A stretch of DNA of 64,000 bases, taken from a virus. Numbering within the stretch: position 1 is the first letter of the stretch; each line of letters starts with the position of its first letter. The notes beneath the pieces were generated by a model. That model worked only from the letters and a program-made list of their open reading frames with translations. It was not told the origin of the DNA and did no database searches. Below are positions 1 through 64,000 of this stretch, one piece after another. The translations under genes and the position numbers were made by a program. The DNA is taken from positions 39,940 through 103,939 of the IMG/VR virus record IMGVR_UViG_3300003323_000724. One strand, written 5' to 3'.

Positions 1-17
1 AACAAGAAAGGTGAGTT

Positions 18-1238
18 ATGGGACGGCGTGACGATGACGAATTCGAGATCGAGGACCGGCGGCGTGAGAGCTATGTGTCGGGAGGAGGGTCTGGGGCACT
101 GGAAATTCCCACCGGACTGAGTTTTCTCAAGATGGATTGGGAGGGGTCCAAGTTACTGGAGTTCATCCCGTTCAAAGTGACCGAAGCCCACCTGAAGTTC
201 TCTTCGGCGTTCCCGAAGAACCTTCAGTTCAGCCGGCCCGGGAAATGGTATCCCGAACGGACGTACTTCCGGCACGAGAACGTTGGACCGGACAACGGCC
301 GGTACGCTTGCCCGTACATGAACTTCGGGAAGAAGTGCCCGATCTGTGAGGAACGGTCGCGGCTGGCCAAATCTCCCAACCCGATCGACAAGAAGGCGGC
401 GGAAAAGCTCCGGCCGAAGGAACGGCAATTGTTTTTGGTCATGCTGCGGGACCAAAAGAGTGGCCGGTTGGAGGACGGAATCAAACTGATCGAGTTGTCC
501 ACGGCCGCGTTCGGCAAGCAACTTGATGCGTTCATTCAGAACGCTCTGCCGCGCTACCAAGAGGCGTACTCGCAATATTACCACCCACTCAAGGGACTGA
601 CGGTTCAGGTCGTGGGTGCGAAGGAGAAGATGAAGAACAACGACACGGGTGAAGGAAGCTCGTGGAACAAGTACACCCCGATGCGGTGTGACCAACGGGA
701 AGACCCGATCCCGCGCGAGGTGTTCGACCACGGGTTCGACCTGGACGCGATGGTCCGCGAGGTGAGCTATGAAACCCTTCGGAAAGCCTTTTACGGCTTG
801 GAGGAAGAGGGACAAGACGAAGATAGAGAAATCGACAATTACGTTCGCCGTCAGGAAGTTGCTCGGGAGAACGGTCCAGAGTTGAACACCGAACCGAAGC
901 GGGAACCGACCAAGGCCGAGCCGAAGAAGTCTGAACCGATCAAGGTGGATGGGTTCGCCAGCAAGGACATCGTGACATTCGACCGTAAGGGGGACAAACT
1001 GGAAGGGGAGATCATCCGGATCGATAAGGAAAAGGAAACGGCGACGGTGTACTGTGAGGATCGCGGTCGGGAATACGTTCTCGACTTCGAGGAAATGAAG
1101 GTAGTCAAGCGGGACACCACTTTCGACGCCAAACCGGAACCGGCCAAGACCGAAACAAAGAAGCCGGCCCGGGGGTGGGAAATGGGGGATGAGGACGAAC
1201 AGGACGATCGGGTAGTGAACCGAACTACGCGACGGTAG
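18..1238 (+). CDS. T4 gp32-like single-stranded DNA-binding protein
   Basis: H..(Y)ACP...GKKCPICE zinc motif, acidic C-terminal tail, position upstream of recA-like gene. Confidence 0.7.
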   Translation: MGRRDDDEFEIEDRRRESYVSGGGSGALEIPTGLSFLKMDWEGSKLLEFIPFKVTEAHLKFSSAFPKNLQFSRPGKWYPERTYFRHENVGPDNGRYACPYMNFGKKCPICEERSRLAKSPNPIDKKAAEKLRPKERQLFLVMLRDQKSGRLEDGIKLIELSTAAFGKQLDAFIQNALPRYQEAYSQYYHPLKGLTVQVVGAKEKMKNNDTGEGSSWNKYTPMRCDQREDPIPREVFDHGFDLDAMVREVSYETLRKAFYGLEEEGQDEDREIDNYVRRQEVARENGPELNTEPKREPTKAEPKKSEPIKVDGFASKDIVTFDRKGDKLEGEIIRIDKEKETATVYCEDRGREYVLDFEEMKVVKRDTTFDAKPEPAKTETKKPARGWEMGDEDEQDDRVVNRTTRR

Positions 1239-1247
1239 AGGCTGATT

Positions 1248-1278
1248 GTGGGTGGTCCGGAGTTTCCGGACCACCCAC
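1248..1278 (+). terminator. 14-bp perfect hairpin after SSB gene (terminator or processing site)
   Basis: gtgggtggtccgga-gtt-tccggaccacccac; no U-tract. Confidence 0.45.
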
Positions 1279-1304
1279 CAAACTACAACAATTCAAGGTG
1301 ATTT

Positions 1305-1613
1305 ATGGCGGTGGTGAAGGAAAAGAAGAAAGCTAAGAAGAACGATGCCGTGGTTATGCTCGCGGCCCTAGCGGAAGAAACGCGGCTGGGCATCGTGAAA
1401 CTGCTCGCGGCCGAAAGCAAGAACGTGACGGACATTGGACGCACACTCAATGTAGAAATCGTCAACGTTTCCCATCACTTACGGATTCTCAGTGACGCGG
1501 GGATCATCCAAGGAACCAGGGACGGCCGGATGATTTTCTACTCGATCGATCCGAACGTGTTTCAGGACGGGGTGTTCGATTTCGGCGAAGTTCAGGTGAC
1601 GTTGGTGAAGTGA
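1305..1613 (+). CDS. ArsR/SmtB family HTH transcriptional regulator
   Basis: ALAEETRLGIVKLL...NVTDI...NVSHHLRILSDAGII...RDGRMIFYSI. Confidence 0.85.
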   Translation: MAVVKEKKKAKKNDAVVMLAALAEETRLGIVKLLAAESKNVTDIGRTLNVEIVNVSHHLRILSDAGIIQGTRDGRMIFYSIDPNVFQDGVFDFGEVQVTLVK

Positions 1614-1636
1614 AGCAATTCAACTTGGGGTGATCT

Positions 1637-2779
1637 GTGGGCAAGTCGAAACTGAGTAAGGAAGAGATTGATGCCAAAGCGGACCAACTCTTGTCCACGG
1701 AACCCCGCGTCGAGCCGGCCAAGCCGGAAGACCTGCTGAGCACTGGCTGTGCCTTGTTCGACATTGCCATTTCCAAGACCTACCCGGGAGGGATTCCGGT
1801 AGGGAATTACATGTACTACGTGGGGGACTCGGGAACGGCGAAAACGTGGTGTGCGTTTTCGTTCTTGGCAGAGGCTTCGAGAAATCCACGGTTCAAGAAG
1901 CACCGGTTGATTTTCGATAACGTCGAGAACGGTGCTTTGATGGACATTGAATACTTTTTCGGCAAGAAGGTGTTCGATCGGTTGGAACCGCCTGCATGGA
2001 ACGGAAGTGAACCATATTACTCAAATACAGTACAAGAATTGTACTATAATATAGATATAAACTGTTCCAAGGGACCGTGTATCTACATTGTGGATTCGAT
2101 GGACGCTTTACGAGATGATAGCGACGAGAAGAAGTTCGACGCCGAAGTGAAGCGATACGAAACGGGCAAAGGAGAAGTTCCCGGATCGATGGGGGTGACC
2201 AAAGCGAAGACCAACAGCCAGAACATCAATCGCGTGGCCAGTTCCCTGCGGGACAGTGACAGCATTCTCTTTCTGATCGGCCAGACTCGCGACAAACTGG
2301 GAATGCCGTTCCCGATGAAAACACGCAGCGGGGGTCACGCACTGAAGTTCTTCGCTCACGTCGAAGCGTGGACGAAAATCGAAGAGAAGATCAAGAACCG
2401 GTACGCCGGCAAGGACCGGGACATTGGGGACACGATTCAGATTGATCTTCGCAAGAACCGCGTGTGCGGCTGGCATGGCAAGATCAGCGTGGACTTCTTG
2501 ACCGGATTCGGGTTCGATGACGTAGGGACTTCTGTTAACTATCTGCTCGAAGAAAAACACTGGAAGTACGAGAAAAAACAGAAAGGGGAAGACGATGAAG
2601 AGGAATCAGACAGCAAGAACTTGACTGCACCGGAATTCGAGTTTACCGGTAAGAAGGAAAAGTTGGTGGAACTGATTCAGGATTCCAACCGGGAAGTTGA
2701 GTTGCACCAGTTGGTTCTGAGGGTATGGAAAGAGATCGAAGAGGGTTCGAGACTGAACAGGAAACGAAAATATTCTTGA
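1637..2779 (+). CDS. recA: RecA/UvsX-like recombinase
   Basis: STGC..FDIAI...GGIPVG, Walker A-like GDSGTAKT, Walker B IYIVDS, IGQTRDK, SGGHALKFFA. Confidence 0.85.
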   Translation: MGKSKLSKEEIDAKADQLLSTEPRVEPAKPEDLLSTGCALFDIAISKTYPGGIPVGNYMYYVGDSGTAKTWCAFSFLAEASRNPRFKKHRLIFDNVENGALMDIEYFFGKKVFDRLEPPAWNGSEPYYSNTVQELYYNIDINCSKGPCIYIVDSMDALRDDSDEKKFDAEVKRYETGKGEVPGSMGVTKAKTNSQNINRVASSLRDSDSILFLIGQTRDKLGMPFPMKTRSGGHALKFFAHVEAWTKIEEKIKNRYAGKDRDIGDTIQIDLRKNRVCGWHGKISVDFLTGFGFDDVGTSVNYLLEEKHWKYEKKQKGEDDEEESDSKNLTAPEFEFTGKKEKLVELIQDSNREVELHQLVLRVWKEIEEGSRLNRKRKYS

Positions 2780-2787
2780 GGAACAAA

Positions 2788-2934
2788 ATGACGATTAAGA
2801 AGATGCTGGAAGAGATCCGGAGGATCATCGGTCAATGTACCGCTTCCGAAAAGGAAACCTACGAAGCGTTGGTAGATGAAGCGGCTGGATGGGAAATGCG
2901 GTTGGAGGAATTGGAGGAGGAACCCGATGAGTAG
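2788..2934 (+). CDS. small hypothetical protein
   Basis: GAGG RBS, ATG 2788, operon packing. Confidence 0.55.
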   Translation: MTIKKMLEEIRRIIGQCTASEKETYEALVDEAAGWEMRLEELEEEPDE

Positions 2935-3586
2935 CGAACATTTCAGTTACCACCACAACAAACCCAAGTACCGACCGAACCCGACGCGGGAGTGGACGAT
3001 TCAGGAGGACTTCGCGATCCTTCCTGTCGTTCTCGCGTGCCCGTCCCAAATCGCATACGATGCGTCCTGCCGCCTTCTCGTTGACGCATTCGACCGAAAC
3101 CACTGCCATCCGCCCGGAACCGTCCTGACGACGGCTGACAAGAACCGGGAGTGTCGGGAACTGATCGAGGGGCGGATTGCACACATAGTGATGGACAGTC
3201 ACGGCGAGCAGGATTTTTCCAGTTGGCTGCTGATGGGGAAACGAGACGAACTTAACCTGAGTTGGGGCGAAAGGGAAATAGTTCTAAAACAGTGGGTTCG
3301 TCGGGTTTTGTCTTACGACGAATACCTGTATCAACCGACTGCGATTTTGGATCGGAAGACGACATCTGCGGGAGGCTTTGGGGAAGTTAAAGTTTCGACT
3401 TATTGCATGAATTGTGATCTTGACCGAATCGAATCTGACGAAGAAAGGCCGTCTCCGGCGTCCCCCAAGAACATGCAGAAGGTGTACGGAGCGGTGACGG
3501 ATTTCCTCAAAGCAAGTGTCGATGACGAGTACGCGATCACGACGGCATGGGGTAAACTACATGCGGTGTGTCGCGACTTGGATTAG
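2927..3586 (+). CDS. hypothetical protein
   Basis: GGAGG RBS, overlapping start. Confidence 0.6.
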   Translation: MSSEHFSYHHNKPKYRPNPTREWTIQEDFAILPVVLACPSQIAYDASCRLLVDAFDRNHCHPPGTVLTTADKNRECRELIEGRIAHIVMDSHGEQDFSSWLLMGKRDELNLSWGEREIVLKQWVRRVLSYDEYLYQPTAILDRKTTSAGGFGEVKVSTYCMNCDLDRIESDEERPSPASPKNMQKVYGAVTDFLKASVDDEYAITTAWGKLHAVCRDLD

Positions 3587-3606
3587 TTGAAGTAAGGAGA
3601 CGTGAA

Positions 3607-3810
3607 GTGTTGGAGATCAAGCGCAAAGTGGGCCAGCGGATCATTGTTCCTCCGGACCTGATTATCGAGTTGGTGGACAACGGGCCGGTGGGGGCCATTA
3701 TTGGGTTCATCTGCCCGCGAGACGTGGACGTGGTGCGGGAGGAACTGATGCCGCTCGCAGAGGTACGAGAGGTGTACGAAGAGGCCACGGGGATACGGAG
3801 GGAAGAATGA
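3607..3810 (+). CDS. csrA: CsrA/RsmA-like carbon storage regulator (RNA-binding)
   Basis: MLEIKRKVGQRIIV..DLIIELV......IIGFICPRDVDVVREEL matches the CsrA pattern; AAGGAG RBS before GTG 3607. Confidence 0.75.
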   Translation: MLEIKRKVGQRIIVPPDLIIELVDNGPVGAIIGFICPRDVDVVREELMPLAEVREVYEEATGIRREE

Positions 3811-4259
3811 CGCGAACGGAATACCTACTGAACCGGTTGGTTAACGTGTGTGGGGAACTCAGTTCAATTTCATCGGCACGGTTGATCTACTACCCGTTTG
3901 TTGGTTTGGATCAGGGCCAGTTCAAGAACAAAATTGAGGAGTTCGCGGCCGTTATTCAATTGCTGGTGCAGGAAGGGGCGATGGAACAAGGGGACGAGTT
4001 CGAGAAGCACGTTGACGCCAAAGCGAAACAGATCGAGATCGATTACACCGGGGTGGAGAACCGAAGGGCCAAGGGGAAGCTGTACCAGTTGAAGGAATCA
4101 CCACTCACGGACCTGCCCAAGTTCTACCACGAGTTCAAGACGCAGTTTCCCGAAGTGGCCAAGAGGAAATCTCTGCGAGTGTACGAGAGCGAAACTACCG
4201 AACCGCTGATGGACCTGCTGCACGCTCACGCGATGGTTCTGCAAGAGGTGAAGACGTAA
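3807..4259 (+). CDS. hypothetical protein
   Basis: ATGA overlap with previous gene. Confidence 0.6.
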   Translation: MTRTEYLLNRLVNVCGELSSISSARLIYYPFVGLDQGQFKNKIEEFAAVIQLLVQEGAMEQGDEFEKHVDAKAKQIEIDYTGVENRRAKGKLYQLKESPLTDLPKFYHEFKTQFPEVAKRKSLRVYESETTEPLMDLLHAHAMVLQEVKT

Positions 4260-5086
4260 TGCACCTGATCGCCTTCGACGTGAGTTTCTGTTGCTGGCGG
4301 TCGTTCCACTCGCACGGGGGTAAAGATCCCTTTGCGAGTGTTTTGCTTGCCGTCTACGAAATGGAACGGACTCGGAAGTTCATCGACCCCCGAGCCGTTC
4401 CCGTCTTCGCCTTTGATCGCAAGCCGTACAAGCGGAACGAATTGTACCTAGACTACAAGAAGAAGTCCCAGAAGGGGGACGACGGGGAGCGAGAAGCAAA
4501 GGAAGAACTGCTCCGGCAGGTGGACAAACTCAGGACCAAGTACCTCGAACAGTTGGGACTGCCCAATGCACTGTCCTCTCCGGGCTGCGAAGCGGACGAC
4601 GTGTTTGCTTCGTTGGTAGCCAAAACCAGTTACGGGGATTTGAGGGATCAGATAACGATCGTGTCGAGGGACCAAGACCTGTACCAACTGCTGTCCAGTC
4701 GGGTGCGAATGTTCGATCCGATCAAGCGGCAGTTTTACACCCACAGGGATTTCAGGGACGAGTACGATTTGCACCCCACACAGTGGCCGCAGGTAAAAGC
4801 ACTTGGGGGCTGCGAGTCGGACAACATCGACGGTCCGCCCGGAATTGCTCAGGGCCGGGCGTTGAAGCACGTCAGCGGCGAGAAGCCGAATAAGGTCTGT
4901 AAGGAGTTCATGGAAACGGAAGCGTACCAAGTGAACCTGAAACTGACGACGCTACCGTACCTGAACAAAGCGATCGAGTTCGATATCTCAACGGAATCAG
5001 CGTTCCAACAAGAATGGTGGGTTTGCCTGTGTTCGGCCTTGGACCGTGAGGCACTGGCCGAATTTGTATTGGGGGTGAGGAGTTGA
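4259..5086 (+). CDS. 5'-3' exonuclease / flap endonuclease (T4 RNase H, T5 D15-like)
   Basis: FAFD, Y.DYK, EADDV, SRDQDLYQLL, ALGGCESDNIDG motifs. Confidence 0.88.
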   Translation: MHLIAFDVSFCCWRSFHSHGGKDPFASVLLAVYEMERTRKFIDPRAVPVFAFDRKPYKRNELYLDYKKKSQKGDDGEREAKEELLRQVDKLRTKYLEQLGLPNALSSPGCEADDVFASLVAKTSYGDLRDQITIVSRDQDLYQLLSSRVRMFDPIKRQFYTHRDFRDEYDLHPTQWPQVKALGGCESDNIDGPPGIAQGRALKHVSGEKPNKVCKEFMETEAYQVNLKLTTLPYLNKAIEFDISTESAFQQEWWVCLCSALDREALAEFVLGVRS

Positions 5087-5157
5087 AATGGGACATATCC
5101 ATCTACCAGAATGCGTTAACTGCCCAATAAGGAATACGTGATTGTGAGGACCGAATA

Positions 5158-5634
5158 ATGCCTAGAAAGAAAAAGGCAACTGTGGGGGACAGATTGATGC
5201 TGGCCCTAGAGCACTTCGCATCCGATTTGGAAAACAATCGACCCCTGAAAGTTACCGTTCGTCAGAAACCAATCGTTGATTTGGAATTGCCTTTTCCTCC
5301 CACGATTAACACTTATTGGCGACGTGTGGGCAACCAGACGATCCTCTCAGCAGACGCGAGACAGTACCGTAAGGACGTGTTGAACACCTATGCTTGCCGT
5401 CGCATCCGCCCGATGCAGGGGCCGCTCAAGGTGTCAATCATTTTCTATCGTCCGGACAAGCGACGGCGTGACTTGGACAATCTCCCCAAGGGGCTGCTCG
5501 ACTCGCTGAAGCACGCGGGTGTGTACGAGGACGATTCACAGATCGAGCACCTTGATATGAAGTTCGGTCCGGTTCGGAAGGGCGGCTTAGCCGTGGTGAC
5601 GATTATTGACCTTCCAGCGGAGCAAACCAAATGA
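5158..5634 (+). CDS. rusA: RusA family Holliday junction resolvase
   Basis: LPFPPTINTYWR, RRRDLDNLPKGLLDSL, YEDDSQI. Confidence 0.9.
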   Translation: MPRKKKATVGDRLMLALEHFASDLENNRPLKVTVRQKPIVDLELPFPPTINTYWRRVGNQTILSADARQYRKDVLNTYACRRIRPMQGPLKVSIIFYRPDKRRRDLDNLPKGLLDSLKHAGVYEDDSQIEHLDMKFGPVRKGGLAVVTIIDLPAEQTK

Positions 5635-5921
5635 ATGAGTACGACAAGGGGTTTTTGGAAGCCTTGCAAGCGGTGTGTTGGATGGGAGGGATGAAATGGA
5701 AAGTCCATATGAAGAACGCCGAAGACTCCAGTCTTTCCGAAGCGTACCAAGATGCCGCTTTGACGGCAGCTATGACTATCGGAAAATTCGTCTCCGACCT
5801 TAAGAGTCTGGGAGCGTCGATTCACAGAAAGCAGCTAGATCCCAAGAAAATCGTAACTACCAACGCTCCGGAACACGGAGGATTTTGGTGGGCAAACGAA
5901 GAAGGAAAAGGAGTTAGTTAA
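5631..5921 (+). CDS. hypothetical protein
   Basis: ATGA overlap. Confidence 0.55.
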   Translation: MNEYDKGFLEALQAVCWMGGMKWKVHMKNAEDSSLSEAYQDAALTAAMTIGKFVSDLKSLGASIHRKQLDPKKIVTTNAPEHGGFWWANEEGKGVS

Positions 5922-6110
5922 TGAACGATTTGCCGTTACTTCAAGGAATGGGAACCGCACTGGACAGTGGAAGGAAGTTGGGATCGAGGTTGCCTTGGGT
6001 CGGATGACGGCCGATGAGGTGTACCAGTTCGGGCTGAAGTTGATTACAGAGTTGCGAGAAACGACGTGGGAAGAGTGTCTTAATTGGATTGATGGGGGTG
6101 AGGACTAACA

Positions 6111-6332
6111 ATGACGATGCTCGACACGCACGAGAAGTGGGCGATGTCTTTGGGGACCGGACTCCCACTCGTGATCGCTAGTTGGATGTTTGCCTTTGCC
6201 GGGTTCTTGCCCGGCCTTCTCGCTTACATCGTTCCCGTGCTCGTTACAGCCGTTTACGTGATTCAAGTGGGGTGTTGGGTTCAGTGGTTCAGGATCAAAG
6301 GGAGGGGGAAGAAATGGAAGTGGCGGCAGTGA
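6111..6332 (+). CDS. small membrane protein
   Basis: two hydrophobic segments, basic C-terminus, GAGG RBS. Confidence 0.5.
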   Translation: MTMLDTHEKWAMSLGTGLPLVIASWMFAFAGFLPGLLAYIVPVLVTAVYVIQVGCWVQWFRIKGRGKKWKWRQ

Positions 6333-6438
6333 TTGTGGGATTGTTCATTTACGTTTGGCTGTGTCTGTTAGTTCAACGGAAGTGGCCCGGTAGTCTAGCG
6401 AATCGAATCAGGAAGGCTATTGCAGGGGAGAATCCGAA

Positions 6439-6672
6439 ATGACCAAGAAGCTCCCGGACGGGACGGAGATTGAGTACACGGTAGCAGATTCATATGGCGG
6501 TCCCGGCAACTGTTTTTCAAATTTGAATATCAACCACAACGTAGTGTTTTGGCGATTGCCGCAGACCACTTGGGTTTCGACTCAGCACAGGAACATGCAT
6601 GGGTTCACGGAATGGTTGGATTGTTGTGAGACACACTGGAGGATTTCTTGGAAGGAGAAAAGGAATGACTAG
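6439..6672 (+). CDS. hypothetical protein
   Basis: overlapping start, RBS. Confidence 0.5.
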   Translation: MTKKLPDGTEIEYTVADSYGGPGNCFSNLNINHNVVFWRLPQTTWVSTQHRNMHGFTEWLDCCETHWRISWKEKRND

Positions 6673-7615
6673 TGAAATCGATCTGCTGAGGGCGTATGCG
6701 GCCAAGCCGGAAGAGGAGGAGTTCTATCGCGGGCTGCTCCTCGATTACTACTTGGAGAACGATCCGGAGCGAGCGGAGTTCCTGAAGCTTCACAGTCAGT
6801 TAAAGGGAATGAATTGTCCGTTGCATCTTTGCACTAAGCCACTGTTTGGTGCTGACAAAAGATTCAACTGGGCTGGGACTTGTACAGAATGTACTAAAGA
6901 TTCGTGGTGTGTGTTCCATTCGGTTGAACAAGACATTGAATTGATTCTCCAAAAGAATCGCGATCGGTGGCTTCGGGTCCGCTGTCCCGAGTGCATTGCG
7001 GGCCGTGTGGTTGACGTCTCCACCGGAACCCGATCGGGCTGCAAGACGTGCATGAGTACCGGTGACCTATGTCGGTTCACCCACCCCGGAACGGCCAGTC
7101 AGGACCAATTCGATGTCGAGCGGAAGAACGGGTTCCCGTACAAGGTGACTGGGGCTAAACACGCGGACGTGTTTAGGCAGATGACCAAATTGACCGAAAC
7201 CAAATGTAAGGACTGCAACGGTTATGGGCGGGTGCGTAACGATTGGTTTGCTGGGGATGAGGGAAGCCGAAAATGCGTTCGTTGCGAAGGAATGGGACGT
7301 TTTGCCGGGTTCTCAAGTTTCTACTGGGAGCCGACAGAGGTTGCGGTTGCGTGGCTGACACACCACCCGACAGTGAGGGAGATCGAGGTATCTGATGTTA
7401 GGCCATTGAACGTAAGTTGGATGCCGGATATGCCCCAAGTGTTCCGGAACGATAACTGGGAACCGCAGAGCCATTGGTGGATCGTCGGGGAAGTTTATGA
7501 CCGTATGGAAACGGACAGTCTGGACACGCTGGGGACCGGGGTGGTTGCCAGAAGGTGGAACCGCCAAGACCACAGTCGGGCTGTGGCGGACTGGGTGCGA
7601 TCATTCGTGAAATAG
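6665..7615 (+). CDS. divergent TIGR02996-like domain protein with CxxCxGxG zinc fingers
   Basis: N-term LLRAYAAKPEEEEFYRGLLLDYYLENDPERAEFLKL; CPEC/CKTC and CKDCNGYG/CVRCEGMG. Confidence 0.65.
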   Translation: MTSEIDLLRAYAAKPEEEEFYRGLLLDYYLENDPERAEFLKLHSQLKGMNCPLHLCTKPLFGADKRFNWAGTCTECTKDSWCVFHSVEQDIELILQKNRDRWLRVRCPECIAGRVVDVSTGTRSGCKTCMSTGDLCRFTHPGTASQDQFDVERKNGFPYKVTGAKHADVFRQMTKLTETKCKDCNGYGRVRNDWFAGDEGSRKCVRCEGMGRFAGFSSFYWEPTEVAVAWLTHHPTVREIEVSDVRPLNVSWMPDMPQVFRNDNWEPQSHWWIVGEVYDRMETDSLDTLGTGVVARRWNRQDHSRAVADWVRSFVK

Positions 7616-7682
7616 CCAGATTACGAAATTTAGTTACTTAGGCTCACCTAACCCGACGGAATACTGTATTTTGCAAAGCCGC

Positions 7683-7713
7683 TTGACAATGGCCGATCGT
7701 GTGGCACAGTTGG
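7683..7713 (+). promoter_or_regulatory. phage repeated promoter, copy 1 (probably leaderless transcript)
   Basis: TTGACA-16 nt(...cgtgtgg)-CACAGT-tgggc-ATG(7716). Confidence 0.65.
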
Positions 7714-7715
7714 GC

Positions 7716-8108
7716 ATGGAAACGACAACTACTAAAACGTGTAAGCAATTGTATGATGCTAACCCCGTCTTCCGCGAGATGGTGGACGTATGGGTAGAAC
7801 ACCGGTGGTGCCCGGCCGAGATGCAGGATGTGCTCTTGGAGGAGGGATTGGAGCACGCGGCGGACTGCGCTAAGTGGTGTTACGAGACGGAGGAGCGGGA
7901 GGGTCAGATTGATAAAGGCCCCGGTAGAGTTTACCCCTATTGGGTAGCCTGGAAATCGCACTGGTGGGTGAGAGAATGTCAAGACTACTTTCCTCATAAC
8001 AAAGTACCCCCAAAGAACTTACCGTCGGTGAATGATGAAATGTGGAAGCACAGCAACCACCGAGAGGCAATCCTAGCCCTTCTCGACGCATGGAGGATCG
8101 CCCAGTGA
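7716..8108 (+). CDS. hypothetical protein (degenerate 'D.L.E.G' helix)
   Basis: ATG directly after promoter; QDVLLEEGLEHAAD. Confidence 0.55.
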   Translation: METTTTKTCKQLYDANPVFREMVDVWVEHRWCPAEMQDVLLEEGLEHAADCAKWCYETEEREGQIDKGPGRVYPYWVAWKSHWWVRECQDYFPHNKVPPKNLPSVNDEMWKHSNHREAILALLDAWRIAQ

Positions 8109-8368
8109 GTCCCGAAGACGCAGCGGCCAGGGCGTGGGAACTGATGCTCCAAGAAGAGAACCCGATGCCGCCCGCGATCGCACGGGACTGGGTGATGGAG
8201 CAGTTGGGGTGTGAACGTGATAAAGTGCTTGAAATTCTAGTGAATCAGGCACATGACAGACTTAAGAGTTCTCGCCCTGATGAACATGATGCCAACGTTG
8301 TGTTGGACAAGATTCGCAAGAAACAATGGGAAGAAGCAGAACGACCAGTCTTAAAATACACACAATAA
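8105..8368 (+). CDS. hypothetical protein
   Basis: GTGA overlap, GGAGG RBS. Confidence 0.55.
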   Translation: MSPEDAAARAWELMLQEENPMPPAIARDWVMEQLGCERDKVLEILVNQAHDRLKSSRPDEHDANVVLDKIRKKQWEEAERPVLKYTQ

Positions 8369-8380
8369 AGGAGTTACAGA

Positions 8381-8689
8381 ATGCAATCTGAACTCCAACT
8401 ACTGACCAAGAGCGTTCGGGAGAACCTGACCGAACTGGGAATTGACGTGCTGGCGGACAAGCTGCAAGACCTTGACAGGGAACGGGATGCGATGTTGTTG
8501 CGGAGACGTAAAGTCAGATGGCAGAAGACGATGCAGAAAAGATGGGAGTCGATGGAACTACTCACTTGGCGGTTTAGTGAAAGGATTACGAGACAGGAGA
8601 TGTTGCAGATGTCTCTGGAAGCCATTCAGCGTGACGCAACGTGGTCGATGAGTATGTACTTAACTCGATTTGAAAAGGAGCCGAAATGA
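8381..8689 (+). CDS. hypothetical protein with 'VLADKLQD' helix
   Basis: AGGAG RBS; resembles the second helix of TIGR02996. Confidence 0.55.
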   Translation: MQSELQLLTKSVRENLTELGIDVLADKLQDLDRERDAMLLRRRKVRWQKTMQKRWESMELLTWRFSERITRQEMLQMSLEAIQRDATWSMSMYLTRFEKEPK

Positions 8690-8871
8690 GCACGGAATTC
8701 AAGGTCGGTGACGTGGTGCAACTCAAGAGCGGTGGGCCAATTATGACGGTTATCGGGGACAGGGATGGAAAGTTGGTTGTGGTGTGGATGGACTGGTACG
8801 GGCATTTACAGGACGGTGTGTTTTCGGAAGTGTGCTTAAAGGAATCCAAAGGCGGATGGGGCTATAGTTGA
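8686..8871 (+). CDS. YodC / DUF2158 family protein
   Basis: FKVGDVVQLKSGGPIMTV signature. Confidence 0.85.
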   Translation: MSTEFKVGDVVQLKSGGPIMTVIGDRDGKLVVVWMDWYGHLQDGVFSEVCLKESKGGWGYS

Positions 8872-8897
8872 CCGCTGAGTTCCCTTTGGGGTACACT
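8868..8897 (+). promoter_or_regulatory. sigma70-like promoter upstream of terS
   Basis: TTGACC-18 nt-TACACT. Confidence 0.4.
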
Positions 8898-8938
8898 ATC
8901 TCCTCCCGTACCCCTTATTTTGCAGTGATTTAGTTCTC

Positions 8939-9712
8939 ATGGCGAACAAGAAGAAGCTCGAATGGACCCCGCAGGTTCCCGGTGAGATCGAGTATGACAT
9001 CGATCTGACGGAGGAGGAGGTTACGTTCATCAAGTGGTACTGCATAAAGCCAAACGTGGCTTACGCTTACCGCAAAACACATCCCGAGTGCAAGCAGCGG
9101 ATGGAGCTGGCCTGGAAGCGGGGCACGAACCTCTATAACCGCCCCCACGTTCGCAAGGAGATCGACGCGGCCCAGAGCGCGGTTGCGATTACGAAGGACT
9201 TGAGGACTGATGAAACCCTCATGGAAGTGAAGGCGATTGCGTTCTCGGACCCTATTGACTTGTTTGACGAGAAGGGCCAACCACTCCCACTACATGAAAT
9301 ACCGTTCGAGGTGCGTAAAGTCATTAAGGGTTTCAAGTTACGGTCAACCAAGACGGAAACGATCAGCAGCGGGAAGAAGACGAAGAAGGTCACATACGAG
9401 ATCCTCGAATATATCCCTTACGACAAGATCGACGCATTGCAAATCATCTGCAAGCACTTGGGGATCAACAAGGAGATCCCGCCTTTGGAGGCGCTGATGA
9501 ACTTGCTGCCCAAGAACGTAGCGGAGAAGTTGCGGAAACTGCTTGCTGGGGAAGTAGTTAAGTCACAAGAACAGAGAAAAGAACCGGAGGAGAAAAAGAA
9601 TGGACCGGCCGCTAGTAGTGCTCAGCAAGAAGACGGGGTACGGCAGAACTCCGGACACGGCGACGGTGTATGTGAACCGGGAGGGACTGGCGGACTTGAA
9701 GAAGTTGATTGA
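8939..9712 (+). CDS. terS: terminase small subunit
   Basis: N-term AYAY HTH-like region, IAFSDPIDLFDEKG..LPLHEIP, YDKIDALQIICKHLG (Terminase_2-like). Confidence 0.8.
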   Translation: MANKKKLEWTPQVPGEIEYDIDLTEEEVTFIKWYCIKPNVAYAYRKTHPECKQRMELAWKRGTNLYNRPHVRKEIDAAQSAVAITKDLRTDETLMEVKAIAFSDPIDLFDEKGQPLPLHEIPFEVRKVIKGFKLRSTKTETISSGKKTKKVTYEILEYIPYDKIDALQIICKHLGINKEIPPLEALMNLLPKNVAEKLRKLLAGEVVKSQEQRKEPEEKKNGPAASSAQQEDGVRQNSGHGDGVCEPGGTGGLEEVD

Positions 9713-9941
9713 GTCCCTGAACACGAAAACACTGGAATTCAAAGCGGTTTCGGAAGTGGTGGGCAGGATTCCCGTGTTTCAGGACGGGGACTGGTCGTGG
9801 CTCGAAATTCGCACTTGTAGTCACGAAGGGTTCAATTGCGGTGGGAAGCCTTGTAGATGTGGGTGCCAAAAGGAATTCGAGCAGATCGAAGACAAGTACA
9901 GAGCCGCTGAAGGATTTGAGTACCGAACTGATAGGGACTGA
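9600..9941 (+). CDS. hypothetical protein, Cys-containing
   Basis: GGAGGAG RBS; overlaps the low-complexity terS tail. Confidence 0.45.
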   Translation: MDRPLVVLSKKTGYGRTPDTATVYVNREGLADLKKLIESLNTKTLEFKAVSEVVGRIPVFQDGDWSWLEIRTCSHEGFNCGGKPCRCGCQKEFEQIEDKYRAAEGFEYRTDRD

Positions 9942-9944
9942 CTA

Positions 9945-10202
9945 ATGATAATCGACCGCTTGCTCGGAGTGATGTGGATCGACACGGGAAATCAGCGTTT
10001 TTACTGGAAAACCCCACCAGATTACTACGAGTGGGGCGGTCCCAAGATCGTCCGAGAGTGGCAGCGGTTCACATCGAATTTTACCCACAAGCCCCGGTGG
10101 ACGTTCTTGCAGACTGGTGCCGGGGGCGAGTTCGTGCCGGCGGATCAAGTGGACTGGTGGACCGAAGCAATGAAGGAAACACATGGAAACCAACACGATT
10201 GA
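9945..10202 (+). CDS. hypothetical protein
   Basis: operon position. Confidence 0.5.
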   Translation: MIIDRLLGVMWIDTGNQRFYWKTPPDYYEWGGPKIVREWQRFTSNFTHKPRWTFLQTGAGGEFVPADQVDWWTEAMKETHGNQHD

Positions 10203-11202
10203 CCTGCTCCGGGAAATCATCCTGAACCCGGACGATGACGCACTGCGGCTCATCTACGCGGACAAGATCGAGGAGGATGATCCGAAGAACGCGGACCGGG
10301 CGGAATTCATTAGGTTGCAAGTAGAACGAAGCAGACTAGAGGACCAAGAGTGCAAATACGACTGTCGATCGCGGATCGATTATCGATGCAAATGGTGCAA
10401 TTCCATCGATAAGGGAGATGGATTACTAGGCCGAAACCAGCAATGGTGTCCGTGGACGTGGGACGACAATCAGCGGACTCCTTTGCCTGTTTTCTGGTCC
10501 CGTGGTTTCATCGAATCGATCTCAGTTCCGGCGGACGTGTGGATCGCGAATCACTACAAAATCGCGTGGAACGAGGGGCAGGCCACGTGGTGCCCAACGT
10601 GTGCCGGCAAGTGCGGACACATAATGGGGACTTCGGACCAGTATCGGAGTCCGGCCAATTGCATGACCGAAGGAGAGTTTAAACGGGACGCGGGTAAAGG
10701 ATGGAGGTCCCTAAAACCGCATCCGACTTGGAAACGATGTGAGCAATGTGACGGCGGAAGTGTTCCGCGACCGTTACCCAAAACCGCCCACCCGATTCGG
10801 AAGGTGGAAATCACGACGAGTCCGGCGATTAACCATGAAAATGCTCGTGATGGGCGAGAACGTGCTTGGTCTAGCTGGGGGATTTTAAAGGAATGGTTGG
10901 ACCCTAGACCTTATCCAAACGGAGGGTATTTTCCTCCCGACCGTGTTTTTGCGGTGTTACAGCAGGGTTGTGAGTATTGGTGGCCCCGCATCGAATTTAC
11001 GTTCCGAGAGCGGCCGTGGGAAACAGAAAGACATTGGGTGAATGTGAACTTTGGTACTGGGGGTAGGACGGACTGGGTAGAGGCGGGAGAAGCCATTTTG
11101 GTGGGTCATCAAATTGCCGCAGATTCGCAAGGCAGAGCCGTCCGTGTTCGTGTCGGTGATTACATTGTTGGTCACGCAATTTCAAACTCCCAGACGCGAT
11201 AA
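10183..11202 (+). CDS. TIGR02996 domain protein with zinc fingers and C-terminal decoration-like beta segment
   Basis: LLREIILNPDDDALRLIYADKIEE...RAEFIRLQVE; WSRGFIESI; CxxC pairs. Confidence 0.8.
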   Translation: METNTIDLLREIILNPDDDALRLIYADKIEEDDPKNADRAEFIRLQVERSRLEDQECKYDCRSRIDYRCKWCNSIDKGDGLLGRNQQWCPWTWDDNQRTPLPVFWSRGFIESISVPADVWIANHYKIAWNEGQATWCPTCAGKCGHIMGTSDQYRSPANCMTEGEFKRDAGKGWRSLKPHPTWKRCEQCDGGSVPRPLPKTAHPIRKVEITTSPAINHENARDGRERAWSSWGILKEWLDPRPYPNGGYFPPDRVFAVLQQGCEYWWPRIEFTFRERPWETERHWVNVNFGTGGRTDWVEAGEAILVGHQIAADSQGRAVRVRVGDYIVGHAISNSQTR

Positions 11203-11226
11203 TCCCTTCGCTTCCCCAATCATTTC

Positions 11227-14200
11227 ATGCTAAACTGGCTCCATTGGGACACTCAACACCAACTCGGAGCCAGTTCGATGGCCGATCCGTACCGCCTACC
11301 CGTCTGGGACTACTCCGGGACGTTCGCTCAGGGTAAGTTTTTAGAACCCATCAAGCGACCGGACGGTAAGTGGTATTGGGCATCTGCCCTAACCCAGCCT
11401 AGACACCAGCTCGAAAACAAGGCCGAACTGACGGACTTCCTAGGCATTCATCCGGACAGCACTGACTTCGGTTCGCACCACATCGATAGCCATTTAGGTC
11501 AACCACTCTCCTCACAGCACGTCTGGATGCACACGGGGGGTGCCGAAGGCGAACCCCCCGTGTTGGAGCAACCGGACTGGCGTCCAACGGATACAATTCC
11601 GGAAGACTTTTACGCTTACGAGGCTGCAAACGGCCCTAGCTTCGCACAGGAAGAACAAACTCAGCATCAGATAGGCAACTGGTCAGCGGGGCAACAAAAC
11701 GCAATAGAGACGCAATACGGCGATTCTGGGCAGCACCCACTTGCGGATGAGGATGGTTGGTTGGTTCAGGACGAATCGAATCCCGTGGAGTTGACCAAGC
11801 TCGGACACGACGACCACTTGCGATATCTTCGTCCGTACCACAACGGTCACGATTGGGTTTGGCGAATTCATCGAATGGAACCGGAAGCAGCAGATTGGCT
11901 CGCACTCACTGAGTTGTTCGGAAAAGATCCCATGCATATGACTCCGGAAGAATTCAAGCACATTGGAACTCCGGACCATCAGCACCGACCCCTGACTCCG
12001 GACGAGAGGATTGTTGCCGGAATCGACCCAATGCCGGAAGTCGATTGGCGCCCCAATGAAACCATTCCCGAAGACTTTTACGCGTTTTCCCGTGGGGAAT
12101 CTCCCGTGAACTACAACTGTTACTCGTTCCACGACGTGATTGCCAAGCTCCAGCGGGCGGACCAGCCGGTTACGTACAACGAAAACGCATTCCTCGAACA
12201 GATCCGTCAGAACCCCAATGATTTTACAAACAGGGCCGTCTTTGCGGATTGGCTAGAAGATCAGGAACACCCGGACCGCAACCTGTTGGACGCCCTCCGA
12301 TCGCACCAAGGGTTCGGAACTATCAGTCGAACCCCCCAAGGGTTTCACCTCGATACCCGTTCCCGCGCCCAACAGGTCGGCGAACGGGTCGGTCGGGCGA
12401 TGGCCGAATCCGCTGCTCAGTTCGGAGATGACCTGCGAGACAGTCCGAACGGGTTTGAATTGGACTCACAGGACGCAGACCAATTACACGCGGCCGGCAT
12501 AGAGTTCGGTTCTCCCGAGTGGAGGGAAGCAGAAAACCATGCCGAACGAGCGTTTTTGGAACATTTTAACCCCCCGACACAAAACGACGGGGATGAAGGA
12601 ATGGTTGATTACGGCTGGTCCGCTCCTCTCCGAACGCGGCCAAAAACGAATGCGTTGGCCCAGTTTCATGCGCCGGGGTACGAAGTGATTGAGGACCAGC
12701 CGCAGCAGATGCAATGGGAAGAGGGCTTACTGCCCCCAACGGCCGTTTCCAAGCACCCCACGCAGGAATTTGCAGGCCAATCACTGCGGCCGAACGAACA
12801 GGGAACCGTGTGGGACAATCCGTTCCAGCCGTGGGGACAGGACTATGAGCCGGAAACGGGACTGTTTCAGCTCCCTTATGCGGAACAATTGGACGACGGG
12901 ATGTTCGATCAGGAAGGGTTTTTGTTGACTCCCAAAGGAGCGAGCCGTCGTGCGGTCCGGGGTATTCACTTCGATCCCGAAGTTGGGAATTATCGACTTC
13001 ATGGGTACTGGATCAATCGGGACGATCAGGGCAATCCGCAGTGGTGGAGCAGAGGACCATCGATGTGGAAAGGACCGTCTCCCGAACACATTGAGGGCAT
13101 GATCTACGAACCGGGGGACACTCGGGATCATATGCTTTTCGGTGAAAATCCGGATCGAACCCCTGTTTCTCCCGAGCACCTGTGGGCACTTGGATTAGGG
13201 GGCCAACCGCCGCAAGCCCCCGACGCACCCGATTGGAGAACTCCTGACACAGTTCCAGAGGACTTTTATGCGTACGGGAGGGCTGATTACGGCTGGGGCC
13301 AAACTCTGAAGTCTGCGTTCGATCTCGGTAAGCAGTACTGGCCCCAGATCGCCGCAGCCGCACCGCACGCTTGGAACGCAGCCAAGTCTTGGTGGAACGG
13401 AGAAGAAGGATCGTCCCAGCACGCCCAAAACGCTTGGGATTCTTGGAACTCGGCTACGCAGAACGATGATGATGGGGACATGGTAGGGTATGGCGACTTG
13501 TCATCCGAAAAAGCACGGGAAATTCTACATGACGGGACCGTTCACGGGCACCCGATCACGGACAAACAGAGGCGATTCTTTGGGTGGAAATCGCACCAGA
13601 CGGATTATGCTGACGAACTGAACCAGGACGAGAACAATGCGTTCATCCAAACCATCCACGCAAACCCGCTGGATGCAACGAATCACCTCGTTCATTCGGA
13701 CTGGCTCCGGGACCGGGGGCACCATGATGAAGCGGAGTTCCGACAAGCGATGGGGGAATGGGTGAAGGGTTGGAACAGGATTCAAGATTTGCACAAACCC
13801 AGATTGGACCCGGATCGACCTTGGATGGTTCCGTTATCGTTTCTTCCTGGTGGAATAGTTGCCGATAACCTCCCTGGTGCAAGATTTACTGTAGCCCGTG
13901 ATTACACGGAGCAGGCCAGACAACTGGACCCTCACACTGGAATGCGATTTAGAGACACGTATCACTACCCCTCCTACCCCCACATGGAAGAAGCCTTCCG
14001 CCGGGCCTTCCATCAGGGTCGAGGGGAACAAACCCAAGCCTCGATGTACGCCGATCCGTACCAGTACCCGAGTTTCACCGATATGAGGCTCCCGCCGGCC
14101 ACTCCCGGGACGGGCGAAATGCTCGATCCCGTCCAACTCGGGTTCACCCAGTGGACCGCACCGGGCGGACTCGCACGCATCGCCGGGCCACAGTTCATGC

Positions 14201-16290
14201 CTACCGATTGGCACTCTCCGTCAATCATGTGGAGCCAGCCGAACGGGGAGGACTACGACCAGTTCGGCCAAACTGCCGGCGATCGTGGGGAATACGCACG
14301 GGCGGACTACTTCCTTCCCGCTATTGCAGCCGCAGCGGAATCGTTAGCTCCGGCAATGGCTCGATCTGCCACAATCGGAGCTGCTTCGGACGCGGCCGGG
14401 GACCTGTTTGGCGGTGGTGATGACCAGCAAGACTACGCAGCCTACGGAATGGCCCAGTACGGCGATGAGGAAGACAACCAAGCGTTCCTGAACGCAATCC
14501 ACGCCAACCCGCTCGACGCAACCAACCACCTCGTTCACGCAGATTGGTTGGACGAACGGGGGCAGCACGGGGAAGCGGCGTTTCGGCGGGCGATGGGGGA
14601 GTGGGCTGCGAGAACCAGTCCCCATCTTCTGGACGTTACTCCATCTCGTGTCGAAGGAACTCACGGAATTTCGACACGAGCAATTCCTTCGTGGGTCAAC
14701 GGGAGGATAGGAGTATCCTCAACAAGCTCCGATCCAAATATCGGCTACTCCCCTAATTCCCTTTGGACTTATTTCCACGGGTTCGGTCCAATGGAAGAAG
14801 CCTTCCGCCGGGCCTTCCACGCGAACCAAAACACGGTCCAACCGGGCCAAATACCCGCCGATCTGGGGGACGACAGCGACGTGAGGATGGGTGGGGGCGA
14901 ACAACCGGTTGAGTTTGCCGCTTACAGCCAGATACACACCACTCACCCCGATGACGAGTCCGGCTGGGGCGAACCGGACTTTCGCCGGGAGGACGAGATT
15001 GCTAACTGGGTGAGTTCCCCGATCCCGCACCCGCACGACAACTTTCCGGGGACGCCGAGCGCTTACGCCGGCCACGTCAACCAACCCAACTGGGGCAACG
15101 TTGACGGAATCATGCGGGCGATTCCCGAGAACAAGTTCGTCGGTGGGAAGTACGGGTACAAGTCCGCTGCGAACTACGAGGGCGAAGAGGAAGCCTTTCA
15201 ACAGGCCATTCACCAGAACCCGTTCGAGTTCGTTAACCACGGGGCATATGCGGACTGGCTCCGAGAGCAAGGAAGGCACGAGGACGCCGATTTCCGAACG
15301 AACATGGGGGAATGGATGCAATCCCGGGCAGCGGGGCATGATAATGGATTTCTTCCCGTGCCGACAGTCGTTCGGCACACGGAAGCCCCGCAGTGGGCCA
15401 AGGGGAAGATTCGCATCGAGAACATTTTCACGCCCCATGCCAAAGACGCTCCGTTCCGGTGGGACTCGCGACACGTCGGGTGGGACAGTTACCCGCAGAT
15501 GGAAGAGGCTCTCCGACGTGCGCACGATTTCGTCGGTCCTCCGGTTCAGCAACACGAAGAAACACCGAACTGGTTCCGAGATCGGGAGTACCTAAGTAAT
15601 GATGCCCATCCGATGAACTACGAGCACGACTGGATGGGGCCGACGGACTATGCTCCACCGGAAAGTCTCTATGCTGCTTACGGCGATCCGGGCGACAACG
15701 GCACCACCGCATCGGCCGGGAACACGCAGGAGTGGAACTACCAGCCGAAGAATTATTGGGAAACAACCCGGTACGGCGATTTGACTTCGATGGAATATGG
15801 GGCATATTTGGGGTACGCGGACGATCAGTACGAAGACGAGCACCAGCCCGAATCGGAGATTCCAGTGGAAGAAACTACCCCGACCAGACCAGAGTTGTTA
15901 AACGGTGCTTTGGTTTCTGCTGCACTCAAGCCGTCTCGTAAGCGGGGGCCGAACGTGGGCCAATTTGATCGGGCTGCAATGGGAGCACTTGGAGACCACC
16001 TCCAAGAAATCGGGAATCCACTAGGAGTTGCCGTTTCCCATTTCGTCCGAACCGGACAGAACATCCCGTTTTCGTCCCTGTCGGGAACTTCGGAACACGA
16101 AGTGTCAACGGCCGATGGTTCACACCAAGTGTTCGGTCGGCGTGGGATCAGTCGAGACGGGAAGCCGATTGTGTGGACTGTGATTAAGCAAAACAAACCA
16201 CGCCAACACCCAGACGGACGAATTATTTGGGATAGTGACAAGTCCCACAGTTTTGCTGTTCCGGCTGAGTTGTTCGACCAACCACAATAA
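11227..16290 (+). CDS. 1687-aa modular repeat protein with four TIGR02996-like modules (putative head-packaged polyprotein)
   Basis: long ORF between terS and terL; repeats AF...I..NP.D..N..V.ADWL x4, DWRP..TIPEDFYA x3, MEEA.RRA x3. Confidence 0.8.
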   Translation: MLNWLHWDTQHQLGASSMADPYRLPVWDYSGTFAQGKFLEPIKRPDGKWYWASALTQPRHQLENKAELTDFLGIHPDSTDFGSHHIDSHLGQPLSSQHVWMHTGGAEGEPPVLEQPDWRPTDTIPEDFYAYEAANGPSFAQEEQTQHQIGNWSAGQQNAIETQYGDSGQHPLADEDGWLVQDESNPVELTKLGHDDHLRYLRPYHNGHDWVWRIHRMEPEAADWLALTELFGKDPMHMTPEEFKHIGTPDHQHRPLTPDERIVAGIDPMPEVDWRPNETIPEDFYAFSRGESPVNYNCYSFHDVIAKLQRADQPVTYNENAFLEQIRQNPNDFTNRAVFADWLEDQEHPDRNLLDALRSHQGFGTISRTPQGFHLDTRSRAQQVGERVGRAMAESAAQFGDDLRDSPNGFELDSQDADQLHAAGIEFGSPEWREAENHAERAFLEHFNPPTQNDGDEGMVDYGWSAPLRTRPKTNALAQFHAPGYEVIEDQPQQMQWEEGLLPPTAVSKHPTQEFAGQSLRPNEQGTVWDNPFQPWGQDYEPETGLFQLPYAEQLDDGMFDQEGFLLTPKGASRRAVRGIHFDPEVGNYRLHGYWINRDDQGNPQWWSRGPSMWKGPSPEHIEGMIYEPGDTRDHMLFGENPDRTPVSPEHLWALGLGGQPPQAPDAPDWRTPDTVPEDFYAYGRADYGWGQTLKSAFDLGKQYWPQIAAAAPHAWNAAKSWWNGEEGSSQHAQNAWDSWNSATQNDDDGDMVGYGDLSSEKAREILHDGTVHGHPITDKQRRFFGWKSHQTDYADELNQDENNAFIQTIHANPLDATNHLVHSDWLRDRGHHDEAEFRQAMGEWVKGWNRIQDLHKPRLDPDRPWMVPLSFLPGGIVADNLPGARFTVARDYTEQARQLDPHTGMRFRDTYHYPSYPHMEEAFRRAFHQGRGEQTQASMYADPYQYPSFTDMRLPPATPGTGEMLDPVQLGFTQWTAPGGLARIAGPQFMPTDWHSPSIMWSQPNGEDYDQFGQTAGDRGEYARADYFLPAIAAAAESLAPAMARSATIGAASDAAGDLFGGGDDQQDYAAYGMAQYGDEEDNQAFLNAIHANPLDATNHLVHADWLDERGQHGEAAFRRAMGEWAARTSPHLLDVTPSRVEGTHGISTRAIPSWVNGRIGVSSTSSDPNIGYSPNSLWTYFHGFGPMEEAFRRAFHANQNTVQPGQIPADLGDDSDVRMGGGEQPVEFAAYSQIHTTHPDDESGWGEPDFRREDEIANWVSSPIPHPHDNFPGTPSAYAGHVNQPNWGNVDGIMRAIPENKFVGGKYGYKSAANYEGEEEAFQQAIHQNPFEFVNHGAYADWLREQGRHEDADFRTNMGEWMQSRAAGHDNGFLPVPTVVRHTEAPQWAKGKIRIENIFTPHAKDAPFRWDSRHVGWDSYPQMEEALRRAHDFVGPPVQQHEETPNWFRDREYLSNDAHPMNYEHDWMGPTDYAPPESLYAAYGDPGDNGTTASAGNTQEWNYQPKNYWETTRYGDLTSMEYGAYLGYADDQYEDEHQPESEIPVEETTPTRPELLNGALVSAALKPSRKRGPNVGQFDRAAMGALGDHLQEIGNPLGVAVSHFVRTGQNIPFSSLSGTSEHEVSTADGSHQVFGRRGISRDGKPIVWTVIKQNKPRQHPDGRIIWDSDKSHSFAVPAELFDQPQ
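13984..14819 (+). repeat. exact 29-nt direct repeat (13984-14012 and 14791-14819) closing two TIGR02996 modules
   Basis: atggaagaagccttccgccgggccttcca occurs twice. Confidence 0.9.
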
Positions 16291-16292
16291 CC

Positions 16293-17915
16293 ATGTCCGC
16301 CAACACATCCGATCTTGCCAAAGCACTGGCCCGGGTCTACGGCTCACGGGCCGTAGACCGCCTCGTTTCCACGCCCGTCGCCAGTTCGGACGACATGGCG
16401 AAGTACCACGACGATCCGGTGGGGTTCATCCGCGATGCGTTTGGAATAGACCTGACAATGCCGCAGTTGAACGCGGCATTGGCAATGCCCGGACGAATTA
16501 AAATCAATTCAGGGCACGGGTTAGGTAAAACTCTCCTGTGCGCCGCTCTTGCCATTTGGTGGTACGCGACCCGGAATCCCGGCGTGGTCATCATTACCGC
16601 ACCCACCAGCCACCACATCACTACGGTTCTGTTTGCTGAAATTAGACTCCTGCTCGCCAAGTGTCGTATTAAACTGCCCGGGACCCTGTCGCCCAAGGCA
16701 CCCCTCTTGTACGACTCACCGGAGCACTGGATCGAAGGATTTACGAGTTCATCGGGGGAAGGTTTCCAAGGTCGTCACCGCGCGAGCATGTTTTTCATCT
16801 TTGACGAGTGCGAAGACGTAGACGCGGTATATTGGCAAACTACCGAAACGATGTACAAGGACGGAGAAGACCATGCTTGGCTTACCGTTGGTAATCCATT
16901 AACAACGTCTTCGCAAAGCTACCTTGAAGACTTGGCCGAACGGGAGGACGGAACGCCGAAATGGAAGCAGTACGTATTGTCCTCGATGGATCACCCCAAC
17001 ATCATCGCTCAACTCAATGGTGAACCACCGCCGATACCCAACGCGGTTACGCTTCACCAAGTTAACCAGTGGGTCAAGGACTGGACCGATCCGGTTCAAT
17101 TTGGCGACATCAAGCCATTGGACTTCGAGTGGCCCGTAGGATCACAGAAGTGGCGCAGACCATCCCCGATCTTTAAGGGCCGCGTTCTCGGCATTCGACC
17201 GACGGAAGGGGTTGATACGGTTTGGGGCGCCGTTGTGTGGCAAATGGCCACGACACGAACTGCTAACCCCTCCGCTTGTTGGTGGGGCGAATACGGTATT
17301 ACAATTGGTGTGGACGTTGCTATGTTCGGGGACGATTCAACGGCCATTCACCTTCGCAGTGGTCCGATGAGTTTGCTGCACGAGGAACACAACGGCTGGA
17401 CACCTCAGCAAACGGCCGGTCGTCTGAAGGACTTGTGCGTTGAGTACGCTGACGTTTACAACTCGTGGGCGGTGATCCCCACTCGTCCGCGACTGGAACC
17501 GTCTGACGTTAGCGTAGTTATCGAAGTGGATGGGTACGGGTATTCGGTACTGTCACACTGTGACGGGTTTGGTAACTGGTCCGGGTTTAAGGCCGGGGAA
17601 GCATCGACCGCTTTGGACCATAAGGGCCAGCCCCGGTACACGAAAAGACGGAGCGAGATGTGGTTCACCGGTAAGGAAAAGGCTATGGGGGGCCAAATGG
17701 ACCTGTCGTACTTACCCCAAGACGTGTTGCAGAAACTTCGACTGGAACTGATGTCGTCCATGTATTGGGCGACATCATCGGGGGCAATTCAGGTCGAAGA
17801 GAAAGTGGACATCAAGAAGCGGCTGAAAAAGTCCCCAGACGGGGCCGACGCACTGCTAGTTTGCTACGCGGACGTAACTTCGGATCTTCCAATGGCGATA
17901 ATCAGGGGGGAGTAG
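16293..17915 (+). CDS. terL: terminase large subunit
   Basis: SGHGLGKT Walker A, ITAPT, FQGRH, FIFDE Walker B, VGNP, GVDVAMFGDD nuclease, SPDGADAL. Confidence 0.95.
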   Translation: MSANTSDLAKALARVYGSRAVDRLVSTPVASSDDMAKYHDDPVGFIRDAFGIDLTMPQLNAALAMPGRIKINSGHGLGKTLLCAALAIWWYATRNPGVVIITAPTSHHITTVLFAEIRLLLAKCRIKLPGTLSPKAPLLYDSPEHWIEGFTSSSGEGFQGRHRASMFFIFDECEDVDAVYWQTTETMYKDGEDHAWLTVGNPLTTSSQSYLEDLAEREDGTPKWKQYVLSSMDHPNIIAQLNGEPPPIPNAVTLHQVNQWVKDWTDPVQFGDIKPLDFEWPVGSQKWRRPSPIFKGRVLGIRPTEGVDTVWGAVVWQMATTRTANPSACWWGEYGITIGVDVAMFGDDSTAIHLRSGPMSLLHEEHNGWTPQQTAGRLKDLCVEYADVYNSWAVIPTRPRLEPSDVSVVIEVDGYGYSVLSHCDGFGNWSGFKAGEASTALDHKGQPRYTKRRSEMWFTGKEKAMGGQMDLSYLPQDVLQKLRLELMSSMYWATSSGAIQVEEKVDIKKRLKKSPDGADALLVCYADVTSDLPMAIIRGE

Positions 17916-18063
17916 GGCTTCCCGGTGGTACCACCGGAGCGGGCGGCATCACAATTGGCGGTGTCGGGTTCACCGGCTCTGGGGAACCGGTGGGATCTTC
18001 GGGCTGGGCACCGACGGGGTTGATCCGGTCGTCTAGGACTTCGAGTTGCGGTTTGAAGTTCAT
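17902..18063 (-). CDS. 53-aa Pro-rich micropeptide with planctomycete-type export motif (not in ORF track)
   Basis: MNFKPQLEVLDDRINPVGAQPEDPTGSPEPVNPTPPIVMPPAPVVPPGSPTPP; TAATG coupling to the upstream minus-strand gene. Confidence 0.6.
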   Translation of the reverse strand: MNFKPQLEVLDDRINPVGAQPEDPTGSPEPVNPTPPIVMPPAPVVPPGSPTPP

Positions 18064-18281
18064 TAGGAATTTGAAGTATTCGTTGTGATTGATTTAGCGT
18101 TGACGCAGACCAGTTTGGCCTTTGTCGCTTCCAACAATTGACTAGTGTATCGCCGCAGATCAGCGACATCCTGAGAGGTAATTAGCTCAGGATGATTAAG
18201 CAATTCGGCGATCCGCCTATCGCCGCCGAGCAAAACAATAGTGTCGTGGAGACAATGCAGAACTTCCGTCATCAATTTCAC
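18063..18281 (-). CDS. hypothetical protein
   Basis: GGAGGAG RBS downstream of promoter copy 2. Confidence 0.6.
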   Translation of the reverse strand: MKLMTEVLHCLHDTIVLLGGDRRIAELLNHPELITSQDVADLRRYTSQLLEATKAKLVCVNAKSITTNTSNS

Positions 18282-18313
18282 TTTTTACTCCTCCCGTGGT
18301 TTCGGTTGACACC

Positions 18314-18343
18314 CAACTATGCCACACGGATCACGGTAGTCAA
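18314..18343 (-). promoter_or_regulatory. phage repeated promoter, copy 2
   Basis: TTGACT-16 nt(...ccgtgtgg)-CATAGT-tg. Confidence 0.7.
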
Positions 18344-18358
18344 ATGAAGTGGGAGGAA

Positions 18359-18682
18359 TTACCTCCCTAGTGCTTTGGCTATCGCTTCCCGGGCGGCTTT
18401 TCGGTTCTTGTTAATCCACGCTAACAACTGTGGAATGTCGAACTCTTCACCGTCAACAAAACCCTGATCCCACAACTGACATGCGGCCAGCAGTTCGGGA
18501 GCCGCAGCCATCAGTTGGAACTTACGCTCCACGTCTTCGGGAACCCCATCCTTTTCGAGAAAGTCCAAACTGTAAGCAAATGAATCACAATCGTCGTTCT
18601 CGTGCGGTCCGATTCCCAGACTGACCCGATCCCCGTAGTCTTCTGGGGTGCTGTGGTGGTTGATGTGCCACTTCTCGTTCAT
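18359..18682 (-). CDS. phage hypothetical protein ('AAAPELLAAC' family)
   Basis: LMAAAPELLAAC...AREAIAKA motif common in phage early genes. Confidence 0.7.
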   Translation of the reverse strand: MNEKWHINHHSTPEDYGDRVSLGIGPHENDDCDSFAYSLDFLEKDGVPEDVERKFQLMAAAPELLAACQLWDQGFVDGEEFDIPQLLAWINKNRKAAREAIAKALGR

Positions 18683-18930
18683 TTCGCTTCTCCCTGATCG
18701 CGTCTGATCTTTTCCATCGCGGTCTTCACGGCTTGGTCCTTCTCCGCGTCAGTGGAATCGTTGAACGCGGACGCCAGCAGCTTCTTCATCGCGTCCTTGG
18801 TGTCCTGTGGCATTTTCTTGAACCAACAGGTCGAACACAATCCGCTTTCACCCTCTTTGATGCTGTGAAGCACCCGATTGCATTGCGGGACCGTACACCG
18901 ATCGTGAACCACGATCGTTCGAGTTGCCAT
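18679..18930 (-). CDS. small zinc-finger protein
   Basis: CTVPQC...CSTC. Confidence 0.55.
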   Translation of the reverse strand: MATRTIVVHDRCTVPQCNRVLHSIKEGESGLCSTCWFKKMPQDTKDAMKKLLASAFNDSTDAEKDQAVKTAMEKIRRDQGEAK

Positions 18931-19253
18931 TACTTCTTCCCCTCAATCTGTTCCAAGAGCTGTTTCGCCTGATGATACGTTGCCATTACCTGAGCGTGCG
19001 ACCCGTCTACGGCATCGATGAACTGTCGGAGCATGACGATTACCATTATCTTTTCAGCGTTCGGAAGACCTAACGGTTCGTAAATGATGGCTTTTTGCGT
19101 CATCCGGTACGAAAAAGCTTCGGTCAGCGATTTGCACAGCCAGAAGTCATTCCGTGAAGCGAACGCAATGTACCGTGCCGGAATGATAACCCCACTCGGT
19201 TTGATCTCTTCGTTGACCTTCTCGGACCAGTACCCAAATTCATCGTCTTCCAT
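18930..19253 (-). CDS. hypothetical protein
   Basis: TAATG coupling, RBS. Confidence 0.5.
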   Translation of the reverse strand: MEDDEFGYWSEKVNEEIKPSGVIIPARYIAFASRNDFWLCKSLTEAFSYRMTQKAIIYEPLGLPNAEKIMVIVMLRQFIDAVDGSHAQVMATYHQAKQLLEQIEGKK

Positions 19254-19528
19254 TATTTCTCCTCCCCGTTGAACCCTTCCCAGTCGATCTGGTCCGGGCT
19301 GGTGATCTTTACCGTGTCCAGGGCGAAATCGGCTACCCACAGACTTTTGGTGGGGTCCGATTCGCCACGCTTGAATTTAGCGAGCGCGGCCGTCCGCTCT
19401 GGTCCATACGTTTCCTTCCTGTCGTATACTGAGTTCCACGGTGAAACGCAGTCAGCGGGCATCACAAGAACGCGGCTGTGGTGACACTTGATACCGTTTC
19501 CAACTGTTCGAGAATGGGGCCAGTTCAT
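19253..19528 (-). CDS. hypothetical protein
   Basis: coupled minus-strand operon. Confidence 0.5.
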   Translation of the reverse strand: MNWPHSRTVGNGIKCHHSRVLVMPADCVSPWNSVYDRKETYGPERTAALAKFKRGESDPTKSLWVADFALDTVKITSPDQIDWEGFNGEEK

Positions 19529-19911
19529 TGCGAGACCTCAACTGGAATGAGTGATTGGAGTTGTTCACCGATAGTGCAGATTTGCAATGCCATTCCTAGC
19601 CAAGAGTTCCAATGATCTTGGATGTTTCCATCTCGCCTTCTCTTAAGATCGGTCATGGCGTAATCCGTAGCGTGTCCCCAGTACCCATAGGCAACTTTTA
19701 TGTGCAGATCCGAACCACGTCTTCTGTCTCTTTTCTCCCTTTCGTCTTCGAGCCAGTCCGCCAAAGCGTGCCGGATCTGCTCGTAAGCCTCTGCCGCTTC
19801 GCACTCTAATTCATCCCGGACGTAATCCAAGGCCGCTTGGGACAGCATCGGGTGTTCCGGGTGCATGAGCATTTCAGCGGCACGGACGGCTGCGGGGTGA
19901 ATGGTCACCAT
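19525..19911 (-). CDS. hypothetical protein with 'ALADWLED' helix
   Basis: TIGR02996-like second helix. Confidence 0.55.
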   Translation of the reverse strand: MVTIHPAAVRAAEMLMHPEHPMLSQAALDYVRDELECEAAEAYEQIRHALADWLEDEREKRDRRRGSDLHIKVAYGYWGHATDYAMTDLKRRRDGNIQDHWNSWLGMALQICTIGEQLQSLIPVEVSQ

Positions 19912-20162
19912 GAGACCTCCGTGTCGGACGTTCCCGCAGTAATCTCAAATCCTGCGGCACTGAGTTGCCTTAATGCTTCTTGACGAGCGTTATCGGGTAT
20001 GGGGGTGCGAACGTTGCCCAAGTCGCTGGCGTAAACAGCCGACAGTCCTTTTTCGGCCGCGCGTTTGATTCCTTCGTACCACAGCTCTAGGACGATTCGC
20101 ACTTTGACCGGATCGGCCGCGTTAACTTTGTCTGTGATGTTGCGGGCATCTTGAGCTGTCAT
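19905..20162 (-). CDS. hypothetical protein
   Basis: GGAGG RBS. Confidence 0.55.
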   Translation of the reverse strand: MTAQDARNITDKVNAADPVKVRIVLELWYEGIKRAAEKGLSAVYASDLGNVRTPIPDNARQEALRQLSAAGFEITAGTSDTEVSW

Positions 20163-20163
20163 C

Positions 20164-20349
20164 TCACTTCCCTCCGTTAAGGATTCGGTCCACTAGTTCG
20201 AGCACGTCAAAGGGACCGGCCGCTTCCAGTTCCCGGACGATCCCGACGATTTGGAGCCGCTCGGCCGTCGTAGCGTGCTTCCGAACGTCCTCGATCAGCC
20301 GGTCCGTCTCGGTGCGGATCTGGGCGACGATTTCAGGTGACGCGAACAT
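20164..20349 (-). CDS. hypothetical protein
   Basis: first gene after promoter copy 3, GGAG RBS. Confidence 0.5.
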   Translation of the reverse strand: MFASPEIVAQIRTETDRLIEDVRKHATTAERLQIVGIVRELEAAGPFDVLELVDRILNGGK

Positions 20350-20375
20350 TCGTTGTCTCCAGTTTCGGACGCACA

Positions 20376-20405
20376 CAACTATGCACCACGATCGGGGAGA
20401 GTCAA
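20376..20405 (-). promoter_or_regulatory. phage repeated promoter, copy 3 (divergent pair)
   Basis: TTGACT-16 nt(...cgtggtg)-CATAGT-tg. Confidence 0.7.
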
Positions 20406-20420
20406 ATTCGATTTCCCGAT

Positions 20421-20450
20421 TTGACTTCTCGGAACCGCGTGGCATATTTG
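20421..20450 (+). promoter_or_regulatory. phage repeated promoter, copy 4 (divergent pair)
   Basis: TTGACT-16 nt(...cgcgtgg)-CATATT-tg. Confidence 0.7.
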
Positions 20451-20475
20451 AGAACCACTAACGGGAGGACTGTGA

Positions 20476-20679
20476 ATGGGAAATTGCGTGCTGACCGGAA
20501 TGTACAAAGACGAACAGCCGGAACAGGTAACGTGGTGCGGCCGGAACGCGGGCAAACAAGAGTGGTTGTTCCAGTCTGCTTCACATGTTGCACTGAACGC
20601 TCGGAATCGCGGCAGCGTTTCTCCGTGTCGTAAGTGTATTGAGTCAATTATCAAAGCACTCCGAAAGGAGTTGAAATGA
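20476..20679 (+). CDS. small Cys-containing protein
   Basis: GGGAGG RBS; WCG...CRKC. Confidence 0.55.
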   Translation: MGNCVLTGMYKDEQPEQVTWCGRNAGKQEWLFQSASHVALNARNRGSVSPCRKCIESIIKALRKELK

Positions 20680-20915
20680 CGCAAGCCGACCGAGCAATGT
20701 ACGACGCCGGCAACGTATTTTGCGAAACGCGCAAAGCACTGGTGGATTTGGCAACCAAGAAGGGCATCAAGGACCGAGTGGTTTTTATGGTTGGCCGTGT
20801 CGCGTGGTACATCGACCCACCGAAGTCCGCCCGGAACTACGAGCACGACAACGGATTAGACGGATGGGTAATCAGCTTCGGTTCTCGGCCGGAAGAGATC
20901 GAGGTGATCGAATGA
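20676..20915 (+). CDS. hypothetical protein
   Basis: ATGA overlap, AGGAG RBS. Confidence 0.55.
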   Translation: MTQADRAMYDAGNVFCETRKALVDLATKKGIKDRVVFMVGRVAWYIDPPKSARNYEHDNGLDGWVISFGSRPEEIEVIE

Positions 20916-21517
20916 GTGTGCTCAAAGGATTAATGCGGAACATCTGCGAAAACCCGTTCGATGACAACGCTCGGCTCGTACTGGCCGATTACTTCGATGA
21001 GAACGGAAAGCAATGGCACGCGGATCTGATTCGGTTGCAACTGCGAAAACCTAGTTTCCAAGAGGTTTACGATTTTGCAAAGGGACTGGGGACGAATCCA
21101 GAACCGAACCGAGAGTTCGGGGCATTTTACTTTGCCGAACTGGGGTGGATGTCTTCTCCCCTGCACCACTCGCACATTGTCAGCCGGGGTTTAATTGGGG
21201 GCATTCACACCGATACCAACACATTCCTTCGGTCCCCCGAGTTGGTTTTCACTAAGAACCCGATAGTTCACGTAGTGTTCCAAGACGTTTGGCCGTACAT
21301 GGGTAGCGGTTCCCCCCAACTGCGAAGGACGACCAAACCAAAACCAATCGGCAGTCAAACTTCTTCGGTTCCTGCTGTGATTTATGATCGACTGCCGAAA
21401 GGACGTAACAGGTTCCGAACGCGACAAGACGTGACTCGGCTCCTTAGTCGGACCGCTGTGGATTACGGGCGAGAACGAGCGGGGCTGCCAAAACTGAACT
21501 GGGAGGACGAACGGTGA
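20912..21517 (+). CDS. TIGR02996 domain protein
   Basis: LMRNICENPFDDNARLVLADYFDENG...ADLIRLQ; SRGLI; NPIVHV. Confidence 0.85.
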   Translation: MSVLKGLMRNICENPFDDNARLVLADYFDENGKQWHADLIRLQLRKPSFQEVYDFAKGLGTNPEPNREFGAFYFAELGWMSSPLHHSHIVSRGLIGGIHTDTNTFLRSPELVFTKNPIVHVVFQDVWPYMGSGSPQLRRTTKPKPIGSQTSSVPAVIYDRLPKGRNRFRTRQDVTRLLSRTAVDYGRERAGLPKLNWEDER

Positions 21518-22077
21518 GCGACGGGGACGCACTTTTGAAGGCGATACTTGCGAACCGGGACGATGACACACCGAGACTGGTGTACGCGGACTGGTTAACT
21601 GAGAACGGACAAGAGGCGAGAGCGGAATTCATTCGGGTGCAGGTGGAATTGATGCGTTGGTTGAAAGAGAACTCAGAAAGCCCCAATCGTGACCCAGACA
21701 TTTATGGAGCGAGGGAAGGAATTTCTCGCATGAAGCAATTGTGGAACCTTCGAGCTTACCCACCCGCACCTAAAGGATTCATTGCTTGTTTGGCCACAGA
21801 TTATTTTGGATACCTTCCTTCGCACCGAGTGGCAGTTTACCGAAGAGGGTTTCCCCATCAGATTTACTGCCCCACTGAAGATTGGTTGGAGTGTGCTGAC
21901 GTGGTGTTTGGTCAATATCCAATTCAAAAAGTAAATCTAACTACTCACATCCCACTGGGCAACCTATTCGATCTGTGCCGAAAGGCAGGATTGGGGGAAT
22001 ACCCCGGGAACCGGATTTCGTTCCATGAAGAGATCCTTGGCGGTATCTGGAAAGGGATCAAATTCACACTCCCTTGA
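21514..22077 (+). CDS. TIGR02996 domain protein
   Basis: MSDGDALLKAILANRDDDTPRLVYADWLTENGQEARAEFIRVQVE (near-consensus); YRRGFP; YPIQKV. Confidence 0.92.
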   Translation: MSDGDALLKAILANRDDDTPRLVYADWLTENGQEARAEFIRVQVELMRWLKENSESPNRDPDIYGAREGISRMKQLWNLRAYPPAPKGFIACLATDYFGYLPSHRVAVYRRGFPHQIYCPTEDWLECADVVFGQYPIQKVNLTTHIPLGNLFDLCRKAGLGEYPGNRISFHEEILGGIWKGIKFTLP

Positions 22078-22159
22078 GAATAGCCCTAATTTCGCTCAAG
22101 ATCAATTTTGGCCACTCGGACGTGACGTATCCCTGTTGACGTGTCGATCGATCAACCTG

Positions 22160-22198
22160 GAGCATCCTGTGCTAAATAAAAAGGGTCCGGATCGCCTA
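22160..22198 (-). terminator. intrinsic terminator-like hairpin (minus strand) in 200-nt intergenic region
   Basis: minus strand ggggttcggattaccttggtaggcgatccggaccc followed by tttt; coordinates approximate. Confidence 0.35.
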
Positions 22199-22283
22199 CC
22201 AAGGTAATCCGAACCCCTACTGCAATGAAGGCCCAACAACGAGTTGGGTGAGCTGCAACGGAATGGTAACAGAGAGGTGAAGG

Positions 22284-22820
22284 ATGGGAAAGTTAACTCG
22301 GTTCCAAGACGTGGACCGGTTCACGCGAGACGGGAGTTGGGAATGTGACTACACCCCGGACCGTCTAATTAAGCAAATCGATGATTGGGTGGGAGAAGAG
22401 AAACTAAATATGGACCCGGACTTCCAACGGGGACACGTTTGGACCGCGAAACAACAAACGGCCTACATCGAGTTCTACCTTCGCGGCGGGAAAACCGCTC
22501 GGGTGATCTACTTCAACAACCCAACCTGGAACCGAGACTGTGACGACTATCGAGATTTCGTAATCGTTGATGGTCTCCAACGGGTGACCGCGTTTCGGAC
22601 GTTCATCGAGAATCGAATCAAGGTGTTCGGGAGCTATTACCGAGAGTACACGGACAGTTTCCGAATGGGACTGAACACGGTGCGGCTGAACGTGAACGAT
22701 CTGAAGACCCGGGCCGAGGTGCTTCAGTGGTACTTGGATTTCAACACCGGTGGCGTGGTCCACACGGACGCGGAGATCCAACGGGTTCGGAAACTGCTCG
22801 AAGCGGAGAAGGTCAAATGA
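22284..22820 (+). CDS. stand-alone DUF262 (ParB/Srx-like, GmrS-type) domain protein
   Basis: PDFQRGHVWT..QQ.AYIE, IVDGLQRVTA, FNTGG. Confidence 0.85.
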   Translation: MGKLTRFQDVDRFTRDGSWECDYTPDRLIKQIDDWVGEEKLNMDPDFQRGHVWTAKQQTAYIEFYLRGGKTARVIYFNNPTWNRDCDDYRDFVIVDGLQRVTAFRTFIENRIKVFGSYYREYTDSFRMGLNTVRLNVNDLKTRAEVLQWYLDFNTGGVVHTDAEIQRVRKLLEAEKVK

Positions 22821-22996
22821 ACAAGACGGCAGATTGCTACCGGTGCGGGGAACCGTCCGAGAACCCGGGCGAATCTTGGATGGGCGGTAAGGACAGCATG
22901 GAACCGGTTGTGGTGTGCGGAATGTGTTTTCAGTTGTCTATGATCGATCCGGACGAGTTCTGGCGAGTGATTCGAGAAAAGGAGGACAAGGAATGA
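22817..22996 (+). CDS. small zinc-finger protein
   Basis: CYRC...CGMC. Confidence 0.55.
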   Translation: MNKTADCYRCGEPSENPGESWMGGKDSMEPVVVCGMCFQLSMIDPDEFWRVIREKEDKE

Positions 22997-23208
22997 CGGA
23001 TTTGAAGTGGACTAAAGATATGCCCCGGAAGCCGGGATTTTATTGGATGTCCAAATTCCCTCATGACGATCCGGAGATTGTGGAAATTGATGTTTACGAG
23101 GGGCGAGCGTTCCGCGTGTGGTTGCGAGGTAACTACTACCCTTTGGACGATGTTGGTTTGGAGTGGGTGTGGTGTGGCCCGTTAACCGTTCCGGAGGGGC
23201 TGAAGTGA
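22993..23208 (+). CDS. hypothetical phage protein
   Basis: WTKDMPRKPGFYW...WCGPL..P motif. Confidence 0.6.
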   Translation: MTDLKWTKDMPRKPGFYWMSKFPHDDPEIVEIDVYEGRAFRVWLRGNYYPLDDVGLEWVWCGPLTVPEGLK

Positions 23209-23531
23209 CGGAGCAAGAAATGCGGCAACTGGACGCGGAGATCCACACCAAGGTGTTCGGGAAGTTGGCAGGACATACCTATCATTGGACGGACGATTTG
23301 GTTTTCGAGCCACCGGAGGATCTTCCTAGGTACTCAACGAATTTGGTCGATGCGTGGAAGGTTGTGGACAAACTGACGGATAACTACGGGTTTTGTTTGG
23401 ACTCTGGAATCCAACCGGACAAGTGGCAGGCGACCTTTACTCACTTTCCGCACATGTTGGACGAGACAGGAAACACGCCGGCGGAAGCGATCTGCCGGGC
23501 CGCACTGCTAGTTGTCGGGAATCGGGTTTGA
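23205..23531 (+). CDS. phage ABA-sandwich-like domain protein
   Basis: LDAEIHTKVFG, PRYSTNLVDAWKVVDKL, TPAEAICRAAL. Confidence 0.75.
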   Translation: MTEQEMRQLDAEIHTKVFGKLAGHTYHWTDDLVFEPPEDLPRYSTNLVDAWKVVDKLTDNYGFCLDSGIQPDKWQATFTHFPHMLDETGNTPAEAICRAALLVVGNRV

Positions 23532-23554
23532 TTGGGTGATTCCGTACCGATTCT

Positions 23555-23584
23555 TTGCATTCCCGAATCCGTGAGGCATAGTTG
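23555..23584 (+). promoter_or_regulatory. phage repeated promoter, copy 5 (probably leaderless)
   Basis: TTGCAT-16 nt(...ccgtgagg)-CATAGT-tgagc-ATG(23588). Confidence 0.65.
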
Positions 23585-23587
23585 AGC

Positions 23588-23806
23588 ATGGAAACACTAG
23601 CTAACCGACTAGCTCTATGGACCGGCCTGTTTACATTTGCGTGTCTTGGGGTAATGGCTTGTGGGATGGAGTTGTTGGGTCGGCACTGGGAAGCTGGAAT
23701 GATGCTGGGAGCGAATGCAGTTTGTGTGATTCTGATGATGTGGTTTACAGTGGAACACCGACTCCAAAAGGGTTGGTGGCCGTGGCAGGATAAACCAGAG
23801 GATTGA
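23588..23806 (+). CDS. small two-TM membrane protein
   Basis: two hydrophobic helices. Confidence 0.5.
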   Translation: METLANRLALWTGLFTFACLGVMACGMELLGRHWEAGMMLGANAVCVILMMWFTVEHRLQKGWWPWQDKPED

Positions 23807-23807
23807 G

Positions 23808-24227
23808 ATGAGCACCGAGTTGAAGCTAGGCCAACTGATTGAGGGCAACCCACAGCGGGACGCCATTCACATCGCCGTGATTCCGATGGTGGCGATTAGG
23901 ACGATGAAACCGGGTGAACACCTGAAGAACGGGTGCGTAGACCCATTCCTGAATGCTCCAGTGCAGCCCGGACAGCGGTTTTGGCTGTTTTTGTATCCGA
24001 ACACAGTTACCAGCCTGCGGCACGTCTGGGAACATGCCGCATTTCCCACGGAACCGGAACTGCCCGAGAAGCGGCGTTCCGAAGCGGACGTGTGGGCCGA
24101 ACAGACGGTGCTGATGGACCAACCGGGAACGTTTACCACAGTGGACTACGCGGACCTTCCGCCGATGACGGAAGAGATCAGGGACAGCATCGTTGAAGTG
24201 TGGGAACGGCAAGGGAGGACCAAGTGA
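23808..24227 (+). CDS. conserved phage hypothetical protein
   Basis: RDAIHIAV, VDPFL..PV.PGQRFWLFLYPNTVTSLRHVWEH. Confidence 0.65.
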   Translation: MSTELKLGQLIEGNPQRDAIHIAVIPMVAIRTMKPGEHLKNGCVDPFLNAPVQPGQRFWLFLYPNTVTSLRHVWEHAAFPTEPELPEKRRSEADVWAEQTVLMDQPGTFTTVDYADLPPMTEEIRDSIVEVWERQGRTK

Positions 24228-24733
24228 ACATCGAGAACTTGAAAATCGATCCCAAGTGGCGGACCCAGACCGTTGTGGACCTGTGCTTGGCCATGCGAGA
24301 AACGCAAGACTTCTCCGCGATGCCGATTCTGGCAGACGCACTTCAGGAAGCGGATTGCGGGGATGAAACGTTACTTCAATTCCTTCGCAATCCGACAGGG
24401 ACGTATGCGATTAAGGCCGGAGTCGTTGGGTTAGTAACGAGCCAAGACACGGAGGAAGCAGTTCTAGAACTCCATGACTTTGGTTCAAACGGTTATGACT
24501 GCCCTGATTATGAAATACTCGTCAATGCTGCTTCAGGGCATCACAAGGAAAACAAAATTACGGGGGATGAATACGGATGGATTCACAGCAAAAATGACGG
24601 CGAATACTTGTGCTTTGGGGGCGTCGACGCGCACGGGGATATTCCAGATCGGTTCTGGGATTTGGTGCAGAAGGCCACGGGAAAAGTAATTCATCGAAAC
24701 GATCGAGCTAAATACTTCTCCTGTTCCTGTTGA
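24224..24733 (+). CDS. Gemmata-type 'WRT.TVV...MPILADALQEA.C' domain protein
   Basis: DPKWRTQTVVDLCLAMRETQDFSAMPILADALQEADC; C-terminal YFSCSC. Confidence 0.75.
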   Translation: MNIENLKIDPKWRTQTVVDLCLAMRETQDFSAMPILADALQEADCGDETLLQFLRNPTGTYAIKAGVVGLVTSQDTEEAVLELHDFGSNGYDCPDYEILVNAASGHHKENKITGDEYGWIHSKNDGEYLCFGGVDAHGDIPDRFWDLVQKATGKVIHRNDRAKYFSCSC

Positions 24734-24742
24734 GGATTCCTA

Positions 24743-25114
24743 ATGGCCCACCAATGGAACCCCGGGTACGATGTGATCGCTTCCCTGCCGCCCTGCGAAG
24801 CGGTGCCCGTTTACTTCCTGCAAGACTACCCGAACACGTTCCACGTCGAGGTGACTACGTTTCCTCAGAACCGACACTTCCAAGTTCGGTTCCCGCCCAA
24901 GGTGTGGGTGAAGACGAACAATTTCGACGCGGGCAAGGACTGGCACCAGAAGCACTACCGTATCACCTGCACTTACGTCAGTGATTTGATCTGGAAGGTG
25001 GGCGACTACAACGAGCACTACGTCGAGGTCCGTGGCACGTTCGCGCTGGAACCGATTGAGGACGAAGTGGACCAGCCGTTAATCGTGGAGGACAAATGCT
25101 TGCAACGAACCTGA
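24743..25114 (+). CDS. hypothetical protein
   Basis: GAGG RBS. Confidence 0.55.
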   Translation: MAHQWNPGYDVIASLPPCEAVPVYFLQDYPNTFHVEVTTFPQNRHFQVRFPPKVWVKTNNFDAGKDWHQKHYRITCTYVSDLIWKVGDYNEHYVEVRGTFALEPIEDEVDQPLIVEDKCLQRT

Positions 25115-25401
25115 TCGGTGAACGAGTGGTTTTGAGTTTGTCCGGGGAACTAGTCGCTACTGGAATAATTAGGGCGTTTGCGTGGGTCGAATCGGGTGTG
25201 ACCGCTCGTTTGCTTTTGGAAGGTCCGGGACGAAAAGTAACTGCTTGGGTGTGGAGTTGTGTTGACGATTATTCGGAACTGCAAATTATTGGGACTGCCG
25301 AAGACTTGGCATCTACTGAATTGGCTCGCGCCGTTCTCGCCGGGGACAAAGTAGCCGCCCGAGCACTGGCCGATCGGGTCCAAGAACTGTGCCAGGAATG
25401 A
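25096..25401 (+). CDS. hypothetical protein with C-terminal 'ARALADRVQE' helix
   Basis: GGAGG RBS. Confidence 0.55.
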   Translation: MLATNLIGERVVLSLSGELVATGIIRAFAWVESGVTARLLLEGPGRKVTAWVWSCVDDYSELQIIGTAEDLASTELARAVLAGDKVAARALADRVQELCQE

Positions 25402-25664
25402 TTCTCCGGCCCAAGGAGATGGAAATGAAGACCAGCAAGGAATGGGTCTTGGTATACCAACCCAAAGCGAAAGTAGAGTTACAGGAATTGAACGGGAATA
25501 CGCGGTTTCGGATCAAAGGGTTCAACAGAACCGGAGCACCCAAATGTTTGTCCGTCTGGTGCGAGTCGGAAGAGAACGCTTGGGCCTTGGCGGACCAAAT
25601 TCTGTCGGACCGGTATCGAGAACTGGAAGCGGTGAGCGAACCTACTGGTGGGAAGCAACTCTAA
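25398..25664 (+). CDS. hypothetical protein
   Basis: shares 'WC.SE..AW..A' with 25966..26181. Confidence 0.5.
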   Translation: MILRPKEMEMKTSKEWVLVYQPKAKVELQELNGNTRFRIKGFNRTGAPKCLSVWCESEENAWALADQILSDRYRELEAVSEPTGGKQL

Positions 25665-25678
25665 CTGGAGGATCGAAG

Positions 25679-25966
25679 ATGTTCGGAAAGAAAAAGAAGA
25701 AGCCCGAGAAGAAGCCCGAGAAGAAGCCCGAGAAGAAGCCCGTTAAGGGAACGGGTGGGAGCAGTTCAAGCAAGTCAACCAGTTCGGACGGTCCCACGGA
25801 CACGTCGAATGCGTTCTTGTGGGGAACGATCTACGGATCGAGCAGTTCCAGTTCGGACCCAAGCTCATCATCTTCGAGCTATGGCAGTGGTAGTTCCGAT
25901 TCGTCCGGTTCCGGGGACTTTAGCAGCGACACGGGATCGGGTGGTAGTTGCGGTGGGGATTTCTGA
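25679..25966 (+). CDS. low-complexity Lys/Ser/Gly-rich protein
   Basis: GGAGG RBS; KKPE repeats, then SSSS...GSGGSCGGDF tail. Confidence 0.55.
   Translation: MFGKKKKKPEKKPEKKPEKKPVKGTGGSSSSKSTSSDGPTDTSNAFLWGTIYGSSSSSSDPSSSSSSYGSGSSDSSGSGDFSSDTGSGGSCGGDF
25697..25742 (+). repeat. 12-nt tandem repeat (KKPE) x3.8
   Basis: aagaagcccgag repeated. Confidence 0.9.
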
Positions 25967-26181
25967 TGAGCAAGGAAACTGTACTAGCCAAGAAACCCAA
26001 GGCGATGGTAGAGCGGAAGATCCTGATCGGTGCCCCGTGTCAGTACCGAATCATCGATCCGACGGCGACGATGTTTGGCCAACGGCGGGTACTGTGTAAG
26101 TGGTGCGATTCAGAGGACCGAGCGTGGAAGGCGGCAACGCAATCCCTGTTCACCAAATCGCTGGGTAAGATGGACGAATAG
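25966..26181 (+). CDS. hypothetical protein
   Basis: TGATG coupling. Confidence 0.5.
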   Translation: MSKETVLAKKPKAMVERKILIGAPCQYRIIDPTATMFGQRRVLCKWCDSEDRAWKAATQSLFTKSLGKMDE

Positions 26182-26185
26182 AGCA

Positions 26186-26215
26186 CACAGGTGTTCCCTT
26201 AAGGGAACACCTGTG
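26186..26215. promoter_or_regulatory. 30-bp perfect palindrome (putative operator) before HTH gene
   Basis: cacaggtgttccctt|aagggaacacctgtg followed by TACACT and ATG 26231. Confidence 0.65.
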
Positions 26216-26230
26216 GTACACTTCTGAGTA

Positions 26231-26407
26231 ATGCCCACGTTAACCACGGCCGAAGTCGCGAAGATTCTCCAAGTGACCCCTCGGTGGGTCCGGAAACTTC
26301 GTGACCGAATCGGCGGGTTTGAGATTAAGGGCGGTGTTTTGTTATTCGATCAGCGGGCCGTGGAGCGGTTCAAAGCTAGTCGAGAGAGGAAGGGAAAGAA
26401 TGCCTGA
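26231..26407 (+). CDS. HTH_17 / excisionase-like DNA-binding protein (58 aa, not in ORF track)
   Basis: MPTLTTAEVAKILQVTPRWVRKL...IGG.EIKGGVLLFDQRAVERF. Confidence 0.75.
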   Translation: MPTLTTAEVAKILQVTPRWVRKLRDRIGGFEIKGGVLLFDQRAVERFKASRERKGKNA

Positions 26408-26597
26408 AACAATCGATCCTCGGGACGTTCTCGTGATTCAGGCCACGAAGGAGTTGTACGAGGTCATCCACACCTGGACAAAGCGACACCAGTTGACCGA
26501 AGCAGAGTTTACTTTCGTTGTGGCCGGGATGCTGGCCCGACAGACGCAGAAGATGTGTTTGCGTGAGCGAGGGTTGCTACAGGAGACTGAAGCGTGA
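26400..26597 (+). CDS. hypothetical protein
   Basis: ATG 26400 overlapping the HTH gene stop. Confidence 0.5.
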   Translation: MPETIDPRDVLVIQATKELYEVIHTWTKRHQLTEAEFTFVVAGMLARQTQKMCLRERGLLQETEA

Positions 26598-26914
26598 ACA
26601 AAAGTATGATAGACTCTAATTCTTGGGAATTCCCCTTGATTCAGTTTGAACGAGAAGTGGCCCAACTTGTAGGCGAAGAGATAGTAAAGTTGGTTGGGTA
26701 TAGTGGAGTGGTGGGGGGAGCGCTTGCTATCGAAGATCCTGCGGCGGAGATGCCGTTCTTCGTGAGGCTCTATCTCGACTGTGAACCGGAACTTGTGGCC
26801 GACCAACTCCCACATACGCTCACGGTGAATTTGCCCTCGAAGCAACTAAATCTTCCTGTTAGTGCCGAGTACACTGGCAAATTCCAGGGGCAGAGTTGGG
26901 AGGATTCTAAGTGA
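26594..26914 (+). CDS. hypothetical protein
   Basis: GTGA overlap. Confidence 0.5.
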   Translation: MNKSMIDSNSWEFPLIQFEREVAQLVGEEIVKLVGYSGVVGGALAIEDPAAEMPFFVRLYLDCEPELVADQLPHTLTVNLPSKQLNLPVSAEYTGKFQGQSWEDSK

Positions 26915-27261
26915 CCCTCAAGGAGCGAGCAGCGGAGCAGGCTACACGGGAAGCGGACGTGATGGCAGCTCTGTGTGAAATGCCCCAGTGCGGTCGTGCG
27001 TCGTGGCTCTGTCGGGTGATTAATTTCAAGGGTCCGAGTGGGTGGTGCCCAGTAGGTCCGCCTCGAATGGGAGAGCACAGGAATCTTCCGTCAGTTCCTA
27101 CAATGTCCCAAGCGAGAGTCAACGATGTGCTCCGGAAAATGTATAAGAAGGGCGCCATTCAACTGATCTACCCGAACACGCGGATGATGCGGTACGTGCT
27201 GCTAGAGGAGTGGAACGAAATGAAACGGAAGGGCCAATCGACGGAGGGGATGAAATTGTGA
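26911..27261 (+). CDS. hypothetical protein, possibly winged helix
   Basis: GTGA overlap; VNDVLRKMYKKGAI. Confidence 0.45.
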   Translation: MTLKERAAEQATREADVMAALCEMPQCGRASWLCRVINFKGPSGWCPVGPPRMGEHRNLPSVPTMSQARVNDVLRKMYKKGAIQLIYPNTRMMRYVLLEEWNEMKRKGQSTEGMKL

Positions 27262-27467
27262 CAGAGAAAAAGCCGAACCAAGTGACGACGGCGTACATTC
27301 TGGTGTCCATTCCGAATCTGGATGCGTGGTCGATAGATCACTTGGGAAAAGTTGTGGAGAGGCTCAAGAAGGAACAGCATAAACCGGAAGCCGAACGGTT
27401 CATTCCGATTTGGCTCGATCTTGTTCCAAAGAAACCCGAATGGCACCCGATTGAGGATGATCTGTGA
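27258..27467 (+). CDS. hypothetical protein
   Basis: GTGA overlap. Confidence 0.45.
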   Translation: MTEKKPNQVTTAYILVSIPNLDAWSIDHLGKVVERLKKEQHKPEAERFIPIWLDLVPKKPEWHPIEDDL

Positions 27468-27742
27468 CTGATAAAGGGTTTGAACCAACACACGACATCA
27501 ATCTTACGCTGACCATCAAGGATCGAGTTACGGGCGAAGTGCAGACTCGGGCGACGGAATTCGGAACCTACTGGTGGACGGAAGGTAACGGTTCGGATGA
27601 TTGTAACCGACGGGCATTGTTCTTTCCCGACCATTCAGACGAGCCGTGTCAGGCGAAGCGGTACATTGTGATTGGCGTCGAACCATTGCTCCAAGGCTAC
27701 TCGTTGGAAGACTTTAATCTGAACTACGAGGACGTGAAGTGA
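27464..27742 (+). CDS. hypothetical phage protein
   Basis: WWTEGNGSDDCNR motif. Confidence 0.55.
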   Translation: MTDKGFEPTHDINLTLTIKDRVTGEVQTRATEFGTYWWTEGNGSDDCNRRALFFPDHSDEPCQAKRYIVIGVEPLLQGYSLEDFNLNYEDVK

Positions 27743-29760
27743 TTCCGAGTTACTTGCTCGTATGCGATGAACTTCCCGAAAGGCGGGATGGGGCGATCGC
27801 CCACTTGTGGGAACGAGGACTAGAGCCAACGGTTTGGAAAGGATTCCACGGCCGTTCTTGGGGTCTCATGACCACGCGAGAATACGATAAGGGGCAGCGG
27901 ATCAGTCCGGGTCACGTTGGGCTGAATACGGGCAGTTGGGCAATGTGGCAGGCTGCAATGCTAGGGGTCGGGTGTGACGGGACTAAGCCTTGGGATGGGG
28001 ACGAAGAATTGATGTTTTTTGAGGACGATGTTTGCCTTCCTGTCGATTTTAAGAATCAACTGAACGCCCTCTTTTGGGAACTGGACCAATCCCTTCCGGA
28101 CTGGGATTTGGTGTTCTTGGGTCTCGCTGAGGTCCAGCCAAATGTTTGGGGAAAGGTCACAGATCGGTTGGGTGACGGAGCGTCGAGGTTGTGCGTTTTA
28201 GATTCGCCCTTTGGCACCCATGCCCTGCTTGTCCGCCGTCGCGCTCTGCCGGTCCTGCTCGAACACATGCGACACGCGGAACGGAACCTCGATCAACAGC
28301 TCTGGAAGTACGTACTCCAGCCGGGACTATTGAAGTGGTGCGCCGTGCTTCCCTCGATCGTTACCCAGCGAACGTTCGATTACGAAGGAACCGGAAAGCC
28401 GGAATGGGTTGCGTCCACGATCCACGCCGATGATCCGATGTACACGCCCACGCTCCCGCACCACCCACCGGCCGAGCACGTCAACACGCGAAGTCCGGAA
28501 GAAGTGACCAAAGCCATCAAGATGGTCGAACAGGACAAGAATGGAATCGACGTTCACCAGCGGACGCTAGAAATGACGGACCCGATTCCTTGCGCCTACA
28601 GAGGCGAAGGTGTTGATGAGATTGCTTTGTCAAACAAAGGATTTCCAGTTCCCCTCTGGGAATGTGCCCGGCTCGACAAACTGTGTTTCAACAAAAAGGG
28701 AATCGTTCTGGCCGATCCGAAGGAAGCCCTGCGATGTGAAACCTGTGAAGTGCGGGAGCAGCTTACTCCACCGGAGCAGCTAACACGGCTGCCGCTTCCG
28801 GAAGGGCACTTTAACTGCTCAGCCATCAAATGGGACAACCGGTTGATCCTCGCATCTCGTGACTCGTGGGGCCACTCTAAAGTGGCCCTGTGGGAAATGA
28901 CCAACACGGAAAAGGACTGGTCCGGAACTTGGACTGCGAAAGCGATTGGCAGCTTTGCTAGCGATCACTCGTTGATGCCACGACTGGAAGACCCGCGACT
29001 GTTCATCGCACCCAGTCCGGTCACGGGCCGACCGCACCTGTGTTCCGTGTTCTCGTGCCCCGATGGGTATCCGCCGGAGTTGGTTAAGGTTGGATATGTT
29101 CGCTTCAAGGAAGACCTGTCGGGGATCGAACATTCTGAAGTACTTGATTCACCCTACGATAGCAAGTATGAGAAGAACTGGTTACCATTGGTTAACCAAT
29201 ACGGAACAAGTTGGGTGTACGGGTCGAAGCCCAACCACGAAGTGATTCAGTTTGACAAGGACGGGAAGGTTAGTCAGAAGTGGATTACCCCCAATCCACT
29301 ACCGTGGAAGGGCGGTGCCCATCGTGGTGGGGCCGTGCCGGTGTTCGTGTCTCGAACTTACGCACAAGCTAACAAGATGCGCGATTGGGGCTGTGACGTT
29401 CACTACCACTTCCATCATGGGGTTCTTAAGAGGATTCAAGGGGCGGTTTACAGTACGGGATGCACAGTTTTTGAAGCACAACCACCGTACCGAGTTCTTG
29501 CCCAGACTAGGATTCCGCTTCAATGGGCCGACAACTCCGGAAACAATGACCGATGTGTGAAGCGATATGTTCTATTCATCGGTGGAGCAATACCTCATCA
29601 CGGACATTGGAATTTGTTTAGTGGGATCGATGACACATACTGCCGACACTCCAGAATTTCGTTTGCAGTTGTTAACACGGCACTGAACACGGAGCCGGAA
29701 GAAGATCGCGGTGTAGGTATTCGGGACACGCCGATTTCACTTGGATCGAGGGGACAATGA
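27739..29760 (+). CDS. GT25-like glycosyltransferase fused via a Cys-rich linker to a five-bladed beta-propeller (GH130/GH43-like) domain
   Basis: N-term LPERR, SPGHVG, FFEDDV, DWDLVFLG, GTHA; C-term FNCS, EDPRLF, EKNWLP, HRGG. Confidence 0.75.
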   Translation: MIPSYLLVCDELPERRDGAIAHLWERGLEPTVWKGFHGRSWGLMTTREYDKGQRISPGHVGLNTGSWAMWQAAMLGVGCDGTKPWDGDEELMFFEDDVCLPVDFKNQLNALFWELDQSLPDWDLVFLGLAEVQPNVWGKVTDRLGDGASRLCVLDSPFGTHALLVRRRALPVLLEHMRHAERNLDQQLWKYVLQPGLLKWCAVLPSIVTQRTFDYEGTGKPEWVASTIHADDPMYTPTLPHHPPAEHVNTRSPEEVTKAIKMVEQDKNGIDVHQRTLEMTDPIPCAYRGEGVDEIALSNKGFPVPLWECARLDKLCFNKKGIVLADPKEALRCETCEVREQLTPPEQLTRLPLPEGHFNCSAIKWDNRLILASRDSWGHSKVALWEMTNTEKDWSGTWTAKAIGSFASDHSLMPRLEDPRLFIAPSPVTGRPHLCSVFSCPDGYPPELVKVGYVRFKEDLSGIEHSEVLDSPYDSKYEKNWLPLVNQYGTSWVYGSKPNHEVIQFDKDGKVSQKWITPNPLPWKGGAHRGGAVPVFVSRTYAQANKMRDWGCDVHYHFHHGVLKRIQGAVYSTGCTVFEAQPPYRVLAQTRIPLQWADNSGNNDRCVKRYVLFIGGAIPHHGHWNLFSGIDDTYCRHSRISFAVVNTALNTEPEEDRGVGIRDTPISLGSRGQ

Positions 29761-30428
29761 ACGTCGAAAACGAATTGGATGTGCTGGGAAGGTATCAGGA
29801 TGAACCATTACACAAAATCGCCGAATCGATCACAGAAGAGGTCCGGATTTGGACACATTTGACAGATGCTTACATTCTTGGTGATTTGCTTCAGGAACAA
29901 GACAAGGAATTGGATTTCGTTTCAGGACGAAACTATACTTGGTGGTACATGATTTCGGATCACTTCGACCCCAGTTCCGTTGTTGAAATCGGGACGCGGT
30001 TTGGTTACGGGTTGAAAGCCGTTCATTCGGGGTTTACTTACGACCGCTTGATGCGGATTCACGTTTTCGATTCCGAGTGCAACCCCGGCGACAAGGAACC
30101 GCTGAAAATATTCGAGGACTACTTCCGCAACCGTCTGGGGATTACTGATCTGCGCATCAACCGTGTAGACACCCAAACGCTAACCACGCTTGGGGTCACC
30201 GAGCCGGTTGACATGGCGATCGTGGACGCGGACCACAGCGAAGCGGGCTGCTACCACGACTGCTGTCTCGCGTGGGAAGCTCTGAAACCGGGCGGCGTGC
30301 TTGTGGTAGACGATTGCAATCCGGGGGAGCCGCAGCGGGCCACGGAACGGTTCTGCCGCGAACGGAACCTGGAATGGGCGTTTCTTCCCTCACTGCGGGG
30401 GATTTACTTGGTGCGAAAGGAAGGATGA
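29757..30428 (+). CDS. class I SAM-dependent methyltransferase (Methyltransf_24-like)
   Basis: VVEIGTRFGYG, IVDADHS, LKPGGVLVVDD. Confidence 0.85.
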   Translation: MNVENELDVLGRYQDEPLHKIAESITEEVRIWTHLTDAYILGDLLQEQDKELDFVSGRNYTWWYMISDHFDPSSVVEIGTRFGYGLKAVHSGFTYDRLMRIHVFDSECNPGDKEPLKIFEDYFRNRLGITDLRINRVDTQTLTTLGVTEPVDMAIVDADHSEAGCYHDCCLAWEALKPGGVLVVDDCNPGEPQRATERFCRERNLEWAFLPSLRGIYLVRKEG

Positions 30429-30429
30429 C

Positions 30430-30747
30430 ATGGCGGAATCAGACAAGAGGGACTATTCAGATTTTCTGGAATACTGCCATCGAGTCAGTGAAATCGTAAA
30501 AACTTGGCCGGCATGGAAACAAGAAGTATTAGGTGGAAAAGCAGTGCAACAAGCAACCCAAGAACAACCCAAGGTGATCGACGCAACGAAGCGAATCATC
30601 ATTTTCTACTACCCGGCCGAGGATGAAGGAGCCAAAGGACGAGCGGAAAAGAACGCTGCTCGAATCCAAGGTGCCGGAACTCTCGTGGTTTCCCGACCGA
30701 CAACATACACTGGTCCGATGGTTGAAGCGATTGACCCACCAAAGTGA
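30430..30747 (+). CDS. hypothetical protein
   Basis: operon position; SEIVKTWPAWKQ. Confidence 0.55.
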   Translation: MAESDKRDYSDFLEYCHRVSEIVKTWPAWKQEVLGGKAVQQATQEQPKVIDATKRIIIFYYPAEDEGAKGRAEKNAARIQGAGTLVVSRPTTYTGPMVEAIDPPK

Positions 30748-30754
30748 GGAATTT

Positions 30755-31039
30755 GTGGAACCCAAAGAACTGAAAACTCTCGCTCGCCGGGCACAAAGTC
30801 TCGCGTCCGGATTCGCCCCACTCCAAAACGACAAGGGGATTTCTCTCCCCAGTCGCTTGTGGCTCCGGGGTGTTGACCAAATCCGGCACTTCCTGTTCGG
30901 TTACCGGAACAAGGAACTGTCCCCCCGGTTCGTGGCCGAAGTCACGAACGCACTGCTGTCCTGCGGTAACGTCCTCGAATCGATCGCCGACGGCAAAATT
31001 GTCGTCAAACCCGAAGAGGTAAAAGAAAGTGTCAACTGA
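30755..31039 (+). CDS. hypothetical protein
   Basis: GAGG RBS before GTG 30755. Confidence 0.45.
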   Translation: MEPKELKTLARRAQSLASGFAPLQNDKGISLPSRLWLRGVDQIRHFLFGYRNKELSPRFVAEVTNALLSCGNVLESIADGKIVVKPEEVKESVN

Positions 31040-31280
31040 ACTGAACCCGGCCCAAGACTTGACCGATCCGAAGGTTCTTACCCAGAACCTCGACATGCTG
31101 GCCGAAGGGTGCGCTCAGCAAATTCTCGTCGCCAACAGCGTCCTTCCGATCGGCGGACACAGTGACCCGAAATACTTCTACGCCAAGATCCAAGCAACGC
31201 TGCAAGCGGCCAGTCGGATGATTAAAGAGCACCTGATGACGACGGCGGAACAACAAGCCAAGAAGGAAGTGAAGAAATGA
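31029..31280 (+). CDS. hypothetical protein
   Basis: overlapping start. Confidence 0.5.
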   Translation: MSTELNPAQDLTDPKVLTQNLDMLAEGCAQQILVANSVLPIGGHSDPKYFYAKIQATLQAASRMIKEHLMTTAEQQAKKEVKK

Positions 31281-31849
31281 GCATCGAGCGAACAGACAAT
31301 ATCGGAATGCTGGCTCGGAAGTTGGCTGGAACCGGAGGGGAAGTTCCGGATTTTACAGCCGGACCACTGCTGGTAGACGCTTTGTTGGAAGCGGGGGACC
31401 AGCAGATCGCAATGAAGCTCCAGTACCACATCGGAATGTTGATGGGGTATTTGGTTTCAGACAACCTGGACGAGATCGACCCAAGACAAAAAGTCCGAGT
31501 CTTGGCGGATCTCAGCAGTGCTGTTCGAGAAGTATGTTTGCCTTTGATTCTTGACTTCAACTCAGTGTGTAATGATTTGGCTGGGTTTGTGGCTAAATTG
31601 AGCGAAAATACCAAAGTTGAGGCTAACGATATTAAGCTCCAAGTAGTCAAAATTAAGGTTGGCTCAAGGGTTCGGTTGGGTAACCACGTTACTATTGACG
31701 AGACTCGCCAAGGTGTTGTGGTTTCCAATCCGGACGAGAACGGATTCGCAAACGTGATGCCCCTCGAAGACGAAACCAGCGTAGTGGGGTATCCGACTGA
31801 TGGTATGCCTGTGGGGATGATTCCGATGACTCGAACCAGTCGGTGGTGA
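31277..31849 (+). CDS. hypothetical protein with 'LLVDALLEAG' helix and C-terminal SH3-like segment
   Basis: ATGA overlap; KVGSRVRL...GVVV. Confidence 0.5.
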   Translation: MSIERTDNIGMLARKLAGTGGEVPDFTAGPLLVDALLEAGDQQIAMKLQYHIGMLMGYLVSDNLDEIDPRQKVRVLADLSSAVREVCLPLILDFNSVCNDLAGFVAKLSENTKVEANDIKLQVVKIKVGSRVRLGNHVTIDETRQGVVVSNPDENGFANVMPLEDETSVVGYPTDGMPVGMIPMTRTSRW

Positions 31850-31852
31850 AAA

Positions 31853-32203
31853 GTGAGCCAGATTTCTGTTCCGAGCGAATCTGTTCTGATGCTCGACTGG
31901 GACGCACCCAGTGATGATTTCAGCCGCCGTAAGATTCTCCGAATTGGCTACCATGACATCTTGGAAGGCATTCTGTTCAAAGGTCAACGACTTCCGGACT
32001 GCGTTCGGGTTGTTGACGGGCCGGGATTGCCGGACGATGTGCGAATACTTGCGGTTCATGAGGACCACGCTAGTCGATCGTTTGTGTTCGTTCTTTGTCA
32101 CCCGTCGTTCGATGTCGTTCCCGAAGGGATGCCAGCACCAAGCCTCAACGGTCCGTTCGGGTTGACGTGGAAGATGATCGAAACTAAAAGGAAAATCACA
32201 TGA
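31853..32203 (+). CDS. hypothetical phage protein
   Basis: GLPDDVRIL...HPSFDVVPEG..AP. Confidence 0.55.
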   Translation: MSQISVPSESVLMLDWDAPSDDFSRRKILRIGYHDILEGILFKGQRLPDCVRVVDGPGLPDDVRILAVHEDHASRSFVFVLCHPSFDVVPEGMPAPSLNGPFGLTWKMIETKRKIT

Positions 32204-32685
32204 ATCGTCGCCAATTCGGACTTTCTTCGCTGTTGTCTTTGTTCTGTTTAGATGCAGCGAAAGCCAGTCAACCGACGAAAATAAAAACTCCTGTGATCCT
32301 ATTGGACACATTCGATCGTGAAGAATGCCGACCGTTGATTCCTGCTGGGGCAATTGAAAAATTTATTCAATTGCCATTATCCGACTCAGTTCCCATTCGA
32401 TTAGGAGTGGAGTGCAAAGGACCAGACGCAGGGCGCGTACTTGGTTGGGAAGTTCAAGGAGGTTGGCTTTTAGCAGAAATTCAATCCAGTCCGGAAGTGG
32501 TTCAGTCTTTGAGTTCTGGAGGGATGTGCTTGCGTCCTTCCATTTTTGGATCTTACACGAGCAAGACATGGGGGCGATTTACGGAAATCACAGGATTTGA
32601 GTGTTTGTTTACGCATCCGCTTAAGAAATCGTGCTGGGCTGAACAGCAGATGGAGCAGTTTGGAACTAAAGGAGGAACAGTGTAG
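32200..32685 (+). CDS. protein with Tat-like N-terminus
   Basis: MNRRQF + hydrophobic stretch + AKA. Confidence 0.5.
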   Translation: MNRRQFGLSSLLSLFCLDAAKASQPTKIKTPVILLDTFDREECRPLIPAGAIEKFIQLPLSDSVPIRLGVECKGPDAGRVLGWEVQGGWLLAEIQSSPEVVQSLSSGGMCLRPSIFGSYTSKTWGRFTEITGFECLFTHPLKKSCWAEQQMEQFGTKGGTV

Positions 32686-32720
32686 CACTTAGGGTGCCAT
32701 TAGTGTACACTTCCCACAAC

Positions 32721-32756
32721 GGGCGCTCGGCTGTCAGAAGCCCGGCGTCCTTTTTC
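32721..32756 (+). terminator. intrinsic terminator-like hairpin just upstream of portal
   Basis: gggcgctcggct-gtcaga-agcccggcgtcc-ttttt. Confidence 0.5.
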
Positions 32757-32772
32757 ATTTGGGCACATTACG

Positions 32773-35763
32773 ATGCCAGCGTTTGAAATTCCAAATACGT
32801 TCTCCGATTTCAAAATCGGTAACGCTCCCGCCGGATTCGACCCTTCCAAGTTCCGGCTCCCAACTGGCGAGCCGATGCTGAACGATGATTCGCTCATCAT
32901 CCCGGCTAGTCGCGGGTTCACTTCCGTTTGGAATCAGGGTCAGAAGGTATACACCTATCGCTTCGATGAAGCTATGAGGGATTCGTACATCAATGCTCGT
33001 GCAATGCGACGGGACGGGTTCTTACGTGGACTATTTGAAGAACGTATTCTTCCAACGATCAATAGAGAATGGGTAATCGAGATTGACGATGACCGCGACC
33101 CACAGCAGCGGACCGTTCGGGACGCCCTCAAGAAGATCGTTCGGGAAATTCCCCAATTCACCCTTCTGAAACGCGCCCTACTCGACGGGGTGTGGTTCGG
33201 TCGCGCCGGTGTCGCCGGGTTCTTCAACCGGAACCCGGACGTGGAAAACCTGTGGTGCTACAGCTACTCCCCGTCCTGCAAGGATCACAAGTGGGATTCG
33301 GTCCACGGGGACAGCATTCAGTACACGTTCGACGGCATTCCGGCGATCATGATGGATTCCATCACGGCCGGATGGTACGCGGCTAACGGAGCTGTCTGGC
33401 AGGGGGAATGGCAGTCCAAGTTTGGTAACAGCACGACCGGATTCGGTGAGTACGGAGTTACTTCCGGTGGTGGTGATTTGCGGTACACGGACCGGGGCGG
33501 CACGGCTCTGGTTCTCCATCGCAAATACTGGCGGGACCGGTACGCGATTCACCAGCACATGCGCGAGAAGGCGGATTACCTCGAAGGGGAACTAGCGGGT
33601 AGCGTCCAGGGCTTGGGGCTTCGCGGCCTCGTCTACTGGCTCTACGTGCTCCGCACACAAGCCCTTGCGTGGATGCTCGCTTACATGCAGTCCGTCGGCA
33701 TGATGGACATGGTGATTTTCTACTACCCGACGGGGGATCACGCGGCCCGTGTTCGTGCGGAACAGAACGCCAACCGGATGATTGGCAAAGCAGCTTTCGT
33801 TGTGCCCCGGCCGGTAAATTACAACGGGCCAATGGTCGAACAGCTCCAGATGAACAGTGCGGGCTTCAAAGCCATGCACGAGTTCCTGAGTGATTACTTC
33901 GACCGACACATTGAACGCCTCTTTGTGGGCCAGTCCATGAGTTCCGGTGCCGACCACGGCACCGGACTTGGCGGCACCGGGCGCGCTCTTTTTGCAAAGG
34001 CCACTAAAGACGAGATTATTCAGTACGATACAACAAACCTTGATGAGACTATAACCCGCGACATTCTTACTCCGTTGAAGCAGTACAACTTTGCGTGGGC
34101 CAACTTTCCGGTTCGGTTCAAATCGATGCTTCCTGATCCGGACGCGCAAGAGAAGGTACAGAGCGGCAAGGTTCTGGTTTCTCTGGGGATTCCCGTCAAG
34201 TCCGTGGAAATGCTCCAAGCGGCCAAGTTTACGACTCCGGAAGACGGAGATGAGGTCATCATTGCTGCCGGTCCGGGGGGTCCGCCAATCCTTACGACGA
34301 TGGGGCCAAACGGCCCGCTCCCGCCGCAGCAGTCGCCAATGATGGCCTCCATGATGCCCCCAATCGGTCCGGGCGGTGGTCCAATGCTGCCCCCGGGTCC
34401 GATGGGACCGCCCGGAATTCCCCCCGGTTCGGCACCTCCACGGCCGCTATTGACTCAGCCACCGATCCAGAACGGCCCCCAAATCGCACCAGTTCGTCCA
34501 TATGTGGTTCCGCAGCACCAGATGGTGACTTTGCCAGCCGGATCACATTCGGCGATTGTTCGCCATCCTGTGCGATTTGCGGAGGGGGCATCGGGGGCAC
34601 CGCCGTCCGCTGGCCCCGTGATGGGAAGTCCGGCGGGAAGCAACACGTACATTCCGAGTGCGGGGACCAAACCATCCTACGAACGGCGACACACCCCCAA
34701 GGGTGGCATCACGTACCGGGACAAGCCTTACCGTTCGGGTCAATTCATGCCCGGTACGGTAATGTTTCAGCACACCCCGCCGCGACCGAAAGTGACGGCC
34801 GACTTTGGTTCCCGGACGCCCCCGAAACCACCGGTGGAGTACACGGAAGATCAACCCCAAGAACAACTCCCGTGGACCGGGCACCCGGACGCCGAAGCGG
34901 TGATGAGTTCACTGCCGAAAGCGGCCCACGAGCGGCTCAAAACGCGGCTCCTGAAGTTCACTCCGGTTCCGGACGTGGAAACGTCAACCAAGATGTGGTA
35001 CGACGGTGACCCAAACGCACCGCATCCGAGCAAACGAACCCCCGCGATTGCGTTCTACGATCCGGCTAACGGGGAATTGGTTGCGGCTCCGGGCGGTCCA
35101 AACGTAGACGCAAGAGGGGCAATTGCCCACGAGATGTTCCACGCTCTCGATCAGGACGAGAACCGGCAGTATTTCGATCTGTCCGGTGATCCGGAGTGGT
35201 TGGATGCGTGGCAGAAGGAAATTGCGGGCGGGCAGCTATCTAAGTACGCCACAACCGATGAAATTGAGGCGTTTTCCGAGATGGGACGGGCGTTGCATGG
35301 GGGTCAGCACGACCGGGGGGATATCGAAAAGCGATTCCCCCAATCGGTGGCGTTCCTACGCAAGCACGGGTTGGTGGATGAACCGAAACAACCAACCCAA
35401 GCCTCTCGGTACGCCGAAGAATACGACACTTCACATTTGCTGTTACCTTCTGCTGGCGGTTGGGTGGGCAAGGAAAAGTCTCGTGATTTGGGGGACGGAA
35501 TTATTCATTTTGTTGATCCATTCGGCAGCCACCGTTTTGTAGCTCATTCCGAAGGAGTTCCCGTGTCGGCAATTCAAGTGATGGGTACGGGAAAATCGGG
35601 AAGGGTTGTGGGAGCCTATACCCATCCGCAATACAGGCGGATGGGCCACGCTTCTAATTTAATCCACACCGCTCGTGGAATTTTTCCAGACTTGAGCTTT
35701 GACGATGATAGGTCGAGCGCGGGGGATGGGTTGGTGCAATCTTTAACGAGACAACCGAATTAA
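32773..35763 (+). CDS. Mu gp29/DUF935-like portal protein with C-terminal Pro-rich linker, zincin (HExxH) and GNAT domains
   Basis: LLDGVWFG, GLGLRG..YW, IERLFVGQSMSS, ITRDIL.PL..YNF in first ~500 aa; HEMFHALD...YATTDEIEAFSE; AYTHPQYRRMGHAS. Confidence 0.8.
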   Translation: MPAFEIPNTFSDFKIGNAPAGFDPSKFRLPTGEPMLNDDSLIIPASRGFTSVWNQGQKVYTYRFDEAMRDSYINARAMRRDGFLRGLFEERILPTINREWVIEIDDDRDPQQRTVRDALKKIVREIPQFTLLKRALLDGVWFGRAGVAGFFNRNPDVENLWCYSYSPSCKDHKWDSVHGDSIQYTFDGIPAIMMDSITAGWYAANGAVWQGEWQSKFGNSTTGFGEYGVTSGGGDLRYTDRGGTALVLHRKYWRDRYAIHQHMREKADYLEGELAGSVQGLGLRGLVYWLYVLRTQALAWMLAYMQSVGMMDMVIFYYPTGDHAARVRAEQNANRMIGKAAFVVPRPVNYNGPMVEQLQMNSAGFKAMHEFLSDYFDRHIERLFVGQSMSSGADHGTGLGGTGRALFAKATKDEIIQYDTTNLDETITRDILTPLKQYNFAWANFPVRFKSMLPDPDAQEKVQSGKVLVSLGIPVKSVEMLQAAKFTTPEDGDEVIIAAGPGGPPILTTMGPNGPLPPQQSPMMASMMPPIGPGGGPMLPPGPMGPPGIPPGSAPPRPLLTQPPIQNGPQIAPVRPYVVPQHQMVTLPAGSHSAIVRHPVRFAEGASGAPPSAGPVMGSPAGSNTYIPSAGTKPSYERRHTPKGGITYRDKPYRSGQFMPGTVMFQHTPPRPKVTADFGSRTPPKPPVEYTEDQPQEQLPWTGHPDAEAVMSSLPKAAHERLKTRLLKFTPVPDVETSTKMWYDGDPNAPHPSKRTPAIAFYDPANGELVAAPGGPNVDARGAIAHEMFHALDQDENRQYFDLSGDPEWLDAWQKEIAGGQLSKYATTDEIEAFSEMGRALHGGQHDRGDIEKRFPQSVAFLRKHGLVDEPKQPTQASRYAEEYDTSHLLLPSAGGWVGKEKSRDLGDGIIHFVDPFGSHRFVAHSEGVPVSAIQVMGTGKSGRVVGAYTHPQYRRMGHASNLIHTARGIFPDLSFDDDRSSAGDGLVQSLTRQPN

Positions 35764-35942
35764 GAAAATAACCAGAGGACTCTCCCCATCAACGTCTCCC
35801 GCTTTTCAGCGGTAATCGACTCAGGAGAGATTCCTGCGGGTCTGGTACTCCGTCCCATCCGAGAAGGGATTTGGTGGCGGAAGCGACCCCGCACATCACC
35901 CGGTTTACTCCGGGATTGTAGGCACTAGCTAAGTGCCGTGGC

Positions 35943-36242
35943 TCAACGATACTCAGATCCGAATGACATTTTCATCAGGTTGATATCGGCTTGGTTCAGT
36001 GCATCGCAGAATAAACCAAGCCCGGTTTTATCCAGATACTCCGTGATGGATGCACACAAGGAACGCAATCGTTCCCTATCATGGGGTTTGGATTTTAGAC
36101 ATTCGGTCCGTTTCAGAAAATTCATCTCATGTATTAATCTGCGAGCTTCCGATACTCTTTCTTTGGGCGTAGCTGCTGATCGCAAAGACGCGAACGTGTC
36201 GGACAGGGAGGAAATTAAATTTCGATAATCAGCAACTCGCAT
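35943..36242 (-). CDS. hypothetical protein
   Basis: GGAG RBS downstream of promoter copy 6. Confidence 0.55.
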   Translation of the reverse strand: MRVADYRNLISSLSDTFASLRSAATPKERVSEARRLIHEMNFLKRTECLKSKPHDRERLRSLCASITEYLDKTGLGLFCDALNQADINLMKMSFGSEYR

Positions 36243-36274
36243 CTCAGTCTCCGGTTCGTGTTGTTTGGGACACT

Positions 36275-36304
36275 CAACTATGCAACACGAACCGGAAGAG
36301 TCAA
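36275..36304 (-). promoter_or_regulatory. phage repeated promoter, copy 6, overlapped by a 14-bp inverted repeat (36250-36263 / 36283-36296)
   Basis: TTGACT-16 nt(...cgtgttg)-CATAGT-tg; tccggttcgtgttg / caacacgaaccgga. Confidence 0.7.
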
Positions 36305-36322
36305 ATAAACCGTGGGATATAT

Positions 36323-36703
36323 TTAAATCTCTTCATTCTGTTGGGGAACCACCAAGAATCCACGCTGTTCTAGTTCCACAAGGGCATCGAGGTGCTTGCA
36401 TCGCCCCCCAGCCTCGTAGCCTTTACAACAGCACGCATGGTGCATGTCCGGATCGGTTACCAAGCACACATAGTGCTCCTCTCCGGTAGGTCGTTTTCGG
36501 AGCCGGAAGTGCCGCTCCGGCCCCTTGTGGTCGTACAGCTCCCGCACGTAATACTGAGACTTGTACTTCTGGCTAGTTTCCGTCCGCTGGCCGCAAATTT
36601 CCAGTGCCCCGCGAAGTCCGTCCGGCTGATCGATCTGGACCCAAGTGGCCGTGCGGATCGGATGCACACGGGTTGGGGAAAGAGGGACTGTGTTGAGCTT
36701 CAT
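36323..36703 (-). CDS. SWIM zinc-finger protein
   Basis: CCCKGY....RCKHL. Confidence 0.75.
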   Translation of the reverse strand: MKLNTVPLSPTRVHPIRTATWVQIDQPDGLRGALEICGQRTETSQKYKSQYYVRELYDHKGPERHFRLRKRPTGEEHYVCLVTDPDMHHACCCKGYEAGGRCKHLDALVELEQRGFLVVPQQNEEI

Positions 36704-36909
36704 TCTTGTTCCTCTCGTGGTGGCGGGGTGAAAGCGAAGTGGATTCCGTTGCACCCCAGAATCTCCACCAACTTCAGAGCCGAGTACGTTTCCAGCTTTC
36801 CCAAAATTGACTCGGACGATCCGCCTGCACGTTCAATTGCACCTGCAAGACTTGCAAGACATTTAGCAATTCGGGCCGCAATGTCTTCTTGGTTGTAGTT
36901 TTTGGTCAC
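36700..36909 (-). CDS. hypothetical protein
   Basis: coupled operon. Confidence 0.45.
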   Translation of the reverse strand: MTKNYNQEDIAARIAKCLASLAGAIERAGGSSESILGKLETYSALKLVEILGCNGIHFAFTPPPREEQE

Positions 36910-37223
36910 TTTCCCTTCCCTCCCTTTTTGGCTGTCGGCGATTCCCATTCGTACTCGTAAGTTCCGTACTCTGCTGCGTAGATGCCCAGATCGGTCAGTT
37001 TGTAAACCGTTCGGTGTTCGACCGGCTGTGATCGTAGATCACCCTTGTCGACCGAAACCACTTCGATTAGCCCGTCTTGGACCAGTTTCGAGAACCACGT
37101 CCCGTCCTTGGTCTTTCTGCCCCAATACATTTGCCGCAACTCGGCACCAGTACATTCTTTGTCCCTGACGAGCATCCTTAGCACCCGCCACGTCGCACTG
37201 TCGAGATCCTTGATACGCTTCAC
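36906..37223 (-). CDS. winged-helix DNA-binding-like protein
   Basis: KLVQDGLIEVV...VYKLTDLG. Confidence 0.55.
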   Translation of the reverse strand: MKRIKDLDSATWRVLRMLVRDKECTGAELRQMYWGRKTKDGTWFSKLVQDGLIEVVSVDKGDLRSQPVEHRTVYKLTDLGIYAAEYGTYEYEWESPTAKKGGKGK

Positions 37224-37468
37224 TTCGATTCCTCTTCAGACTGGATGGAAAATGAGTAATTGGGAACACGTTCGCGAAGTAACTTCATGAATTCGTTTTT
37301 GGCCTTTTCGATGTCCCACTCCGAACCGCATGGGGCGCATTGGATGTCGAATTGAATCGTGCCTGATGCCCTTCCGTTTTCAACTTTGTCCACGATCAGA
37401 ACGGAACTGGTCACCTTGGCTAGTGGGATTCCAAAGGACCGATAGACCTGTCGTTTGAGCCAGTTCAT
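37220..37468 (-). CDS. hypothetical protein
   Basis: GGAGGAG RBS after promoter copy 7. Confidence 0.55.
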   Translation of the reverse strand: MNWLKRQVYRSFGIPLAKVTSSVLIVDKVENGRASGTIQFDIQCAPCGSEWDIEKAKNEFMKLLRERVPNYSFSIQSEEESK

Positions 37469-37492
37469 GTTCTCCTCCAGTTCGGGAACACG

Positions 37493-37522
37493 CAACTATG
37501 CACCACGTCGGACCGAATGCAA
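37493..37522 (-). promoter_or_regulatory. phage repeated promoter, copy 7
   Basis: TTGCAT-16 nt(...cgtggtg)-CATAGT-tg. Confidence 0.7.
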
Positions 37523-37696
37523 GGAAACCGATAGATTTTGTTCCGGATTGGCTGTTTTCGGAGTCCTTTGCCCACGAATTGGAGAAAGTCAAAAAATTTT
37601 GTCGGATTTGCCCTAAATTTGTGTTTACTTGTTGCCACGGCATCCTATACGCTAATTCAAACGGGCAGCGATCGACTAGCTATCTTTCGCCACAAA

Positions 37697-37773
37697 CCAA
37701 TGCCACTGAGAGAGACGGGAGCGAATCCCGATCCGGTGTGGTTGGTTTCACACTTCTCCTTCAGTGGCATTGG
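37697..37773 (+). promoter_or_regulatory. structured 5' leader (three-way junction) of protease/scaffold gene
   Basis: 13-bp perfect stem 37697-37709 / 37761-37773 enclosing two hairpins. Confidence 0.5.
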
Positions 37774-37795
37774 CTCCCACCTCAAGGCCACTGAG

Positions 37796-39613
37796 TTGTC
37801 TACCCACTACTTAGCACCCACTCCCGAAACACCTCCCGCCGCTATTACGCCGGATCAGGTGCCCACGGGTGTCGATGCCACGGCGTCATTCGGGCAAAAG
37901 ATAAACGATTCGAGCAAATGGAAAGTAGTTAGTGGGGTTCCTGTATTCAAGGCGCACCAGCGAACTGACCCCAACACACAAAAGCTGATTTCGGTTGACC
38001 TTCCCAAGCTCTATCGAATTGCCGAGAACATGCAGCGGATGGAGCGACAGGGCGGCGTGCCGATTCGGATGACTTTAGGACACACCGAGCCGGGGAAGCC
38101 CGAGACACAGCAGCCCCCGATTGCTGGGTACTACCGAAACGCACGGGTGCAGAAGTTCGGACCCGGCGGCGAACCGGCAATCGTTGTAGATGAGTTTCTC
38201 GACCCCCAGTTCTCGAACGTGCGGAAGAACTACCCGTACCGCAGTTCGGAATACTACGACGACACGGAACAGATTACCGGTGTCGCACTCCTAACCCGCG
38301 ACCCGTTCCTCGATCTTGGCGTAGTCGCCTATCAGAAGGGCGACCAAAGCAACCTGACTTACGAGAACCGGCAGACCACTTCCTTTGTGGCCCACGCGAC
38401 GGAAATCCCCGGTTCCGGCCAAACGAATCCTTCTACCGGGCGCACCCCGGTAATGTACCGCCTCAACCTCGGAGAAGTTCCTATGTACCCGCAGGGTGCG
38501 CCCCAGCCGAACCAATTCGTTCCGCCCCCGCAACAGGTTCCGGTTGCCCCGCAACCGACTCCTTACGCTGCTCCCGTTCAACAGTCCGACCCGCAGCCTG
38601 TGTGGGGCCAAACCGTTCCCGCTCCGACGCCCTACGCTTACCCGCGTCCGGTTTCGTACTGGGACGGCACCCAAGCCTCTGGTGGCAACCCGCCCCGGCC
38701 GGTTCCGCACCAACACCAGAACACGGGTGCGATCTACAGCCAGAACGGTCGCGGTGGGATCGGCCGCTACGCGGACGAACCGCCGATGGGTGGCCCTCCG
38801 AACGCTGGTCCTCCTGGAAGCGAACCGGGGAACAGTGGCCCGACCGCTTCACCGCTGGATCAAGTACGGGAACTGCTGATGCAAGCCGCTCAAGTCCTTG
38901 CGGACTGTGAAGGTGGCGGCATGGGTGGCCCCGGCGGTCCTCCGATGATGGCTTCTCGTACCGGCGGCAATGCTCGCTACGGCCGTACTCCGAGCCGCCC
39001 GCGTCTCTCCCCGGGAGCACGGTACGAAACTCCCCGGACCCCGACGCAGTACACCGGTGCGACAACCATTTCTGGGATGCCCGTGGGTGTCCAGATGGAA
39101 ATGGACAAGCTGAAGCTCGAAAACACCCAGCTCAAGCAGGGGATGAACGTCCTGTTCTACGAACGGGACCAAGCGGACACCCACGCTTGCATCGAGACCG
39201 TTCGCAGCCTTCAGTACCAAGGCTTCCAGGTCGGCGAGTACGAGGTTTCGGAACTCAAGAAGAAGACCCCGGAAGAACGGGCCGCTTACGTTCAGCACAT
39301 CGCGACCCACTACCAACAGATCGGCACCACGCCGCTTCCGCAGCAGTTGGGTGATCCGACCCCGGCTGGGGCGGAACCGGTTCCACCGATGACCAAGGAA
39401 CACATGCAAGCGGCCCTGCGTGCGACTCAGGGAAACAACGACTCGAACGCATTTATTGCGGCCATGACGCACTATCAGCGGAACGGTGTCCCGGCCGGTA
39501 GCCGATTTACCCCTCCGACGGTGCAACCGAGCTATGCGTTCGACCAGAACCCGTTCGAGGGGCAAGCGGTTCCCAACGCCGCTCCCGGGACGAACCCGTA
39601 CTCGATGGATTGA
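37796..39613 (+). CDS. Mu gpI-like prohead protease fused to scaffolding domain
   Basis: VP...LGH...P.AG, YPYRSSEY, ITGVALLTRDPFL; Pro/Gln-rich then coiled-coil C-terminus; start uncertain (TTG 37796 or ATG 37700). Confidence 0.75.
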   Translation: MSTHYLAPTPETPPAAITPDQVPTGVDATASFGQKINDSSKWKVVSGVPVFKAHQRTDPNTQKLISVDLPKLYRIAENMQRMERQGGVPIRMTLGHTEPGKPETQQPPIAGYYRNARVQKFGPGGEPAIVVDEFLDPQFSNVRKNYPYRSSEYYDDTEQITGVALLTRDPFLDLGVVAYQKGDQSNLTYENRQTTSFVAHATEIPGSGQTNPSTGRTPVMYRLNLGEVPMYPQGAPQPNQFVPPPQQVPVAPQPTPYAAPVQQSDPQPVWGQTVPAPTPYAYPRPVSYWDGTQASGGNPPRPVPHQHQNTGAIYSQNGRGGIGRYADEPPMGGPPNAGPPGSEPGNSGPTASPLDQVRELLMQAAQVLADCEGGGMGGPGGPPMMASRTGGNARYGRTPSRPRLSPGARYETPRTPTQYTGATTISGMPVGVQMEMDKLKLENTQLKQGMNVLFYERDQADTHACIETVRSLQYQGFQVGEYEVSELKKKTPEERAAYVQHIATHYQQIGTTPLPQQLGDPTPAGAEPVPPMTKEHMQAALRATQGNNDSNAFIAAMTHYQRNGVPAGSRFTPPTVQPSYAFDQNPFEGQAVPNAAPGTNPYSMD

Positions 39614-39693
39614 TCGCTGAACAATACAGCGATGGACCCCAAGCGTAAGTCCATCATCACGCTTACTGAAATCTCTAACGGAGAAACCATCGT

Positions 39694-40179
39694 ATGATGG
39701 ACTTAGACCTAGACTTCAATCTGCTGCCGTCTGAAATCATCTACGGCGCCCGCGCAATTCAACTGGACCCGGCCAACCAAGGGTACTGCTACCAAGGCAC
39801 CCTCAATGGCCGCTGTGTCGGGGTTTCGATCCAGGGCACCGGGACCGCTCCGGGTGCGATCGGTTCGACTCCTCCGCTCCCGCTGGCCATTCCATCGAGT
39901 AATGCCGCGTACCCCTACGTTCCAGGGGGTATTACGAACATGCAAGTCGCGGTGTACGGTCCGAACCGGAACTGCTTGATCGAAATCGATCCGAGCTTCG
40001 CCGGTCAGATCAAGCCCGGCGACCTGATTCGTTCGAGCAACAGCGGCTACGGCACCTTGGCCAGCCCCACCGGTGCTTACAACCAGTGGATTATCGGCAT
40101 TGCACGCACGTTCGCCAACGGCGGACAGTGCTGCAACATCAAGGTGTCCGTGTTCCCGTGGCTGCCGACCGGATCGTAA
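39694..40179 (+). CDS. capsid decoration/cement protein (DUF2190-like)
   Basis: between scaffold and capsid; IKPGDLIRSSNSGYG...IIGIA. Confidence 0.6.
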   Translation: MMDLDLDFNLLPSEIIYGARAIQLDPANQGYCYQGTLNGRCVGVSIQGTGTAPGAIGSTPPLPLAIPSSNAAYPYVPGGITNMQVAVYGPNRNCLIEIDPSFAGQIKPGDLIRSSNSGYGTLASPTGAYNQWIIGIARTFANGGQCCNIKVSVFPWLPTGS

Positions 40180-40202
40180 GCGAAACAACGGAGTGTGAAC
40201 CG

Positions 40203-40526
40203 GTGCCCGAAGAAGTCCAACCCGATCCCGTTCCGGCCGATCCGAGCACTCTCGATGTCGGCAACTGGGTCCACACGGTGTTCTGGAAGCCGTTCATTAT
40301 GAGCGGCCAGGATCACGGGAACTGGGAAGTAGTGTCCGGAAGGTTGATCTCCGTCGGCAAGGTGAAAGCCTGCTACGAACTGGAGAGCAGTCACCTTCCG
40401 GGCAACTACGGTGGGATCGGGGCTGAAGGCTCTCGAATTCGATTCACGCCGCTCGACAAAGTGTTCACCGACCACGAGGTGGCGGTTAAGTTTGCAGCAA
40501 AACTCCCTCGACCGGGAAAATTGTAA
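40203..40526 (+). CDS. hypothetical head-module protein
   Basis: GGAG RBS before GTG 40203. Confidence 0.45.
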   Translation: MPEEVQPDPVPADPSTLDVGNWVHTVFWKPFIMSGQDHGNWEVVSGRLISVGKVKACYELESSHLPGNYGGIGAEGSRIRFTPLDKVFTDHEVAVKFAAKLPRPGKL

Positions 40527-40543
40527 TACCCTGGAGACCCTAA

Positions 40544-41998
40544 ATGTTACCGACCAACCCGGCGAACGGGGCAGCACAAACCCAAACCGCTCCGACGGTT
40601 CAGCAAATGGGGTTTAACCCCATGCAGTTCACGCCGAATCCTACCCTCGGGGACAAGACTCGGAACCGTGATTGGGCCAAGCGGGAAGCGCAACTCAATT
40701 ACGAGATGGCGCAAGCCCCGCTCCCGCACCAGTACACCACGGCATCGGCCCACCCGATGTTCGGTGGTGGGTCCGGCAGTCCGCTAACCCAGTGGCTTCC
40801 GCAAGGGCAGCCCACGGGCTTCGCGGCGAACAAGGCTCCGGTGCTCTACAGCAACCCGGGTACGGCCCCGATGGTCCGCCCGACGTATGCGTACAACAAC
40901 CGGCTCGTGGGTATCAACCCGAGACAGCCGACGATGTACGTGGGAACGTGGCCGAACCAGCAGTACCCGGCTGGCTCTAACACGTACATTCCGAACTGGG
41001 AAGCCACCGGGATCATCATCAAATTCACCCGGGACGCCTCCAAGTTTCGGATCAACAAGTACCTCAAGTTCCTGACCGTACCGAAGGATCAGGGGTACTA
41101 TCTGACCCTCGACGCGGACAACCCGTACCGGATCATCAACCCCGCTGACTGGGCGTGGGAAGACGGCGCGGACGCTCCCGGCGGTCGTGGCAATAAGCAA
41201 GGGTTCGGGTTCCAGCCGTACAAGACGAGCCGGATGTGCTTCCCGTTCACCCTCGGGCAGAAGTCCGTTACGCAGGCCGAATGGCCGATCGTTGCGGAAC
41301 ACGCGATGATGGCCGCGTGCCAAGCGATGACGCTGCGAACGATCGTGAGCACGGCTCTGTTGACCAACACGGCTAACTGGACCGGTTCGTTCGGTACGAA
41401 CACGTCCGCTCAGTCCGCTCAGTGGACGAACGCGGCGTCCAACACGTCGAACGCGATCCAGACGGACATCAACACGGCGATGATCGCGATCGAACAGGCT
41501 TCGGGCGGTATCGTTACCGACGAGGAAGCCCTGAACATCACCCTGAACCCGGTAACGGCTCGGGGTATCGCGAAGTCCTACGAGTACAAGCAGTACATCC
41601 AAGGGTCTCCGGACGCCCTGGCTGCGATCACGGACCAACGGAACCCGAACCGCAAGTACGGTCTCGCCCCGTACCTCTACGGTCTGGCTCTGGTGGTGGA
41701 AAACGCCATCCAGGTGACCACACCGAAGTCGGACAACGTGGCTTCTCCGCTGGCACAGAGCCGTAGCTACATTTGGGCTAACCAGTACGTGAACATCACC
41801 AGCAAGCCCACCGGGTTGGTTGGTGAGGATCAGCAAACCTTGGACTTCAGCACAGTGGCAATGCGAAGTCTAGAAAACTTAACGACAGAAACTAAGGCAG
41901 ACCCCGATAACCGCCGCGAAACCGGCCGCGTCGTAGATGAATTCTGTACGTGTGTTCAGGCACCTCAGACGGGGTACTTGATTACTGGTGTCACGTAA
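40544..41998 (+). CDS. major capsid protein with ~140-aa N-terminal propeptide
   Basis: size, position, strong codon bias; HK97-like elements (ITLNP.TA, LAPYLYGLALVVE). Confidence 0.8.
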   Translation: MLPTNPANGAAQTQTAPTVQQMGFNPMQFTPNPTLGDKTRNRDWAKREAQLNYEMAQAPLPHQYTTASAHPMFGGGSGSPLTQWLPQGQPTGFAANKAPVLYSNPGTAPMVRPTYAYNNRLVGINPRQPTMYVGTWPNQQYPAGSNTYIPNWEATGIIIKFTRDASKFRINKYLKFLTVPKDQGYYLTLDADNPYRIINPADWAWEDGADAPGGRGNKQGFGFQPYKTSRMCFPFTLGQKSVTQAEWPIVAEHAMMAACQAMTLRTIVSTALLTNTANWTGSFGTNTSAQSAQWTNAASNTSNAIQTDINTAMIAIEQASGGIVTDEEALNITLNPVTARGIAKSYEYKQYIQGSPDALAAITDQRNPNRKYGLAPYLYGLALVVENAIQVTTPKSDNVASPLAQSRSYIWANQYVNITSKPTGLVGEDQQTLDFSTVAMRSLENLTTETKADPDNRRETGRVVDEFCTCVQAPQTGYLITGVT

Positions 41999-42008
41999 AA
42001 GTTAGAAT

Positions 42009-42284
42009 GTGGAATTACTGCTTCCCATTCACCACAACGAAGTACAATGCGAACAGCCAGCCCCGGAAAGGCTGGCTGTTTCACCAAGAGGACAGAGCGT
42101 GGCTGAATCCGCTCCGACCAAGACGTTTCTCTGTGACGCTCCGGACTGTCGATCGTCCGTTACGATTGCGGTTCACCCGACGACGGATGAAGACCAAGCC
42201 CTGAATGTCCGTGGTTGGTGCTGTGTTGAAGTGGACGGGGAGCAGAAACACTACTGTTTGATTCACAAGGATCTTGGGAACTAA
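42009..42284 (+). CDS. small Cys-containing protein
   Basis: CDAPDC...GW...HYC..H; start may be GTG 42099. Confidence 0.45.
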   Translation: MELLLPIHHNEVQCEQPAPERLAVSPRGQSVAESAPTKTFLCDAPDCRSSVTIAVHPTTDEDQALNVRGWCCVEVDGEQKHYCLIHKDLGN

Positions 42285-42286
42285 CC

Positions 42287-42571
42287 GTGCTTGACATCAT
42301 CGCCAAACGTTCCACCGAAACGTCTCCGTCCACCCGAGCCAACCCCGGGATTGAGGTAACGTTTCCCAACGGGGCCAAGCACTTTTTCCCCGGCGGTACG
42401 GAACAGATGGCAATGGCGATCGCGATTTGCAGCTCCCACAAGGACAAGCTGGCCGACAAGGGAACCCAGATCGAGTTCGGGTTCCGGTCGGGCGGGGAGT
42501 TCTTCGGCGAGAAGATTACGAAACCGAAGGTGGAAGACGTGCAGCGGCCCACAACCCCAACGAAGAGGTAA
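42287..42571 (+). CDS. hypothetical protein
   Basis: head-tail region. Confidence 0.5.
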   Translation: MLDIIAKRSTETSPSTRANPGIEVTFPNGAKHFFPGGTEQMAMAIAICSSHKDKLADKGTQIEFGFRSGGEFFGEKITKPKVEDVQRPTTPTKR

Positions 42572-42574
42572 GTT

Positions 42575-43153
42575 GTGGCTCAGACCCCGTGGTCATCATC
42601 CGTGCCCTATTGCAGTGCGCCGATGATGCTCCAGTTCTACGCCAAGCCTCTTGTGGCAGACATGTGCCGTGTTCGCCCCACGGCACCTCCTCCGAGCTAT
42701 TTGGCGTTAATTGACCAGAGCAACCCGGCCGGTGCGAAGCTCTACAAGCACCTGAAGATGGGGGCGGGGGAGATTGAATCGAACGCTCTTGTGGCAAAGA
42801 GGTATTCCCCAGAGGATCTACAGGCACTTACTGGCGTGTCTCAGGTGCTTCTACAGAAGCTCAACGCTGCTCGTGCCATGTGGAGCCTTCAACAAACTCT
42901 GAAACCCATTACTGCGCGCCAAGAGGATGTTCCAGCGGTCAAGGAAAGTGCTGAGTTGATTAGGATGCTAAGGGACGGCGAGACTATCTTCGGGTTCGTC
43001 CAGAGCGCCGAAGCAGGGTTACCGGATGTGGTTCCACCTCGGCCGTGGGAGCTGTATACACCGAATACTCTATTGTACGCTAATAGATTGTTCCCCAATT
43101 TTCAAATAAACGGACCAGTAAACTACCCCGGATATTACGGAGGGAACCAGTGA
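42575..43153 (+). CDS. head-tail adaptor (Mu gp36/DUF1320-like)
   Basis: PYCS, GEIES..LV..RY, LLQKL.A..A...L, L..LRDG. Confidence 0.65.
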   Translation: MAQTPWSSSVPYCSAPMMLQFYAKPLVADMCRVRPTAPPPSYLALIDQSNPAGAKLYKHLKMGAGEIESNALVAKRYSPEDLQALTGVSQVLLQKLNAARAMWSLQQTLKPITARQEDVPAVKESAELIRMLRDGETIFGFVQSAEAGLPDVVPPRPWELYTPNTLLYANRLFPNFQINGPVNYPGYYGGNQ

Positions 43154-43155
43154 AT

Positions 43156-43727
43156 TTAAATGTGCGTCCAGTATCTTCGGTTAATTATTGCTTTAATTGT
43201 TGAAAAATGTACTCCGTATTTTGGTGCTAGTAGCTTGTATCCAGAATCTCCAACACCCGGAACGTACTCGGCTCGGATGGCAAGCACTTGAGCTTCCGTT
43301 AATTTGGATCTGGATGCTTTCTCTCCTCTTGGGAAAGTACGTGAATCGCTTTGTCGTTCATGTTTTCTGTGTGGGTTCCCCAAACTAAGTTGGTGACTCG
43401 ATTGTTGGTTGGATCACCGTTTGGGAAGTGCCGGCACTGCATACCTTCGGGGCATGGACTGACAAAGCTCTTGAGAACCAGATGATGAACGGAATTCCAA
43501 CATCGTCCGGGCATTAAAAGGACGCGAAGGTGCCCACTGGGACCAATGTCGTATTTAAGCTCTCGCCAAACGGTCCAGAAGCCATACCCGCCAGTTTTCT
43601 TACAGGTGTAAACCTTGCCGTCATCGCCTACGGCGTAACCGGGGAACCCCAGGAAGTCGAGTTTACGGTAACAGACATCAGAGACGGGATCGTAATCGAA
43701 TTGATGACTATGTGGGAACAGCAACAT
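43156..43727 (-). pseudogene. frameshifted HNH homing endonuclease (NUMOD4/HNH_3 type)
   Basis: GFPGYAVGDDGKV, VHHLVL..F, CRHFPNGDPTNNRVTNL.W.T..EN in one frame; RGEK...SKLTE..V..IR...KYGV..STI..I..R.YW.H in another; one base missing near 43340. Confidence 0.75.
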
Positions 43728-43870
43728 GAAGCACCTACCAAGTGCGTACCTCAAGAAAAAGAAAATGCGGAAGGCTGGGAGGTAAATCCAGCCGTTTCGG
43801 AGCAACCCTATCCGCACGATTCAGTACAATGGGACCAAACCGAACAGCAGTCAAGCCGGGAGCAGTCGAA

Positions 43871-44170
43871 GTGAAAATCCGCATCAAGTACCGCCACCGC
43901 CCCGAATTCCCCGGTTTCGTCATCAATCCGTCAGAGGAAGCTGTTGCTCGTGGCCCCAAGTACGTTAAACGGGAACTGCTAGAGCAACTCGAAACGCACC
44001 TTCGGTTCTACACTCAGGAAACCGAAGGAGCTGAGAACGGGAACACCAAGAACACCACCGTCCGAAAGTTGACCAATGCCGACCGCGAAATCAACTTCGT
44101 TGAGGACGACGGGGAAACTGTAATCGAGCCGATCCACTTGACGCCCCGCAAGGTCTCCGTCAAGAACTAA
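43871..44170 (+). CDS. hypothetical protein
   Basis: GGGAG RBS before GTG 43871. Confidence 0.45.
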   Translation: MKIRIKYRHRPEFPGFVINPSEEAVARGPKYVKRELLEQLETHLRFYTQETEGAENGNTKNTTVRKLTNADREINFVEDDGETVIEPIHLTPRKVSVKN

Positions 44171-44185
44171 CACTCTAACAGGAGT

Positions 44186-44722
44186 TTGCTCTTGGCAATC
44201 GACGGTTATACAATAAATGGACCGGCATTAGTCAATGTCGGTACGGGATCTGCTGGAGCGTTAGAGCTTCTTGGGTATACCGATCACGGCGTTCGTATCC
44301 GGATCATCGAAAACTACAGCGACATCATTACGGACATTATGGGTCCGATGACGCCTCAAGACGTGCAAAATATGTCGTTTGTGGCGAACATCAGTTGTCC
44401 GCTGATCGCGATGGATCGCACAGTAATGGCTAAACTCCAAGGTCGTGGTGACCGAACTACGGCCGGTCTTAGTAGTTCCCCCGGTCTTGTAATGGGAGCT
44501 ACTGGCTGGGCCTTTCGCGTGGGGATCGCGTCCTCTGCCCTTCAAGGTGTAGCGGCCGATAGTCCTTGGTCCTTCTCTAAGTGCATTACACGTCCCGGGT
44601 TTGATACCCAACTTGCGACTCGGGCTAATCCATTCAATATCGAGTTCTTCGCATGGCCGTACAGTCTTTTTACTAATACTTCAGGAAAAGATGTTCCGTT
44701 GTGGACCCGGACCCTCGCGTAA
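44186..44722 (+). CDS. putative tail tube (major tail) protein
   Basis: LGYTDHGV motif, AGGAG RBS, position upstream of chaperone and tape measure. Confidence 0.65.
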   Translation: MLLAIDGYTINGPALVNVGTGSAGALELLGYTDHGVRIRIIENYSDIITDIMGPMTPQDVQNMSFVANISCPLIAMDRTVMAKLQGRGDRTTAGLSSSPGLVMGATGWAFRVGIASSALQGVAADSPWSFSKCITRPGFDTQLATRANPFNIEFFAWPYSLFTNTSGKDVPLWTRTLA

Positions 44723-44731
44723 CGGAGCTTT

Positions 44732-45211
44732 ATGTTCTTCTTTGGGCGACTGAAACGCTGGTGGTTCGATCGCCAGCGAAACATCTTCCGGTACTGGGAC
44801 GGACGATTGTGGCGGTACGGCGATCCTATTGCAATCGGCACTCGTCTCCAGGACGAGTGCCCTGATTACTTAGACTACTTCAGCACCGTGTTCGATGATC
44901 CCGACAAGCTCCCGGCCGGATCACTCCGGGAGAACTTGAAGACCGAACAAAAGAAGGCCCAGAACGTTCTTATCGATGCGTCCCGTAAAGTGCTCGGAAT
45001 CGAACCGTGGGACGACGTGAACCGCACGGGGTTGATGATCCCCGAAACGCTCCGGGTGTTGGGTCAGTACCTCCACTTCATGAACCAGTTAGCGGAGGAC
45101 TCCCGCCCTTTTGGGAACTCGCCGGGGCCGGTTGCGGACTCCCGGCAGGACTCAACTATCGAACACTTGCCGGATGTTGGTGGCGCAGAGACACAATCAG
45201 TGCCCGCTTGA
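44732..45211 (+). CDS. tail assembly chaperone (G); -1 frameshift product (GT) extends to 45279
   Basis: slippery C CCT TTT at 45106-45112 in frame; -1 frame open to 45279. Confidence 0.7.
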   Translation: MFFFGRLKRWWFDRQRNIFRYWDGRLWRYGDPIAIGTRLQDECPDYLDYFSTVFDDPDKLPAGSLRENLKTEQKKAQNVLIDASRKVLGIEPWDDVNRTGLMIPETLRVLGQYLHFMNQLAEDSRPFGNSPGPVADSRQDSTIEHLPDVGGAETQSVPA

Positions 45212-45275
45212 GAAAATCCTATGCGAAAGTAGCCAACTCCCTTCTCGATTCCATTACCTCTAGCCTGAGTGGTCG

Positions 45276-46316
45276 ATGAGTTCCGGACCGCCCCCAGCCA
45301 ACCCGAACCAACAGAACCCGGGACCGGCGTCCAACGGTGGGGAACTGTCCGCCGTCATTGGGGAACTCAAACAGTTAGTCGATCTGCAAAAATCCTCAAT
45401 CGGACTACAACAAGCTAGTTACAAACTGCTTGTGAGTAACCAGCAATCCGGTTCCTACGCTCCTAGCCAACAGAGCACCGATGATCGCGGGTTCCCGATT
45501 CGGAACCGGGGGATCGAGGGGCTTCTTCGTCGGTCCGCCTTGGGACTGGACACGACAAAGCGAAGTGCCAAAGCCGTTGCATCTTCAATCGGCAAAGCAA
45601 CCGCATTCGCCACCGAACCAATTCGCAAGTCTAAAGCATTTCAGTGGGCTGGACACGAAGCAGGAGTTATTGGAGGAAAGATCGGCCGACAGCTCAAGAA
45701 ATTACCCGGTGCTCAAACCGTAGCCAAGTACGCAAAAAGGGGAGCGGGAGCGGTAGGTACTGCGGGACGGGCCGTTGGTGACCTTGCGATGGGGTTTATC
45801 AAAGCAAGGGACGCGGTGGAAGAGTGGACCGAAGCGTCTCTCAAGTCAGCCAAGCAGCTTTCAGCGATGTCAGGTGCGATGGCCGGAGTGATGGCCGAAA
45901 AGATGGTGTACGACCTAAAACGGGATCAGCTTAAGGGGCAACAAACCGCTGGAACCACTCGGGGTTTGGTTCAAGCTGAAAACGAGCGTAAGAAGTCCGA
46001 AGATCGAATCGATGTGGTGTGGACCAATATCAAGAACAAGGGACTGGAATGGGGCAACATCCTCGTTTCTAAAATTATCAATCCGTTCGCGGCAGCCGTT
46101 GAAAAGGCCAACCGCCTTCTTGGGCTGGACAAACTCGGGAGCGACGGTGACCCCAACGCTTATGGGTTGGGTAGCATGGAAAAGCAAATCATGGACTGGA
46201 ACAACGCGATCGATAAACGCGGCCAGAACCTTATGGACATTGCCCGACAAGCCGGTTCGACCGGTCTCCGGCCCCAAGGTCAAATGCCCCCCGGACCGAT
46301 GGGAGGGCGTCCGTAA
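45276..46316 (+). CDS. short tape measure-like protein
   Basis: Ala/Gly/Lys-rich helical protein directly after the chaperone. Confidence 0.6.
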   Translation: MSSGPPPANPNQQNPGPASNGGELSAVIGELKQLVDLQKSSIGLQQASYKLLVSNQQSGSYAPSQQSTDDRGFPIRNRGIEGLLRRSALGLDTTKRSAKAVASSIGKATAFATEPIRKSKAFQWAGHEAGVIGGKIGRQLKKLPGAQTVAKYAKRGAGAVGTAGRAVGDLAMGFIKARDAVEEWTEASLKSAKQLSAMSGAMAGVMAEKMVYDLKRDQLKGQQTAGTTRGLVQAENERKKSEDRIDVVWTNIKNKGLEWGNILVSKIINPFAAAVEKANRLLGLDKLGSDGDPNAYGLGSMEKQIMDWNNAIDKRGQNLMDIARQAGSTGLRPQGQMPPGPMGGRP

Positions 46317-48208
46317 TGGCTGCCGGCTACTACTACAACGGACTATACCTTCAACACTGCCAGACTTTAGAGTTTAACTGGCGTCCGGTTTACGATCCCA
46401 GTAACACGGACGTGATCTATTTTGAGTACACGATTCGGGTCAAGGGGTTTCTCACTACCGGAGCAAATTCCTTCCCCGGAGTTGCCGGATTTCCCATTTC
46501 GTCCGCCGCCACACTGACTTCAATCAAGACCCTTCTGGAATCCCCCCGCCGTGCGATGTTTTACAACATCGGCGGCACGAACATGATTCAGATTCTTCCG
46601 GGTCAGATTGACGACAAGAACGGCCCGGAACCGCTTCCCGCTGTTGTAAGGGAGCCAAGTTCCGGAACTTTCATGGTGGAGTGCGGGTGTATCGTTCGAT
46701 CCGCGAACTGCACTCCGTACTGCAACTCCGGACTTCCCGTTGTTTCCCTGCGGTGGGGCCAAACGGAGACGTTCGATCAGAACTGGAACTCGACGTTGCA
46801 CACGGAAGGAGATTTGATCGTCAAATCCAGCCTCCTACGATGTGCAGACATCTACCGCCCCCTCTGCACACCTCCGCTCCTGAACGACTATATTCGCACC
46901 GAATCTCGATACACGCTCTCCCCCGACGGACTTTCTCTGAAGTTCAATTTCACCGACCGCGAAGTGGATCGCCTCCCGCCGTTCCCGGCCACAACAGCAG
47001 CCGGATCGTACACGGTGATCGCGACCCAGCAATCAGCCGGGATGGTTCGTACCGGGATCGTCAGCTTGGAACTGACCGGACAGAAGGGGACCAACCGTCG
47101 CGATCTGATGGTAAAAGCCCTTGCGATGGCCTATTCCAAGATCCGCTCGGACGTAAGCATTCTGTCCGAACCGAACTGGTCCCCGATCTACTTTGGTGAG
47201 TTTACGGAAGACTTGTTTGAGCCGAAAGTTACGATCAAGATGGGTTCCCGCCTCACCAACCTGGACCAAAACGGGTTCGCCGGGGATCTTACGAATTTGA
47301 CCCAACAGCCCCCCATCATGCCCTCCGTTGGAGGATTTACGGAAGGGCTGAAGTCCAACCAACCCGGGATCGCCCCTCCTGACCGGAAACGGATCGCGTC
47401 TCTTTTTGCTGCCGCGTTTCGCGATCCGTGCGCGTGTAACTTGGCGAACGCCTCGCTGACCAGTCCATCACAGCCCAGTTCGTTTGAAAAAAACGTCACA
47501 ATGACCAATACATCACGATCTGCTGTGGCCGTGGTGGAACTTGGAACCCAAAGACAAACTTCACGGCTCATTCGGGATTACGCTCCCTATGACACGTACC
47601 ACATCGAATTGCAAACCGACTATCAAACTGGCATGATCCAAATGCCGGCTACCGGTTTGGGGCCGGATGGGGCCGTTTCATCTGTAGTTCAAACGCACGG
47701 TGGGATGATGCAGTACACCGTAACGTGGGTTGCGGGACGCACCGGTTCTCCACCACAGTTGCCCCCGTTCCAGAGCCTTAATCCAAATTACGTGGGGATA
47801 GATAGCCGAATCGTTGCTAAAGACGCGGTTCCGTCTCCGGACGGAACCGCCCTCTCGTACTTGATTGCCGGGTATTACAGGTACGCAGTTTTGAACCCAA
47901 ACCAACACCAAATATCGGCCGCGTCCGCTCCCTACTTGACTGATCTGGTTCGGTCCGGGGCTTCACTAATTGCTCAATATTGGCTCAACTTCATTCCGGG
48001 AACTGGACTCGGGACGGCCGATTTGCGAGCCAATCCCAATGTAACCAATGGAATTAATGTTGGGGGACAGCCCCAATTCCCGACCGGGTTCCAGTCTGCT
48101 TCGGTTCCCACGGGGGGCAATTCGAGTCAACAGCAGTCGCTTACTTCACAACAGAACAACAGCAATACGACAGGTGGCGGATTCGCATACCCTCCGGTCA
48201 ATCCATAA
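46316..48208 (+). CDS. virion tail protein (distal tail/hub-like)
   Basis: follows tape measure, TAATG coupling, beta-rich. Confidence 0.55.
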   Translation: MAAGYYYNGLYLQHCQTLEFNWRPVYDPSNTDVIYFEYTIRVKGFLTTGANSFPGVAGFPISSAATLTSIKTLLESPRRAMFYNIGGTNMIQILPGQIDDKNGPEPLPAVVREPSSGTFMVECGCIVRSANCTPYCNSGLPVVSLRWGQTETFDQNWNSTLHTEGDLIVKSSLLRCADIYRPLCTPPLLNDYIRTESRYTLSPDGLSLKFNFTDREVDRLPPFPATTAAGSYTVIATQQSAGMVRTGIVSLELTGQKGTNRRDLMVKALAMAYSKIRSDVSILSEPNWSPIYFGEFTEDLFEPKVTIKMGSRLTNLDQNGFAGDLTNLTQQPPIMPSVGGFTEGLKSNQPGIAPPDRKRIASLFAAAFRDPCACNLANASLTSPSQPSSFEKNVTMTNTSRSAVAVVELGTQRQTSRLIRDYAPYDTYHIELQTDYQTGMIQMPATGLGPDGAVSSVVQTHGGMMQYTVTWVAGRTGSPPQLPPFQSLNPNYVGIDSRIVAKDAVPSPDGTALSYLIAGYYRYAVLNPNQHQISAASAPYLTDLVRSGASLIAQYWLNFIPGTGLGTADLRANPNVTNGINVGGQPQFPTGFQSASVPTGGNSSQQQSLTSQQNNSNTTGGGFAYPPVNP

Positions 48209-48217
48209 GTTAAATCC

Positions 48218-48514
48218 TTGATTTATGGGGTTCTAGTCATGATCCAAGGAAAGTTTCGACTGTTCCAAATCGAGAGTGACCTGAACGACGATTGGCGAAT
48301 GGTGGACCGGTACAAGGGGAGCATGATCGCCTACGCTCCCGGCCAACCCACCGAAGAAGAGTGGCTGGATTTCCTCGCGGACAAGATCGAATACCTCGAT
48401 CCGGGACCAGAAGTCCGGGAACACATCCGATTCGCGGTAAACTCCTTGGGCGAAGACTGTTATCGAGTTACAATCGATTTTGAAATCGTTGAACGAGATA
48501 CGGAGGCGGCGTAA
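48218..48514 (+). CDS. hypothetical protein
   Basis: operon position. Confidence 0.45.
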   Translation: MIYGVLVMIQGKFRLFQIESDLNDDWRMVDRYKGSMIAYAPGQPTEEEWLDFLADKIEYLDPGPEVREHIRFAVNSLGEDCYRVTIDFEIVERDTEAA

Positions 48515-49914
48515 TGGCCCTGACATGGACCGGTGTTGGAGGGTTATTTACCCGGATCGGCCGAATACTCAAAATTGGGTATGACTTGACTCAATACCAG
48601 AAGACCCTCCCGGCTCAATACGACGATATCAACGATCAGTTTTTGGCTGATCTGCAATTCATTGGTGGTGGTGTCACTACACAAGCCAACGGTCTCGTCC
48701 GGGCCTCTTCCGGTGAAATGGCCTTTGCGTCTAACACGGCGTCCCAAGTTGTTATTGAAATGGTCCAGCAGGATCAGGGAAGCCAGTCGATTTCTCTGCA
48801 AGTAGCAATGCAGGAAGTGATCCGACAAATGATCGTAGCGTCTCAAACGGTCAAGGCTGCGACTGTTACCACTGTTGCTTCCACTCTAACCGGGTTTGTC
48901 GGGAATGGTGTTGTTGTCCTCTCGACCAAACGGGGCGACGGACTGATTCAAGAAAACATCATTCCCGAAACGTTACGACTTGCGTGCATTGCCGACAGCT
49001 ACACCGGAAACACCACTCGGGGACAAGAACAGTTCAATCTCGGGGGCGAACCAATCACCTACAACACCGTATGGGACTACGATTATCCGTCCGGTTCGGC
49101 TGCTTCTACTCAAGTGGCCGCAATCAGTTCCGCTACCGACGGGAATGGCCAGACCAACATCCTGACCAACGGAGACTTCGAGGTGTGGACCCCAACAACT
49201 CCCGACGCACCGACCAACACTCTCGATAACTGGACCCTCGCGTCCCCTGCAGCGTGGGGGACGGATATCGAACAGAACACTACGAATCCGAATCAGGGTA
49301 CGTACTGCGTTCAGTTCCTTCCCGGGACGGGGGTGAACACAACCCTGTACCAAGTGTTCAACGATCCGGTAACGGGAACCCTGACGACCCCGGCCGGGCT
49401 AACTTCCTACGCGGTCAATTTATGGCTCAGGAAGCTCTCAGGAACGATTTCAGCGGGCGTGTTGCAGGTTGCCCTCACCGATGGCTCCGGAACGGTCCTG
49501 AACGACGCACAGGGCGTTGCAAACAGCTTCACCGTCACCCTCTCGACTTTGGGGACCGTCTACACAGCCTACAACGGGGTGTTTCGACTGAACGCCACCC
49601 CCCCTTCTACGATTTGGCTCCGGTTGCGGTTAACCACTCCTCTTGTCGGTGCGTCGTTCCTCGCGGACGACATTTGCATGGCTCCTCTAACGGCCATGTA
49701 TGCAGGTGGTCCGGGATTCGCCGTATTTTCTGGAGCGACTTCGTTCGTACAAAAAGATGCATGGAACATAGTGGACGCCAATGATTACGGAACCGCTACT
49801 GATTTGGGGTCGTTCCAAATAGGTTTTGAACGACTTTTTTCTTTATCTAGTATGGGACTATTACTTCCAAGTTCTGGTTCACCTACGATTTCTGACGCTT
49901 TGATTACCGCTTGA
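48514..49914 (+). CDS. virion protein with CBM-like jelly-roll domain
   Basis: NILTNGDFEVW...W...YAVNLW...DDI. Confidence 0.55.
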   Translation: MALTWTGVGGLFTRIGRILKIGYDLTQYQKTLPAQYDDINDQFLADLQFIGGGVTTQANGLVRASSGEMAFASNTASQVVIEMVQQDQGSQSISLQVAMQEVIRQMIVASQTVKAATVTTVASTLTGFVGNGVVVLSTKRGDGLIQENIIPETLRLACIADSYTGNTTRGQEQFNLGGEPITYNTVWDYDYPSGSAASTQVAAISSATDGNGQTNILTNGDFEVWTPTTPDAPTNTLDNWTLASPAAWGTDIEQNTTNPNQGTYCVQFLPGTGVNTTLYQVFNDPVTGTLTTPAGLTSYAVNLWLRKLSGTISAGVLQVALTDGSGTVLNDAQGVANSFTVTLSTLGTVYTAYNGVFRLNATPPSTIWLRLRLTTPLVGASFLADDICMAPLTAMYAGGPGFAVFSGATSFVQKDAWNIVDANDYGTATDLGSFQIGFERLFSLSSMGLLLPSSGSPTISDALITA

Positions 49915-49930
49915 TTATTGGAGTTCATCC

Positions 49931-50803
49931 GTGGCCGACAACTTTCCCGTAACACCGGCGACATCCTCCCCGATGCGGGACGTGGCCACCGATCAGGTTA
50001 CGTATAGCGGTGATTCTGCTGACGTGCAGCTCATCCGGTACGTGTTCGTTACTGGAGCCGAAGGGTCAAAGACTGTTATCGATCCCCCTGCTGGAGCCGG
50101 AGCAACGACCAGCGGGACGCCACGAACTGTCACCGCTTCTGATTCACCCGAAGTGACGGCACTCGCCAGTGTAGTCACCAACACCGGTGACGCACTCACC
50201 CGCATCGGGGAAGTTAGTTCCAATCCAACGTCTAATACGATCCTCGATCGACTGCTTCAGATTCAGGTACTTTTGGGCAACGCGACGACGATTCAGAGTG
50301 AATACTTTGCGGCCCTCCCGACACTGACCAACGGACAACTTTCCCCACCGGCTCTTGATGTTAACAGCGTTCTTTACACAAATCCGGGAGCACTGAGTTA
50401 CACAACGGACAGTGTTTCGTCCTACGCAACGGCCCGAACGAGTGGCGGAACCAGTATCAGCAAGCTAATCACGGCCGCAACTACTAATGCAACTGTAGTC
50501 AAGGCGAGTGCAGGACAGCGTTACCGTGTTGTGTGCTCGAATCTCAATACATCTGAAGCCCGGTACGTTCACTTTTGTAACTCATCATCGACTCCAGTCG
50601 CGGGCACAACAGCCGTTGTCGACACGATTGTGGTTCCGGCCGCGTCCTCTTCGATCCTCCCAACTGTGATGGGCTTCAGTGACGGAATCGGTGTCGCGTT
50701 CTCTACCGGCATCAGCTATTACGTGACTAAAGGTGTTCTCGACAGCGATGCAACGGCACTCACGACCGCGAACGACATGGTTATTACCGTGGAGTGGTTC
50801 TAA
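49931..50803 (+). CDS. Thr/Ser-rich virion protein
   Basis: AATTNATVVKASAG...F..GI.FSTGISY motif typical of small phage fibre proteins. Confidence 0.55.
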   Translation: MADNFPVTPATSSPMRDVATDQVTYSGDSADVQLIRYVFVTGAEGSKTVIDPPAGAGATTSGTPRTVTASDSPEVTALASVVTNTGDALTRIGEVSSNPTSNTILDRLLQIQVLLGNATTIQSEYFAALPTLTNGQLSPPALDVNSVLYTNPGALSYTTDSVSSYATARTSGGTSISKLITAATTNATVVKASAGQRYRVVCSNLNTSEARYVHFCNSSSTPVAGTTAVVDTIVVPAASSSILPTVMGFSDGIGVAFSTGISYYVTKGVLDSDATALTTANDMVITVEWF

Positions 50804-53800
50804 TGGCGGACCGCACGGAAGTGTCTCGGGGACTCGTCACTCGAACCTACGTTAATCGCACTTACGTCAATCGGGGATACGGTCTCCCGGTCCGTCCCCT
50901 TCCGCCCATAAATCTGTCCGGAATCCCCTCCACAAACTCCGTACAAGTTACGTGGACCGATACCAATTCTGGGGCCATTGCGTATCGAGTAGAAGTCTCC
51001 CTCGATGGGGTGAGCTACTCTACTAGCGGAACCACCGAAGTCGGCGGGACGTTCTTCGTTGTTGGAAACCTCCAACCGGCTACTGATTATTACTTCCGAG
51101 TCTATGCTTTCGCCCTCGTGGATTCGGCAACGGCCCCTGTTGCTCAAATCACAACGTCGAGTCTTCCCCAGATCCCACCTGGAACGCCAATCGGATTGAA
51201 CGCTCTTGTCCTATCGAGCGAACGGATTGATTTGGGGTGGACCCCGGCCGATCAACTGGATCAGGGGTTCCAAGTTCAGATTTCGCTCGATAGTTCTAAT
51301 TGGACCACGATTACTAATCCCCTAACCGCTCCGCACGCGGTGTCATTCTCCGCGACTGGACTGGCTACCGGAACTCTTTATTATTTCCGCGTTGCGGGAG
51401 TCAATACTTTTGGATCGTCGGCCTACAGCGCTCCAATTTCTGCTACTACTCAATCCCCCGCACAAGCCCCGAACGCTCCCACGAATTTGACCGTTTCTCT
51501 TCCATCGGGTGGGGCAGCGGCTTCTCAACTGAATTTGTCTTGGGTCCGAAACAGCACCAACGAGACCGGATTCAAAATCGAACGGTCTCCGAACGGGGTG
51601 GGGAGCTGGGTCCAAATTGACATTGCGGCAGCGGGGAGCACGACATACCAGAATACCGGACTGGCGTCTTCTACCACGTACTACTACCGCATCCGAGCCA
51701 CCAACACGTTTGGTGATTCGGCCTACACTCCCGTTCGGTCCGGAACCACACAGTCTGGTGGTAGTACCGCTCCCACGGCTCCGACACTAAATCAGCCCAC
51801 GTCCCCGAGCGCAACACAGATCACTCTCGTTTGGGTGTCGAATGCCACTAACACAGATTCCTACACCGTGTATCGGGGGGTTGCCTCTACCAACATGGTG
51901 GCGATTCAGACCGGAATTACTCCGGACATTCTGACCTACACGGACAACAACGCGGGACCAGCGGGAACTTACTGGTACTACGCGGTTGCGGCTGTGAACG
52001 GGTTCGGTGAAGGTCGATCGGCGAACCGCTACGTTCAGTCCAAACCCAATGCCCCTGCTGCTCCCCCTCAAACTCTTACCTCAACAACAATCTCGCCGTA
52101 CACCGTCCGTCTCGATATTCCCACAAACGCGGCCCCGACCGCTATATTCTCGACGTGGCAGTGGTCAACTGACGGGACAACGTGGCCCGCAGGGGACACA
52201 AATAATGTCTGGCCCAACGTTCCCCCTGCGTCTACCGATCGACAAACTCAAGGGTACTACAATACGTTCCAAGCGGTTTTCGGATCTGCTCCCCAACGGT
52301 ACTACGTCTCCGGATTGACCCCGGGACAGCAGTATTGGTTCCGGTTGGTAAACACCAATTCGGGAGCCGCTTCTGACCCGTCGAATGTGGTTGGACCGAT
52401 CACGATGCCGACCACGGCGTCAACAGTAACAGCCCCCACCGGAGTTAGTGGAACTGCACTAACGGCTGTAACAGCCGTTGTCCAATGGACCCTTCAATCG
52501 ACTCGATTGGAAACGGGAATTCTCGTTGAACGGTCGGCGGATGCTGGAAGCACTTGGCAGGTTGCGGCCGGTAATATGTTTGCCGGGTCATCGTACTTGG
52601 TTGATTCCGGATTGATTCCCGGCGCAACGTACAGATGGCGAGTTACTTCGTTTACCGGAAGAACCCAAACCGGATACCAAACTTACAGCTACGTCAGTTC
52701 CGCAACCTCAACATCTTCTAGTGGAATCATACTGAGTGGAACATCCGGCTCCGCTCCAACGACTCCGTCACTCTTAACTGCATCGGCCTACGATGACACA
52801 CGGGTAAGTCTCGAATGGCAATTGAACGCGGAGGATGAACTAGGAACGTCCGTTGAAATTTCCACCAACGGGGGATCGAGTTGGAATCAGATTACCACTG
52901 TGGGTAAGTGGGTTTGGTCCTGTTACGTCACCGGATTGGTAGCGTCCACCAGTTATCAGTTCCGCATCCGCACCTTCAATGCAGGGGGCTATTCTTCTTA
53001 CACATCTGCCGTTACCGTTTCGACCCTCGCCGCTGGTCACAATTACACAGGTGACTTGGCTCTTGCTTCTGTCCCGGCCACGATTGGGATTACCCCCCAA
53101 CGGCTTGCCACCTATCGGCAGATGCAGATCGATTACAATAACGGCAGTCCGATCAACTACGGTGGAACCCTCTACGCGATCATTAAAACTCGTGCGGACA
53201 ACACCTTGGCTTTCATGCAATCCGGAAACACAGCCGGATTGGGGTACCTCGATGCCTGGGGCGATGTGGGTTGGTACGCAGCTTTGATGTACCAACTTAC
53301 CGGAGCAACCGCTTATGCCCAAGCTGCCTACACGATGCTAATCACAAATCCGGCAGGGGTGTCGAGCACTTACGGGGGCCAAATCACGGTCCGACCCGTC
53401 TACTTGCTTCGTGGCTCCCCTGCGTTCAATTATGTTTCTGCTTGCACCCAGCAAGTTCAGATGATTTACGACTGGTGTCGGGGCGCGTGGACCTCAGACC
53501 AACAAGCTGTAGTCCAGAGTGGCATCGAAGCGTGGATCGCATACGCAAACGGCTGGAACCAAAAGCAGTACACGGGGGGGATGCGGCTCGGTCCGGCTCA
53601 GGAAACTAACATCAACTCGTTCGGGTGGGCGTATTACGCGGCTGCTGTGTGGGATGTATTGAACTACTCCACTACGGCAGGCACATGGACTCTTCAGAGC
53701 CAGTTTATTCCCTACGGAGGCATCCAACCGTCTTACTCTACCCAAACCGGCCCCACCAGCGATTGTACTACGTACTGCAATGAAAGCATGGGCACATGGG

Positions 53801-55635
53801 CGTACCAACGATCCGACGGAGAAGGGGCCGAATCTACAGAGTACGACGATAAGACTGCCGTGTCATTTGCTTGTAACGTTGAACTGATCCGTCAGTCCCG
53901 GTCAGTGAATGGAGACAACGTTGAGTACCACCCGGTGGCCCGTACCGGGGCACGGAAAAACGGGTTCGGGATCATGGCCCACTTCAGTTCCGACTTGCAG
54001 CAGATGTTCAAATTCGGGGACAACGGGAACCCCCACAGTTTTGGAAACAATGGGTTCATCCGGTCCACGATGCACCCAATTGGGCTGATCGCAAACGCTT
54101 CCCGAGGGAACGTTACAATCGGTCCCGTGGTTAATGGATTCGCACAAGAAATATTCAACAAGAACGGAGCAGCCCCTTGGGGCGGATCGAACACCCCTTA
54201 TTGGGGATGGTATTTGGGCGTCGATCCGTACATCACAACCGCCCCCCGGTCGACGTTGGCCAAGGGCCACGCGGCAATGGTACAGGGATTCGTGACGTAC
54301 CACACGGGGTACTCGAATAGTGACACTGCGTTCTACACGATGATGATCCGGAACAACTGGACGGACCACCAAGCGTACCAGTTTGGAAATTGGGGGCTGT
54401 ACCGAAAGGGCGAATGGGCAATTACTTACGCTAACGGATACGGCGGTCCTGGGATCTATTCGGATTGTGCCAACCAGCTCCAGTTGGGGGGATTTGGAAA
54501 CTTCGGTAACTTGTTCTGTACCCCGACAACCCAACGGGGCACACAACGGATTATCACATCAAAATTCAATACATCCCCGGACTTTACTTACGCTGTGGGA
54601 GAGACGTGGGGACCATTTTATGCGGTGGCTGCGATCTACGGCGGAACCCCGCCGACGTTCGTTCAGGAGTGGACCCGGAGCATTGTCCACATTCCGTCCT
54701 CTGATGCTCTGTCTGATACGGTAATCACATTTGATCGGGTTCTTGCGGCCAATCCCAATAACCTTCCCAACGGGGGCGGCACGGGAACCGGAATTGGATT
54801 TTATGCAACGTACCCTGCATCCGACTCTCTCGGAGACCGAACTCGGATCAATGGCAATCCGATATCGAACGTCCCCGACAGTGCAAACACGTCGGTTCCT
54901 AGCAGTCCCGGAACTCCGGCCCTTGTTCAATTCATTCAGCACTGCGCAACGGCTCCCACAATCAACGGGGGTGGAACTTCCGTCACTTGGACCACTTCCG
55001 GAGCGATCAACTACTCCGGCGTGAACAACCTCAAGTTGGTCCCACTGCTCCCAACAGGATCGACAGTAGCGACGTACACAGATTCGGTGATATTCTTTCC
55101 GCCTTACCGCAACAACATTGCCGGGAGTGCGACCCTTCCAACGGTCTCCAACGGAACCCCGTACTCACCAGAAGCCCGTTACCAAGTTCGCATTTGGCCC
55201 TCGACGGCGTGGCCCAACGACGCCAATAATTATTGGTATGTGTTCCTGAACGTTGTGTTCGCGACGGATATTTCGGGCGGTCCGACCACGAGTGCAATCA
55301 CTGTTCAGGACGGAACCGGAACAATTGCGGCCGGGACGCGGATTACCCGTACTTCACTGAACGATGTTGTGGTAATGTTCAGTCAAGTTCCATCCACCGG
55401 ATCGTGGCCCACAACGACGTTCAATCGGGTGCTCCAGTCTGGGTACACGTTTACTTGGACCGCAACGACGGCCACAACAAACGTAATTCTGTGTGATTTG
55501 AGTACGTCGAAGACTTGGACTTATACGATTGATGGCGGCGGATCGCAATCCTTGTCCGTTGACAGCTCGTCCGGCGTCGGTGTGATTGCGGTTACGGGAA
55601 CGGGAAGTCACACAATAGTCCTTACGGGAATTTGA
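50803..55635 (+). CDS. large fibre/receptor-binding protein: ~7 fibronectin type III repeats + alginate lyase/heparinase II-III-like domains
   Basis: repeated P.AP..L...W......F.IE.S..G..W...GL...T.Y.FRV.A.N..G.S.YS; AALMYQLTG..AYA..A; DHQ....GNWGLYRKGEW. Confidence 0.75.
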   Translation: MADRTEVSRGLVTRTYVNRTYVNRGYGLPVRPLPPINLSGIPSTNSVQVTWTDTNSGAIAYRVEVSLDGVSYSTSGTTEVGGTFFVVGNLQPATDYYFRVYAFALVDSATAPVAQITTSSLPQIPPGTPIGLNALVLSSERIDLGWTPADQLDQGFQVQISLDSSNWTTITNPLTAPHAVSFSATGLATGTLYYFRVAGVNTFGSSAYSAPISATTQSPAQAPNAPTNLTVSLPSGGAAASQLNLSWVRNSTNETGFKIERSPNGVGSWVQIDIAAAGSTTYQNTGLASSTTYYYRIRATNTFGDSAYTPVRSGTTQSGGSTAPTAPTLNQPTSPSATQITLVWVSNATNTDSYTVYRGVASTNMVAIQTGITPDILTYTDNNAGPAGTYWYYAVAAVNGFGEGRSANRYVQSKPNAPAAPPQTLTSTTISPYTVRLDIPTNAAPTAIFSTWQWSTDGTTWPAGDTNNVWPNVPPASTDRQTQGYYNTFQAVFGSAPQRYYVSGLTPGQQYWFRLVNTNSGAASDPSNVVGPITMPTTASTVTAPTGVSGTALTAVTAVVQWTLQSTRLETGILVERSADAGSTWQVAAGNMFAGSSYLVDSGLIPGATYRWRVTSFTGRTQTGYQTYSYVSSATSTSSSGIILSGTSGSAPTTPSLLTASAYDDTRVSLEWQLNAEDELGTSVEISTNGGSSWNQITTVGKWVWSCYVTGLVASTSYQFRIRTFNAGGYSSYTSAVTVSTLAAGHNYTGDLALASVPATIGITPQRLATYRQMQIDYNNGSPINYGGTLYAIIKTRADNTLAFMQSGNTAGLGYLDAWGDVGWYAALMYQLTGATAYAQAAYTMLITNPAGVSSTYGGQITVRPVYLLRGSPAFNYVSACTQQVQMIYDWCRGAWTSDQQAVVQSGIEAWIAYANGWNQKQYTGGMRLGPAQETNINSFGWAYYAAAVWDVLNYSTTAGTWTLQSQFIPYGGIQPSYSTQTGPTSDCTTYCNESMGTWAYQRSDGEGAESTEYDDKTAVSFACNVELIRQSRSVNGDNVEYHPVARTGARKNGFGIMAHFSSDLQQMFKFGDNGNPHSFGNNGFIRSTMHPIGLIANASRGNVTIGPVVNGFAQEIFNKNGAAPWGGSNTPYWGWYLGVDPYITTAPRSTLAKGHAAMVQGFVTYHTGYSNSDTAFYTMMIRNNWTDHQAYQFGNWGLYRKGEWAITYANGYGGPGIYSDCANQLQLGGFGNFGNLFCTPTTQRGTQRIITSKFNTSPDFTYAVGETWGPFYAVAAIYGGTPPTFVQEWTRSIVHIPSSDALSDTVITFDRVLAANPNNLPNGGGTGTGIGFYATYPASDSLGDRTRINGNPISNVPDSANTSVPSSPGTPALVQFIQHCATAPTINGGGTSVTWTTSGAINYSGVNNLKLVPLLPTGSTVATYTDSVIFFPPYRNNIAGSATLPTVSNGTPYSPEARYQVRIWPSTAWPNDANNYWYVFLNVVFATDISGGPTTSAITVQDGTGTIAAGTRITRTSLNDVVVMFSQVPSTGSWPTTTFNRVLQSGYTFTWTATTATTNVILCDLSTSKTWTYTIDGGGSQSLSVDSSSGVGVIAVTGTGSHTIVLTGI

Positions 55636-55637
55636 GA

Positions 55638-56720
55638 ATGGCTGTTGGCGCATTTGCCCGAACCAGAACATCCGACCCCTTCGCAACTCCGTTTGCGTTG
55701 GGCGGTGTGGCTACTACGTACCCAATGGCCGCAACTCTTAGTATCGGGTGGTGCGCGAGATTCAAAGCAACCGAAACTACACCGATTGCAGGAATCCGAA
55801 TCAACTGGTCTGCTATCTCTGTTCCCGGGACCATCACCGCCCGAATCGAAACCACCGACACGAGTACGGGAAAGCCCACGGGAACGCTCTACGACGCCAA
55901 TGCAACTAAAACCTTCACTCCCACTGTGGGCTGGCAGCAAGTTACGTTTGACACACCCCCGACTACGAATCGAACTCAGGGAGTAGACTACTGCGTAGTT
56001 CTTCTGACCGCCGGAACCGGAACTACACAAACTCTCCGATCGAGTGTGAGCTTTAACCCGTATCCGGTTGCACTCTTTACCGCTTCTGATGGTTCCACTC
56101 GATCGAATTTTACTCTCGTTTCCGGAGCGTGCCCGATCTGCTCATTGGTGTTGACAAATGCTAGTGAAGTGACAGAGGGGATGTGTCCGTATGCGGTGGG
56201 TGGCACTACTGTTCAGATTTACGGCACCCGAGCGGCTGGTTTCAAGTTTACACTCCTGTCGGGTGCCGTCATTAGTGGCATCGATTGCCAAGCGATGACA
56301 ATTACTGGCACCCCAACAAACATCTTGGCCAAGATATTCAGCGGCTCCTCTCTCGTTAGCGGCTCGACCAGTACGAACACGTTTACCGACATGCAGGCCA
56401 CGACGGTGACCCGTGTCGGTCGGTTCTTGTTCGACACGGGTCCAGTAACCCTCGCGGCGGGCACGTACCGGGCTGTGATCCAACAAAGTGACACCACCAC
56501 GGCGAGTGGAAATCGCTACAACCTGTCTACCGGTGTGGGTGTTGTGTCTGATCTGGTCCCGACGAATGTGCAACTGACGACAACCTTGGACGTGACTGCC
56601 GGATCGATTTCGTGGACTGATACGACAACAGAAACACCGGCTGGGATGGGCTTGATAATTTCAAGCCTTCCCGCCGGTGGAGTGAGTGGGCCGACATTGC
56701 CGATCATTGTGAACATCTGA
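55638..56720 (+). CDS. Thr-rich virion protein (two jelly-roll-like halves)
   Basis: GWQQVTFDTP..., FLFDTGPVTLAAGTY. Confidence 0.55.
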   Translation: MAVGAFARTRTSDPFATPFALGGVATTYPMAATLSIGWCARFKATETTPIAGIRINWSAISVPGTITARIETTDTSTGKPTGTLYDANATKTFTPTVGWQQVTFDTPPTTNRTQGVDYCVVLLTAGTGTTQTLRSSVSFNPYPVALFTASDGSTRSNFTLVSGACPICSLVLTNASEVTEGMCPYAVGGTTVQIYGTRAAGFKFTLLSGAVISGIDCQAMTITGTPTNILAKIFSGSSLVSGSTSTNTFTDMQATTVTRVGRFLFDTGPVTLAAGTYRAVIQQSDTTTASGNRYNLSTGVGVVSDLVPTNVQLTTTLDVTAGSISWTDTTTETPAGMGLIISSLPAGGVSGPTLPIIVNI

Positions 56721-57270
56721 GGCGACGGCGAACCAGTCCGAGAATCGGCAAACCGGACAGGAGCATCACCAAACCAGCCGGAGCTGGGGCAGATTGAGGA
56801 TCGGGAGGAATCCCAATGTCTTGAAAATTGGTCGCGTAGAAGTGAACCGATGTGTTGTCTGTGGTCAAATATGGGTTTAGCTGGTCTGGGTACATTGAAA
56901 CCGCGATGTAGTAATAGTCCTTGTCAGACGCGATCGTTGGACCCGGGTCAACAGTATTTGAAACTCCCAAACCAGCCGACTTGATATACACCGGATCGGC
57001 TCCGTCCGCAACCGCATAAACGTCGAAGGTGACAATCGCCTGTGTCGGAACAACGTAATCCGAGTGGACGTGAAAAACGTCAAATACGATGGATAGGGGC
57101 TGCCAGATGCCTCCAAACGATACAGGAACGTCACCCGGAGTGTATAGGGCAGGATCAGTGGGCATGACCACCCATCCAACAGACTGGACCGGGTCTGGCG
57201 TAATCGTAAACCCCGCTCGGGACTCACTAACAGACAAAAGGACCAGAAACGCAGCGACTAGGGATCTCAC
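56704..57270 (-). CDS. secreted protein with PEP-CTERM-like sorting signal (Planctomycete variant)
   Basis: signal peptide MRSLVAAFLVLLSVSESRAG; C-term SAPAPAGLVMLLSGLPILGLVRRRLR. Confidence 0.8.
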   Translation of the reverse strand: MRSLVAAFLVLLSVSESRAGFTITPDPVQSVGWVVMPTDPALYTPGDVPVSFGGIWQPLSIVFDVFHVHSDYVVPTQAIVTFDVYAVADGADPVYIKSAGLGVSNTVDPGPTIASDKDYYYIAVSMYPDQLNPYLTTDNTSVHFYATNFQDIGIPPDPQSAPAPAGLVMLLSGLPILGLVRRRLRCSQ

Positions 57271-57480
57271 GGTTTGACTCCGGAAGGAAATTTCGAGACA
57301 CTCTATGTATGCAGTACAATTACCGTCCGGGCAAATAAAATAGGGGGATTACAATGAGTCTTCTTCTCCTCTTCAGATCCGGTAGCGGACGCCCACCAAC
57401 GGGTCGGGTGGGAATTATCCCCGTGTTCTTGTCGATTCCGACCGAAGGGTACATTAGCACGATTGCTATGGAGCCGTAAC

Positions 57481-57828
57481 ATGGCCGCTTCCCCGGTACT
57501 GACGATCGGTACGGCCTTCAAAGCGGCCGGGGACCAAAACGTCCGTATGCCCCTCGATCTAGGGGACGAGCCGTTAGTGATCGAACTGCTGACCGATCCC
57601 ACAACCGGGGAGTACGATCCGAACGCGGCTGCGATCCAAACGGCGTCAGTTTCGGTATCTCCGTCTGGTCCGACGTTATCAAGAACTCAGTTAGATTACC
57701 CTTATCAGATTAGCTGTTTAGTATCAGGTGGAACGGCCGGGACTGCTTACAATCTGACGTATTCGATCACCCTGATGGACGCGGACGCTACGATCCTGAC
57801 CCGTGTGGGCGCCCTTGTGGTTAAGTAG
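57481..57828 (+). CDS. small virion protein (Ig-like)
   Basis: VSGGTAGTAYNLT..IT motif; GGAG RBS. Confidence 0.55.
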   Translation: MAASPVLTIGTAFKAAGDQNVRMPLDLGDEPLVIELLTDPTTGEYDPNAAAIQTASVSVSPSGPTLSRTQLDYPYQISCLVSGGTAGTAYNLTYSITLMDADATILTRVGALVVK

Positions 57829-57841
57829 GAGATTCTAACAA

Positions 57842-58402
57842 GTGTTTGTGGATTTTGGAACTCAGACAATCGATACCGGAGAGCTTCTCCGACTCGTTGT
57901 TGATCGAGTACAAAAGGTGACTGGTCTAGGGGACCGAGTGTTCCTCTCCGTTTGGCCCGATGATTGGCACTTATCGGAAAGCCCGCGAGCAATACAGTTC
58001 GTCGCGATCCGACCGAACAACTTTCCCGTGTGGCAATCTGTAGTTAGTGGTGGAGGGTTCGATTACACAGGGTTCAACAGTGGTTTGACTATCACATCAT
58101 TCGTCCAAAACAGTTCCGATCCCGAATCGTGGTCCGGGAACGCACTGACCGAAGAAGCGATTGGTATAACTCAACTCGTCATGAAGGTTGCCGGAGCAGT
58201 CCAAGGCTGGTTTCCGATTGTGGGGACGAACGCCGATGCGGATCAAAGAACTGCTACTCCCCTTCGAGAGTACATGCGGATTGCCGACTCGGGATTCCGG
58301 TACAACACCGTCAAGAAAGGTACTAATTGGTGGTCTAAGGTTAGTATGGATGTGGAAATGAAATACTCGGCTAAGTTAACCACCCCACTGGACATTAGCT
58401 AA
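57842..58402 (+). CDS. putative tail completion/terminator-like protein
   Basis: VTGLGDRVF, alpha/beta pattern; displaced from the usual neck position. Confidence 0.4.
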   Translation: MFVDFGTQTIDTGELLRLVVDRVQKVTGLGDRVFLSVWPDDWHLSESPRAIQFVAIRPNNFPVWQSVVSGGGFDYTGFNSGLTITSFVQNSSDPESWSGNALTEEAIGITQLVMKVAGAVQGWFPIVGTNADADQRTATPLREYMRIADSGFRYNTVKKGTNWWSKVSMDVEMKYSAKLTTPLDIS

Positions 58403-60024
58403 TGAGCATCCAGTTTGCCGGTGTTCCCTTATCGCCGTTACATAACAATCAAACAGAAGCTAGTCAATACTGGCACGGTCACAGGATTGATGAGTACGAA
58501 TACCAGTCTTATTTTCAGCAATCCATTCAACACCTTCCTACCCCATACATTCCCAAGCGGGACGCCCCCCGTCTCGGGGTTCTAAGCATTCCCACGGGGG
58601 CCAGCCGCTTTACCACTTGCCACTTGCTTGCTACTGGTGAGCAACTTGCGGCCATTCGCCAACAGATCGGCACCGTTCCCGTTCCCAGAACACTTCTCAT
58701 CACGGACGGCACTACCTCGATCCAAACCCAACTCTTCCTCATTGCTGCTCGGCCGATTCACCAACGGGGATCGAACGAATGGTACATGCTCACCTTGGCA
58801 GACGAGAGATTTTATTGGATGACTTCAGGGGACGCAGCAGCTCCTACGGCTCCCGTCTCTTGGAGCAGCATGCTCACATCACTCTTCGGCGCAATCGGCG
58901 CCGCCCCAAGTATCGATTCTATCGCTTCCGCGTACCTTACCCCGAACACGGATAGGTGGGACGTTGGGGTCCAACCGATCCCGCTTCTGATCGACGCCGT
59001 TTGTCGTCAGATTGGAATGCAGGTCGTTCGGCTCCTAGATGGGACGGTTCAGGTCGTTAACTACAACACAGCACAAGTGGCGGACACATCGCGGTGGGAG
59101 AGTATTCGCAATCTGGTCCTGGCCGGCGGGCGGTTGGCAGCGACCGATCTAGCGCGCATGGTCCCCGCTTCCGTCGACGTGATGTTCTTCGACGGGACCA
59201 CAACCAACAAGACGCTTTCTTCTCTTGCTTTATCCGCTTTCGGAGGCATCAATGGCGTTACCTACGGGACGGCTCGGTACACGGCCGATCCCGCTGCTGG
59301 GGCTGCTAATCCTACGCAGAAGGCTAACCTCGCAACTCAGGCGGCGACCGACTACTACAATTGGGTTCTCTCACTGACCGATTGTACCCTCCGGGGCGTT
59401 CAAAATATTCAACCAACCGGTCTCGATGACGTGGTGGAATGGGTTCACCACCCAGACCAGATCGTCACACGGATCATTCGTCCGCAGTACAGCGACAGGA
59501 ACGTTTACGGGGAGGAATTCTCATCACAGAGTACGGGAACTGGTACTGGCACGGGGACAGGAACGGGAACCGGCACGGGGGACTGCATCAGTTACAAGGT
59601 TCAGTGCGAAAACGGATTCCTTGTGCAATACAGATGCGAATCTGATGACAATTGGGTTTACGATTCATCGCTGGGCTTACCTTGTTCGTCCGATACCGAA
59701 ATCACCACTGGAAACTACCCATTCATCTTTCGCTACGTCTCGGACGTGTGTCCCATCTTTGGGCATCTTCGAGAGGTTAACACTAACGATACGGCTACTC
59801 TCGAAGATGATGTTTTGGTGGCGAAAACGGCTGGTATTACAATTACTCTTCCCAGTCCCGCAACCAACCCCGGGGGCCAAGACTGGCTGTGGATCAAGAA
59901 CCAAGCCGGCGGTAACATAGACCTGTCCGGAACCGTTGATGGGACCGCTGGAACGACCACGCTGGCAGACGGTGAGTCGGTGATTCTCGTCAACGACGGT
60001 TTGGCCACTTGGCTTGTCTTCTAA
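58402..60024 (+). CDS. tail tip/baseplate-hub-like protein with (TG)7 linker
   Basis: LTLADERFYW, RLLDGTV; C-term TITLP.PA...KN fibre motif. Confidence 0.5.
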   Translation: MSIQFAGVPLSPLHNNQTEASQYWHGHRIDEYEYQSYFQQSIQHLPTPYIPKRDAPRLGVLSIPTGASRFTTCHLLATGEQLAAIRQQIGTVPVPRTLLITDGTTSIQTQLFLIAARPIHQRGSNEWYMLTLADERFYWMTSGDAAAPTAPVSWSSMLTSLFGAIGAAPSIDSIASAYLTPNTDRWDVGVQPIPLLIDAVCRQIGMQVVRLLDGTVQVVNYNTAQVADTSRWESIRNLVLAGGRLAATDLARMVPASVDVMFFDGTTTNKTLSSLALSAFGGINGVTYGTARYTADPAAGAANPTQKANLATQAATDYYNWVLSLTDCTLRGVQNIQPTGLDDVVEWVHHPDQIVTRIIRPQYSDRNVYGEEFSSQSTGTGTGTGTGTGTGTGDCISYKVQCENGFLVQYRCESDDNWVYDSSLGLPCSSDTEITTGNYPFIFRYVSDVCPIFGHLREVNTNDTATLEDDVLVAKTAGITITLPSPATNPGGQDWLWIKNQAGGNIDLSGTVDGTAGTTTLADGESVILVNDGLATWLVF

Positions 60025-61063
60025 CGGGAGTTCCAACGTGGCCCTTTTGCACAATCAAACGATTATCGGTGCTGAATCAATGGTGTCGGTATCTAACAGT
60101 ACCGATACCCCTCTTGCGGCCGGTGCGACATGGACCGGATTGGGAGAGTCAATTAGTGGCTACATCTCGGTAGCAGTTTCGATTACAACAGACCAGCCGG
60201 GAACCTGTCACCTTTTATATTCTCCTAACGGCGAACATTGGGACTTTGATATTGTTGCCAATGTGGTTCTCGGACAGCCGATGCCCCGAATCGTTACTAG
60301 TGGCATCCGCGCCCCGTGGGTAAAGGTTACGTTCACCAATACGTCTGGATCGCCTCAAACGTACTTGCGACTTCAGACGATGTACAATCCGTCTGCTGTA
60401 GACACTGGATCGTCTCGGGTCTCTGACGGGTTTTCTAATGCGGCTCTTGCGGAGACTGTAAAATCGGCCGTCTTCGGAACTAGGGATGACGGGGCGACGA
60501 CGGGGATCAAATTCGACAACTTCAACCAACTGAAAACTACGGCCAATGTTGCTAACTTCCCGAATCCGCAACCAGTAAGCGGGACTATTTCCGTTTCAAA
60601 TTTTCCGGCTACGTATTCCGTAACGGGAGCCTTTTGGCAGGCCACACAACCGATTTCCGGAACCATTACTGCTCTACCAAGTACAACAGCTACTAACGGG
60701 TGGAGCACCGGAACTTTATCTACATCAACAACCACTGCCGATCAAACAATTGTCTCATACACTGTTCCTAATGGTAAAACATTACTGCTTAACGGCGCAG
60801 ATGTGTCTTGTATTGCAACTGGAATACTGGGCAATATTCTTGCCCTTGTTACGGTACAAAACTTGGGACTCACGTCTCTTGTGATCGACGGAACGAAAAT
60901 TTGGACAGGACAACTTGCGGGACTAACACAAGATCGGGATCGGACCCAATCCGTTGCGAATCCTATTCCAGTTCCAGCCGGGTTGATTGTTAAAATAGTT
61001 TGCACCCCGGGAATAACCACTCTTCTTCGTTGGATTGGAAATATCGAAGGTGTCTTAGTGTGA
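60014..61063 (+). CDS. virion fibre-like protein
   Basis: NST.TPLAAGATWTG, NFP..QPVSGT repeats, YTVPNGKTL. Confidence 0.55.
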   Translation: MSSNGSSNVALLHNQTIIGAESMVSVSNSTDTPLAAGATWTGLGESISGYISVAVSITTDQPGTCHLLYSPNGEHWDFDIVANVVLGQPMPRIVTSGIRAPWVKVTFTNTSGSPQTYLRLQTMYNPSAVDTGSSRVSDGFSNAALAETVKSAVFGTRDDGATTGIKFDNFNQLKTTANVANFPNPQPVSGTISVSNFPATYSVTGAFWQATQPISGTITALPSTTATNGWSTGTLSTSTTTADQTIVSYTVPNGKTLLLNGADVSCIATGILGNILALVTVQNLGLTSLVIDGTKIWTGQLAGLTQDRDRTQSVANPIPVPAGLIVKIVCTPGITTLLRWIGNIEGVLV

Positions 61064-62016
61064 GCAAGAGAATAGTAGGACTGACTGTTGAATATTCCCT
61101 CGGGGTCGTCAAGGCCGTGGGGTCTTCGACCGTATTTGAGTGCGTGGAAAATCCAGAAGCGTGTTGCGACGGAACCGGCACGGGGGAGCTTTCGACCGGG
61201 TGCTGTTACCTATCTCAGCCAAACGACACGGTTCAGTTCTTGGTAAACGGTCCCTTTGGGTTCGCTTGTACCGAGTGTGAATTCGGCGGTGATTTGACCT
61301 ACGACGACAACTTGGTCTGGACCTTTCCCATTACCGAAAACGAGTGCAATGTTGATCTGGAAATGAAGTTGTACTGTGACGCGGGTCATTGGAAAGTGTC
61401 TGGAAAGTTCATCCTACCCGATGGAACCGAAGTGCCTTTTGACGTTCCCGCGATAATCAGCCCAACGACCGGAGCACTTATTGGTGTTGTGGCGATTCCC
61501 GGATGTCCCACTCCGGCCATGATCGGAATCGATTCTCCGTGCGAAGGGGCAGTCAGTTGGATCTGCTTGGACAACGAGACTTGCACAGCCATTTCCGGAC
61601 CGGATGGGGAATTTACATCAAAGTCTGAGTGTGAATCCAACTGCCCAGCGGCTCCGGTTAACTGCTGCCCGGACACGAGTAAGTCACTGTACTTCGAGGT
61701 GGTTTCTACAACTGGAACGTGTGGGTGCTTCGCGGGCACTTCTACCGTTGTTCCCTACATTGGAGGCGGCGGGGCTGGTCCGACTTGGAACAATACCGGC
61801 GGTCTGGGGTATCAACCGTGCTCCTACCCGTGTTCGATTAGCTTGACCTGTAACGGATCGGGGGAGTACACGAACCTGAACTTTACGGGCACAAACAGTT
61901 CGATCAACGTAGTATCCTGCTCTCCGTATGAAGCCTACGGGTACACTGAGATGAGTACCGTTCCGCCCGGATTGAATTGCACCGGAACTGTGATTTGGCG
62001 AATCACCGAATACTAG
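61060..62016 (+). CDS. Cys-rich virion-associated protein
   Basis: many CC/C motifs, GTGA overlap. Confidence 0.55.
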   Translation: MSKRIVGLTVEYSLGVVKAVGSSTVFECVENPEACCDGTGTGELSTGCCYLSQPNDTVQFLVNGPFGFACTECEFGGDLTYDDNLVWTFPITENECNVDLEMKLYCDAGHWKVSGKFILPDGTEVPFDVPAIISPTTGALIGVVAIPGCPTPAMIGIDSPCEGAVSWICLDNETCTAISGPDGEFTSKSECESNCPAAPVNCCPDTSKSLYFEVVSTTGTCGCFAGTSTVVPYIGGGGAGPTWNNTGGLGYQPCSYPCSISLTCNGSGEYTNLNFTGTNSSINVVSCSPYEAYGYTEMSTVPPGLNCTGTVIWRITEY

Positions 62017-62360
62017 TCCGGTTTCGTCGCAACAAAGTGGCTGCCGTTAACATCGATGATCCACACGTCATTGTTCAGCTCCGGACCACCCAGCGGGTGC
62101 TGTGCAACGGGTCGATGTGCAATAAACTCACCGGTGGGCTTGAATGATTCCCGAATCTCTAGTGGGGTCACAGTTCGTCCGGACGGGGATAATGGATCAG
62201 GTCTGTTGACAAGGATTCGAGGTGTGTTGACTTCTATGGGCATTACCGCTCGCGGTTCTCGTTTTCCGATGTGCTGTCCGAACAGAAAACCGGACGAGCC
62301 GGTAATCACTGCGACGATAATAACCCACTTGCTGTTCACGTTTTGCTCCAAAAGGACGTT

Positions 62361-63476
62361 ATGGGAATCGACAAATTGAATCTGCTGCAAAAAGCCATCC
62401 AAGCCCACCGACTGAACCCGAATCCGCCCCCGGCTCCCGAAAAGATTCTCCGGTCCGGGGCCAAAGTTGCCCCTCTCGGGGGCTTTCAGGGAACCAACAC
62501 AGTCCGTCCCGGTCAATTTGCAGTGACTGTTGTTCTCCCTCACCTAAACACGGTCGAACAACTCAAGTTAGCCGTTGGTTTGTGGCGGTGTCAAACCGTC
62601 CGTCCGTTCATCTGCGTCATCGATACCGGTTCCCCGTGGGAAGTTGTCGAAGACTTGGAACACAACCTCCGCGCGACGGACTGTGAAATTCACTACATTC
62701 GCGGCCACGGATACAAGCACAGTTCCGAGCCGGTCACGGCCGCTCTCGACCTGTCACACACTCGGTGCCAGACAGAATATCTGTTCCACACCCACACCGA
62801 CGTGTTTCCCAAGCGTAAGGACTTCCTACAGTTCATGATCGGGAAATGCAGCCACAAGAACCCGGTTGTGGGCTGGCAAATGTCCCCCCGGAACAATTCC
62901 ACGTTGCCCACAAAAGACGAGTGGAAGGAATGTGTGTCCCACACCGCAACCATGCTTCACATGCCCACGATCCATCGGGGACACTGTACTTGGGCAATGG
63001 AGATGTACTACGCTCACCGGCCAGAAGATCGCAAAGCATCTGTGGGCTGGCCGGATACCGAATCTCCGTTCTTGCTCTCGATGCGGAAAGCGGGAATTAC
63101 CCCTGAACTTCTCGGACCGGAGCCAAATTTCCAGTTCCATCGGCTGACGACTGACGACGGGCGAGAGTGGGCCGATCACGCTCGAAGTTACACTGGGTTA
63201 GTTGCCCATAGTCCCGCTACCGAAAAGCTCCGGATCAAGGCCGAATCGTACATGCAACAGGCTATGGCCGATGCCCGCAAGCGGCTCCGGGACTGGACCG
63301 ATCCGACCGGGTGTGAGTTTCGATCGGCGGAATCCACGGGAACCGTCAAATGCCCCTCCTGTCGGGGCACAGTCGAACTGAAGGTGTTTGACTGCTCGAA
63401 ACACAAATCTTGTGTTTTGGGCAAAGAGGGGGCTGGTCACAAAAACTGTACTACCTGCCCCGATCGGAAGAACTAA
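62361..63476 (+). CDS. GT2/GT-A family glycosyltransferase with C-terminal Cys-rich module
   Basis: VTVVLPHLN, VIDTGS, TEYLFHTHTDVF; C-term CEFR...CPSC...FDCSKH..C...CTTC. Confidence 0.75.
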   Translation: MGIDKLNLLQKAIQAHRLNPNPPPAPEKILRSGAKVAPLGGFQGTNTVRPGQFAVTVVLPHLNTVEQLKLAVGLWRCQTVRPFICVIDTGSPWEVVEDLEHNLRATDCEIHYIRGHGYKHSSEPVTAALDLSHTRCQTEYLFHTHTDVFPKRKDFLQFMIGKCSHKNPVVGWQMSPRNNSTLPTKDEWKECVSHTATMLHMPTIHRGHCTWAMEMYYAHRPEDRKASVGWPDTESPFLLSMRKAGITPELLGPEPNFQFHRLTTDDGREWADHARSYTGLVAHSPATEKLRIKAESYMQQAMADARKRLRDWTDPTGCEFRSAESTGTVKCPSCRGTVELKVFDCSKHKSCVLGKEGAGHKNCTTCPDRKN

Positions 63477-63520
63477 GCCTTCAACTTGTCGATCAGCTTG
63501 CTGATTTCGGCTCGATTCAT
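63473..63520 (-). CDS. 15-aa micropeptide MNRAEISKLIDKLKA
   Basis: GGAG RBS and dedicated promoter copy 8 upstream. Confidence 0.4.
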   Translation of the reverse strand: MNRAEISKLIDKLKA

Positions 63521-63552
63521 TTTCTTTCTCCGTTTGGGTTTCCGTTACGTCT

Positions 63553-63582
63553 CAAATATGCCTCATGGAATTTCAGAGTCAA
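63553..63582 (-). promoter_or_regulatory. phage repeated promoter, copy 8
   Basis: TTGACT-16 nt(...ccatgagg)-CATATT-tg. Confidence 0.65.
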
Positions 63583-63597
63583 ACAAAGTGGGAGGAA

Positions 63598-64000
63598 TTA
63601 TTTGTCCTCCCAGATCCCGAGAAGGTTTGTGATCACCCAATCACTGTTCCCGAACTCCTCGAAATCGTTCTGTAGGTGTTCGATCGTTTCCAAGTGATCA
63701 AACCCCGCGTCCTGTAACGCATCTGCCAAGATCGGCATCCGGTCGAACGCTCGTTCTGCGTGAATCCCACGAGCAATCTCAACAGCCGTGCTGGTTTTCC
63801 ACTCTGCTCGGAAATTCAATTCTGGGCCGCGACAGTACTTGAACTTTTTGTAACACCACTTCCATTTTTCCTGTCGGTTAGCAGCGTCAGCAGCGTAAGC
63901 AGCAGCGTTAGCAGCAGCGTTAGCAGCAGCGTAAGCAGCAGCGTTAGCAGCGTTAGCAGCAGCGTAAGCAGCGTAAGCAGCAGCGTTAGCAGCAGCGTTA
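63598..64000 (-). CDS. Gemmata-type 'WKTSTAV...AFDRMPILADALQDAG' protein with Ala-rich repeats (5' end outside window)
   Basis: frame open to the window edge: (A[YND]AA)n-RQEKWKW...WKTSTAVEIARGIHAERAFDRMPILADALQDAG. Confidence 0.8.
   Translation of the reverse strand, partial: NAAANAAAYAAYAAANAANAAAYAAANAAANAAAYAADAANRQEKWKWCYKKFKYCRGPELNFRAEWKTSTAVEIARGIHAERAFDRMPILADALQDAGFDHLETIEHLQNDFEEFGNSDWVITNLLGIWEDK
63878..64000 (-). repeat. imperfect GCT-(T/A/G)AC-GCT tandem repeat encoding AYAA/ANAA/ADAA
   Basis: gcagcgtaa / gcagcgtta units on the + strand. Confidence 0.85.

Follow-up and report, generated by a model that had tools for sequence, protein, structure and literature searches.

We tentatively propose that the virus analysed here, a large tailed phage that probably infects Gemmata-like planctomycetes, keeps a long-standing and highly diverged multigene family of TIGR02996 proteins, and that these may be protein-binding accessory proteins acting on or beside its packaging machinery; this joint account of host and function is held at a confidence somewhat short of even. 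The window, meaning the whole 64-kb stretch of DNA that was analysed, spans the half of a 103.9-kb virus record that carries the packaging and structural genes, and the phage origin assumed in the initial annotation was borne out by a small terminase subunit (TerS), a large terminase subunit (TerL), a Mu-like portal and a J-like tail fibre, which indicate a tailed phage. The terminase and TIGR02996-family genes of the window are:

6665..7615, plus strand: diverged TIGR02996-family paralog with a degenerate head (HMM 8.8 bits, E 0.22)
8939..9712, plus strand: TerS (PHROG 51, E 2.8e-11)
10183..11202, plus strand: TIGR02996 protein of 339 aa (head at 10204-10329, 45.5-49 bits)
11227..16290, plus strand: giant 1687-aa protein with four TIGR02996 heads (136 bits summed over four stretches)
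16293..17915, plus strand: TerL (PHROG 2, E 9e-14)
20912..21517, plus strand: TIGR02996 short form of 201 aa (head at 20927-21046, 42.5-46 bits)
21514..22077, plus strand: TIGR02996 short form of 187 aa (head at 21520-21651, 81-84.5 bits)

Copies were scored with the NCBIfam model TIGR02996.1, a 45-position HMM of the kind 'domain' whose curated cut-off of 29.05 bits concerns the head only; a partnership with leucine-rich repeats (LRRs) is therefore usual but not required. At or above this cut-off, the window holds seven domains in four proteins (34.6-84.5 bits), rather than just one or two, and the passing ORFs contain no internal stops. The whole record holds ten domains in seven proteins, with three further passing copies upstream of the window (13972, 22868 and 33123 of the record), and 14 control genomes gave zero matches above the cut-off. 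The heads initially annotated at 10183, 20912 and 21514 and the four in the 1687-aa protein were all recovered, and that at 6665 fell below the cut-off. Since ORF 6665 is colinear from residue 1 with an upstream paralog (13966-14877 of the record; BLASTP E 3e-7, 264 columns) whose head passes, its own head is regarded as degenerate. ORF 6665 also contains Cys-rich (CxxC) zinc-ribbon inserts with weak DnaJ-type zinc-finger matches, an 'NGF' hairpin and a 'PTVREIEVSD' element, and ORF 10183, which is 30% identical to the same upstream paralog (E 2e-11), has Cys-rich inserts and an 'SRGF' hairpin after the head. ORFs 20912 and 21514 form a tandem pair in which the stop of the former overlaps the start of the latter; ORF 20912 aligns with the short family, including an 'SRGL' hairpin, and ORF 21514 is a near-consensus full-length member (head, RGF, 'HPV..V.LTT' and 'WPGI.F.LP') with 768 homologs, many at 100% coverage. 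The paralogs of the phage are only about 25-40% identical to one another and retain the core residues.

The expansion claimed in the initial annotation also emerged from the comparison of copies per kb, with ten domains in 104 kb of phage against 20-83 in the 6.5-9.3 Mb of five Gemmatales genomes, a density roughly 10-30 times higher; five other virus records of 100-176 kb have 2-16 TIGR02996 matches each. The family was correctly recognised as host-type, its closest cellular relatives being in Gemmata, Fimbriiglobus, Frigoriglobus and Singulisphaera. The host domain ('rpt_mate_G_obs', a repeat-companion domain of these genera and Isosphaera) shares the 45-aa head, the 'RGF' hairpin and an 'HPV..V.L' element with the phage copies, and full-length alignments place ORF 21514 with host members, among them Gemmataceae and Singulisphaera proteins. 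In host genomes the domain continues into LRRs, whereas every window copy lacks a Pfam LRR at E 0.1, as had been observed; the phage further differs in the zinc-ribbon inserts of three copies, in the four heads on one protein, in the position beside the terminase and in the density. PF13516 (LRR) is present in many homologs of comparable length, and a phage-specific truncation was rejected as the explanation because short forms without LRRs also occur commonly in host genomes. This short form is a widespread family and appears to be mostly viral. At least 60 IMG/VR contigs carry TIGR02996-family members, viral sequences make up 50-69% of the nearest ESM Atlas clusters, and tblastn against 50,697 deposited phage genomes gave no match. 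In the 242-position profile of PHROG 18306, similarity is confined to the first ~47 positions, which align with the head of ORF 21514 (E 6.6e-5) and with those of the giant (E 1e-11).

The heads had been described as an adaptor motif attached to unrelated variable bodies; the bodies proved not to be unrelated, and structure prediction did not support a free adaptor head. An 'RGF' hairpin-and-helix following a variable insert is common to ORFs 21514, 20912, 10183 and 6665 and to the ORFs at 13966 and 22856 of the record, and ORF 21514 aligns along its full length with hundreds of short phage and host proteins. All of the short-form family residues (R111-G112, P136 and W179, ORF 21514 numbering) are found in ORF 21514; ORF 20912 keeps the head, 'RGL' and the conserved Pro and has a different C-terminus, and ORFs 10183 and 6665 keep a head-equivalent and the RGF/NGF element, with inserts. 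AlphaFold packs the head and body of ORF 21514 into one compact domain (pLDDT 91.6, pTM 0.84) and gives the small-module subfamily an identical head, hairpin and helix plan (pLDDT 82). In these models, the 45-aa head is predicted to be a TPR-like three-helix unit that closes with a downstream beta-hairpin and helix, the putative closing element being 'RGF...' in most copies and 'YRxMEEAFRRAF' in the modules of the giant, and the whole may form one small domain tolerating a large variable insert (loops, zinc ribbons). At one head position the RGF subfamily always has Arg and the MEEAFRRAF subfamily almost always His, a swap consistent with the head touching the closing element directly. Of the 50 top matches in a structure search with the head, nearly all were TPR proteins; the head matches 1.5 TPR units of NrfG, PilW, APC3, OGT and designed TPRs, superposing with an rmsd of 1.1-1.5 A over 48-49 residues at Z 5-6, values that short helical motifs can also attain by chance. 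The phage head is a single unit closed by a beta-hairpin, whereas TPR proteins are arrays of repeats, and the TIGR02996 copies of the window have no Pfam TPR match.

The giant protein carries its heads at 12181-12279, 13630-13740, 14473-14601 and 15184-15294 (34.6-52 bits), three of them within ~130-aa modules ending in 'MEEAFRRAFH' that form internal repeats, and the motif 'DWRPTDTIPEDFYAY' occurs three times. It is a member of an undescribed class of giant multi-head proteins: the search for a full-length homolog returned only the protein itself, and the module profile detected 538 cluster representatives, some of them giants carrying as many as 14 heads. The 'MEEAFRRAF' module subfamily accounts for 136 metagenome cluster representatives at E 1e-10 and is absent from 151 Gemmatales genomes at the same threshold. 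Polyvalent proteins of phages and conjugative elements are also giant and combine several enzymatic or anti-defence domains; assignment to that class was rejected because neither the 1687-aa protein nor three giant relatives of 2499-3549 aa contain any Pfam family.

The position of these genes suggests a connection with packaging. Within the window, the gap between TerS and TerL is filled by two copies (ORF 10183 and the giant, whose stop codon lies 2 bp ahead of the TerL start), and two further copies lie 3 kb downstream of TerL. Three other virus records of 100-112 kb, with TerL proteins 37-54% identical to that of the window, likewise have TIGR02996 copies both upstream and downstream of TerL. 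More broadly, a family gene lies within 650 bp of TerL on the same strand in 19 of 80 viral loci, and a TerL gene is nearby in 2 of 80 cellular loci; the TerL genes of the 19 belong to four different PHROG families, and a portal gene follows in two of these loci. The binomial p of ~1e-8 is relative to an assumed null of 5%, which is an estimate rather than a measured control, and the 80 viral loci, which include at least two duplicate pairs, are not independent of one another. HNH proteins occur beside phage terminase genes and may offer an analogy in position only, as an accessory gene recurring beside TerL across lineages, whereas no nuclease motif was found here. The candidate identity of a TIGR02996 protein as TerS was rejected, since the phage has its own TerS (8939-9712) and none of the TIGR02996 proteins matched a TerS profile.

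Under the packaging-associated account, the conserved core would act as scaffolding or as a shared docking face, with the variable insert directing each paralog to its own target. The copies would be produced with the DNA-packaging genes and would act on or beside the terminase and portal, the giant would represent several cores strung on one chain, and an unrelated host-expanded module, MPILADALQ, would ride along in a similar position. Giant viruses and intracellular bacteria show expansions of repeat proteins (ankyrin, F-box, LRR), and the former may be comparable in pattern only, as many viral copies of a host-type protein-binding module; we know of no ubiquitin-type machinery in the present hosts. 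Several observations weigh against a packaging role. The gene position might instead mark a module boundary at which insertions are frequent, three of the seven TIGR02996 genes of the record lie far from packaging genes, and the dozens of host copies unrelated to packaging indicate that the core fold is not terminase-specific. The best match of ORF 10183 is a downstream copy in one related phage (G005), and the TerL-flanking copies of the related phages are not positional orthologs, which suggests turnover.

This absence of positional orthology also fits a passenger (moron) family that moves between Gemmatales and phages and collects at module boundaries such as terminase flanks, with no packaging role, no single shared function, and a small, varied benefit or none from each copy. 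We consider this somewhat unlikely. In its favour, a tree of 202 members intermixes viral and cellular copies (28-31 label changes), the paralogs of this phage form no clade in that poorly resolved tree, copies are dispersed across the non-structural half of the record, and a similar slot is filled in a related phage (G001) by the unrelated MPILADALQ family, as the gene directly after TerL. However, all ten heads are intact and, deeply diverged as they are, still have the invariant core, a pattern that points to purifying selection; adjacency to TerL is seen again and again across four TerL lineages, four related phages have copies flanking TerL on either side, and a 5-kb multi-head gene would be costly to carry as a passenger. 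A distinctly improbable origin would have the short LRR-less protein begin as a gene of the packaging module that hosts captured from prophages, fused to LRRs and amplified, making the phage the source and not the mimic. The mostly viral Atlas clusters, the abundance of viral contigs with a preferred phage position, the head held in PHROG 18306 and the presence of the 'MEEAFRRAF' subfamily in metagenomes but not, at E 1e-10, in 151 Gemmatales genomes are consistent with such an origin, whereas the 202-member tree has no reliable root or resolution, just 2 of the 80 cellular loci are prophage-like, and the tblastn search of deposited phage genomes gave no match; as a historical claim, it is also silent on protein function.

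The immune mimicry put forward in the initial annotation is, in our assessment, unlikely. Host TIGR02996-LRR proteins would constitute a conflict or sensor system that uses the head, and LRR-less phage copies would co-assemble with it or occupy its dock and thereby blunt it; the new data suggest a variant in which host proteins sense late phage proteins, for example terminase, and the phage makes decoys alongside the trigger. TerL is a common target of bacterial sensors (Avs systems), and the phage copies adjoin TerL. Both families show the lineage-specific host expansion (20-83 and 18-125 copies) that conflict genes typically undergo. The phage copies retain the head without a Pfam LRR at a density well above that of hosts, and the head of ORF 21514 comes close in score to the best host heads (84.5 against ~92 bits). 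Nevertheless, nothing connects the host TIGR02996 family with defence: four phage and five host-type proteins from both families had no match among PADLOC-DB 2.0 defence models at E 0.01, and a full-text search found no literature on TIGR02996 or the repeat-companion domain. Additionally, the hosts have plenty of short forms without LRRs of their own, so LRR loss is nothing peculiar to the phage; beyond the head, identity between a phage copy and any host copy does not exceed ~45%, and the head is predicted to be packed into a closed domain and not to be exposed as a separate module. A very unlikely extension holds that the head and hairpin are a docking module common to phages and planctomycete TIGR02996-LRR sensors, whose LRRs would detect late proteins such as terminase or portal, and that LRR-less or multi-head versions from the packaging operon saturate or mislead these sensors; in that case, the giants with 4-14 heads would represent a novel type of multivalent scaffold for counter-defence.

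The MPILADALQ family was confirmed as a second host-expanded family in the phage, with 18-125 copies per host genome and a length of ~220 aa in hosts. The relevant genes are:

23808..24227, plus strand: barrel half of a split PHROG 11912 protein (= PHROG 17232; E 2.7e-24 / 8.4e-18)
24224..24733, plus strand: MPILADALQ-module protein (family profile E 1.1e-33)
31277..31849, plus strand: possible degenerate third MPILADALQ-type N-terminus, borderline (E 0.0033, 13 bits, among 967 ORFs)
63598..63999, minus strand: host-type MPILADALQ-family protein (family profile E 9.7e-32)

The two members originally named, ORFs 24224 and 63598, are both genuine (profile E 1e-33 and 1e-31) and contain the invariant W...MPILADAL core that lies inside a ~65-aa module. 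The two-domain phage protein PHROG 11912/17232 ends in Cys-x-Cys, and here ORF 23808 is its barrel part and ORF 24224 its C-terminal end (PHROG 11912 C-terminus match E 6e-7; protein end Ser-Cys-Ser-Cys); the helical half is capped at its N-terminus by the MPILADALQ module (24233-24448), not by a TIGR02996 head. ORF 63598 consists of Ala/Asn/Tyr repeats followed by a C-terminal module and is cut by the record end, which falls inside a 12-bp tandem repeat (63888-64000). The kinship of the two families suggested earlier was not upheld, and profile-profile comparison detected no homology between them (hhalign probability 0.8% over 12 columns). The short 'LAD.L.E' helices annotated alongside them are for the most part not supported as family members: those at 7716, 25096 and about 15960 had no profile support; that at 8381 is ambiguous (E 0.0065 with a head profile from this phage, E 0.062 with the MPILADALQ family), that at 19525 is weak (E 0.16), and that at 31277 is borderline, with no match in a genome profile search with the MPILADALQ family at E 0.01. 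The loose motif [LIVM][AV]D.[LIVMF].[EDQ] occurs 10 times in ORFs of at least 75 aa against 2.1 +/- 1.4 in shuffles, an excess attributed to the genuine family members.

The window covers bases 39940-103939 of the 103,939-bp IMG/VR virus record, which is linear and has a CheckV completeness estimate of 77%. The phage genes that anchor the following analysis are listed below (window coordinates; each ORF is named after the position at which its open frame starts).

18-5634: gp32-like single-strand DNA-binding protein, RecA-like protein, 5'-3' exonuclease and RusA
8939-9712: small terminase (TerS), PHROG 51
16293-17915: large terminase (TerL), PHROG 2
32773-35763: Mu-type portal, 996 aa
50794-55635: J-like tail fibre

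Together, TerS, TerL, the portal and the J-like fibre identify the record as a large tailed phage. The nearest cellular relatives of its TIGR02996 family occur in Gemmata, Fimbriiglobus, Frigoriglobus, Singulisphaera and other Gemmatales/Isosphaerales, suggesting that bacteria of this type are the likely host range. Five Gemmatales genomes searched with the phage TerL and portal gave no match, so these five hold no related prophage; IMG/VR searched with TerL as a single-protein query likewise gave no match, and the related phages considered here came from a later genome search.

The NCBIfam model TIGR02996.1 (cut-off 29.05 bits), which describes the 45-aa head domain, was run on all six frames of the record and returned 10 matches above the cut-off, in seven open frames and with no internal stops; 14 control genomes searched in the same way returned none. 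The window accounts for seven of the ten: the 1687-aa giant protein (ORF 11227, 11227-16290) has four, and ORFs 10183, 20912 and 21514 have a single one apiece. The initial annotation had counted at least eight copies, and the passing heads far exceed one or two, but the copy that it placed at 6665 scores only 8.8 bits. The ORF 6665 protein is nevertheless colinear with an upstream paralog (record positions 13966-14877) from the first residue through a zinc-ribbon region to a 'PT.(R)E(I/V).VSD' element (E 3e-7), and the head of that paralog passes the cut-off; ORF 6665 is therefore a genuine member of the family whose head has decayed. The shorter 'LAD.L.E' helices that had been taken for relatives fared less well: a profile of the phage's own heads found nothing at 7716, 25096 and 31277, and its matches at 8381 (E 0.0065) and 19525 (E 0.16) are not convincing. 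At about 15960, inside the giant protein, neither TIGR02996.1 nor the phage-head profile detected a domain, and a profile of the MPILADALQ module (a ~65-aa unit of a second host-expanded family) aligned over a 14-residue stretch only, inside a match to the whole giant protein of E 0.64.

TIGR02996 matches by genome set
Phage record: 10 matches in 104 kb
Five Gemmatales genomes: 20-83 matches each in 6.5-9.3 Mb
Five other virus records: 2-16 matches each in 100-176 kb

The density in the phage is thus roughly 10-30 times that of the host genomes, themselves heavily expanded as the initial annotation had stated, with arrays in Gemmata sp. IIL30 at, for example, 693-755 kb of contig C1 and 859-876 kb of contig C2. 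In IMG/VR, a search with no more than two exact peptide patterns yielded 90 confirmed TIGR02996 stretches, from which 80 loci on at least 60 different contigs were retained; tblastn of 50,697 deposited phage genomes with ORF 21514 and two modules of the giant protein gave no match. Carriage of TIGR02996 is a general trait of phages of these hosts and is not peculiar to one. The phage copies are a real, intact and deeply diverged multigene family, and the expansion reported by the initial annotation was largely right and more general than claimed.

The most informative new result is the position of these genes beside the terminase. When the ORFs lying up to 3 kb on either side of the 80 viral loci were clustered, the only real recurring family was TerL, with 22 plus-strand members in 22 loci (two antisense ORF clusters were spurious); the sampled members match four PHROG families (979, 38, 2 and 15). 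In 19 of these 80 loci, TerL is on the same strand as the head and no more than 650 bp away (p ~1e-8 against an author-estimated 5% chance, with loci that are not all independent), compared with TerL nearby in only two of 80 cellular loci, one of which is the same Gemmata provirus listed in IMG/VR. TerL comes first in 14 of the 19, the TIGR02996 gene in four, and one pair overlaps; in two viral loci the order is TerL, TIGR02996 gene and, directly next, portal. Within the window, ORFs 10183 and 11227 occupy the whole gap between TerS and TerL, the giant gene stopping 2 bp before the TerL start, and ORFs 20912 and 21514 follow TerL at a distance of 3 kb. Three other virus records (101-112 kb), whose TerL is 37-54% identical to that of the window, repeat this pattern, with TIGR02996 genes on either side of TerL, and in one of them the gene directly after TerL belongs to the MPILADALQ family. 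The flanking copies are not positional orthologs, as the best match of ORF 10183 is the downstream copy of a related phage (G005). The packaging module is a preferred site of the phage TIGR02996 genes. The possibility that the TIGR02996 proteins are themselves TerS was rejected because the phage has its own (8939-9712). In G005, of 101.6 kb, TerL is 665 aa long (C1:16235-18232, minus strand; 5235-7232 of extracted locus L284) and its alignment with the 540-aa window TerL falls into two blocks (residues 7-283 and 274-535), pointing to some 125 aa of inserted sequence, perhaps an intein or an extra domain.

The heads had been described as attached to unrelated variable bodies, a description that the alignments contradict. 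Hundreds of 170-270-aa proteins encoded in metagenomes, viral contigs and host genomes align with ORF 21514 from end to end (768 homolog matches). This short form, without LRR, has a conserved order: the head is followed by a variable linker, often rich in Cys, then by the invariant Arg-Gly ('RGF'), the 'HPV..V.LTT' strand and, at the C-terminus, 'WPGI.F.LP'. The RGF-type element is common to ORFs 20912, 10183 and 6665 and the upstream copies 13966 and 22856. AlphaFold predicts ORF 21514 (61 homologs) as one compact domain (pLDDT 91.6, pTM 0.84), with four helices, a beta-hairpin at the RGF site and then alternating helices and strands. A stand-alone member of the subfamily found in the giant protein is predicted (pLDDT 82) to share this layout, with a three-helix head, a disordered insert, a small sheet and hairpin, and a long closing helix with 'YRxMEEAFRRAF'. 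One head residue is an invariant Arg in the RGF subfamily and a nearly invariant His in the 'YRxMEEAFRRAF' subfamily, a difference that fits a head touching the closing element. In a structural comparison with PDB entries, 1.5 TPR units match the isolated head at an rmsd of 1.1-1.5 A over 48-49 residues; TPR proteins fill nearly all of the top 50 rows, at a Z of 5-6, a range that short helical motifs can reach by chance. For the whole ORF 21514 model, Foldseek found no match at E 0.001 or better in PDB and BFVD, and VIA-align returned short TPR-like or generic helical matches only (Z <= 7.2, residues 1-88) and no whole-domain match; a PDB sequence search with ORF 21514 gave nothing usable. These models predict a closed fold of head and hairpin with a TPR-like head. 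On our reading, TIGR02996 is not a free adaptor peptide but makes up the N-terminal third of a domain that is split by a variable insert.

The giant protein holds four heads and three full modules, with three occurrences of a 'DWRPTDTIPEDFYAY' motif and three of a 'PDWRPTDTIPEDFYAY' motif (residues ~93-137, 255-293 and 646-687), the latter without a family match. Full-length searches with the 1687-aa protein found only itself, ESM Atlas gave no usable match, Pfam recognized no family in it or in three giant relatives, and two giant multi-head proteins (P0138 and P0142) had no match in IMG/VR. The modules form a second TIGR02996 subfamily: a profile of the three retrieved 538 cluster representatives in two groups, stand-alone proteins of 130-180 aa and giants, 0.9-3.7 thousand residues long, that carry as many as 14 heads. 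At E 1e-10 the profile matched 136 metagenomic cluster representatives and nothing in 151 Gemmatales genomes, and the subfamily seems to be carried by phages, or at any rate not to be cellular. The genes next to one stand-alone small-module gene (L204) had no PHROG match.

Both MPILADALQ proteins noted initially (ORF 24224, and ORF 63598 on the minus strand) are real, but they form a different family from TIGR02996; profile-profile comparison gives a probability of 0.8%, leaving the proposed relationship of the helices without support at the homology level. Host members are ~220 aa long, and their C-terminal ~65 residues hold an invariant W...MPILADAL core. As had been stated, the second family is host-expanded too: its profile finds 18-125 copies in each of the five Gemmatales genomes. 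It also finds two copies in the phage record, where ORF 31277 is a borderline candidate for a third (E 0.0033 to the module), and as many as eight matches in a related phage. Both families of Gemmata sp. IIL30 reside in genomic islands, separate from each other, with at least 14 MPILADALQ copies within ~110 kb of contig C2 (~370-480 kb). ORF 24224 overlaps ORF 23808, which matches the barrel part of PHROG 11912 and also PHROG 17232; the match of ORF 24224 itself is to the C-terminal 45 positions of PHROG 11912. By these matches, the overlapping genes (23808-24733) are assigned as a split PHROG 11912, with a barrel equivalent to PHROG 17232 and a helical half capped by the MPILADALQ module. ORF 24224 ends in S-C-S-C, and four close homologs likewise end in (S/T)C(S/G)C. 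A PDB sequence search with ORF 24200 gave nothing usable. The record ends within a 12-bp tandem repeat of ~10 copies (63888-64000), which on the minus strand encodes the Ala/Asn/Tyr-rich stretch of ORF 63598, the MPILADALQ-family gene there; for this reason the right end probably reflects a break in the assembly and not the end of the genome.

Combined, these observations are consistent with TIGR02996 proteins being binding modules whose variable insert would set the target, the phage copies being made with, and acting beside, the packaging machinery. We put this joint reading forward tentatively, at somewhat below an even chance. A recombination hot spot, with the genes as passengers, explains the position nearly as well. 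Exchange between phages and cellular genomes did occur, as shown by 28-31 changes of viral/cellular label on a tree of 202 family members, although this tree is too poorly resolved to separate duplication within phages from repeated acquisition. In the ESM Atlas, the clusters nearest to the short form have a viral share of 50-69%, so that the gene may have passed from phages to hosts.

The immune decoy proposed by the initial annotation, one of several readings, would gain a possible rationale if the TIGR02996-LRR proteins of the host sense terminase. However, the host family has no PADLOC match, a full-text search found no literature tying it to defence, and structure prediction has the head buried within a domain. 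Parts of the underlying premise are also wrong, namely the unrelated bodies, the related helices and the phage-specific loss of LRRs, since LRR-less forms are common in hosts. The decoy is therefore considered unlikely.

Among the paralog families of Gemmata-like planctomycetes, TIGR02996 and MPILADALQ are some of the largest, and phages of these hosts carry both at far higher density, beside the terminase and with giant multi-head versions. The TIGR02996 family is already catalogued (NCBIfam, PHROG 18306) yet uncharacterised, and a full-text literature search returned no paper for 'TIGR02996' or 'repeat-companion domain'; as far as could be found, there is no previous description of the position beside the terminase, of the split-domain reading or of the multi-head giants. 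The phage system offers a small, confidently predicted domain suited to expression and structure solving, defined candidate partners (TerL, TerS and portal) and an apparently phage-specific subfamily not found in 151 Gemmatales genomes. A partner, if found, would probably account for the host expansions as well.

Additional features were observed around the packaging region. Immediately past TerL, seven small minus-strand genes lie back to back (18359-20445) between plus-strand blocks; none has a family match, and one (19525-19911) carries a weak 'ALADWLEDE' look-alike. The portal is much longer than its Pfam domain (residues 247-476), and weak GNAT acetyltransferase matches in its C-terminal region (E 0.017) indicate that it may be a portal with an extra fused domain. 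Directly past the TIGR02996 tandem pair, a 178-aa gene (22284-22820) has an N-terminal DUF262/GmrSD_N domain alone (Pfam E 7e-10) and also matches PADLOC NsnA, PD-T4-2_A and PHROG 1583; its predicted product is a defence-type nuclease/NTPase domain carried by the phage without the usual C-terminal half.

Follow-up and report, generated by a model that had tools for sequence, protein, structure and literature searches.

A tyrosine-punctuated modular phage protein encoded beside the large terminase gene, a candidate for protease-processed head cargo

Introduction

In phage T4, the internal proteins IPI-III and Alt are small cargo proteins, encoded by separate genes, from which gp21 removes an N-terminal leader of 10-20 aa and which are ejected together with the DNA. 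The cut made by gp21 follows Glu (L/I-x-E), and the cleavage motif of phiKZ and SPN3US also ends in Glu. Among the viruses with true polyproteins, the 2A protease of enteroviruses cuts at Tyr-Gly. To our knowledge, few planctomycete phages have been studied.

Closest to the present case are the polyvalent proteins of phages and conjugative elements, in which 2 to 15 distinct globular domains stand in one polypeptide, and which their authors compare to viral polyproteins (Iyer et al. 2017, PMC5512222). The domain inventory of that study includes MPTase, ART, ParB, methylase-helicase, PBECR and LPDs; the words 'linker' and 'tandem' are not used in its main text, and planctomycete phages are not covered (PMC5512222). 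It is through sequence analysis that polyvalent phage proteins have become known, and the separation of their domains is usually ascribed to an embedded peptidase.

Here we describe a gene in a window of 64,000 nt, that is, the whole stretch analysed (positions 39,940 to 103,939 of the IMG/VR record IMGVR_UViG_3300003323_000724), to which all coordinates refer. A preliminary description held that its product, which we call the polyprotein, had no described equivalent. That was wrong, because the concept of polyvalent phage proteins, including portal and MuF fusions, had been published by Iyer et al. (2017, PMC5512222).

Results

The gene and its neighbours

The positions of the gene, of its modules and of the head genes of the phage are listed in Table 1. 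The frame has no internal stop and translates to 1687 aa, the length first reported. The gene-caller protein (P0002), however, has 1670 aa and begins at Met18. A GGAG lies 8 nt 5' of the ATG of Met18, and no GGAG precedes 11227. The true start is thus probably Met18, giving a protein of 1670 aa.

The gene had been placed between the two terminase genes. On the terL side this is exact, since the stop codon is followed by a gap of 2 nt and then by the ATG of terL, a distance that would be close enough for translational coupling. On the terS side, however, about 1.5 kb with up to three ORFs intervenes, and one of these ORFs is a 339-aa TIGR02996 gene.

Table 1. Features of the polyprotein gene and of the head genes of the phage.
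Feature	Position	Strand	Basis
Small terminase subunit (terS)	8939..9712	+	PF03592, E 1.6e-12; phrog_51
339-aa TIGR02996-headed gene, directly 5' of the polyprotein	10183..11202	+	TIGR02996 search
Polyprotein ORF	11227..16290	+	open frame; probable start 11278
Type A module 1, aa 42-134, end DWRP..TIPEDFYAY	11350..11628	+	self-similarity; D3; stretch homologous in P0006
Type A module 2, aa 170-293, after joint ETQY-G	11734..12105	+	self-similarity; homology
Type B1, short TIGR02996-headed module, aa 318-372	12178..12342	+	TIGR02996; self-similarity
Unit aa 376-445, then TQND..MVDY-G aa 451-463	12352..12615	+	P0096; internal repeat
Type A module 3, aa 616-687, end TVPEDFYAY-GRADY-G	13072..13287	+	self-similarity; D3
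TQND..MVGY-G joint + KAREILHDGTVHG..KQRRFFG unit, aa 744-790	13456..13596	+	homology
Type B2, aa 795-941, between Y794-A and Y941-A	13609..14049	+	AlphaFold; homologue termini
Type B3, aa 1079-1205, after QQDY-AAY-GMAQY-G	14461..14841	+	TIGR02996; self-similarity; D2 repeat
Type B4, aa 1318-1435, after AANY-E	15178..15531	+	TIGR02996; self-similarity
Acidic Tyr-dense linker, aa 1455-1540, 13 Tyr	15589..15846	+	Tyr count
C-terminal unit, aa 1555-1687	15889..16287	+	sole relative = stretch of polyprotein P0079
Large terminase subunit (terL)	16293..17915	+	phrog_2; homologues neighbouring polyproteins in L080, L079
Mu-type portal, 996 aa, tail about 500 aa	32773..35763	+	PF06074, E 2.2e-34
Protease-scaffold protein: gp21-like N-domain, disordered Tyr-rich linker, coiled coil	37736..39613	+	AlphaFold
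Probable major capsid protein, Tyr-punctuated low-complexity N-arm about 140 aa, end YPAGSNTYIP	40544..41998	+	position, conservation

Module composition

By self-similarity and domain searches, the polyprotein of this IMG/VR phage contig falls into some 12 units, which belong to at least 6 kinds. The string of modules proposed earlier is a true concatenate, of which the modules also exist as separate proteins. The three type A copies (aa 68-137, 227-293 and 616-687 by self-similarity) were borne out by a DNA repeat, D3, which falls exactly at 11575, 12043 and 13231. Type A module 2 is also found on the portal tail of P0011, where it follows ETQY-A.

As reported at first, the polyprotein contains a TQND...MV.YG unit twice (aa 451-463 and 744-756) and a KAREILHDG unit. 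The region of aa 376-445 and 451-463 repeats with aa 696-756, and a separate protein of 97 aa (P0096) spans aa 376-445. At 55-82% identity, the KAREILHDG...RRFFG unit (aa 757-790) is also present in no fewer than 30 proteins of 54-1437 aa that are otherwise unrelated; in several of these, a Tyr-small joint precedes it.

Pfam, PHROGs and PADLOC gave no function for the polyprotein. At the profile level it matched only TIGR02996 (the head), a PHROG without a name and, by chance and below threshold, the protein A 'B domain'. Searches with Pfam and the MuF model revealed in the polyprotein neither a domain known to anchor proteins in the capsid, such as MuF or portal, nor an embedded peptidase, and the MuF model matched nothing in the whole genome. 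A PDB sequence search found no match to the modules, and the ESM Atlas gave no usable match to the C-terminal unit or the KAREIL unit.

The type B module and TIGR02996

The TIGR02996 model of NCBIfam matches the polyprotein in four stretches (E 1.8e-40; 136.4 bits against a curated cut-off of 29.05), which start at 12181, 13630, 14473 and 15184. Four heads had been described earlier as TIGR02996-like. A six-frame search of the genome gave 10 TIGR02996 sites, all above the cut-off; the six further genes are scattered outside the head module and have no Tyr joints.

The type B domain of about 140 aa consists of the TIGR02996 head, which is a three-helix unit, a small sheet and a closing helix. 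Copies 2-4 reach about 120-140 aa and end in Y-P-x-MEEAFRRAF, and an exact 29-nt repeat (D2) is common to B2 and B3. The short B1 is preceded by PVNY-N and PVTY-N, and the same subtype is found in P0007 and L080. The AlphaFold model of B2 is confident (pLDDT 86, pTM 0.78). When this model was searched with Foldseek against the PDB and BFVD, and then more widely, only generic TPR-like helical hairpins were obtained (Z at most 5.6).

An exhaustive HMMER search returned dozens of stand-alone proteins of 125-200 aa that span the type B module in full, and the ends of these homologues map at most 7 aa from both Y794 and Y941. Cellular matches to TIGR02996 are nearly all from Planctomycetota, mostly Gemmataceae, and LRRs follow the domain in both host proteins that have Pfam matches. 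In host genomes, TIGR02996 genes are preceded by a gene for a small protein of about 110-170 aa. For the full type B module there is at most one possible cellular match (L056). Our literature search found no paper mentioning TIGR02996.

Tyr joints

All 11 Tyr that had been listed at module boundaries are present (Y164, 296, 317, 462, 688, 794, 941, 1070, 1078, 1317 and 1475), and the motif is conserved there across the family. The enrichment also held against shuffled controls: Tyr is followed by Gly or Ala 24 times in the polyprotein, and 10.5 +/- 2.9 times in 5000 shuffles. When module cores were defined by homology (54% of the polyprotein), 23 of the 24 Tyr-[G/A] sites lay outside them, and 80% of all Tyr fall between modules. 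The idea of a single Tyr per boundary was right in that Tyr is present, but most joints hold two or three, with 24 Y-[G/A] sites for roughly 13 boundaries. This surplus fits a Tyr-rich linker equally well as single cut sites.

Among the relatives, a Tyr stands at -9 to -5 from the conserved Phe in 35 of 57 internal heads, where 15% would be expected (P = 2.5e-15). Around this Tyr, Pro occupies P4 in 19, P3 holds Thr or Val in 20, and Gly is the P1' residue in 15. The consensus of the joint is P-[T/V]-x-Y-[G/S/T/A], often paired with R-Y-[A/G/S]-R. Leaderless stand-alone type B forms begin after the joint Tyr, and the joint Tyr is therefore outside the minimal fold. Half of the stand-alone forms have a leader of 14-16 aa ending L-[K/R]-Y-[G/A/S], at the same offset as the joint Tyr. 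By analogy, this short leader resembles a capsid-targeting peptide of the T4 type. No leader-like N-terminus was found on the other proteins of this phage or of the loci examined.

In the whole genome, the joint motif occurs 10 times, and 9 of these occurrences are in the polyprotein, the portal, the protease-scaffold protein and the capsid protein. When the polyprotein was set aside, 6 of the remaining 7 were in the other three proteins (P = 1.3e-5). In the protease-scaffold protein, a linker of about 250 aa is predicted by AlphaFold to be disordered and is full of the Tyr-small pattern. In the scaffold linkers of 74 related phages, Pro at -3, Thr at -2 and Gly or Ala at +1 of Tyr are enriched. 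The portal tail has a linker rich in Pro and repeats the capsid peptide (PAGSNTYIP); it also contains PVEY-T, ASRY-A and an HExxH motif.

The capsid protein matched no family in profile searches; that it is the major capsid protein is probable from its position after the protease-scaffold gene and its conservation in relatives. The 9-residue peptide at the boundary of its N-arm is copied in the portal tail both here and in L079 and L163, and the portal tails of P0011 and P0019 carry a similar peptide. P1' is Ile, Leu or Val in the capsid and portal peptide, as against Gly, Ala or Ser at the cargo joints, and a single protease specificity may not cover both. A short recurrent motif common to cargo, scaffold, portal and capsid N-arm is what is expected of prohead-protease substrates, and such a motif was found here. 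As judged from these sequences, the Tyr joint probably marks a cut site of the capsid protease.

The same joints can be read differently. The polyprotein might be packaged but left uncut, acting at full length like the N4 virion RNA polymerase, with its Tyr/Arg-rich joints serving as sticky motifs that bind the scaffold or the capsid interior and load the protein. Several Tyr at one joint, the gathering of Tyr between modules and the Tyr-small pattern that fills the scaffold linker would all suit such a role, and Iyer et al. (PMC5512222) mention cargo that is packaged unprocessed. The AlphaFold model also speaks for it: the expectation that the Tyr motifs lie in disordered linkers holds in part only, and Y794 and Y941 are placed in the low-confidence ends of helices (pLDDT 66-78), not in open coil. 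We nevertheless regard this reading as unlikely. The flanking residues (Pro at P4, Thr/Val at P3, a small residue at P1') keep a fixed offset from the module and look like protease subsites, the stand-alone forms whose short leader ends at the joint Tyr resemble cleaved targeting peptides, and the peptide from the boundary of the capsid N-arm, which is copied in portal tails, suggests a shared processing.

Relatives and portal fusions

The relatives of the polyprotein come from an exhaustive HMMER search. A word-indexed protein search returned only the polyprotein itself, at near and at shorter lengths; no GenBank phage matched the phage DNA or the polyprotein, and terL used as query found no relative in IMG/VR. 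Proteins with the same modules are P0003 (3185 aa, 11-12 heads), P0005 (2499 aa, 8 heads), P0004 (944 aa) and P0009 (800 aa), and the arrays of the family range from 3 to 12 TIGR02996 heads. P0003, P0004 and P0009 lie on contigs equal in length to contigs with homologues of the protease-scaffold gene, which suggests the same phage clade. Homologues with other module numbers were thus seen, as had been looked for, and the orders differ too: P0079 has the same modules in shuffled order.

In at least 5 proteins, among them P0008, P0011, P0019 and P0022 (= L079), the C-terminal tail of a Mu-type portal bears modules of type A or B. Because of this fusion to the portal, the modules should lie inside the capsids of those phages. 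The P0019 portal is also fused to a 2H phosphoesterase, an architecture described for injected cargo (Iyer et al. 2017, PMC5512222). In two close relatives the gene order is kept, terS-polyprotein in L009 and polyprotein-terL in L080. In more distant relatives the giant gene is absent before terL, and unrelated small genes fill the slot.

This last observation would suit a polyprotein that is not in the virion at all, but works late in infection as a multi-domain protein of the cytoplasm, such as a multivalent decoy aimed at the host partner of TIGR02996 proteins. The gene would then occupy a variable slot beside terL by chance, and the Tyr would cap or space the domains. The scattering of the six other TIGR02996 genes outside the head module and the failure to find a capsid-anchoring domain in the polyprotein point the same way. 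On the other side stand the same modules on the tails of the portals, the concentration of the joint motif, beyond the polyprotein, in portal, scaffold and capsid proteins, and the leaderless stand-alone homologues, which show that the Tyr is unneeded for the fold. We therefore think that a cytoplasmic role is improbable.

The candidate protease

The best PDB match of the N-domain of the protease-scaffold protein (aa 1-200 of the 625-aa form) is T4 gp21 (5jbl_A; Z 7.0, rmsd 3.6, 111 aa), followed by the VZV protease (Z 5.9). The fold match is middling: the Foldseek E-values are not significant, and no protease family was recognized by sequence, with no match in the genome to the Mu-like_Pro model either. 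In 74 homologues, His74, His116 and Ser170 are invariant.

If the polyprotein is cut, another enzyme might do it, namely the zincin-like HExxH unit of the portal tail or a host protease. The HExxH stands between two Tyr joints of that tail and is also present in the L161 portal tail, and Iyer et al. (2017, PMC5512222) proposed that polyvalent proteins are released by embedded zincin peptidases. Yet neither the MPTase-PolyVal nor the Prp model gave a match in the phage genome, and across the 74 relatives the highest density of the motif is reached in the linker of the protease-scaffold protein itself, as is typical of self-processing prohead proteases. We consider a different cutter very unlikely.

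Two other explanations were rejected: an assembly or frameshift artefact, since the frame is conserved and a second gene call (on a 104,063 bp contig, possibly of the same phage) is identical from Met18 on, and a tape-measure or tail protein, because the tail genes lie at 45-56 kb, in another module of the genome.

Discussion

We tentatively favour the view, to which we give a little less than an even chance, that the polyprotein is a capsid-packaged polyvalent cargo which is cut at its Tyr joints by a gp21-fold prohead protease; the packaging, the cutting, the cutter, the ejection and the target are what we infer. In this scheme, a phage of roughly 100 kb, most likely infecting Gemmataceae, would encode a polyvalent head-cargo protein of about a dozen modules, translated as a single chain from the gene 2 nt 5' of terL. 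The chain would enter the procapsid together with the portal tail and the scaffold, the gp21-fold protease of the phage would cut it at the P-[T/V]-x-Y joints, and DNA ejection would carry the pieces out of the capsid. Since host TIGR02996 heads LRR proteins, the four type B pieces plausibly act on the host partner of this domain, by binding it or by competing for it.

With more doubt, we extend this scheme to a whole clade of ~100-kb planctomycete phages. There, a Tyr-directed prohead protease may dice cargo, be it free or attached to the portal, and may also remove the leaders from single-module proteins; a dozen or more proteins may be injected, with several TIGR02996 copies aimed at a partner in Gemmataceae.

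What is new here is one conserved joint motif, common to the scaffold, the portal tail, the capsid N-arm and the leaders of single-module proteins. The motif predicts a cutting code, that is, a P1 Tyr specificity for a gp21-fold protease, and with its help module boundaries can be read in thousands of giant phage proteins that lack annotation. It also ties TIGR02996, a planctomycete-specific domain of no assigned function, to a possible phage-host conflict. In the literature we found no description of a Tyr junction code or of tandem host-domain modules, and nothing on this planctomycete phage system.

The likeness to the polyprotein of picornaviruses is an analogy only, without homology: the joints are of the Tyr-Gly type with Thr nearby, and the cutting of the phage protein is a prediction. 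The Gemmataceae 'repeat-companion' proteins are closer, because their TIGR02996 head meets the same NCBIfam model as every type B module; the phage modules, however, have the small sheet and the closing helix (Y-R-x-MEEAFRRAF) where the host proteins have LRRs.

In phiKZ and SPN3US (gp175/gp245), a single prohead protease processes many head-internal proteins, some of them at several places, by way of one short motif that recurs (PMC5694885, PMC10052503, PMC7411985). These giant phages have many separate genes and are not known to have tandem arrays of one module. The T4 cargo would share with the present system the removal of a leader at a short motif, the ejection with the DNA and, if the middling fold match holds, the fold of the protease, but here the units form one chain and Tyr is the candidate P1 residue.

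The polyvalent proteins remain the closest parallel. In them, as here, many domains are joined in one chain but can also be found alone or in other, shuffled combinations, the gene belongs to the portal-terminase neighbourhood, and portals bear fused copies of these domains. The differences are that Pfam found none of the 131 inventory domains and no embedded peptidase in the polyprotein, that its array consists largely of repeats of two small non-enzymatic modules, and that its joints carry one conserved Tyr motif, which is absent from the description by Iyer et al. (PMC5512222).

The polyprotein gene and its setting

On translation, the polyprotein frame was uninterrupted over its 1687 residues, as the preliminary description had stated. 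The public gene call begins at Met18 and gives 1670 aa. Because GGAG stands 8 nt ahead of the Met18 ATG (11278) and none precedes the first ATG, 11278 is the likelier start. The window forms the 64 kb at the right-hand end of an IMG/VR phage contig of 103,939 bp, and the features discussed here are listed in the table. The terL gene starts 2 nt from the polyprotein stop codon, and between terS and the polyprotein lie a TIGR02996 gene of 339 aa and at most two small ORFs.

Positions and sizes of the features discussed (window coordinates, except where residues, a locus or a contig are indicated)
Feature	Position	Size	Remark
terS	8939-9712		
Polyprotein	11227-16290 (+)	1687 aa	
Type A modules	aa 68-137, 227-293, 616-687		self-comparison
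Type B heads (B1-B4)	aa 318, 800, 1081, 1318		self-comparison
KAREIL unit	13495-13596 (aa 757-790)		KAREILHDGTVHG.P.T.KQRRFFG
Exact repeat in B2 and B3	13984-14012; 14791-14819	29 nt	encodes MEEAFRRAF
terL	16293-17915		
Cassette partner ORF	23808-24227		
Mu-type portal	32773-35763		
Portal tail	34210-35763		
Protease-scaffold gene	37538-39613, or 37736-39613 with the later start		
Probable capsid gene	40544-41998		
Tail genes	right of the probable capsid gene		
L079 portal	L079:6593-10447		peptide pair
L079 capsid	L079:18807-20441		peptide pair
L163 portal	L163:2346-5276		peptide pair
L163 capsid	L163:13037-14575		peptide pair
Partner-gene examples	L019:9663-10046; L047:9607-9939; L150:1349-1738		
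Long terL genes	G003:C1:16252-18216; G002:C1:32688-35039	668 and 859 aa	match in two parts
P0003	78,626-bp contig	3185 aa	11-12 heads, spacing about 200-230 aa
P0005		2499 aa	8 heads
P0004	101,558-bp contig	944 aa	3 heads
P0009	103,719-bp contig	800 aa	one type B module and a kinase-like match
P0079		1331 aa	type A and a relative of the C-terminal unit, order changed

Six further TIGR02996 sites occur elsewhere in the phage, and the likeness of these paralogues to the polyprotein modules is limited to the head. Cellular matches to the head come nearly all from Planctomycetota, chiefly Gemmataceae, which points to Gemmataceae as the likely host. A literature search found no paper on TIGR02996. 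Separately, a gene of 91-168 aa stands directly upstream of the TIGR02996 match at no fewer than 14 loci from genomes or metagenomes, several of which are named Planctomycetota MAGs, and it is homologous to an ORF of the phage (E 1e-21 to 1e-26). The pair resembles a conserved two-gene cassette of which the phage carries the partner gene too; Pfam and PADLOC gave zero matches for the partner family.

Modules of the polyprotein and their relatives

The three type A and four type B copies of the preliminary description were recovered by self-comparison, by four matches to NCBIfam TIGR02996 (136 bits, cut-off 29) and by DNA repeats at the coordinates it had reported. The modularity of the polyprotein is close to certain. 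Type B copies 2-4 are complete modules of about 120-140 aa with a C-terminal Y-P-x-MEEAFRRAF. B2 and B3 share the exact 29-nt repeat, yet their heads have only 75% DNA identity, which suggests recent duplication or local gene conversion. Type A closes with the short and highly conserved motif DWRP..[I/L/M/V]PED[F/Y][Y/F], up to four copies of which are found in other large proteins.

An exhaustive HMMER search with polyprotein residues 1-1200 found 300 relatives; word-indexed protein searches returned the self-match alone. Homologues with different module numbers, which the preliminary description had proposed to look for, were among them (P0003, P0004, P0005 and P0009 in the table). The contigs of P0003, P0004 and P0009 equal in size those carrying homologues of the protease-scaffold gene, and the arrays are therefore assigned to a single clade of phages whose genomes measure about 101-107 kb. 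Of the close relatives, L009 has terS and then directly a polyprotein running off the contig, while in L080 terL (E 3e-197) comes directly after a polyprotein of 1072 aa or more. Dozens of stand-alone type B proteins (125-200 aa) span the entire module. One form begins 4-5 residues ahead of the conserved Phe of the head and frequently has a basic tail; the other has a 14-16 aa leader, M..F...LN..L-[K/R]-Y-[G/A/S], and stops shortly past the closing helix.

The AlphaFold model of B2, with the alignment of relatives as input, is confident (pLDDT 86, pTM 0.78) and predicts three helices, a small sheet and a closing helix. Comparison with solved and viral structures gave nothing similar beyond generic helical hairpins. 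The most conserved piece of the polyprotein is the KAREIL unit, which occurs, C-terminally or internally, in no fewer than 30 proteins (54-1437 aa; 55-82% identity) that have nothing else in common. In several of these a Tyr-small joint and GG-L-[S/T] stand ahead of it. The unit may be a widespread tag.

Tyrosine at the module joints

All 11 Tyr sites listed in the preliminary description were located, and most joints hold more than one Tyr. The polyprotein contains 24 instances of Tyr-Gly or Tyr-Ala against 10.5 +/- 2.9 in shuffled controls, and 23 of these 24 sites lie outside the module cores, which make up 54% of the chain and were drawn by us from homology, so that this figure is not wholly independent. 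Joints were also counted in the relatives, leaving out the polyprotein itself, with the conserved head Phe as anchor. Tyr was present at -9 to -5 in 35 of 57 internal heads against 15% expected (P = 2.5e-15). Around it, Pro was at -3 in 19, Thr or Val at -2 in 20, and Gly at +1 in 15, the remainder being chiefly Ser, Thr, Asp or Ala.

Leaders of stand-alone proteins terminate in Tyr or Phe at an offset equal to that of the joint Tyr. Leaderless stand-alone type B proteins begin downstream of this position, which places the joint Tyr outside the minimal fold. Stand-alone N-ends map to aa 799-800 or 784-787 of the polyprotein and C-ends to aa 934-939 or 951-957; these ends were placed within 7 residues of Y794 and Y941, the Tyr flanking B2. 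The expectation that such Tyr lie in disordered linkers was borne out in part: the ends of the B2 model are of low confidence (pLDDT 66-78), but its first and last helices reach over Y794 and Y941. Type A modules are followed, within about 12 residues, by a second motif in which R and a short stretch precede [K/R]-Y-[A/G/S], and several relatives show the double form R-Y-[A/S]-R-T-D-Y-[G/A]. The joint ahead of the second type A copy reads ETQY-G in the polyprotein and ETQY-A on the tail of the portal P0011.

The same motif in head proteins

Ten copies of the motif P-[T/V]-x-Y plus one small or acidic residue were counted genome-wide, over about 28,000 residues: 3 in the polyprotein, 2 in the portal, 3 in the protease-scaffold protein, 1 in the capsid protein and 1 elsewhere. 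With the polyprotein excluded, 6 of 7 fall in the portal, protease-scaffold and capsid proteins, whose share of the Tyr is 11% (P = 1.3e-5).

The protease-scaffold protein belongs to no Pfam family. Its 74 homologues (58-81% identity; 14 of the first 68 on 101-107 kb contigs) mark a well-populated clade of uncultured phages. Around their low-complexity Tyr, three positions are enriched: Pro at -3 (35%, background 20%), Thr at -2 (16%, background 5%) and Gly or Ala at +1 (49%, background 28%). All four linkers inspected have an [N/S]-[A/S]-R-Y-[G/A] site. In the AlphaFold model, residues 50-190 form a folded N-domain, followed by a disordered linker of 250 aa rich in Tyr and by a coiled coil. 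Among 48,161 solved chains, the top match of the N-domain was T4 prohead protease gp21 (111 residues, rmsd 3.6) with a middling Z of 7.0, followed by VZV protease (Z 5.9). Foldseek alone gave no significant match, with HCMV protease recurrent in its list. His74, His116 and Ser170 are invariant across the family.

In the probable capsid protein, PAGSNTYIP marks the boundary between the low-complexity N-arm and the conserved body, and the portal tail contains a copy. L079 and L163 have retained the pair (YPGG[K/S]NT[Y/F]IP; FPGGSNTY[I/L]), which suggests one recognition event common to capsid and portal. Similar peptides occur on the portal side in P0011 and P0019. We regard this peptide as a candidate shared maturation site.

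Proposed mechanism and alternatives

The portal fusions weigh most here: P0008, P0011, P0019 and P0022 are Mu-type portals bearing type A or B modules on long C-terminal tails, P0022 being the portal of L079, a 101-kb relative that shares head genes. Cargo fused in this way sits inside the capsid, and the same architecture was the basis on which Iyer et al. inferred injected cargo (PMC5512222). A capsid location of the polyprotein is rather probable; its cutting is possible, a little short of an even chance. Our best reading of the whole chain, offered tentatively, is that of packaged polyvalent cargo. The polyprotein would be made late, alongside terminase, and would enter the procapsid; there the putative gp21-fold protease would dice it at the Tyr joints, the pieces would leave with the DNA, and type B pieces would work via their host-type TIGR02996 head. 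The preliminary description is confirmed in its observation and partly supported in its interpretation.

Alternatively, the polyprotein may be packaged yet uncut, its Tyr/Arg joints serving as loading 'stickers'. We consider this reading unlikely. Just as doubtful is an unpackaged polyprotein that serves in the cytoplasm as a multivalent decoy and whose gene occupies a variable slot. In three more distant phages (terL about 50% identical) the slot is filled by unrelated small genes. Cutting by the HExxH unit of the portal, whose tail of about 500 aa has joints of like kind, or by a host enzyme is very unlikely. Prp, MPTase-PolyVal, Mu-like protease and MuF models had no match in the genome.

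The HExxH motif of this tail is HEMFH, and its C-terminal stretch looks GNAT-like by eye alone; Pfam and PADLOC gave no match to either region. An insertion of about 345 aa interrupts the portal domain of L079, and in two related phages terL, with its match split in two, encodes 668 and 859 aa instead of 540. These may be inteins or homing elements.

Comparison with known systems

T4 internal proteins carry capsid-targeting leaders and are cut by gp21, and the ejection proteins of phiKZ and SPN3US are cut at a single recurrent motif. By analogy, these would be the closest mechanistic models for the proposed packaged and cut polyprotein.

The earlier statement that no equivalent had been described does not stand. 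Polyvalent proteins, including portal and MuF fusions, were described by Iyer et al. (2017; PMC5512222), who likened them to viral polyproteins freed by embedded peptidases and did not discuss joints. The polyprotein agrees with them in architecture, mosaicism and context but departs in domain content, none of their domains being detected. The general concept of polyvalent cargo is thus already published, and the cutting code is here a proposal. Unlike known systems, the polyprotein consists of tandem repeats of small non-enzymatic modules, its repeated unit is a host-specific domain, and a conserved Tyr joint is common to chained cargo, single-module leaders, portal tail, scaffold and capsid N-arm. 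Such an array of host domains is unusual, and the putative Tyr junction code is concrete and testable.

Follow-up and report, generated by a model that had tools for sequence, protein, structure and literature searches.

A portal gene of a ~104-kb phage record (103,939 bases; the hosts are planctomycete bacteria) extends into a long C-terminal tail, and a short motif of that tail recurs in the major capsid protein of the same genome. The motif stands at the capsid junction in related phages, and it is absent from distant relatives together with the capsid extension that defines this junction; this recurrence and joint absence are new here. Taken as a whole, the protein is best explained as a Mu-like head-module portal that bears, in order, a linker, a copy of the capsid junction, an M34-type zincin and a GNAT; we consider it probable that this cargo is built into the head, and propose more tentatively that it is cut near the junction copy and injected.

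Domains of the portal tail

The features discussed here lie on the plus strand of the window, the whole stretch of 64,000 nucleotides that was analysed.

32773..35763, +, portal with cargo tail, whole gene (996 aa, uninterrupted ORF)
32773..34263, +, Mu-type portal domain, residues 1-497 (PF06074 and phrog_113)
34264..34566, +, Pro/Gly/Met-rich linker, residues 498-598 (read from the translation)
34567..34656, +, capsid-junction copy: PVRF (599-602), spacer and motif C (M617-P628) (motif conservation)
34669..34755, +, KPSY and unit B (HTPKGG...GQFMPG), a short conserved module before the cargo (recurs in 11 proteins)
34870..35388, +, zincin metallopeptidase of the lethal-factor / Pro-Pro-endopeptidase type, residues 700-872 (HEMFH at 35128-35142)
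35404..35760, +, compact GNAT acetyltransferase, residues 878-996 (profile and model)
37856..39613, +, candidate protease-scaffold, conserved part of ORF 37538-39613 (conserved N-terminus, Atlas lead)
40544..41998, +, major capsid protein with a 143-aa N-terminal extension (ESM Atlas structural matches)

ORF 32773-35763 is the sole full portal match in the record. Its score against PF06074 (Portal_Mu / DUF935), 119.8 bits with a cut-off of 23.9 (E 2e-34), identifies it as a Mu-type portal, and it also matches the phrog_113 portal family (E 8e-20); residues ~22-498 share 50-63% identity with about 65 related portals. The portal domain is followed from residue ~498 (nt ~34264) by the Pro/Gly/Met linker that the sequence-only reading had described, and equivalent low-complexity linkers occupy this position in all close relatives. 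The motifs which that reading listed along the tail are likewise present where it had placed them, with PVRF-AE at residue 599 (nt 34567), KPSY-E at 633 (nt 34669), HTPKGG...GQFMPG at residues 640-661 (nt 34690-34755), PVEY-TE at 687 (nt 34831) and HEMFH at residues 786-790, exactly on nt 35128-35142. The unit B pattern, Y-x3-H-x-P-x-GG...GQF-x-P, is found in 11 proteins, and the stand-alone 276-aa protein P0152 consists of unit B and then a zincin. Unit B is distinct from Pfam DUF5661.

The HExxH segment, proposed earlier to be lethal-factor-like, belongs to a real zincin. A profile of 18 homologues matches the lethal factor catalytic domain in the PDB at E 1.4e-14 and the Pro-Pro endopeptidase PPEP-1/Zmp1 at E 9e-7, and H786, E787, H790, Y825, E832 and E836 are invariant in the 18 homologues. 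The first five of these align to lethal factor residues that we take to be H686, E687, H690, Y728 and E735, respectively. The domain has the features that define M34 / ATLF enzymes, namely HExxH, a downstream Glu as third zinc ligand and a catalytic Tyr. As such, the HExxH helix, downstream Tyr and Glu zinc ligand align with those of anthrax lethal factor and PPEP-1/Zmp1 (MEROPS M34; ATLF PF07737), while the likeness to lethal factor is confined to a catalytic core of ~110-170 aa, the other lethal factor domains being absent here. Against Pfam PF07737 (ATLF) itself the query zincin reaches 13.3 bits, below the gathering score of 27.4, and its relatives reach about 21 bits; because the query falls under this cut-off, the homology rests on the profile-to-PDB match at E 1.4e-14.

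The GNAT assignment made by the same reading is also borne out. Aligned separately from the zincin, the domain gives a profile that matches GNATs in the PDB at E 4e-6, and its AlphaFold model (pLDDT 89) has top Foldseek matches that are all GNATs, with probability 1.0. GNAT motif A (R/Q-x-x-G-x-G/A) reads RRMGHA at residues 955-960, where R955 and G958 are invariant. The query scores below the gathering scores of two Pfam GNAT families (19.6 against 27 and 17.2 against 20.7 bits), and its relatives P0026, P0024 and P0086 pass the Pfam GNAT cut-off. The portal tail encodes an intact zincin peptidase and an intact GNAT acetyltransferase, with both activities predicted.

Two further proposals about the tail stand in part. 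The Tyr/Phe motifs taken to mark domain boundaries have conserved aromatic counterparts in homologues for four motifs, and Pro near Tyr/Phe is not significantly enriched in the tail relative to shuffled sequences. TQASRYA, at residue 875 (nt 35395), does recur as TQASMYA at nt 14032 with a 12-nt identical core; the connection drawn from this repeat to the 1687-aa protein was rejected as not above chance, given a best BLASTP match between tail and that protein of E 0.036 and a rough estimate that a 6/7 heptamer match is expected ~0.5 times by chance in proteins of these sizes.

Interchangeable cargo across related portals

Relatives of the tail were obtained by exhaustive homology search; a word-indexed search with tail residues 690-996, run on proteins of comparable length, returned the query alone, and a scan of genome contigs for relatives found none. 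When the C-termini of homologous portals are compared, as the sequence-only reading had advised, the fusion recurs: 81 portal relatives have a C-terminal tail, 82-1388 aa long, whose domains are interchangeable. The cargo among these relatives comprises 2H phosphoesterase, ParB_N, ART-PolyVal, ADP-ribosylating exotoxin, PI3/4-kinase, zeta toxin, cytidylyltransferase and zincin domains, the last in 22 of 82 portal-family proteins. No complete close relative lacks a tail, the short close matches lie on contigs under 2.3 kb, and tail-less portals (483-495 aa) occur only in a clade of 38-41% identity. In six close portals the linker and motif are retained although cargo is nearly absent. The annotated phage collection holds only three remote portal matches, all without tails. 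That the tail is both clade-wide and hypervariable is new here.

The zincin and GNAT together make the protein polyvalent in the sense of at least two unrelated effector-type domains that are shuffled among homologues, and the suggested kinship of the two domains with polyvalent proteins is confirmed by relatives that sit beside ART-PolyVal, NUDIX and LPD38. Effector domains joined to portal domains are already reported in passages of Iyer et al. 2017 (J Bacteriol, PMC5512222), together with predictions of their packaging, injection and zincin-mediated processing, so the earlier interpretation of this gene restates a published hypothesis and the fusion as first described is a new example of a portal-fused effector rather than a new principle. 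Like the polyvalent proteins in those passages, the present one joins several unrelated enzyme domains to a structural domain of the head, in a phage of the portal-terminase kind; zincin is the commonest domain there, and GNATs occur beside ART domains. Where these passages treat portal fusions they name PBECR, 2H and inorganic pyrophosphatase, and they contain no zincin and GNAT on a Mu-type portal, clade-wide linker or capsid-derived motif.

The arrangement also resembles the polymorphic toxins of the MuF type (SPP1 gp7 / Mu gpF) in temperate phages (Jamet et al. 2017, BMC Biol, PMC5576092), in which a variable C-terminal toxin or enzyme is attached to a conserved head protein. The MuF carrier is encoded beside the portal, whereas here the carrier is the portal itself and has no MuF domain; the dose could therefore reach up to 12 per head, compared with the 1-2 copies of gp7 reported for SPP1. 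The observation that no MuF gene is visible extends to the 103,939-base record (77% complete by CheckV), in which PF04233 has no match at E<=1.

Experimental knowledge of how enzymes are loaded into phage heads for delivery with the DNA is scant beyond a small set of model phages. The present clade is a clean natural experiment: carrier, linker and motif stay conserved, some 80 portals have interchangeable cargo, and the capsid protein bears the motif as well, which yields testable predictions on cleavage and recognition.

A motif common to the portal tail and the capsid protein

Between the linker and the cargo, the tail contains a nearly invariant motif, P-G-G-x-N-T-Y-[IL]-P, which here reads PAGSNTYIP (residues 620-628). 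Among 25 portals, N624 of this motif C is invariant and M617, P620, G622, T625 and P628 are conserved in at least 90%, the same degree of conservation as that of core portal residues. It occurs once per tail in 49 to about 61 of the 65 close portals, with 0 non-portal matches. PAGSNTYIP has two occurrences in the six frames of the window, the second of which falls in the capsid gene at 40967-40993, and PTMY lies upstream of it at 40928-40939; the portal PVRF-AE, just upstream of the NTY motif, matches this capsid PTMY-V. The ESM Atlas matches of the capsid protein (Phage_cap_E / Phage_capsid_4 clusters) cover only residues 142/147-484, such that the folded capsid domain begins at the motif. 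In 6/6 related phages examined, the capsid motif marks the junction of the N-terminal extension and the folded domain.

A comparison of portal and capsid in six close and four distant phages helps to define what the motif is tied to. Motif variants of portal and capsid tend to agree within a genome, and the same-genome pairing has the top score among 720 permutations, a score reached by 3/720 and drawn from six related phages only. All four distant relatives have a capsid without the N-terminal extension and a portal tail without the motif; the two clades, differing in extension and motif alike, represent roughly one evolutionary event. One distant phage carries the motif at the extreme N-terminus of its extension-less capsid protein, which places the motif in the mature N-arm and not in a removed part. 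Because the six nearly cargo-less portals keep the motif, cargo release is not its whole function. Both observations weigh against the best explanation.

The NTY motif at residues 620-628, which the sequence-only reading did not single out, is the best candidate for a processing or recognition site in the tail. We read it as a common handle by which the machinery of head assembly and maturation recognises both proteins, a role that would make proteolytic release of the cargo plausible. A precedent exists in SPN3US, where a single motif marks the sites at which the prohead protease cleaves capsid protein, portal and ejection proteins (PMC10052503). In the giant phages SPN3US / phiKZ (PMC10052503) one short motif likewise recurs in the capsid protein and the portal, and also in packaged proteins, and it marks the site of maturation cleavage; there the motif is AXE, an N-terminal propeptide of the portal is lost and cleavage has been demonstrated by mass spectrometry; here P-G-G-x-N-T-Y-x-P lies in the C-terminal tail of the portal and cleavage is inferred.

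Proposed routes of loading, release and delivery

The part of the reading in which we place most confidence is that the cargo is encapsidated while anchored to the portal, which we consider likely. Anchored to the portal ring, up to 12 copies would be built into each head; the earlier figure of about 12 per virion holds as an upper bound, since the portal is known to be dodecameric. To our knowledge, the C-terminus is directed into the capsid in all solved portals. The portal-family profile has no match among solved structures, and the inward-pointing tail therefore rests on general portal architecture. Within the clade the cargo is exchanged freely from phage to phage while the linker and junction motif remain fixed.

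In the next step, the junction motif would be recognised by the capsid protein's own head-assembly partner, most likely the intervening candidate protease-scaffold protein. A capsid-fold gene lies 4.8 kb downstream of the portal, and the order portal, candidate protease-scaffold, capsid is kept in nine related loci. The N-terminal ~160 aa of the candidate protease share 55-65% identity in five phages, with an invariant His and Ser, and an Atlas feature search places the protein with Mu-like_Pro clusters (score 0.94), which serves as a lead only. Profile searches of the candidate in Pfam, PHROGs and the PDB return nothing, its AlphaFold model from a 5-sequence alignment has a pLDDT of 44 and no fold match, and neither Mu-like_Pro PF10123 nor Peptidase_S78 PF04586 has a match at E<=10 in the whole record. 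The lack of detectable similarity to known prohead protease families, whether by HMM, PDB profile or fold, counts against the best explanation. The phage Mu portal gpH may be trimmed C-terminally in head maturation, which we mention as background and do not use as evidence.

Cleavage at or near the junction motif has a slightly less than even chance on the present comparisons; it would cut the tail near PVRF/NTY and liberate roughly 390 aa of cargo within the head. We propose tentatively that the cargo is injected and works against the host early on. The freed cargo would exit with the DNA, whereupon the peptidase would act on host proteins, and the acetyltransferase on a protein or small-molecule amine, early in infection. 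More speculative, and in our view possible rather than probable, is that the capsid-junction copy acts as an address label, such that any cassette behind it is loaded at portal stoichiometry and released by the capsid-trimming step through a protease of unrecognised family. If true, this would define a maturation signal in an unstudied phage group, imply a protease of no recognised family, suggest how proteins of choice might be loaded into phage heads and amount to a natural plug-in system for protein cargo loading and delivery in ~100-kb planctomycete phages.

Alternatively, the motif could be a docking element instead of a cleavage site, mimicking the tip of the capsid N-arm, binding scaffold or capsid subunits and so seeding or anchoring the portal vertex, while the enzymes stay tethered and act in the head or the producing cell. 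The linker and motif of the cargo-less portals, a conservation equal to that of the portal core and the natural capsid N-terminus of the one distant phage, which makes the motif part of a mature protein, all fit docking. We nonetheless regard docking as unlikely, because portals with the motif are confined to the clade in which an N-terminal extension gives the capsid a junction, and distant phages that have a capsid N-arm but no extension have no copy in the portal. Portal-tethered enzymes would also be unable to reach the host.

Release by the capsid's assembly partner must also be weighed against processing by the zincin of the tail itself, which would then cut at the aromatic boundary motifs, and perhaps in other head proteins, rather than serve as an anti-host effector. 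Lethal factor and PPEP-type enzymes, its relatives of solved structure, cleave within Pro-rich or extended linkers. Consistent with such a role, the zincin ends the polypeptide in 20 of the other 21 zincin-bearing portals and no classical prohead protease is detected in the record; zincin autoprocessing of polyvalent proteins is moreover predicted in passages of Iyer et al. 2017 (PMC5512222). About 60 of the 82 portal-family tails, however, have cargo and motif but no zincin, so recognition of the motif is not generally zincin-dependent, and we give zincin processing a low probability.

That the long ORF is an artefact, whether a false join of two genes through a sequencing error or a gene in decay, is hardly credible even though the window derives from a single metagenome-derived contig and the only sequencing run found contained 5% of sampled words, since both enzymes keep their catalytic residues and the same architecture recurs with intact frames in dozens of independent assemblies, which establishes the fusion as genuine.

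Portal fusion and cargo domains

The window forms the final 64 kb of a 103,939-base IMG/VR virus record. Each element that the sequence-only reading had listed for the portal fusion lies where that reading placed it; HEMFH, for example, occupies nt 35128-35142, and TQASRYA is found at nt 35395.

32773-35763, + strand: portal fusion gene, an unbroken ORF of 996 aa
Residues 1-497 of this ORF: Mu-type portal (Pfam Portal_Mu, 119.8 bits, E 2e-34; PHROG 113, 'portal protein')

A portal-domain search returned 81 relatives of 567-1733 aa, to which an exhaustive search contributed a further protein of 1875 aa. Some 65 of these are 50-63% identical to the query in the portal domain, many on contigs of 101-119 kb, and carry tails of 118-1388 aa; shorter proteins among the close relatives occur only on contigs under 2.3 kb and are hence cut off. 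Genuine portals without a tail (483-495 aa) are found only in the clade of 38-41% identity. Comparison of the C-termini of homologous portals thus bears out a genuine fusion with an enzyme tail, and the recurrence of tailed portals across relatives makes an assembly artefact very unlikely. The fused cargo is hypervariable, and precomputed and new Pfam assignments comprise 2H phosphoesterase (the commonest), ATLF, ParB_N, ART-PolyVal, ADP-ribosylating exotoxin, cytidylyltransferase, PI3/4-kinase and zeta toxin. A zincin is present in 22 of the 82 portal-family proteins, as the terminal domain in 20 of the 21 besides the query, while a GNAT is attached to the portal in this phage only.

Searched alone, the query gave weak matches to lethal factor in the PDB (E 0.008), to ATLF in Pfam (E 0.066) and, under the cut-offs, to Pfam GNAT families (E 0.001-0.006). 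An exhaustive HMMER search yielded 659 relatives of residues 690-996, in which the peptidase segment (~700-870) and the C-terminal segment (~878-992) are found apart from each other; the proteins that hold them span all lengths, and some are stand-alone domains of 100-190 aa. A profile built from 18 homologues of the peptidase matched the catalytic domain of anthrax lethal factor (E 1.4e-14), as the earlier assignment of a lethal-factor-like HExxH domain had anticipated, and Clostridioides Pro-Pro endopeptidase (E 9e-7). Together with the residues invariant in these homologues (H786, E787, H790, D793, Y825, E832 and E836), the matches identify an intact M34-type zincin. The proposed C-terminal GNAT is confirmed by a profile of 22 homologues that matched solved GNATs (E 4e-6), by an AlphaFold model (pLDDT 89.4) whose top Foldseek matches are exclusively GNATs, and by motif A (RRMGHA). 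Some relatives of this GNAT exceed the Pfam cut-off and are found in large proteins beside ART-PolyVal, NUDIX and LPD38, an association described by Iyer et al. 2017 (PMC5512222) for one of two GNAT families of polyvalent proteins.

In the PBCV-1 capsid structure (6ncl), chain P4 is also matched by the zincin profile (E 8.5e-5), a hint of a related zincin-like core in a minor capsid protein of this giant algal virus. In several related portals, ~345 aa are inserted in frame at a point equivalent to query residues ~404-411 (L013:2249-3282, L015:11080-12116, L016:597-1630; P0178, P0190, P0197, P0201, P0205), and insertions of 150-190 aa occur in P0153, P0194, P0198 and P0204; inteins or added domains are possible explanations. 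At 30430-30747 (+), 2 kb ahead of the portal gene, a 105-aa ORF holds a stray copy of part of the portal core, a 46-aa segment sharing 52% identity with portal residues 313-358 (BLASTP E 1e-14); the N-terminal part of this ORF matches phrog_29728 (unknown function).

A junction motif in portal tail and capsid protein

A single short sequence motif, G-P-x-M-G-[YF]-P-G-G-x-N-T-Y-[IL]-P, is common to the tails and follows the Pro/Gly/Met linker. The strict pattern occurs exactly once in each of 49 portals; with the variants NTH, NTM and GTY allowed, the motif is present in ~61 of the 65 close portals, and it is absent from all ~150 non-portal proteins examined. In a 25-sequence alignment its conservation equals that of the portal core, with N624 invariant and M617, P620, G622, T625 and P628 at least 90% conserved. 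The query's form, PAGSNTYIP, has two copies in the six reading frames of the window.

Residues 620-628 of ORF 32773-35763, + strand: PAGSNTYIP, portal copy (six-frame search)
Residues 142-150 of ORF 40544-41998, + strand: PAGSNTYIP, capsid copy (six-frame search)

Judging from its ESM Atlas model, ORF 40544-41998 is the major capsid protein. Structural matches of the model to Phage_cap_E and Phage_capsid_4 clusters (291-352 aa) are limited to residues 135/157-484 and mostly start at residues 142-147; this confinement to the C-terminal part places the motif at the joint between a 143-aa N-terminal extension and the folded domain. Both proteins carry the motif in all six related phages for which both genes were available, the capsid copy each time directly preceding E-A-T-G-x-x-x-K-[FY]-T-R. 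Rare variants tend to agree within a genome (PAGSNTYIP here, GSNTYVP in locus L003, GGNNTF in L011, YYPGG in L015), and the summed portal-capsid identity is highest for same-genome pairing, a value reached by 3 of 720 permutations of the six phages. An aromatic residue with P-[TV]-x-[YF] surroundings precedes the motif by 2-22 residues in portal and capsid protein alike (PVRF and PTMY, respectively, here), so that the first of the 'Tyr/Phe motifs' noted earlier belongs to a unit common to portal and capsid protein. In a 119-kb relative (record of L005), two more weak matches to the capsid C-terminal half (21859-22284 and 23386-23634; 35-43% identity) follow the capsid gene at a distance of 2-3 kb.

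The remaining aromatic boundary motifs of the tail also have conserved counterparts among homologues. KPSY is part of a unit Y-x3-H-x-P-x-GG...GQF-x-P seen in 11 proteins, one of which stands alone as the unit followed by a zincin; other cargo modules are preceded by a similar unit, Y-x-x-D-x-x-G-H-E-H-K-G-x-G-x-GGGQF. The counterpart of PVEY is a conserved D-[YWF]-[TS] with which the zincin module opens, and internal zincins are followed by an aromatic residue within ~10 residues. The idea that such motifs separate the domains is supported by their conservation in homologues, but comparison with shuffles shows no enrichment of Tyr beside Pro in the query; the match noted earlier between TQASRYA and TQASMYA of the 1687-aa protein is near chance. 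Short pre-cargo units, also of the form Y-x3-H-A-P-x-GG...GGQF-I-P, occur in P0003, P0005, P0156, P0170, P0187, P0212 and others (query 34690-34755) and begin the stand-alone zincin proteins P0006, P0029 and P0152; tails of the distant clade have D-x-x-H-P-R-D-x-x-G-[KR]-F in their place. These may be targeting, docking or cleavage units.

Proposed cleavage or docking and the reader of the motif

A portal is a dodecamer with its C-terminal crown turned towards the inside of the capsid, so up to 12 tails would lie inside the head. The junction motif would be read by the same partner in portal and capsid protein, and a cut near PVRF/NTY would give a portal of ~600-630 residues and ~390 residues of free cargo. 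There is a precedent in SPN3US, whose prohead protease uses one motif to cut the capsid protein, the portal and ejection proteins (PMC10052503).

The distant clade serves as a natural control. In four of its phages (genomes of ~47 kb) the capsid proteins have 356-373 aa without an N-terminal extension, and one starts M-A-T-G-P-G-F-P-Q-G-N-N-T-Y-V-P, its motif being thus the tip of the mature N-arm; the junction motif was not found in the four portal tails, though these are long and cargo-bearing. A portal copy is thus confined to phages whose capsid protein has the junction. This contrast favours a role in maturation cleavage, although the two clades amount to about one evolutionary event. One distant tail (L021:9842-11926) has 3-4 tandem K-P-L-G-G-[LV]-L-G repeats and then a long Val/Pro-rich run (A-P-x-V-x-V).

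Six portals with almost no cargo retain the motif, which counts against a pure cleavage role and makes docking to scaffold or capsid shell a serious rival, or an additional function beside cleavage. As most portal tails lack a zincin, the one in this tail cannot be what reads the motif in general.

Iyer et al. 2017 (PMC5512222) defined polyvalent proteins, with the zincin as the domain met most often in them, noted portal domains fused to PBECR, 2H and pyrophosphatase domains, and proposed packaging, injection and zincin-mediated processing. By that account the query is a portal-borne polyvalent protein, and the earlier proposal of portal-loaded, injected enzymes, partly supported here, applies a published hypothesis to a new case. 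MuF-borne polymorphic toxins have been described next to portal genes (Jamet et al. 2017, PMC5576092); in contrast, no MuF gene was found in the 103,939-base record, as the sequence-only reading had remarked. As far as the literature was searched, the clade-wide fixed architecture, the pairing of zincin and GNAT on a portal of the Mu type and the tail's copy of the capsid junction appear new.

Candidate protease-scaffold and intergenic region

The obvious candidate reader of the motif in both proteins is ORF 37538-39613, which sits between the portal and capsid genes. Five phages share 55-65% identity over its first ~160 conserved residues, in which a His and a Ser are invariant; low-complexity sequence follows. 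HMM, PDB profile and fold searches lent no support to a prohead protease, the model being too poor for fold use; language-model features place the ORF near Mu-like prohead protease clusters, as a lead only.

The 1.8 kb between portal and candidate (35764-37537) holds no long + strand ORF, has lower G+C (0.51) and shows skews of reversed sign. For the short ORFs on its two strands, Pfam gave no significant match and the related loci no relatives, ORF 36906-37223 giving two marginal Pfam matches (E 0.03 and 0.15). Among relatives, the spacing from portal to candidate protease-scaffold ranges from ~1 to 6 kb.
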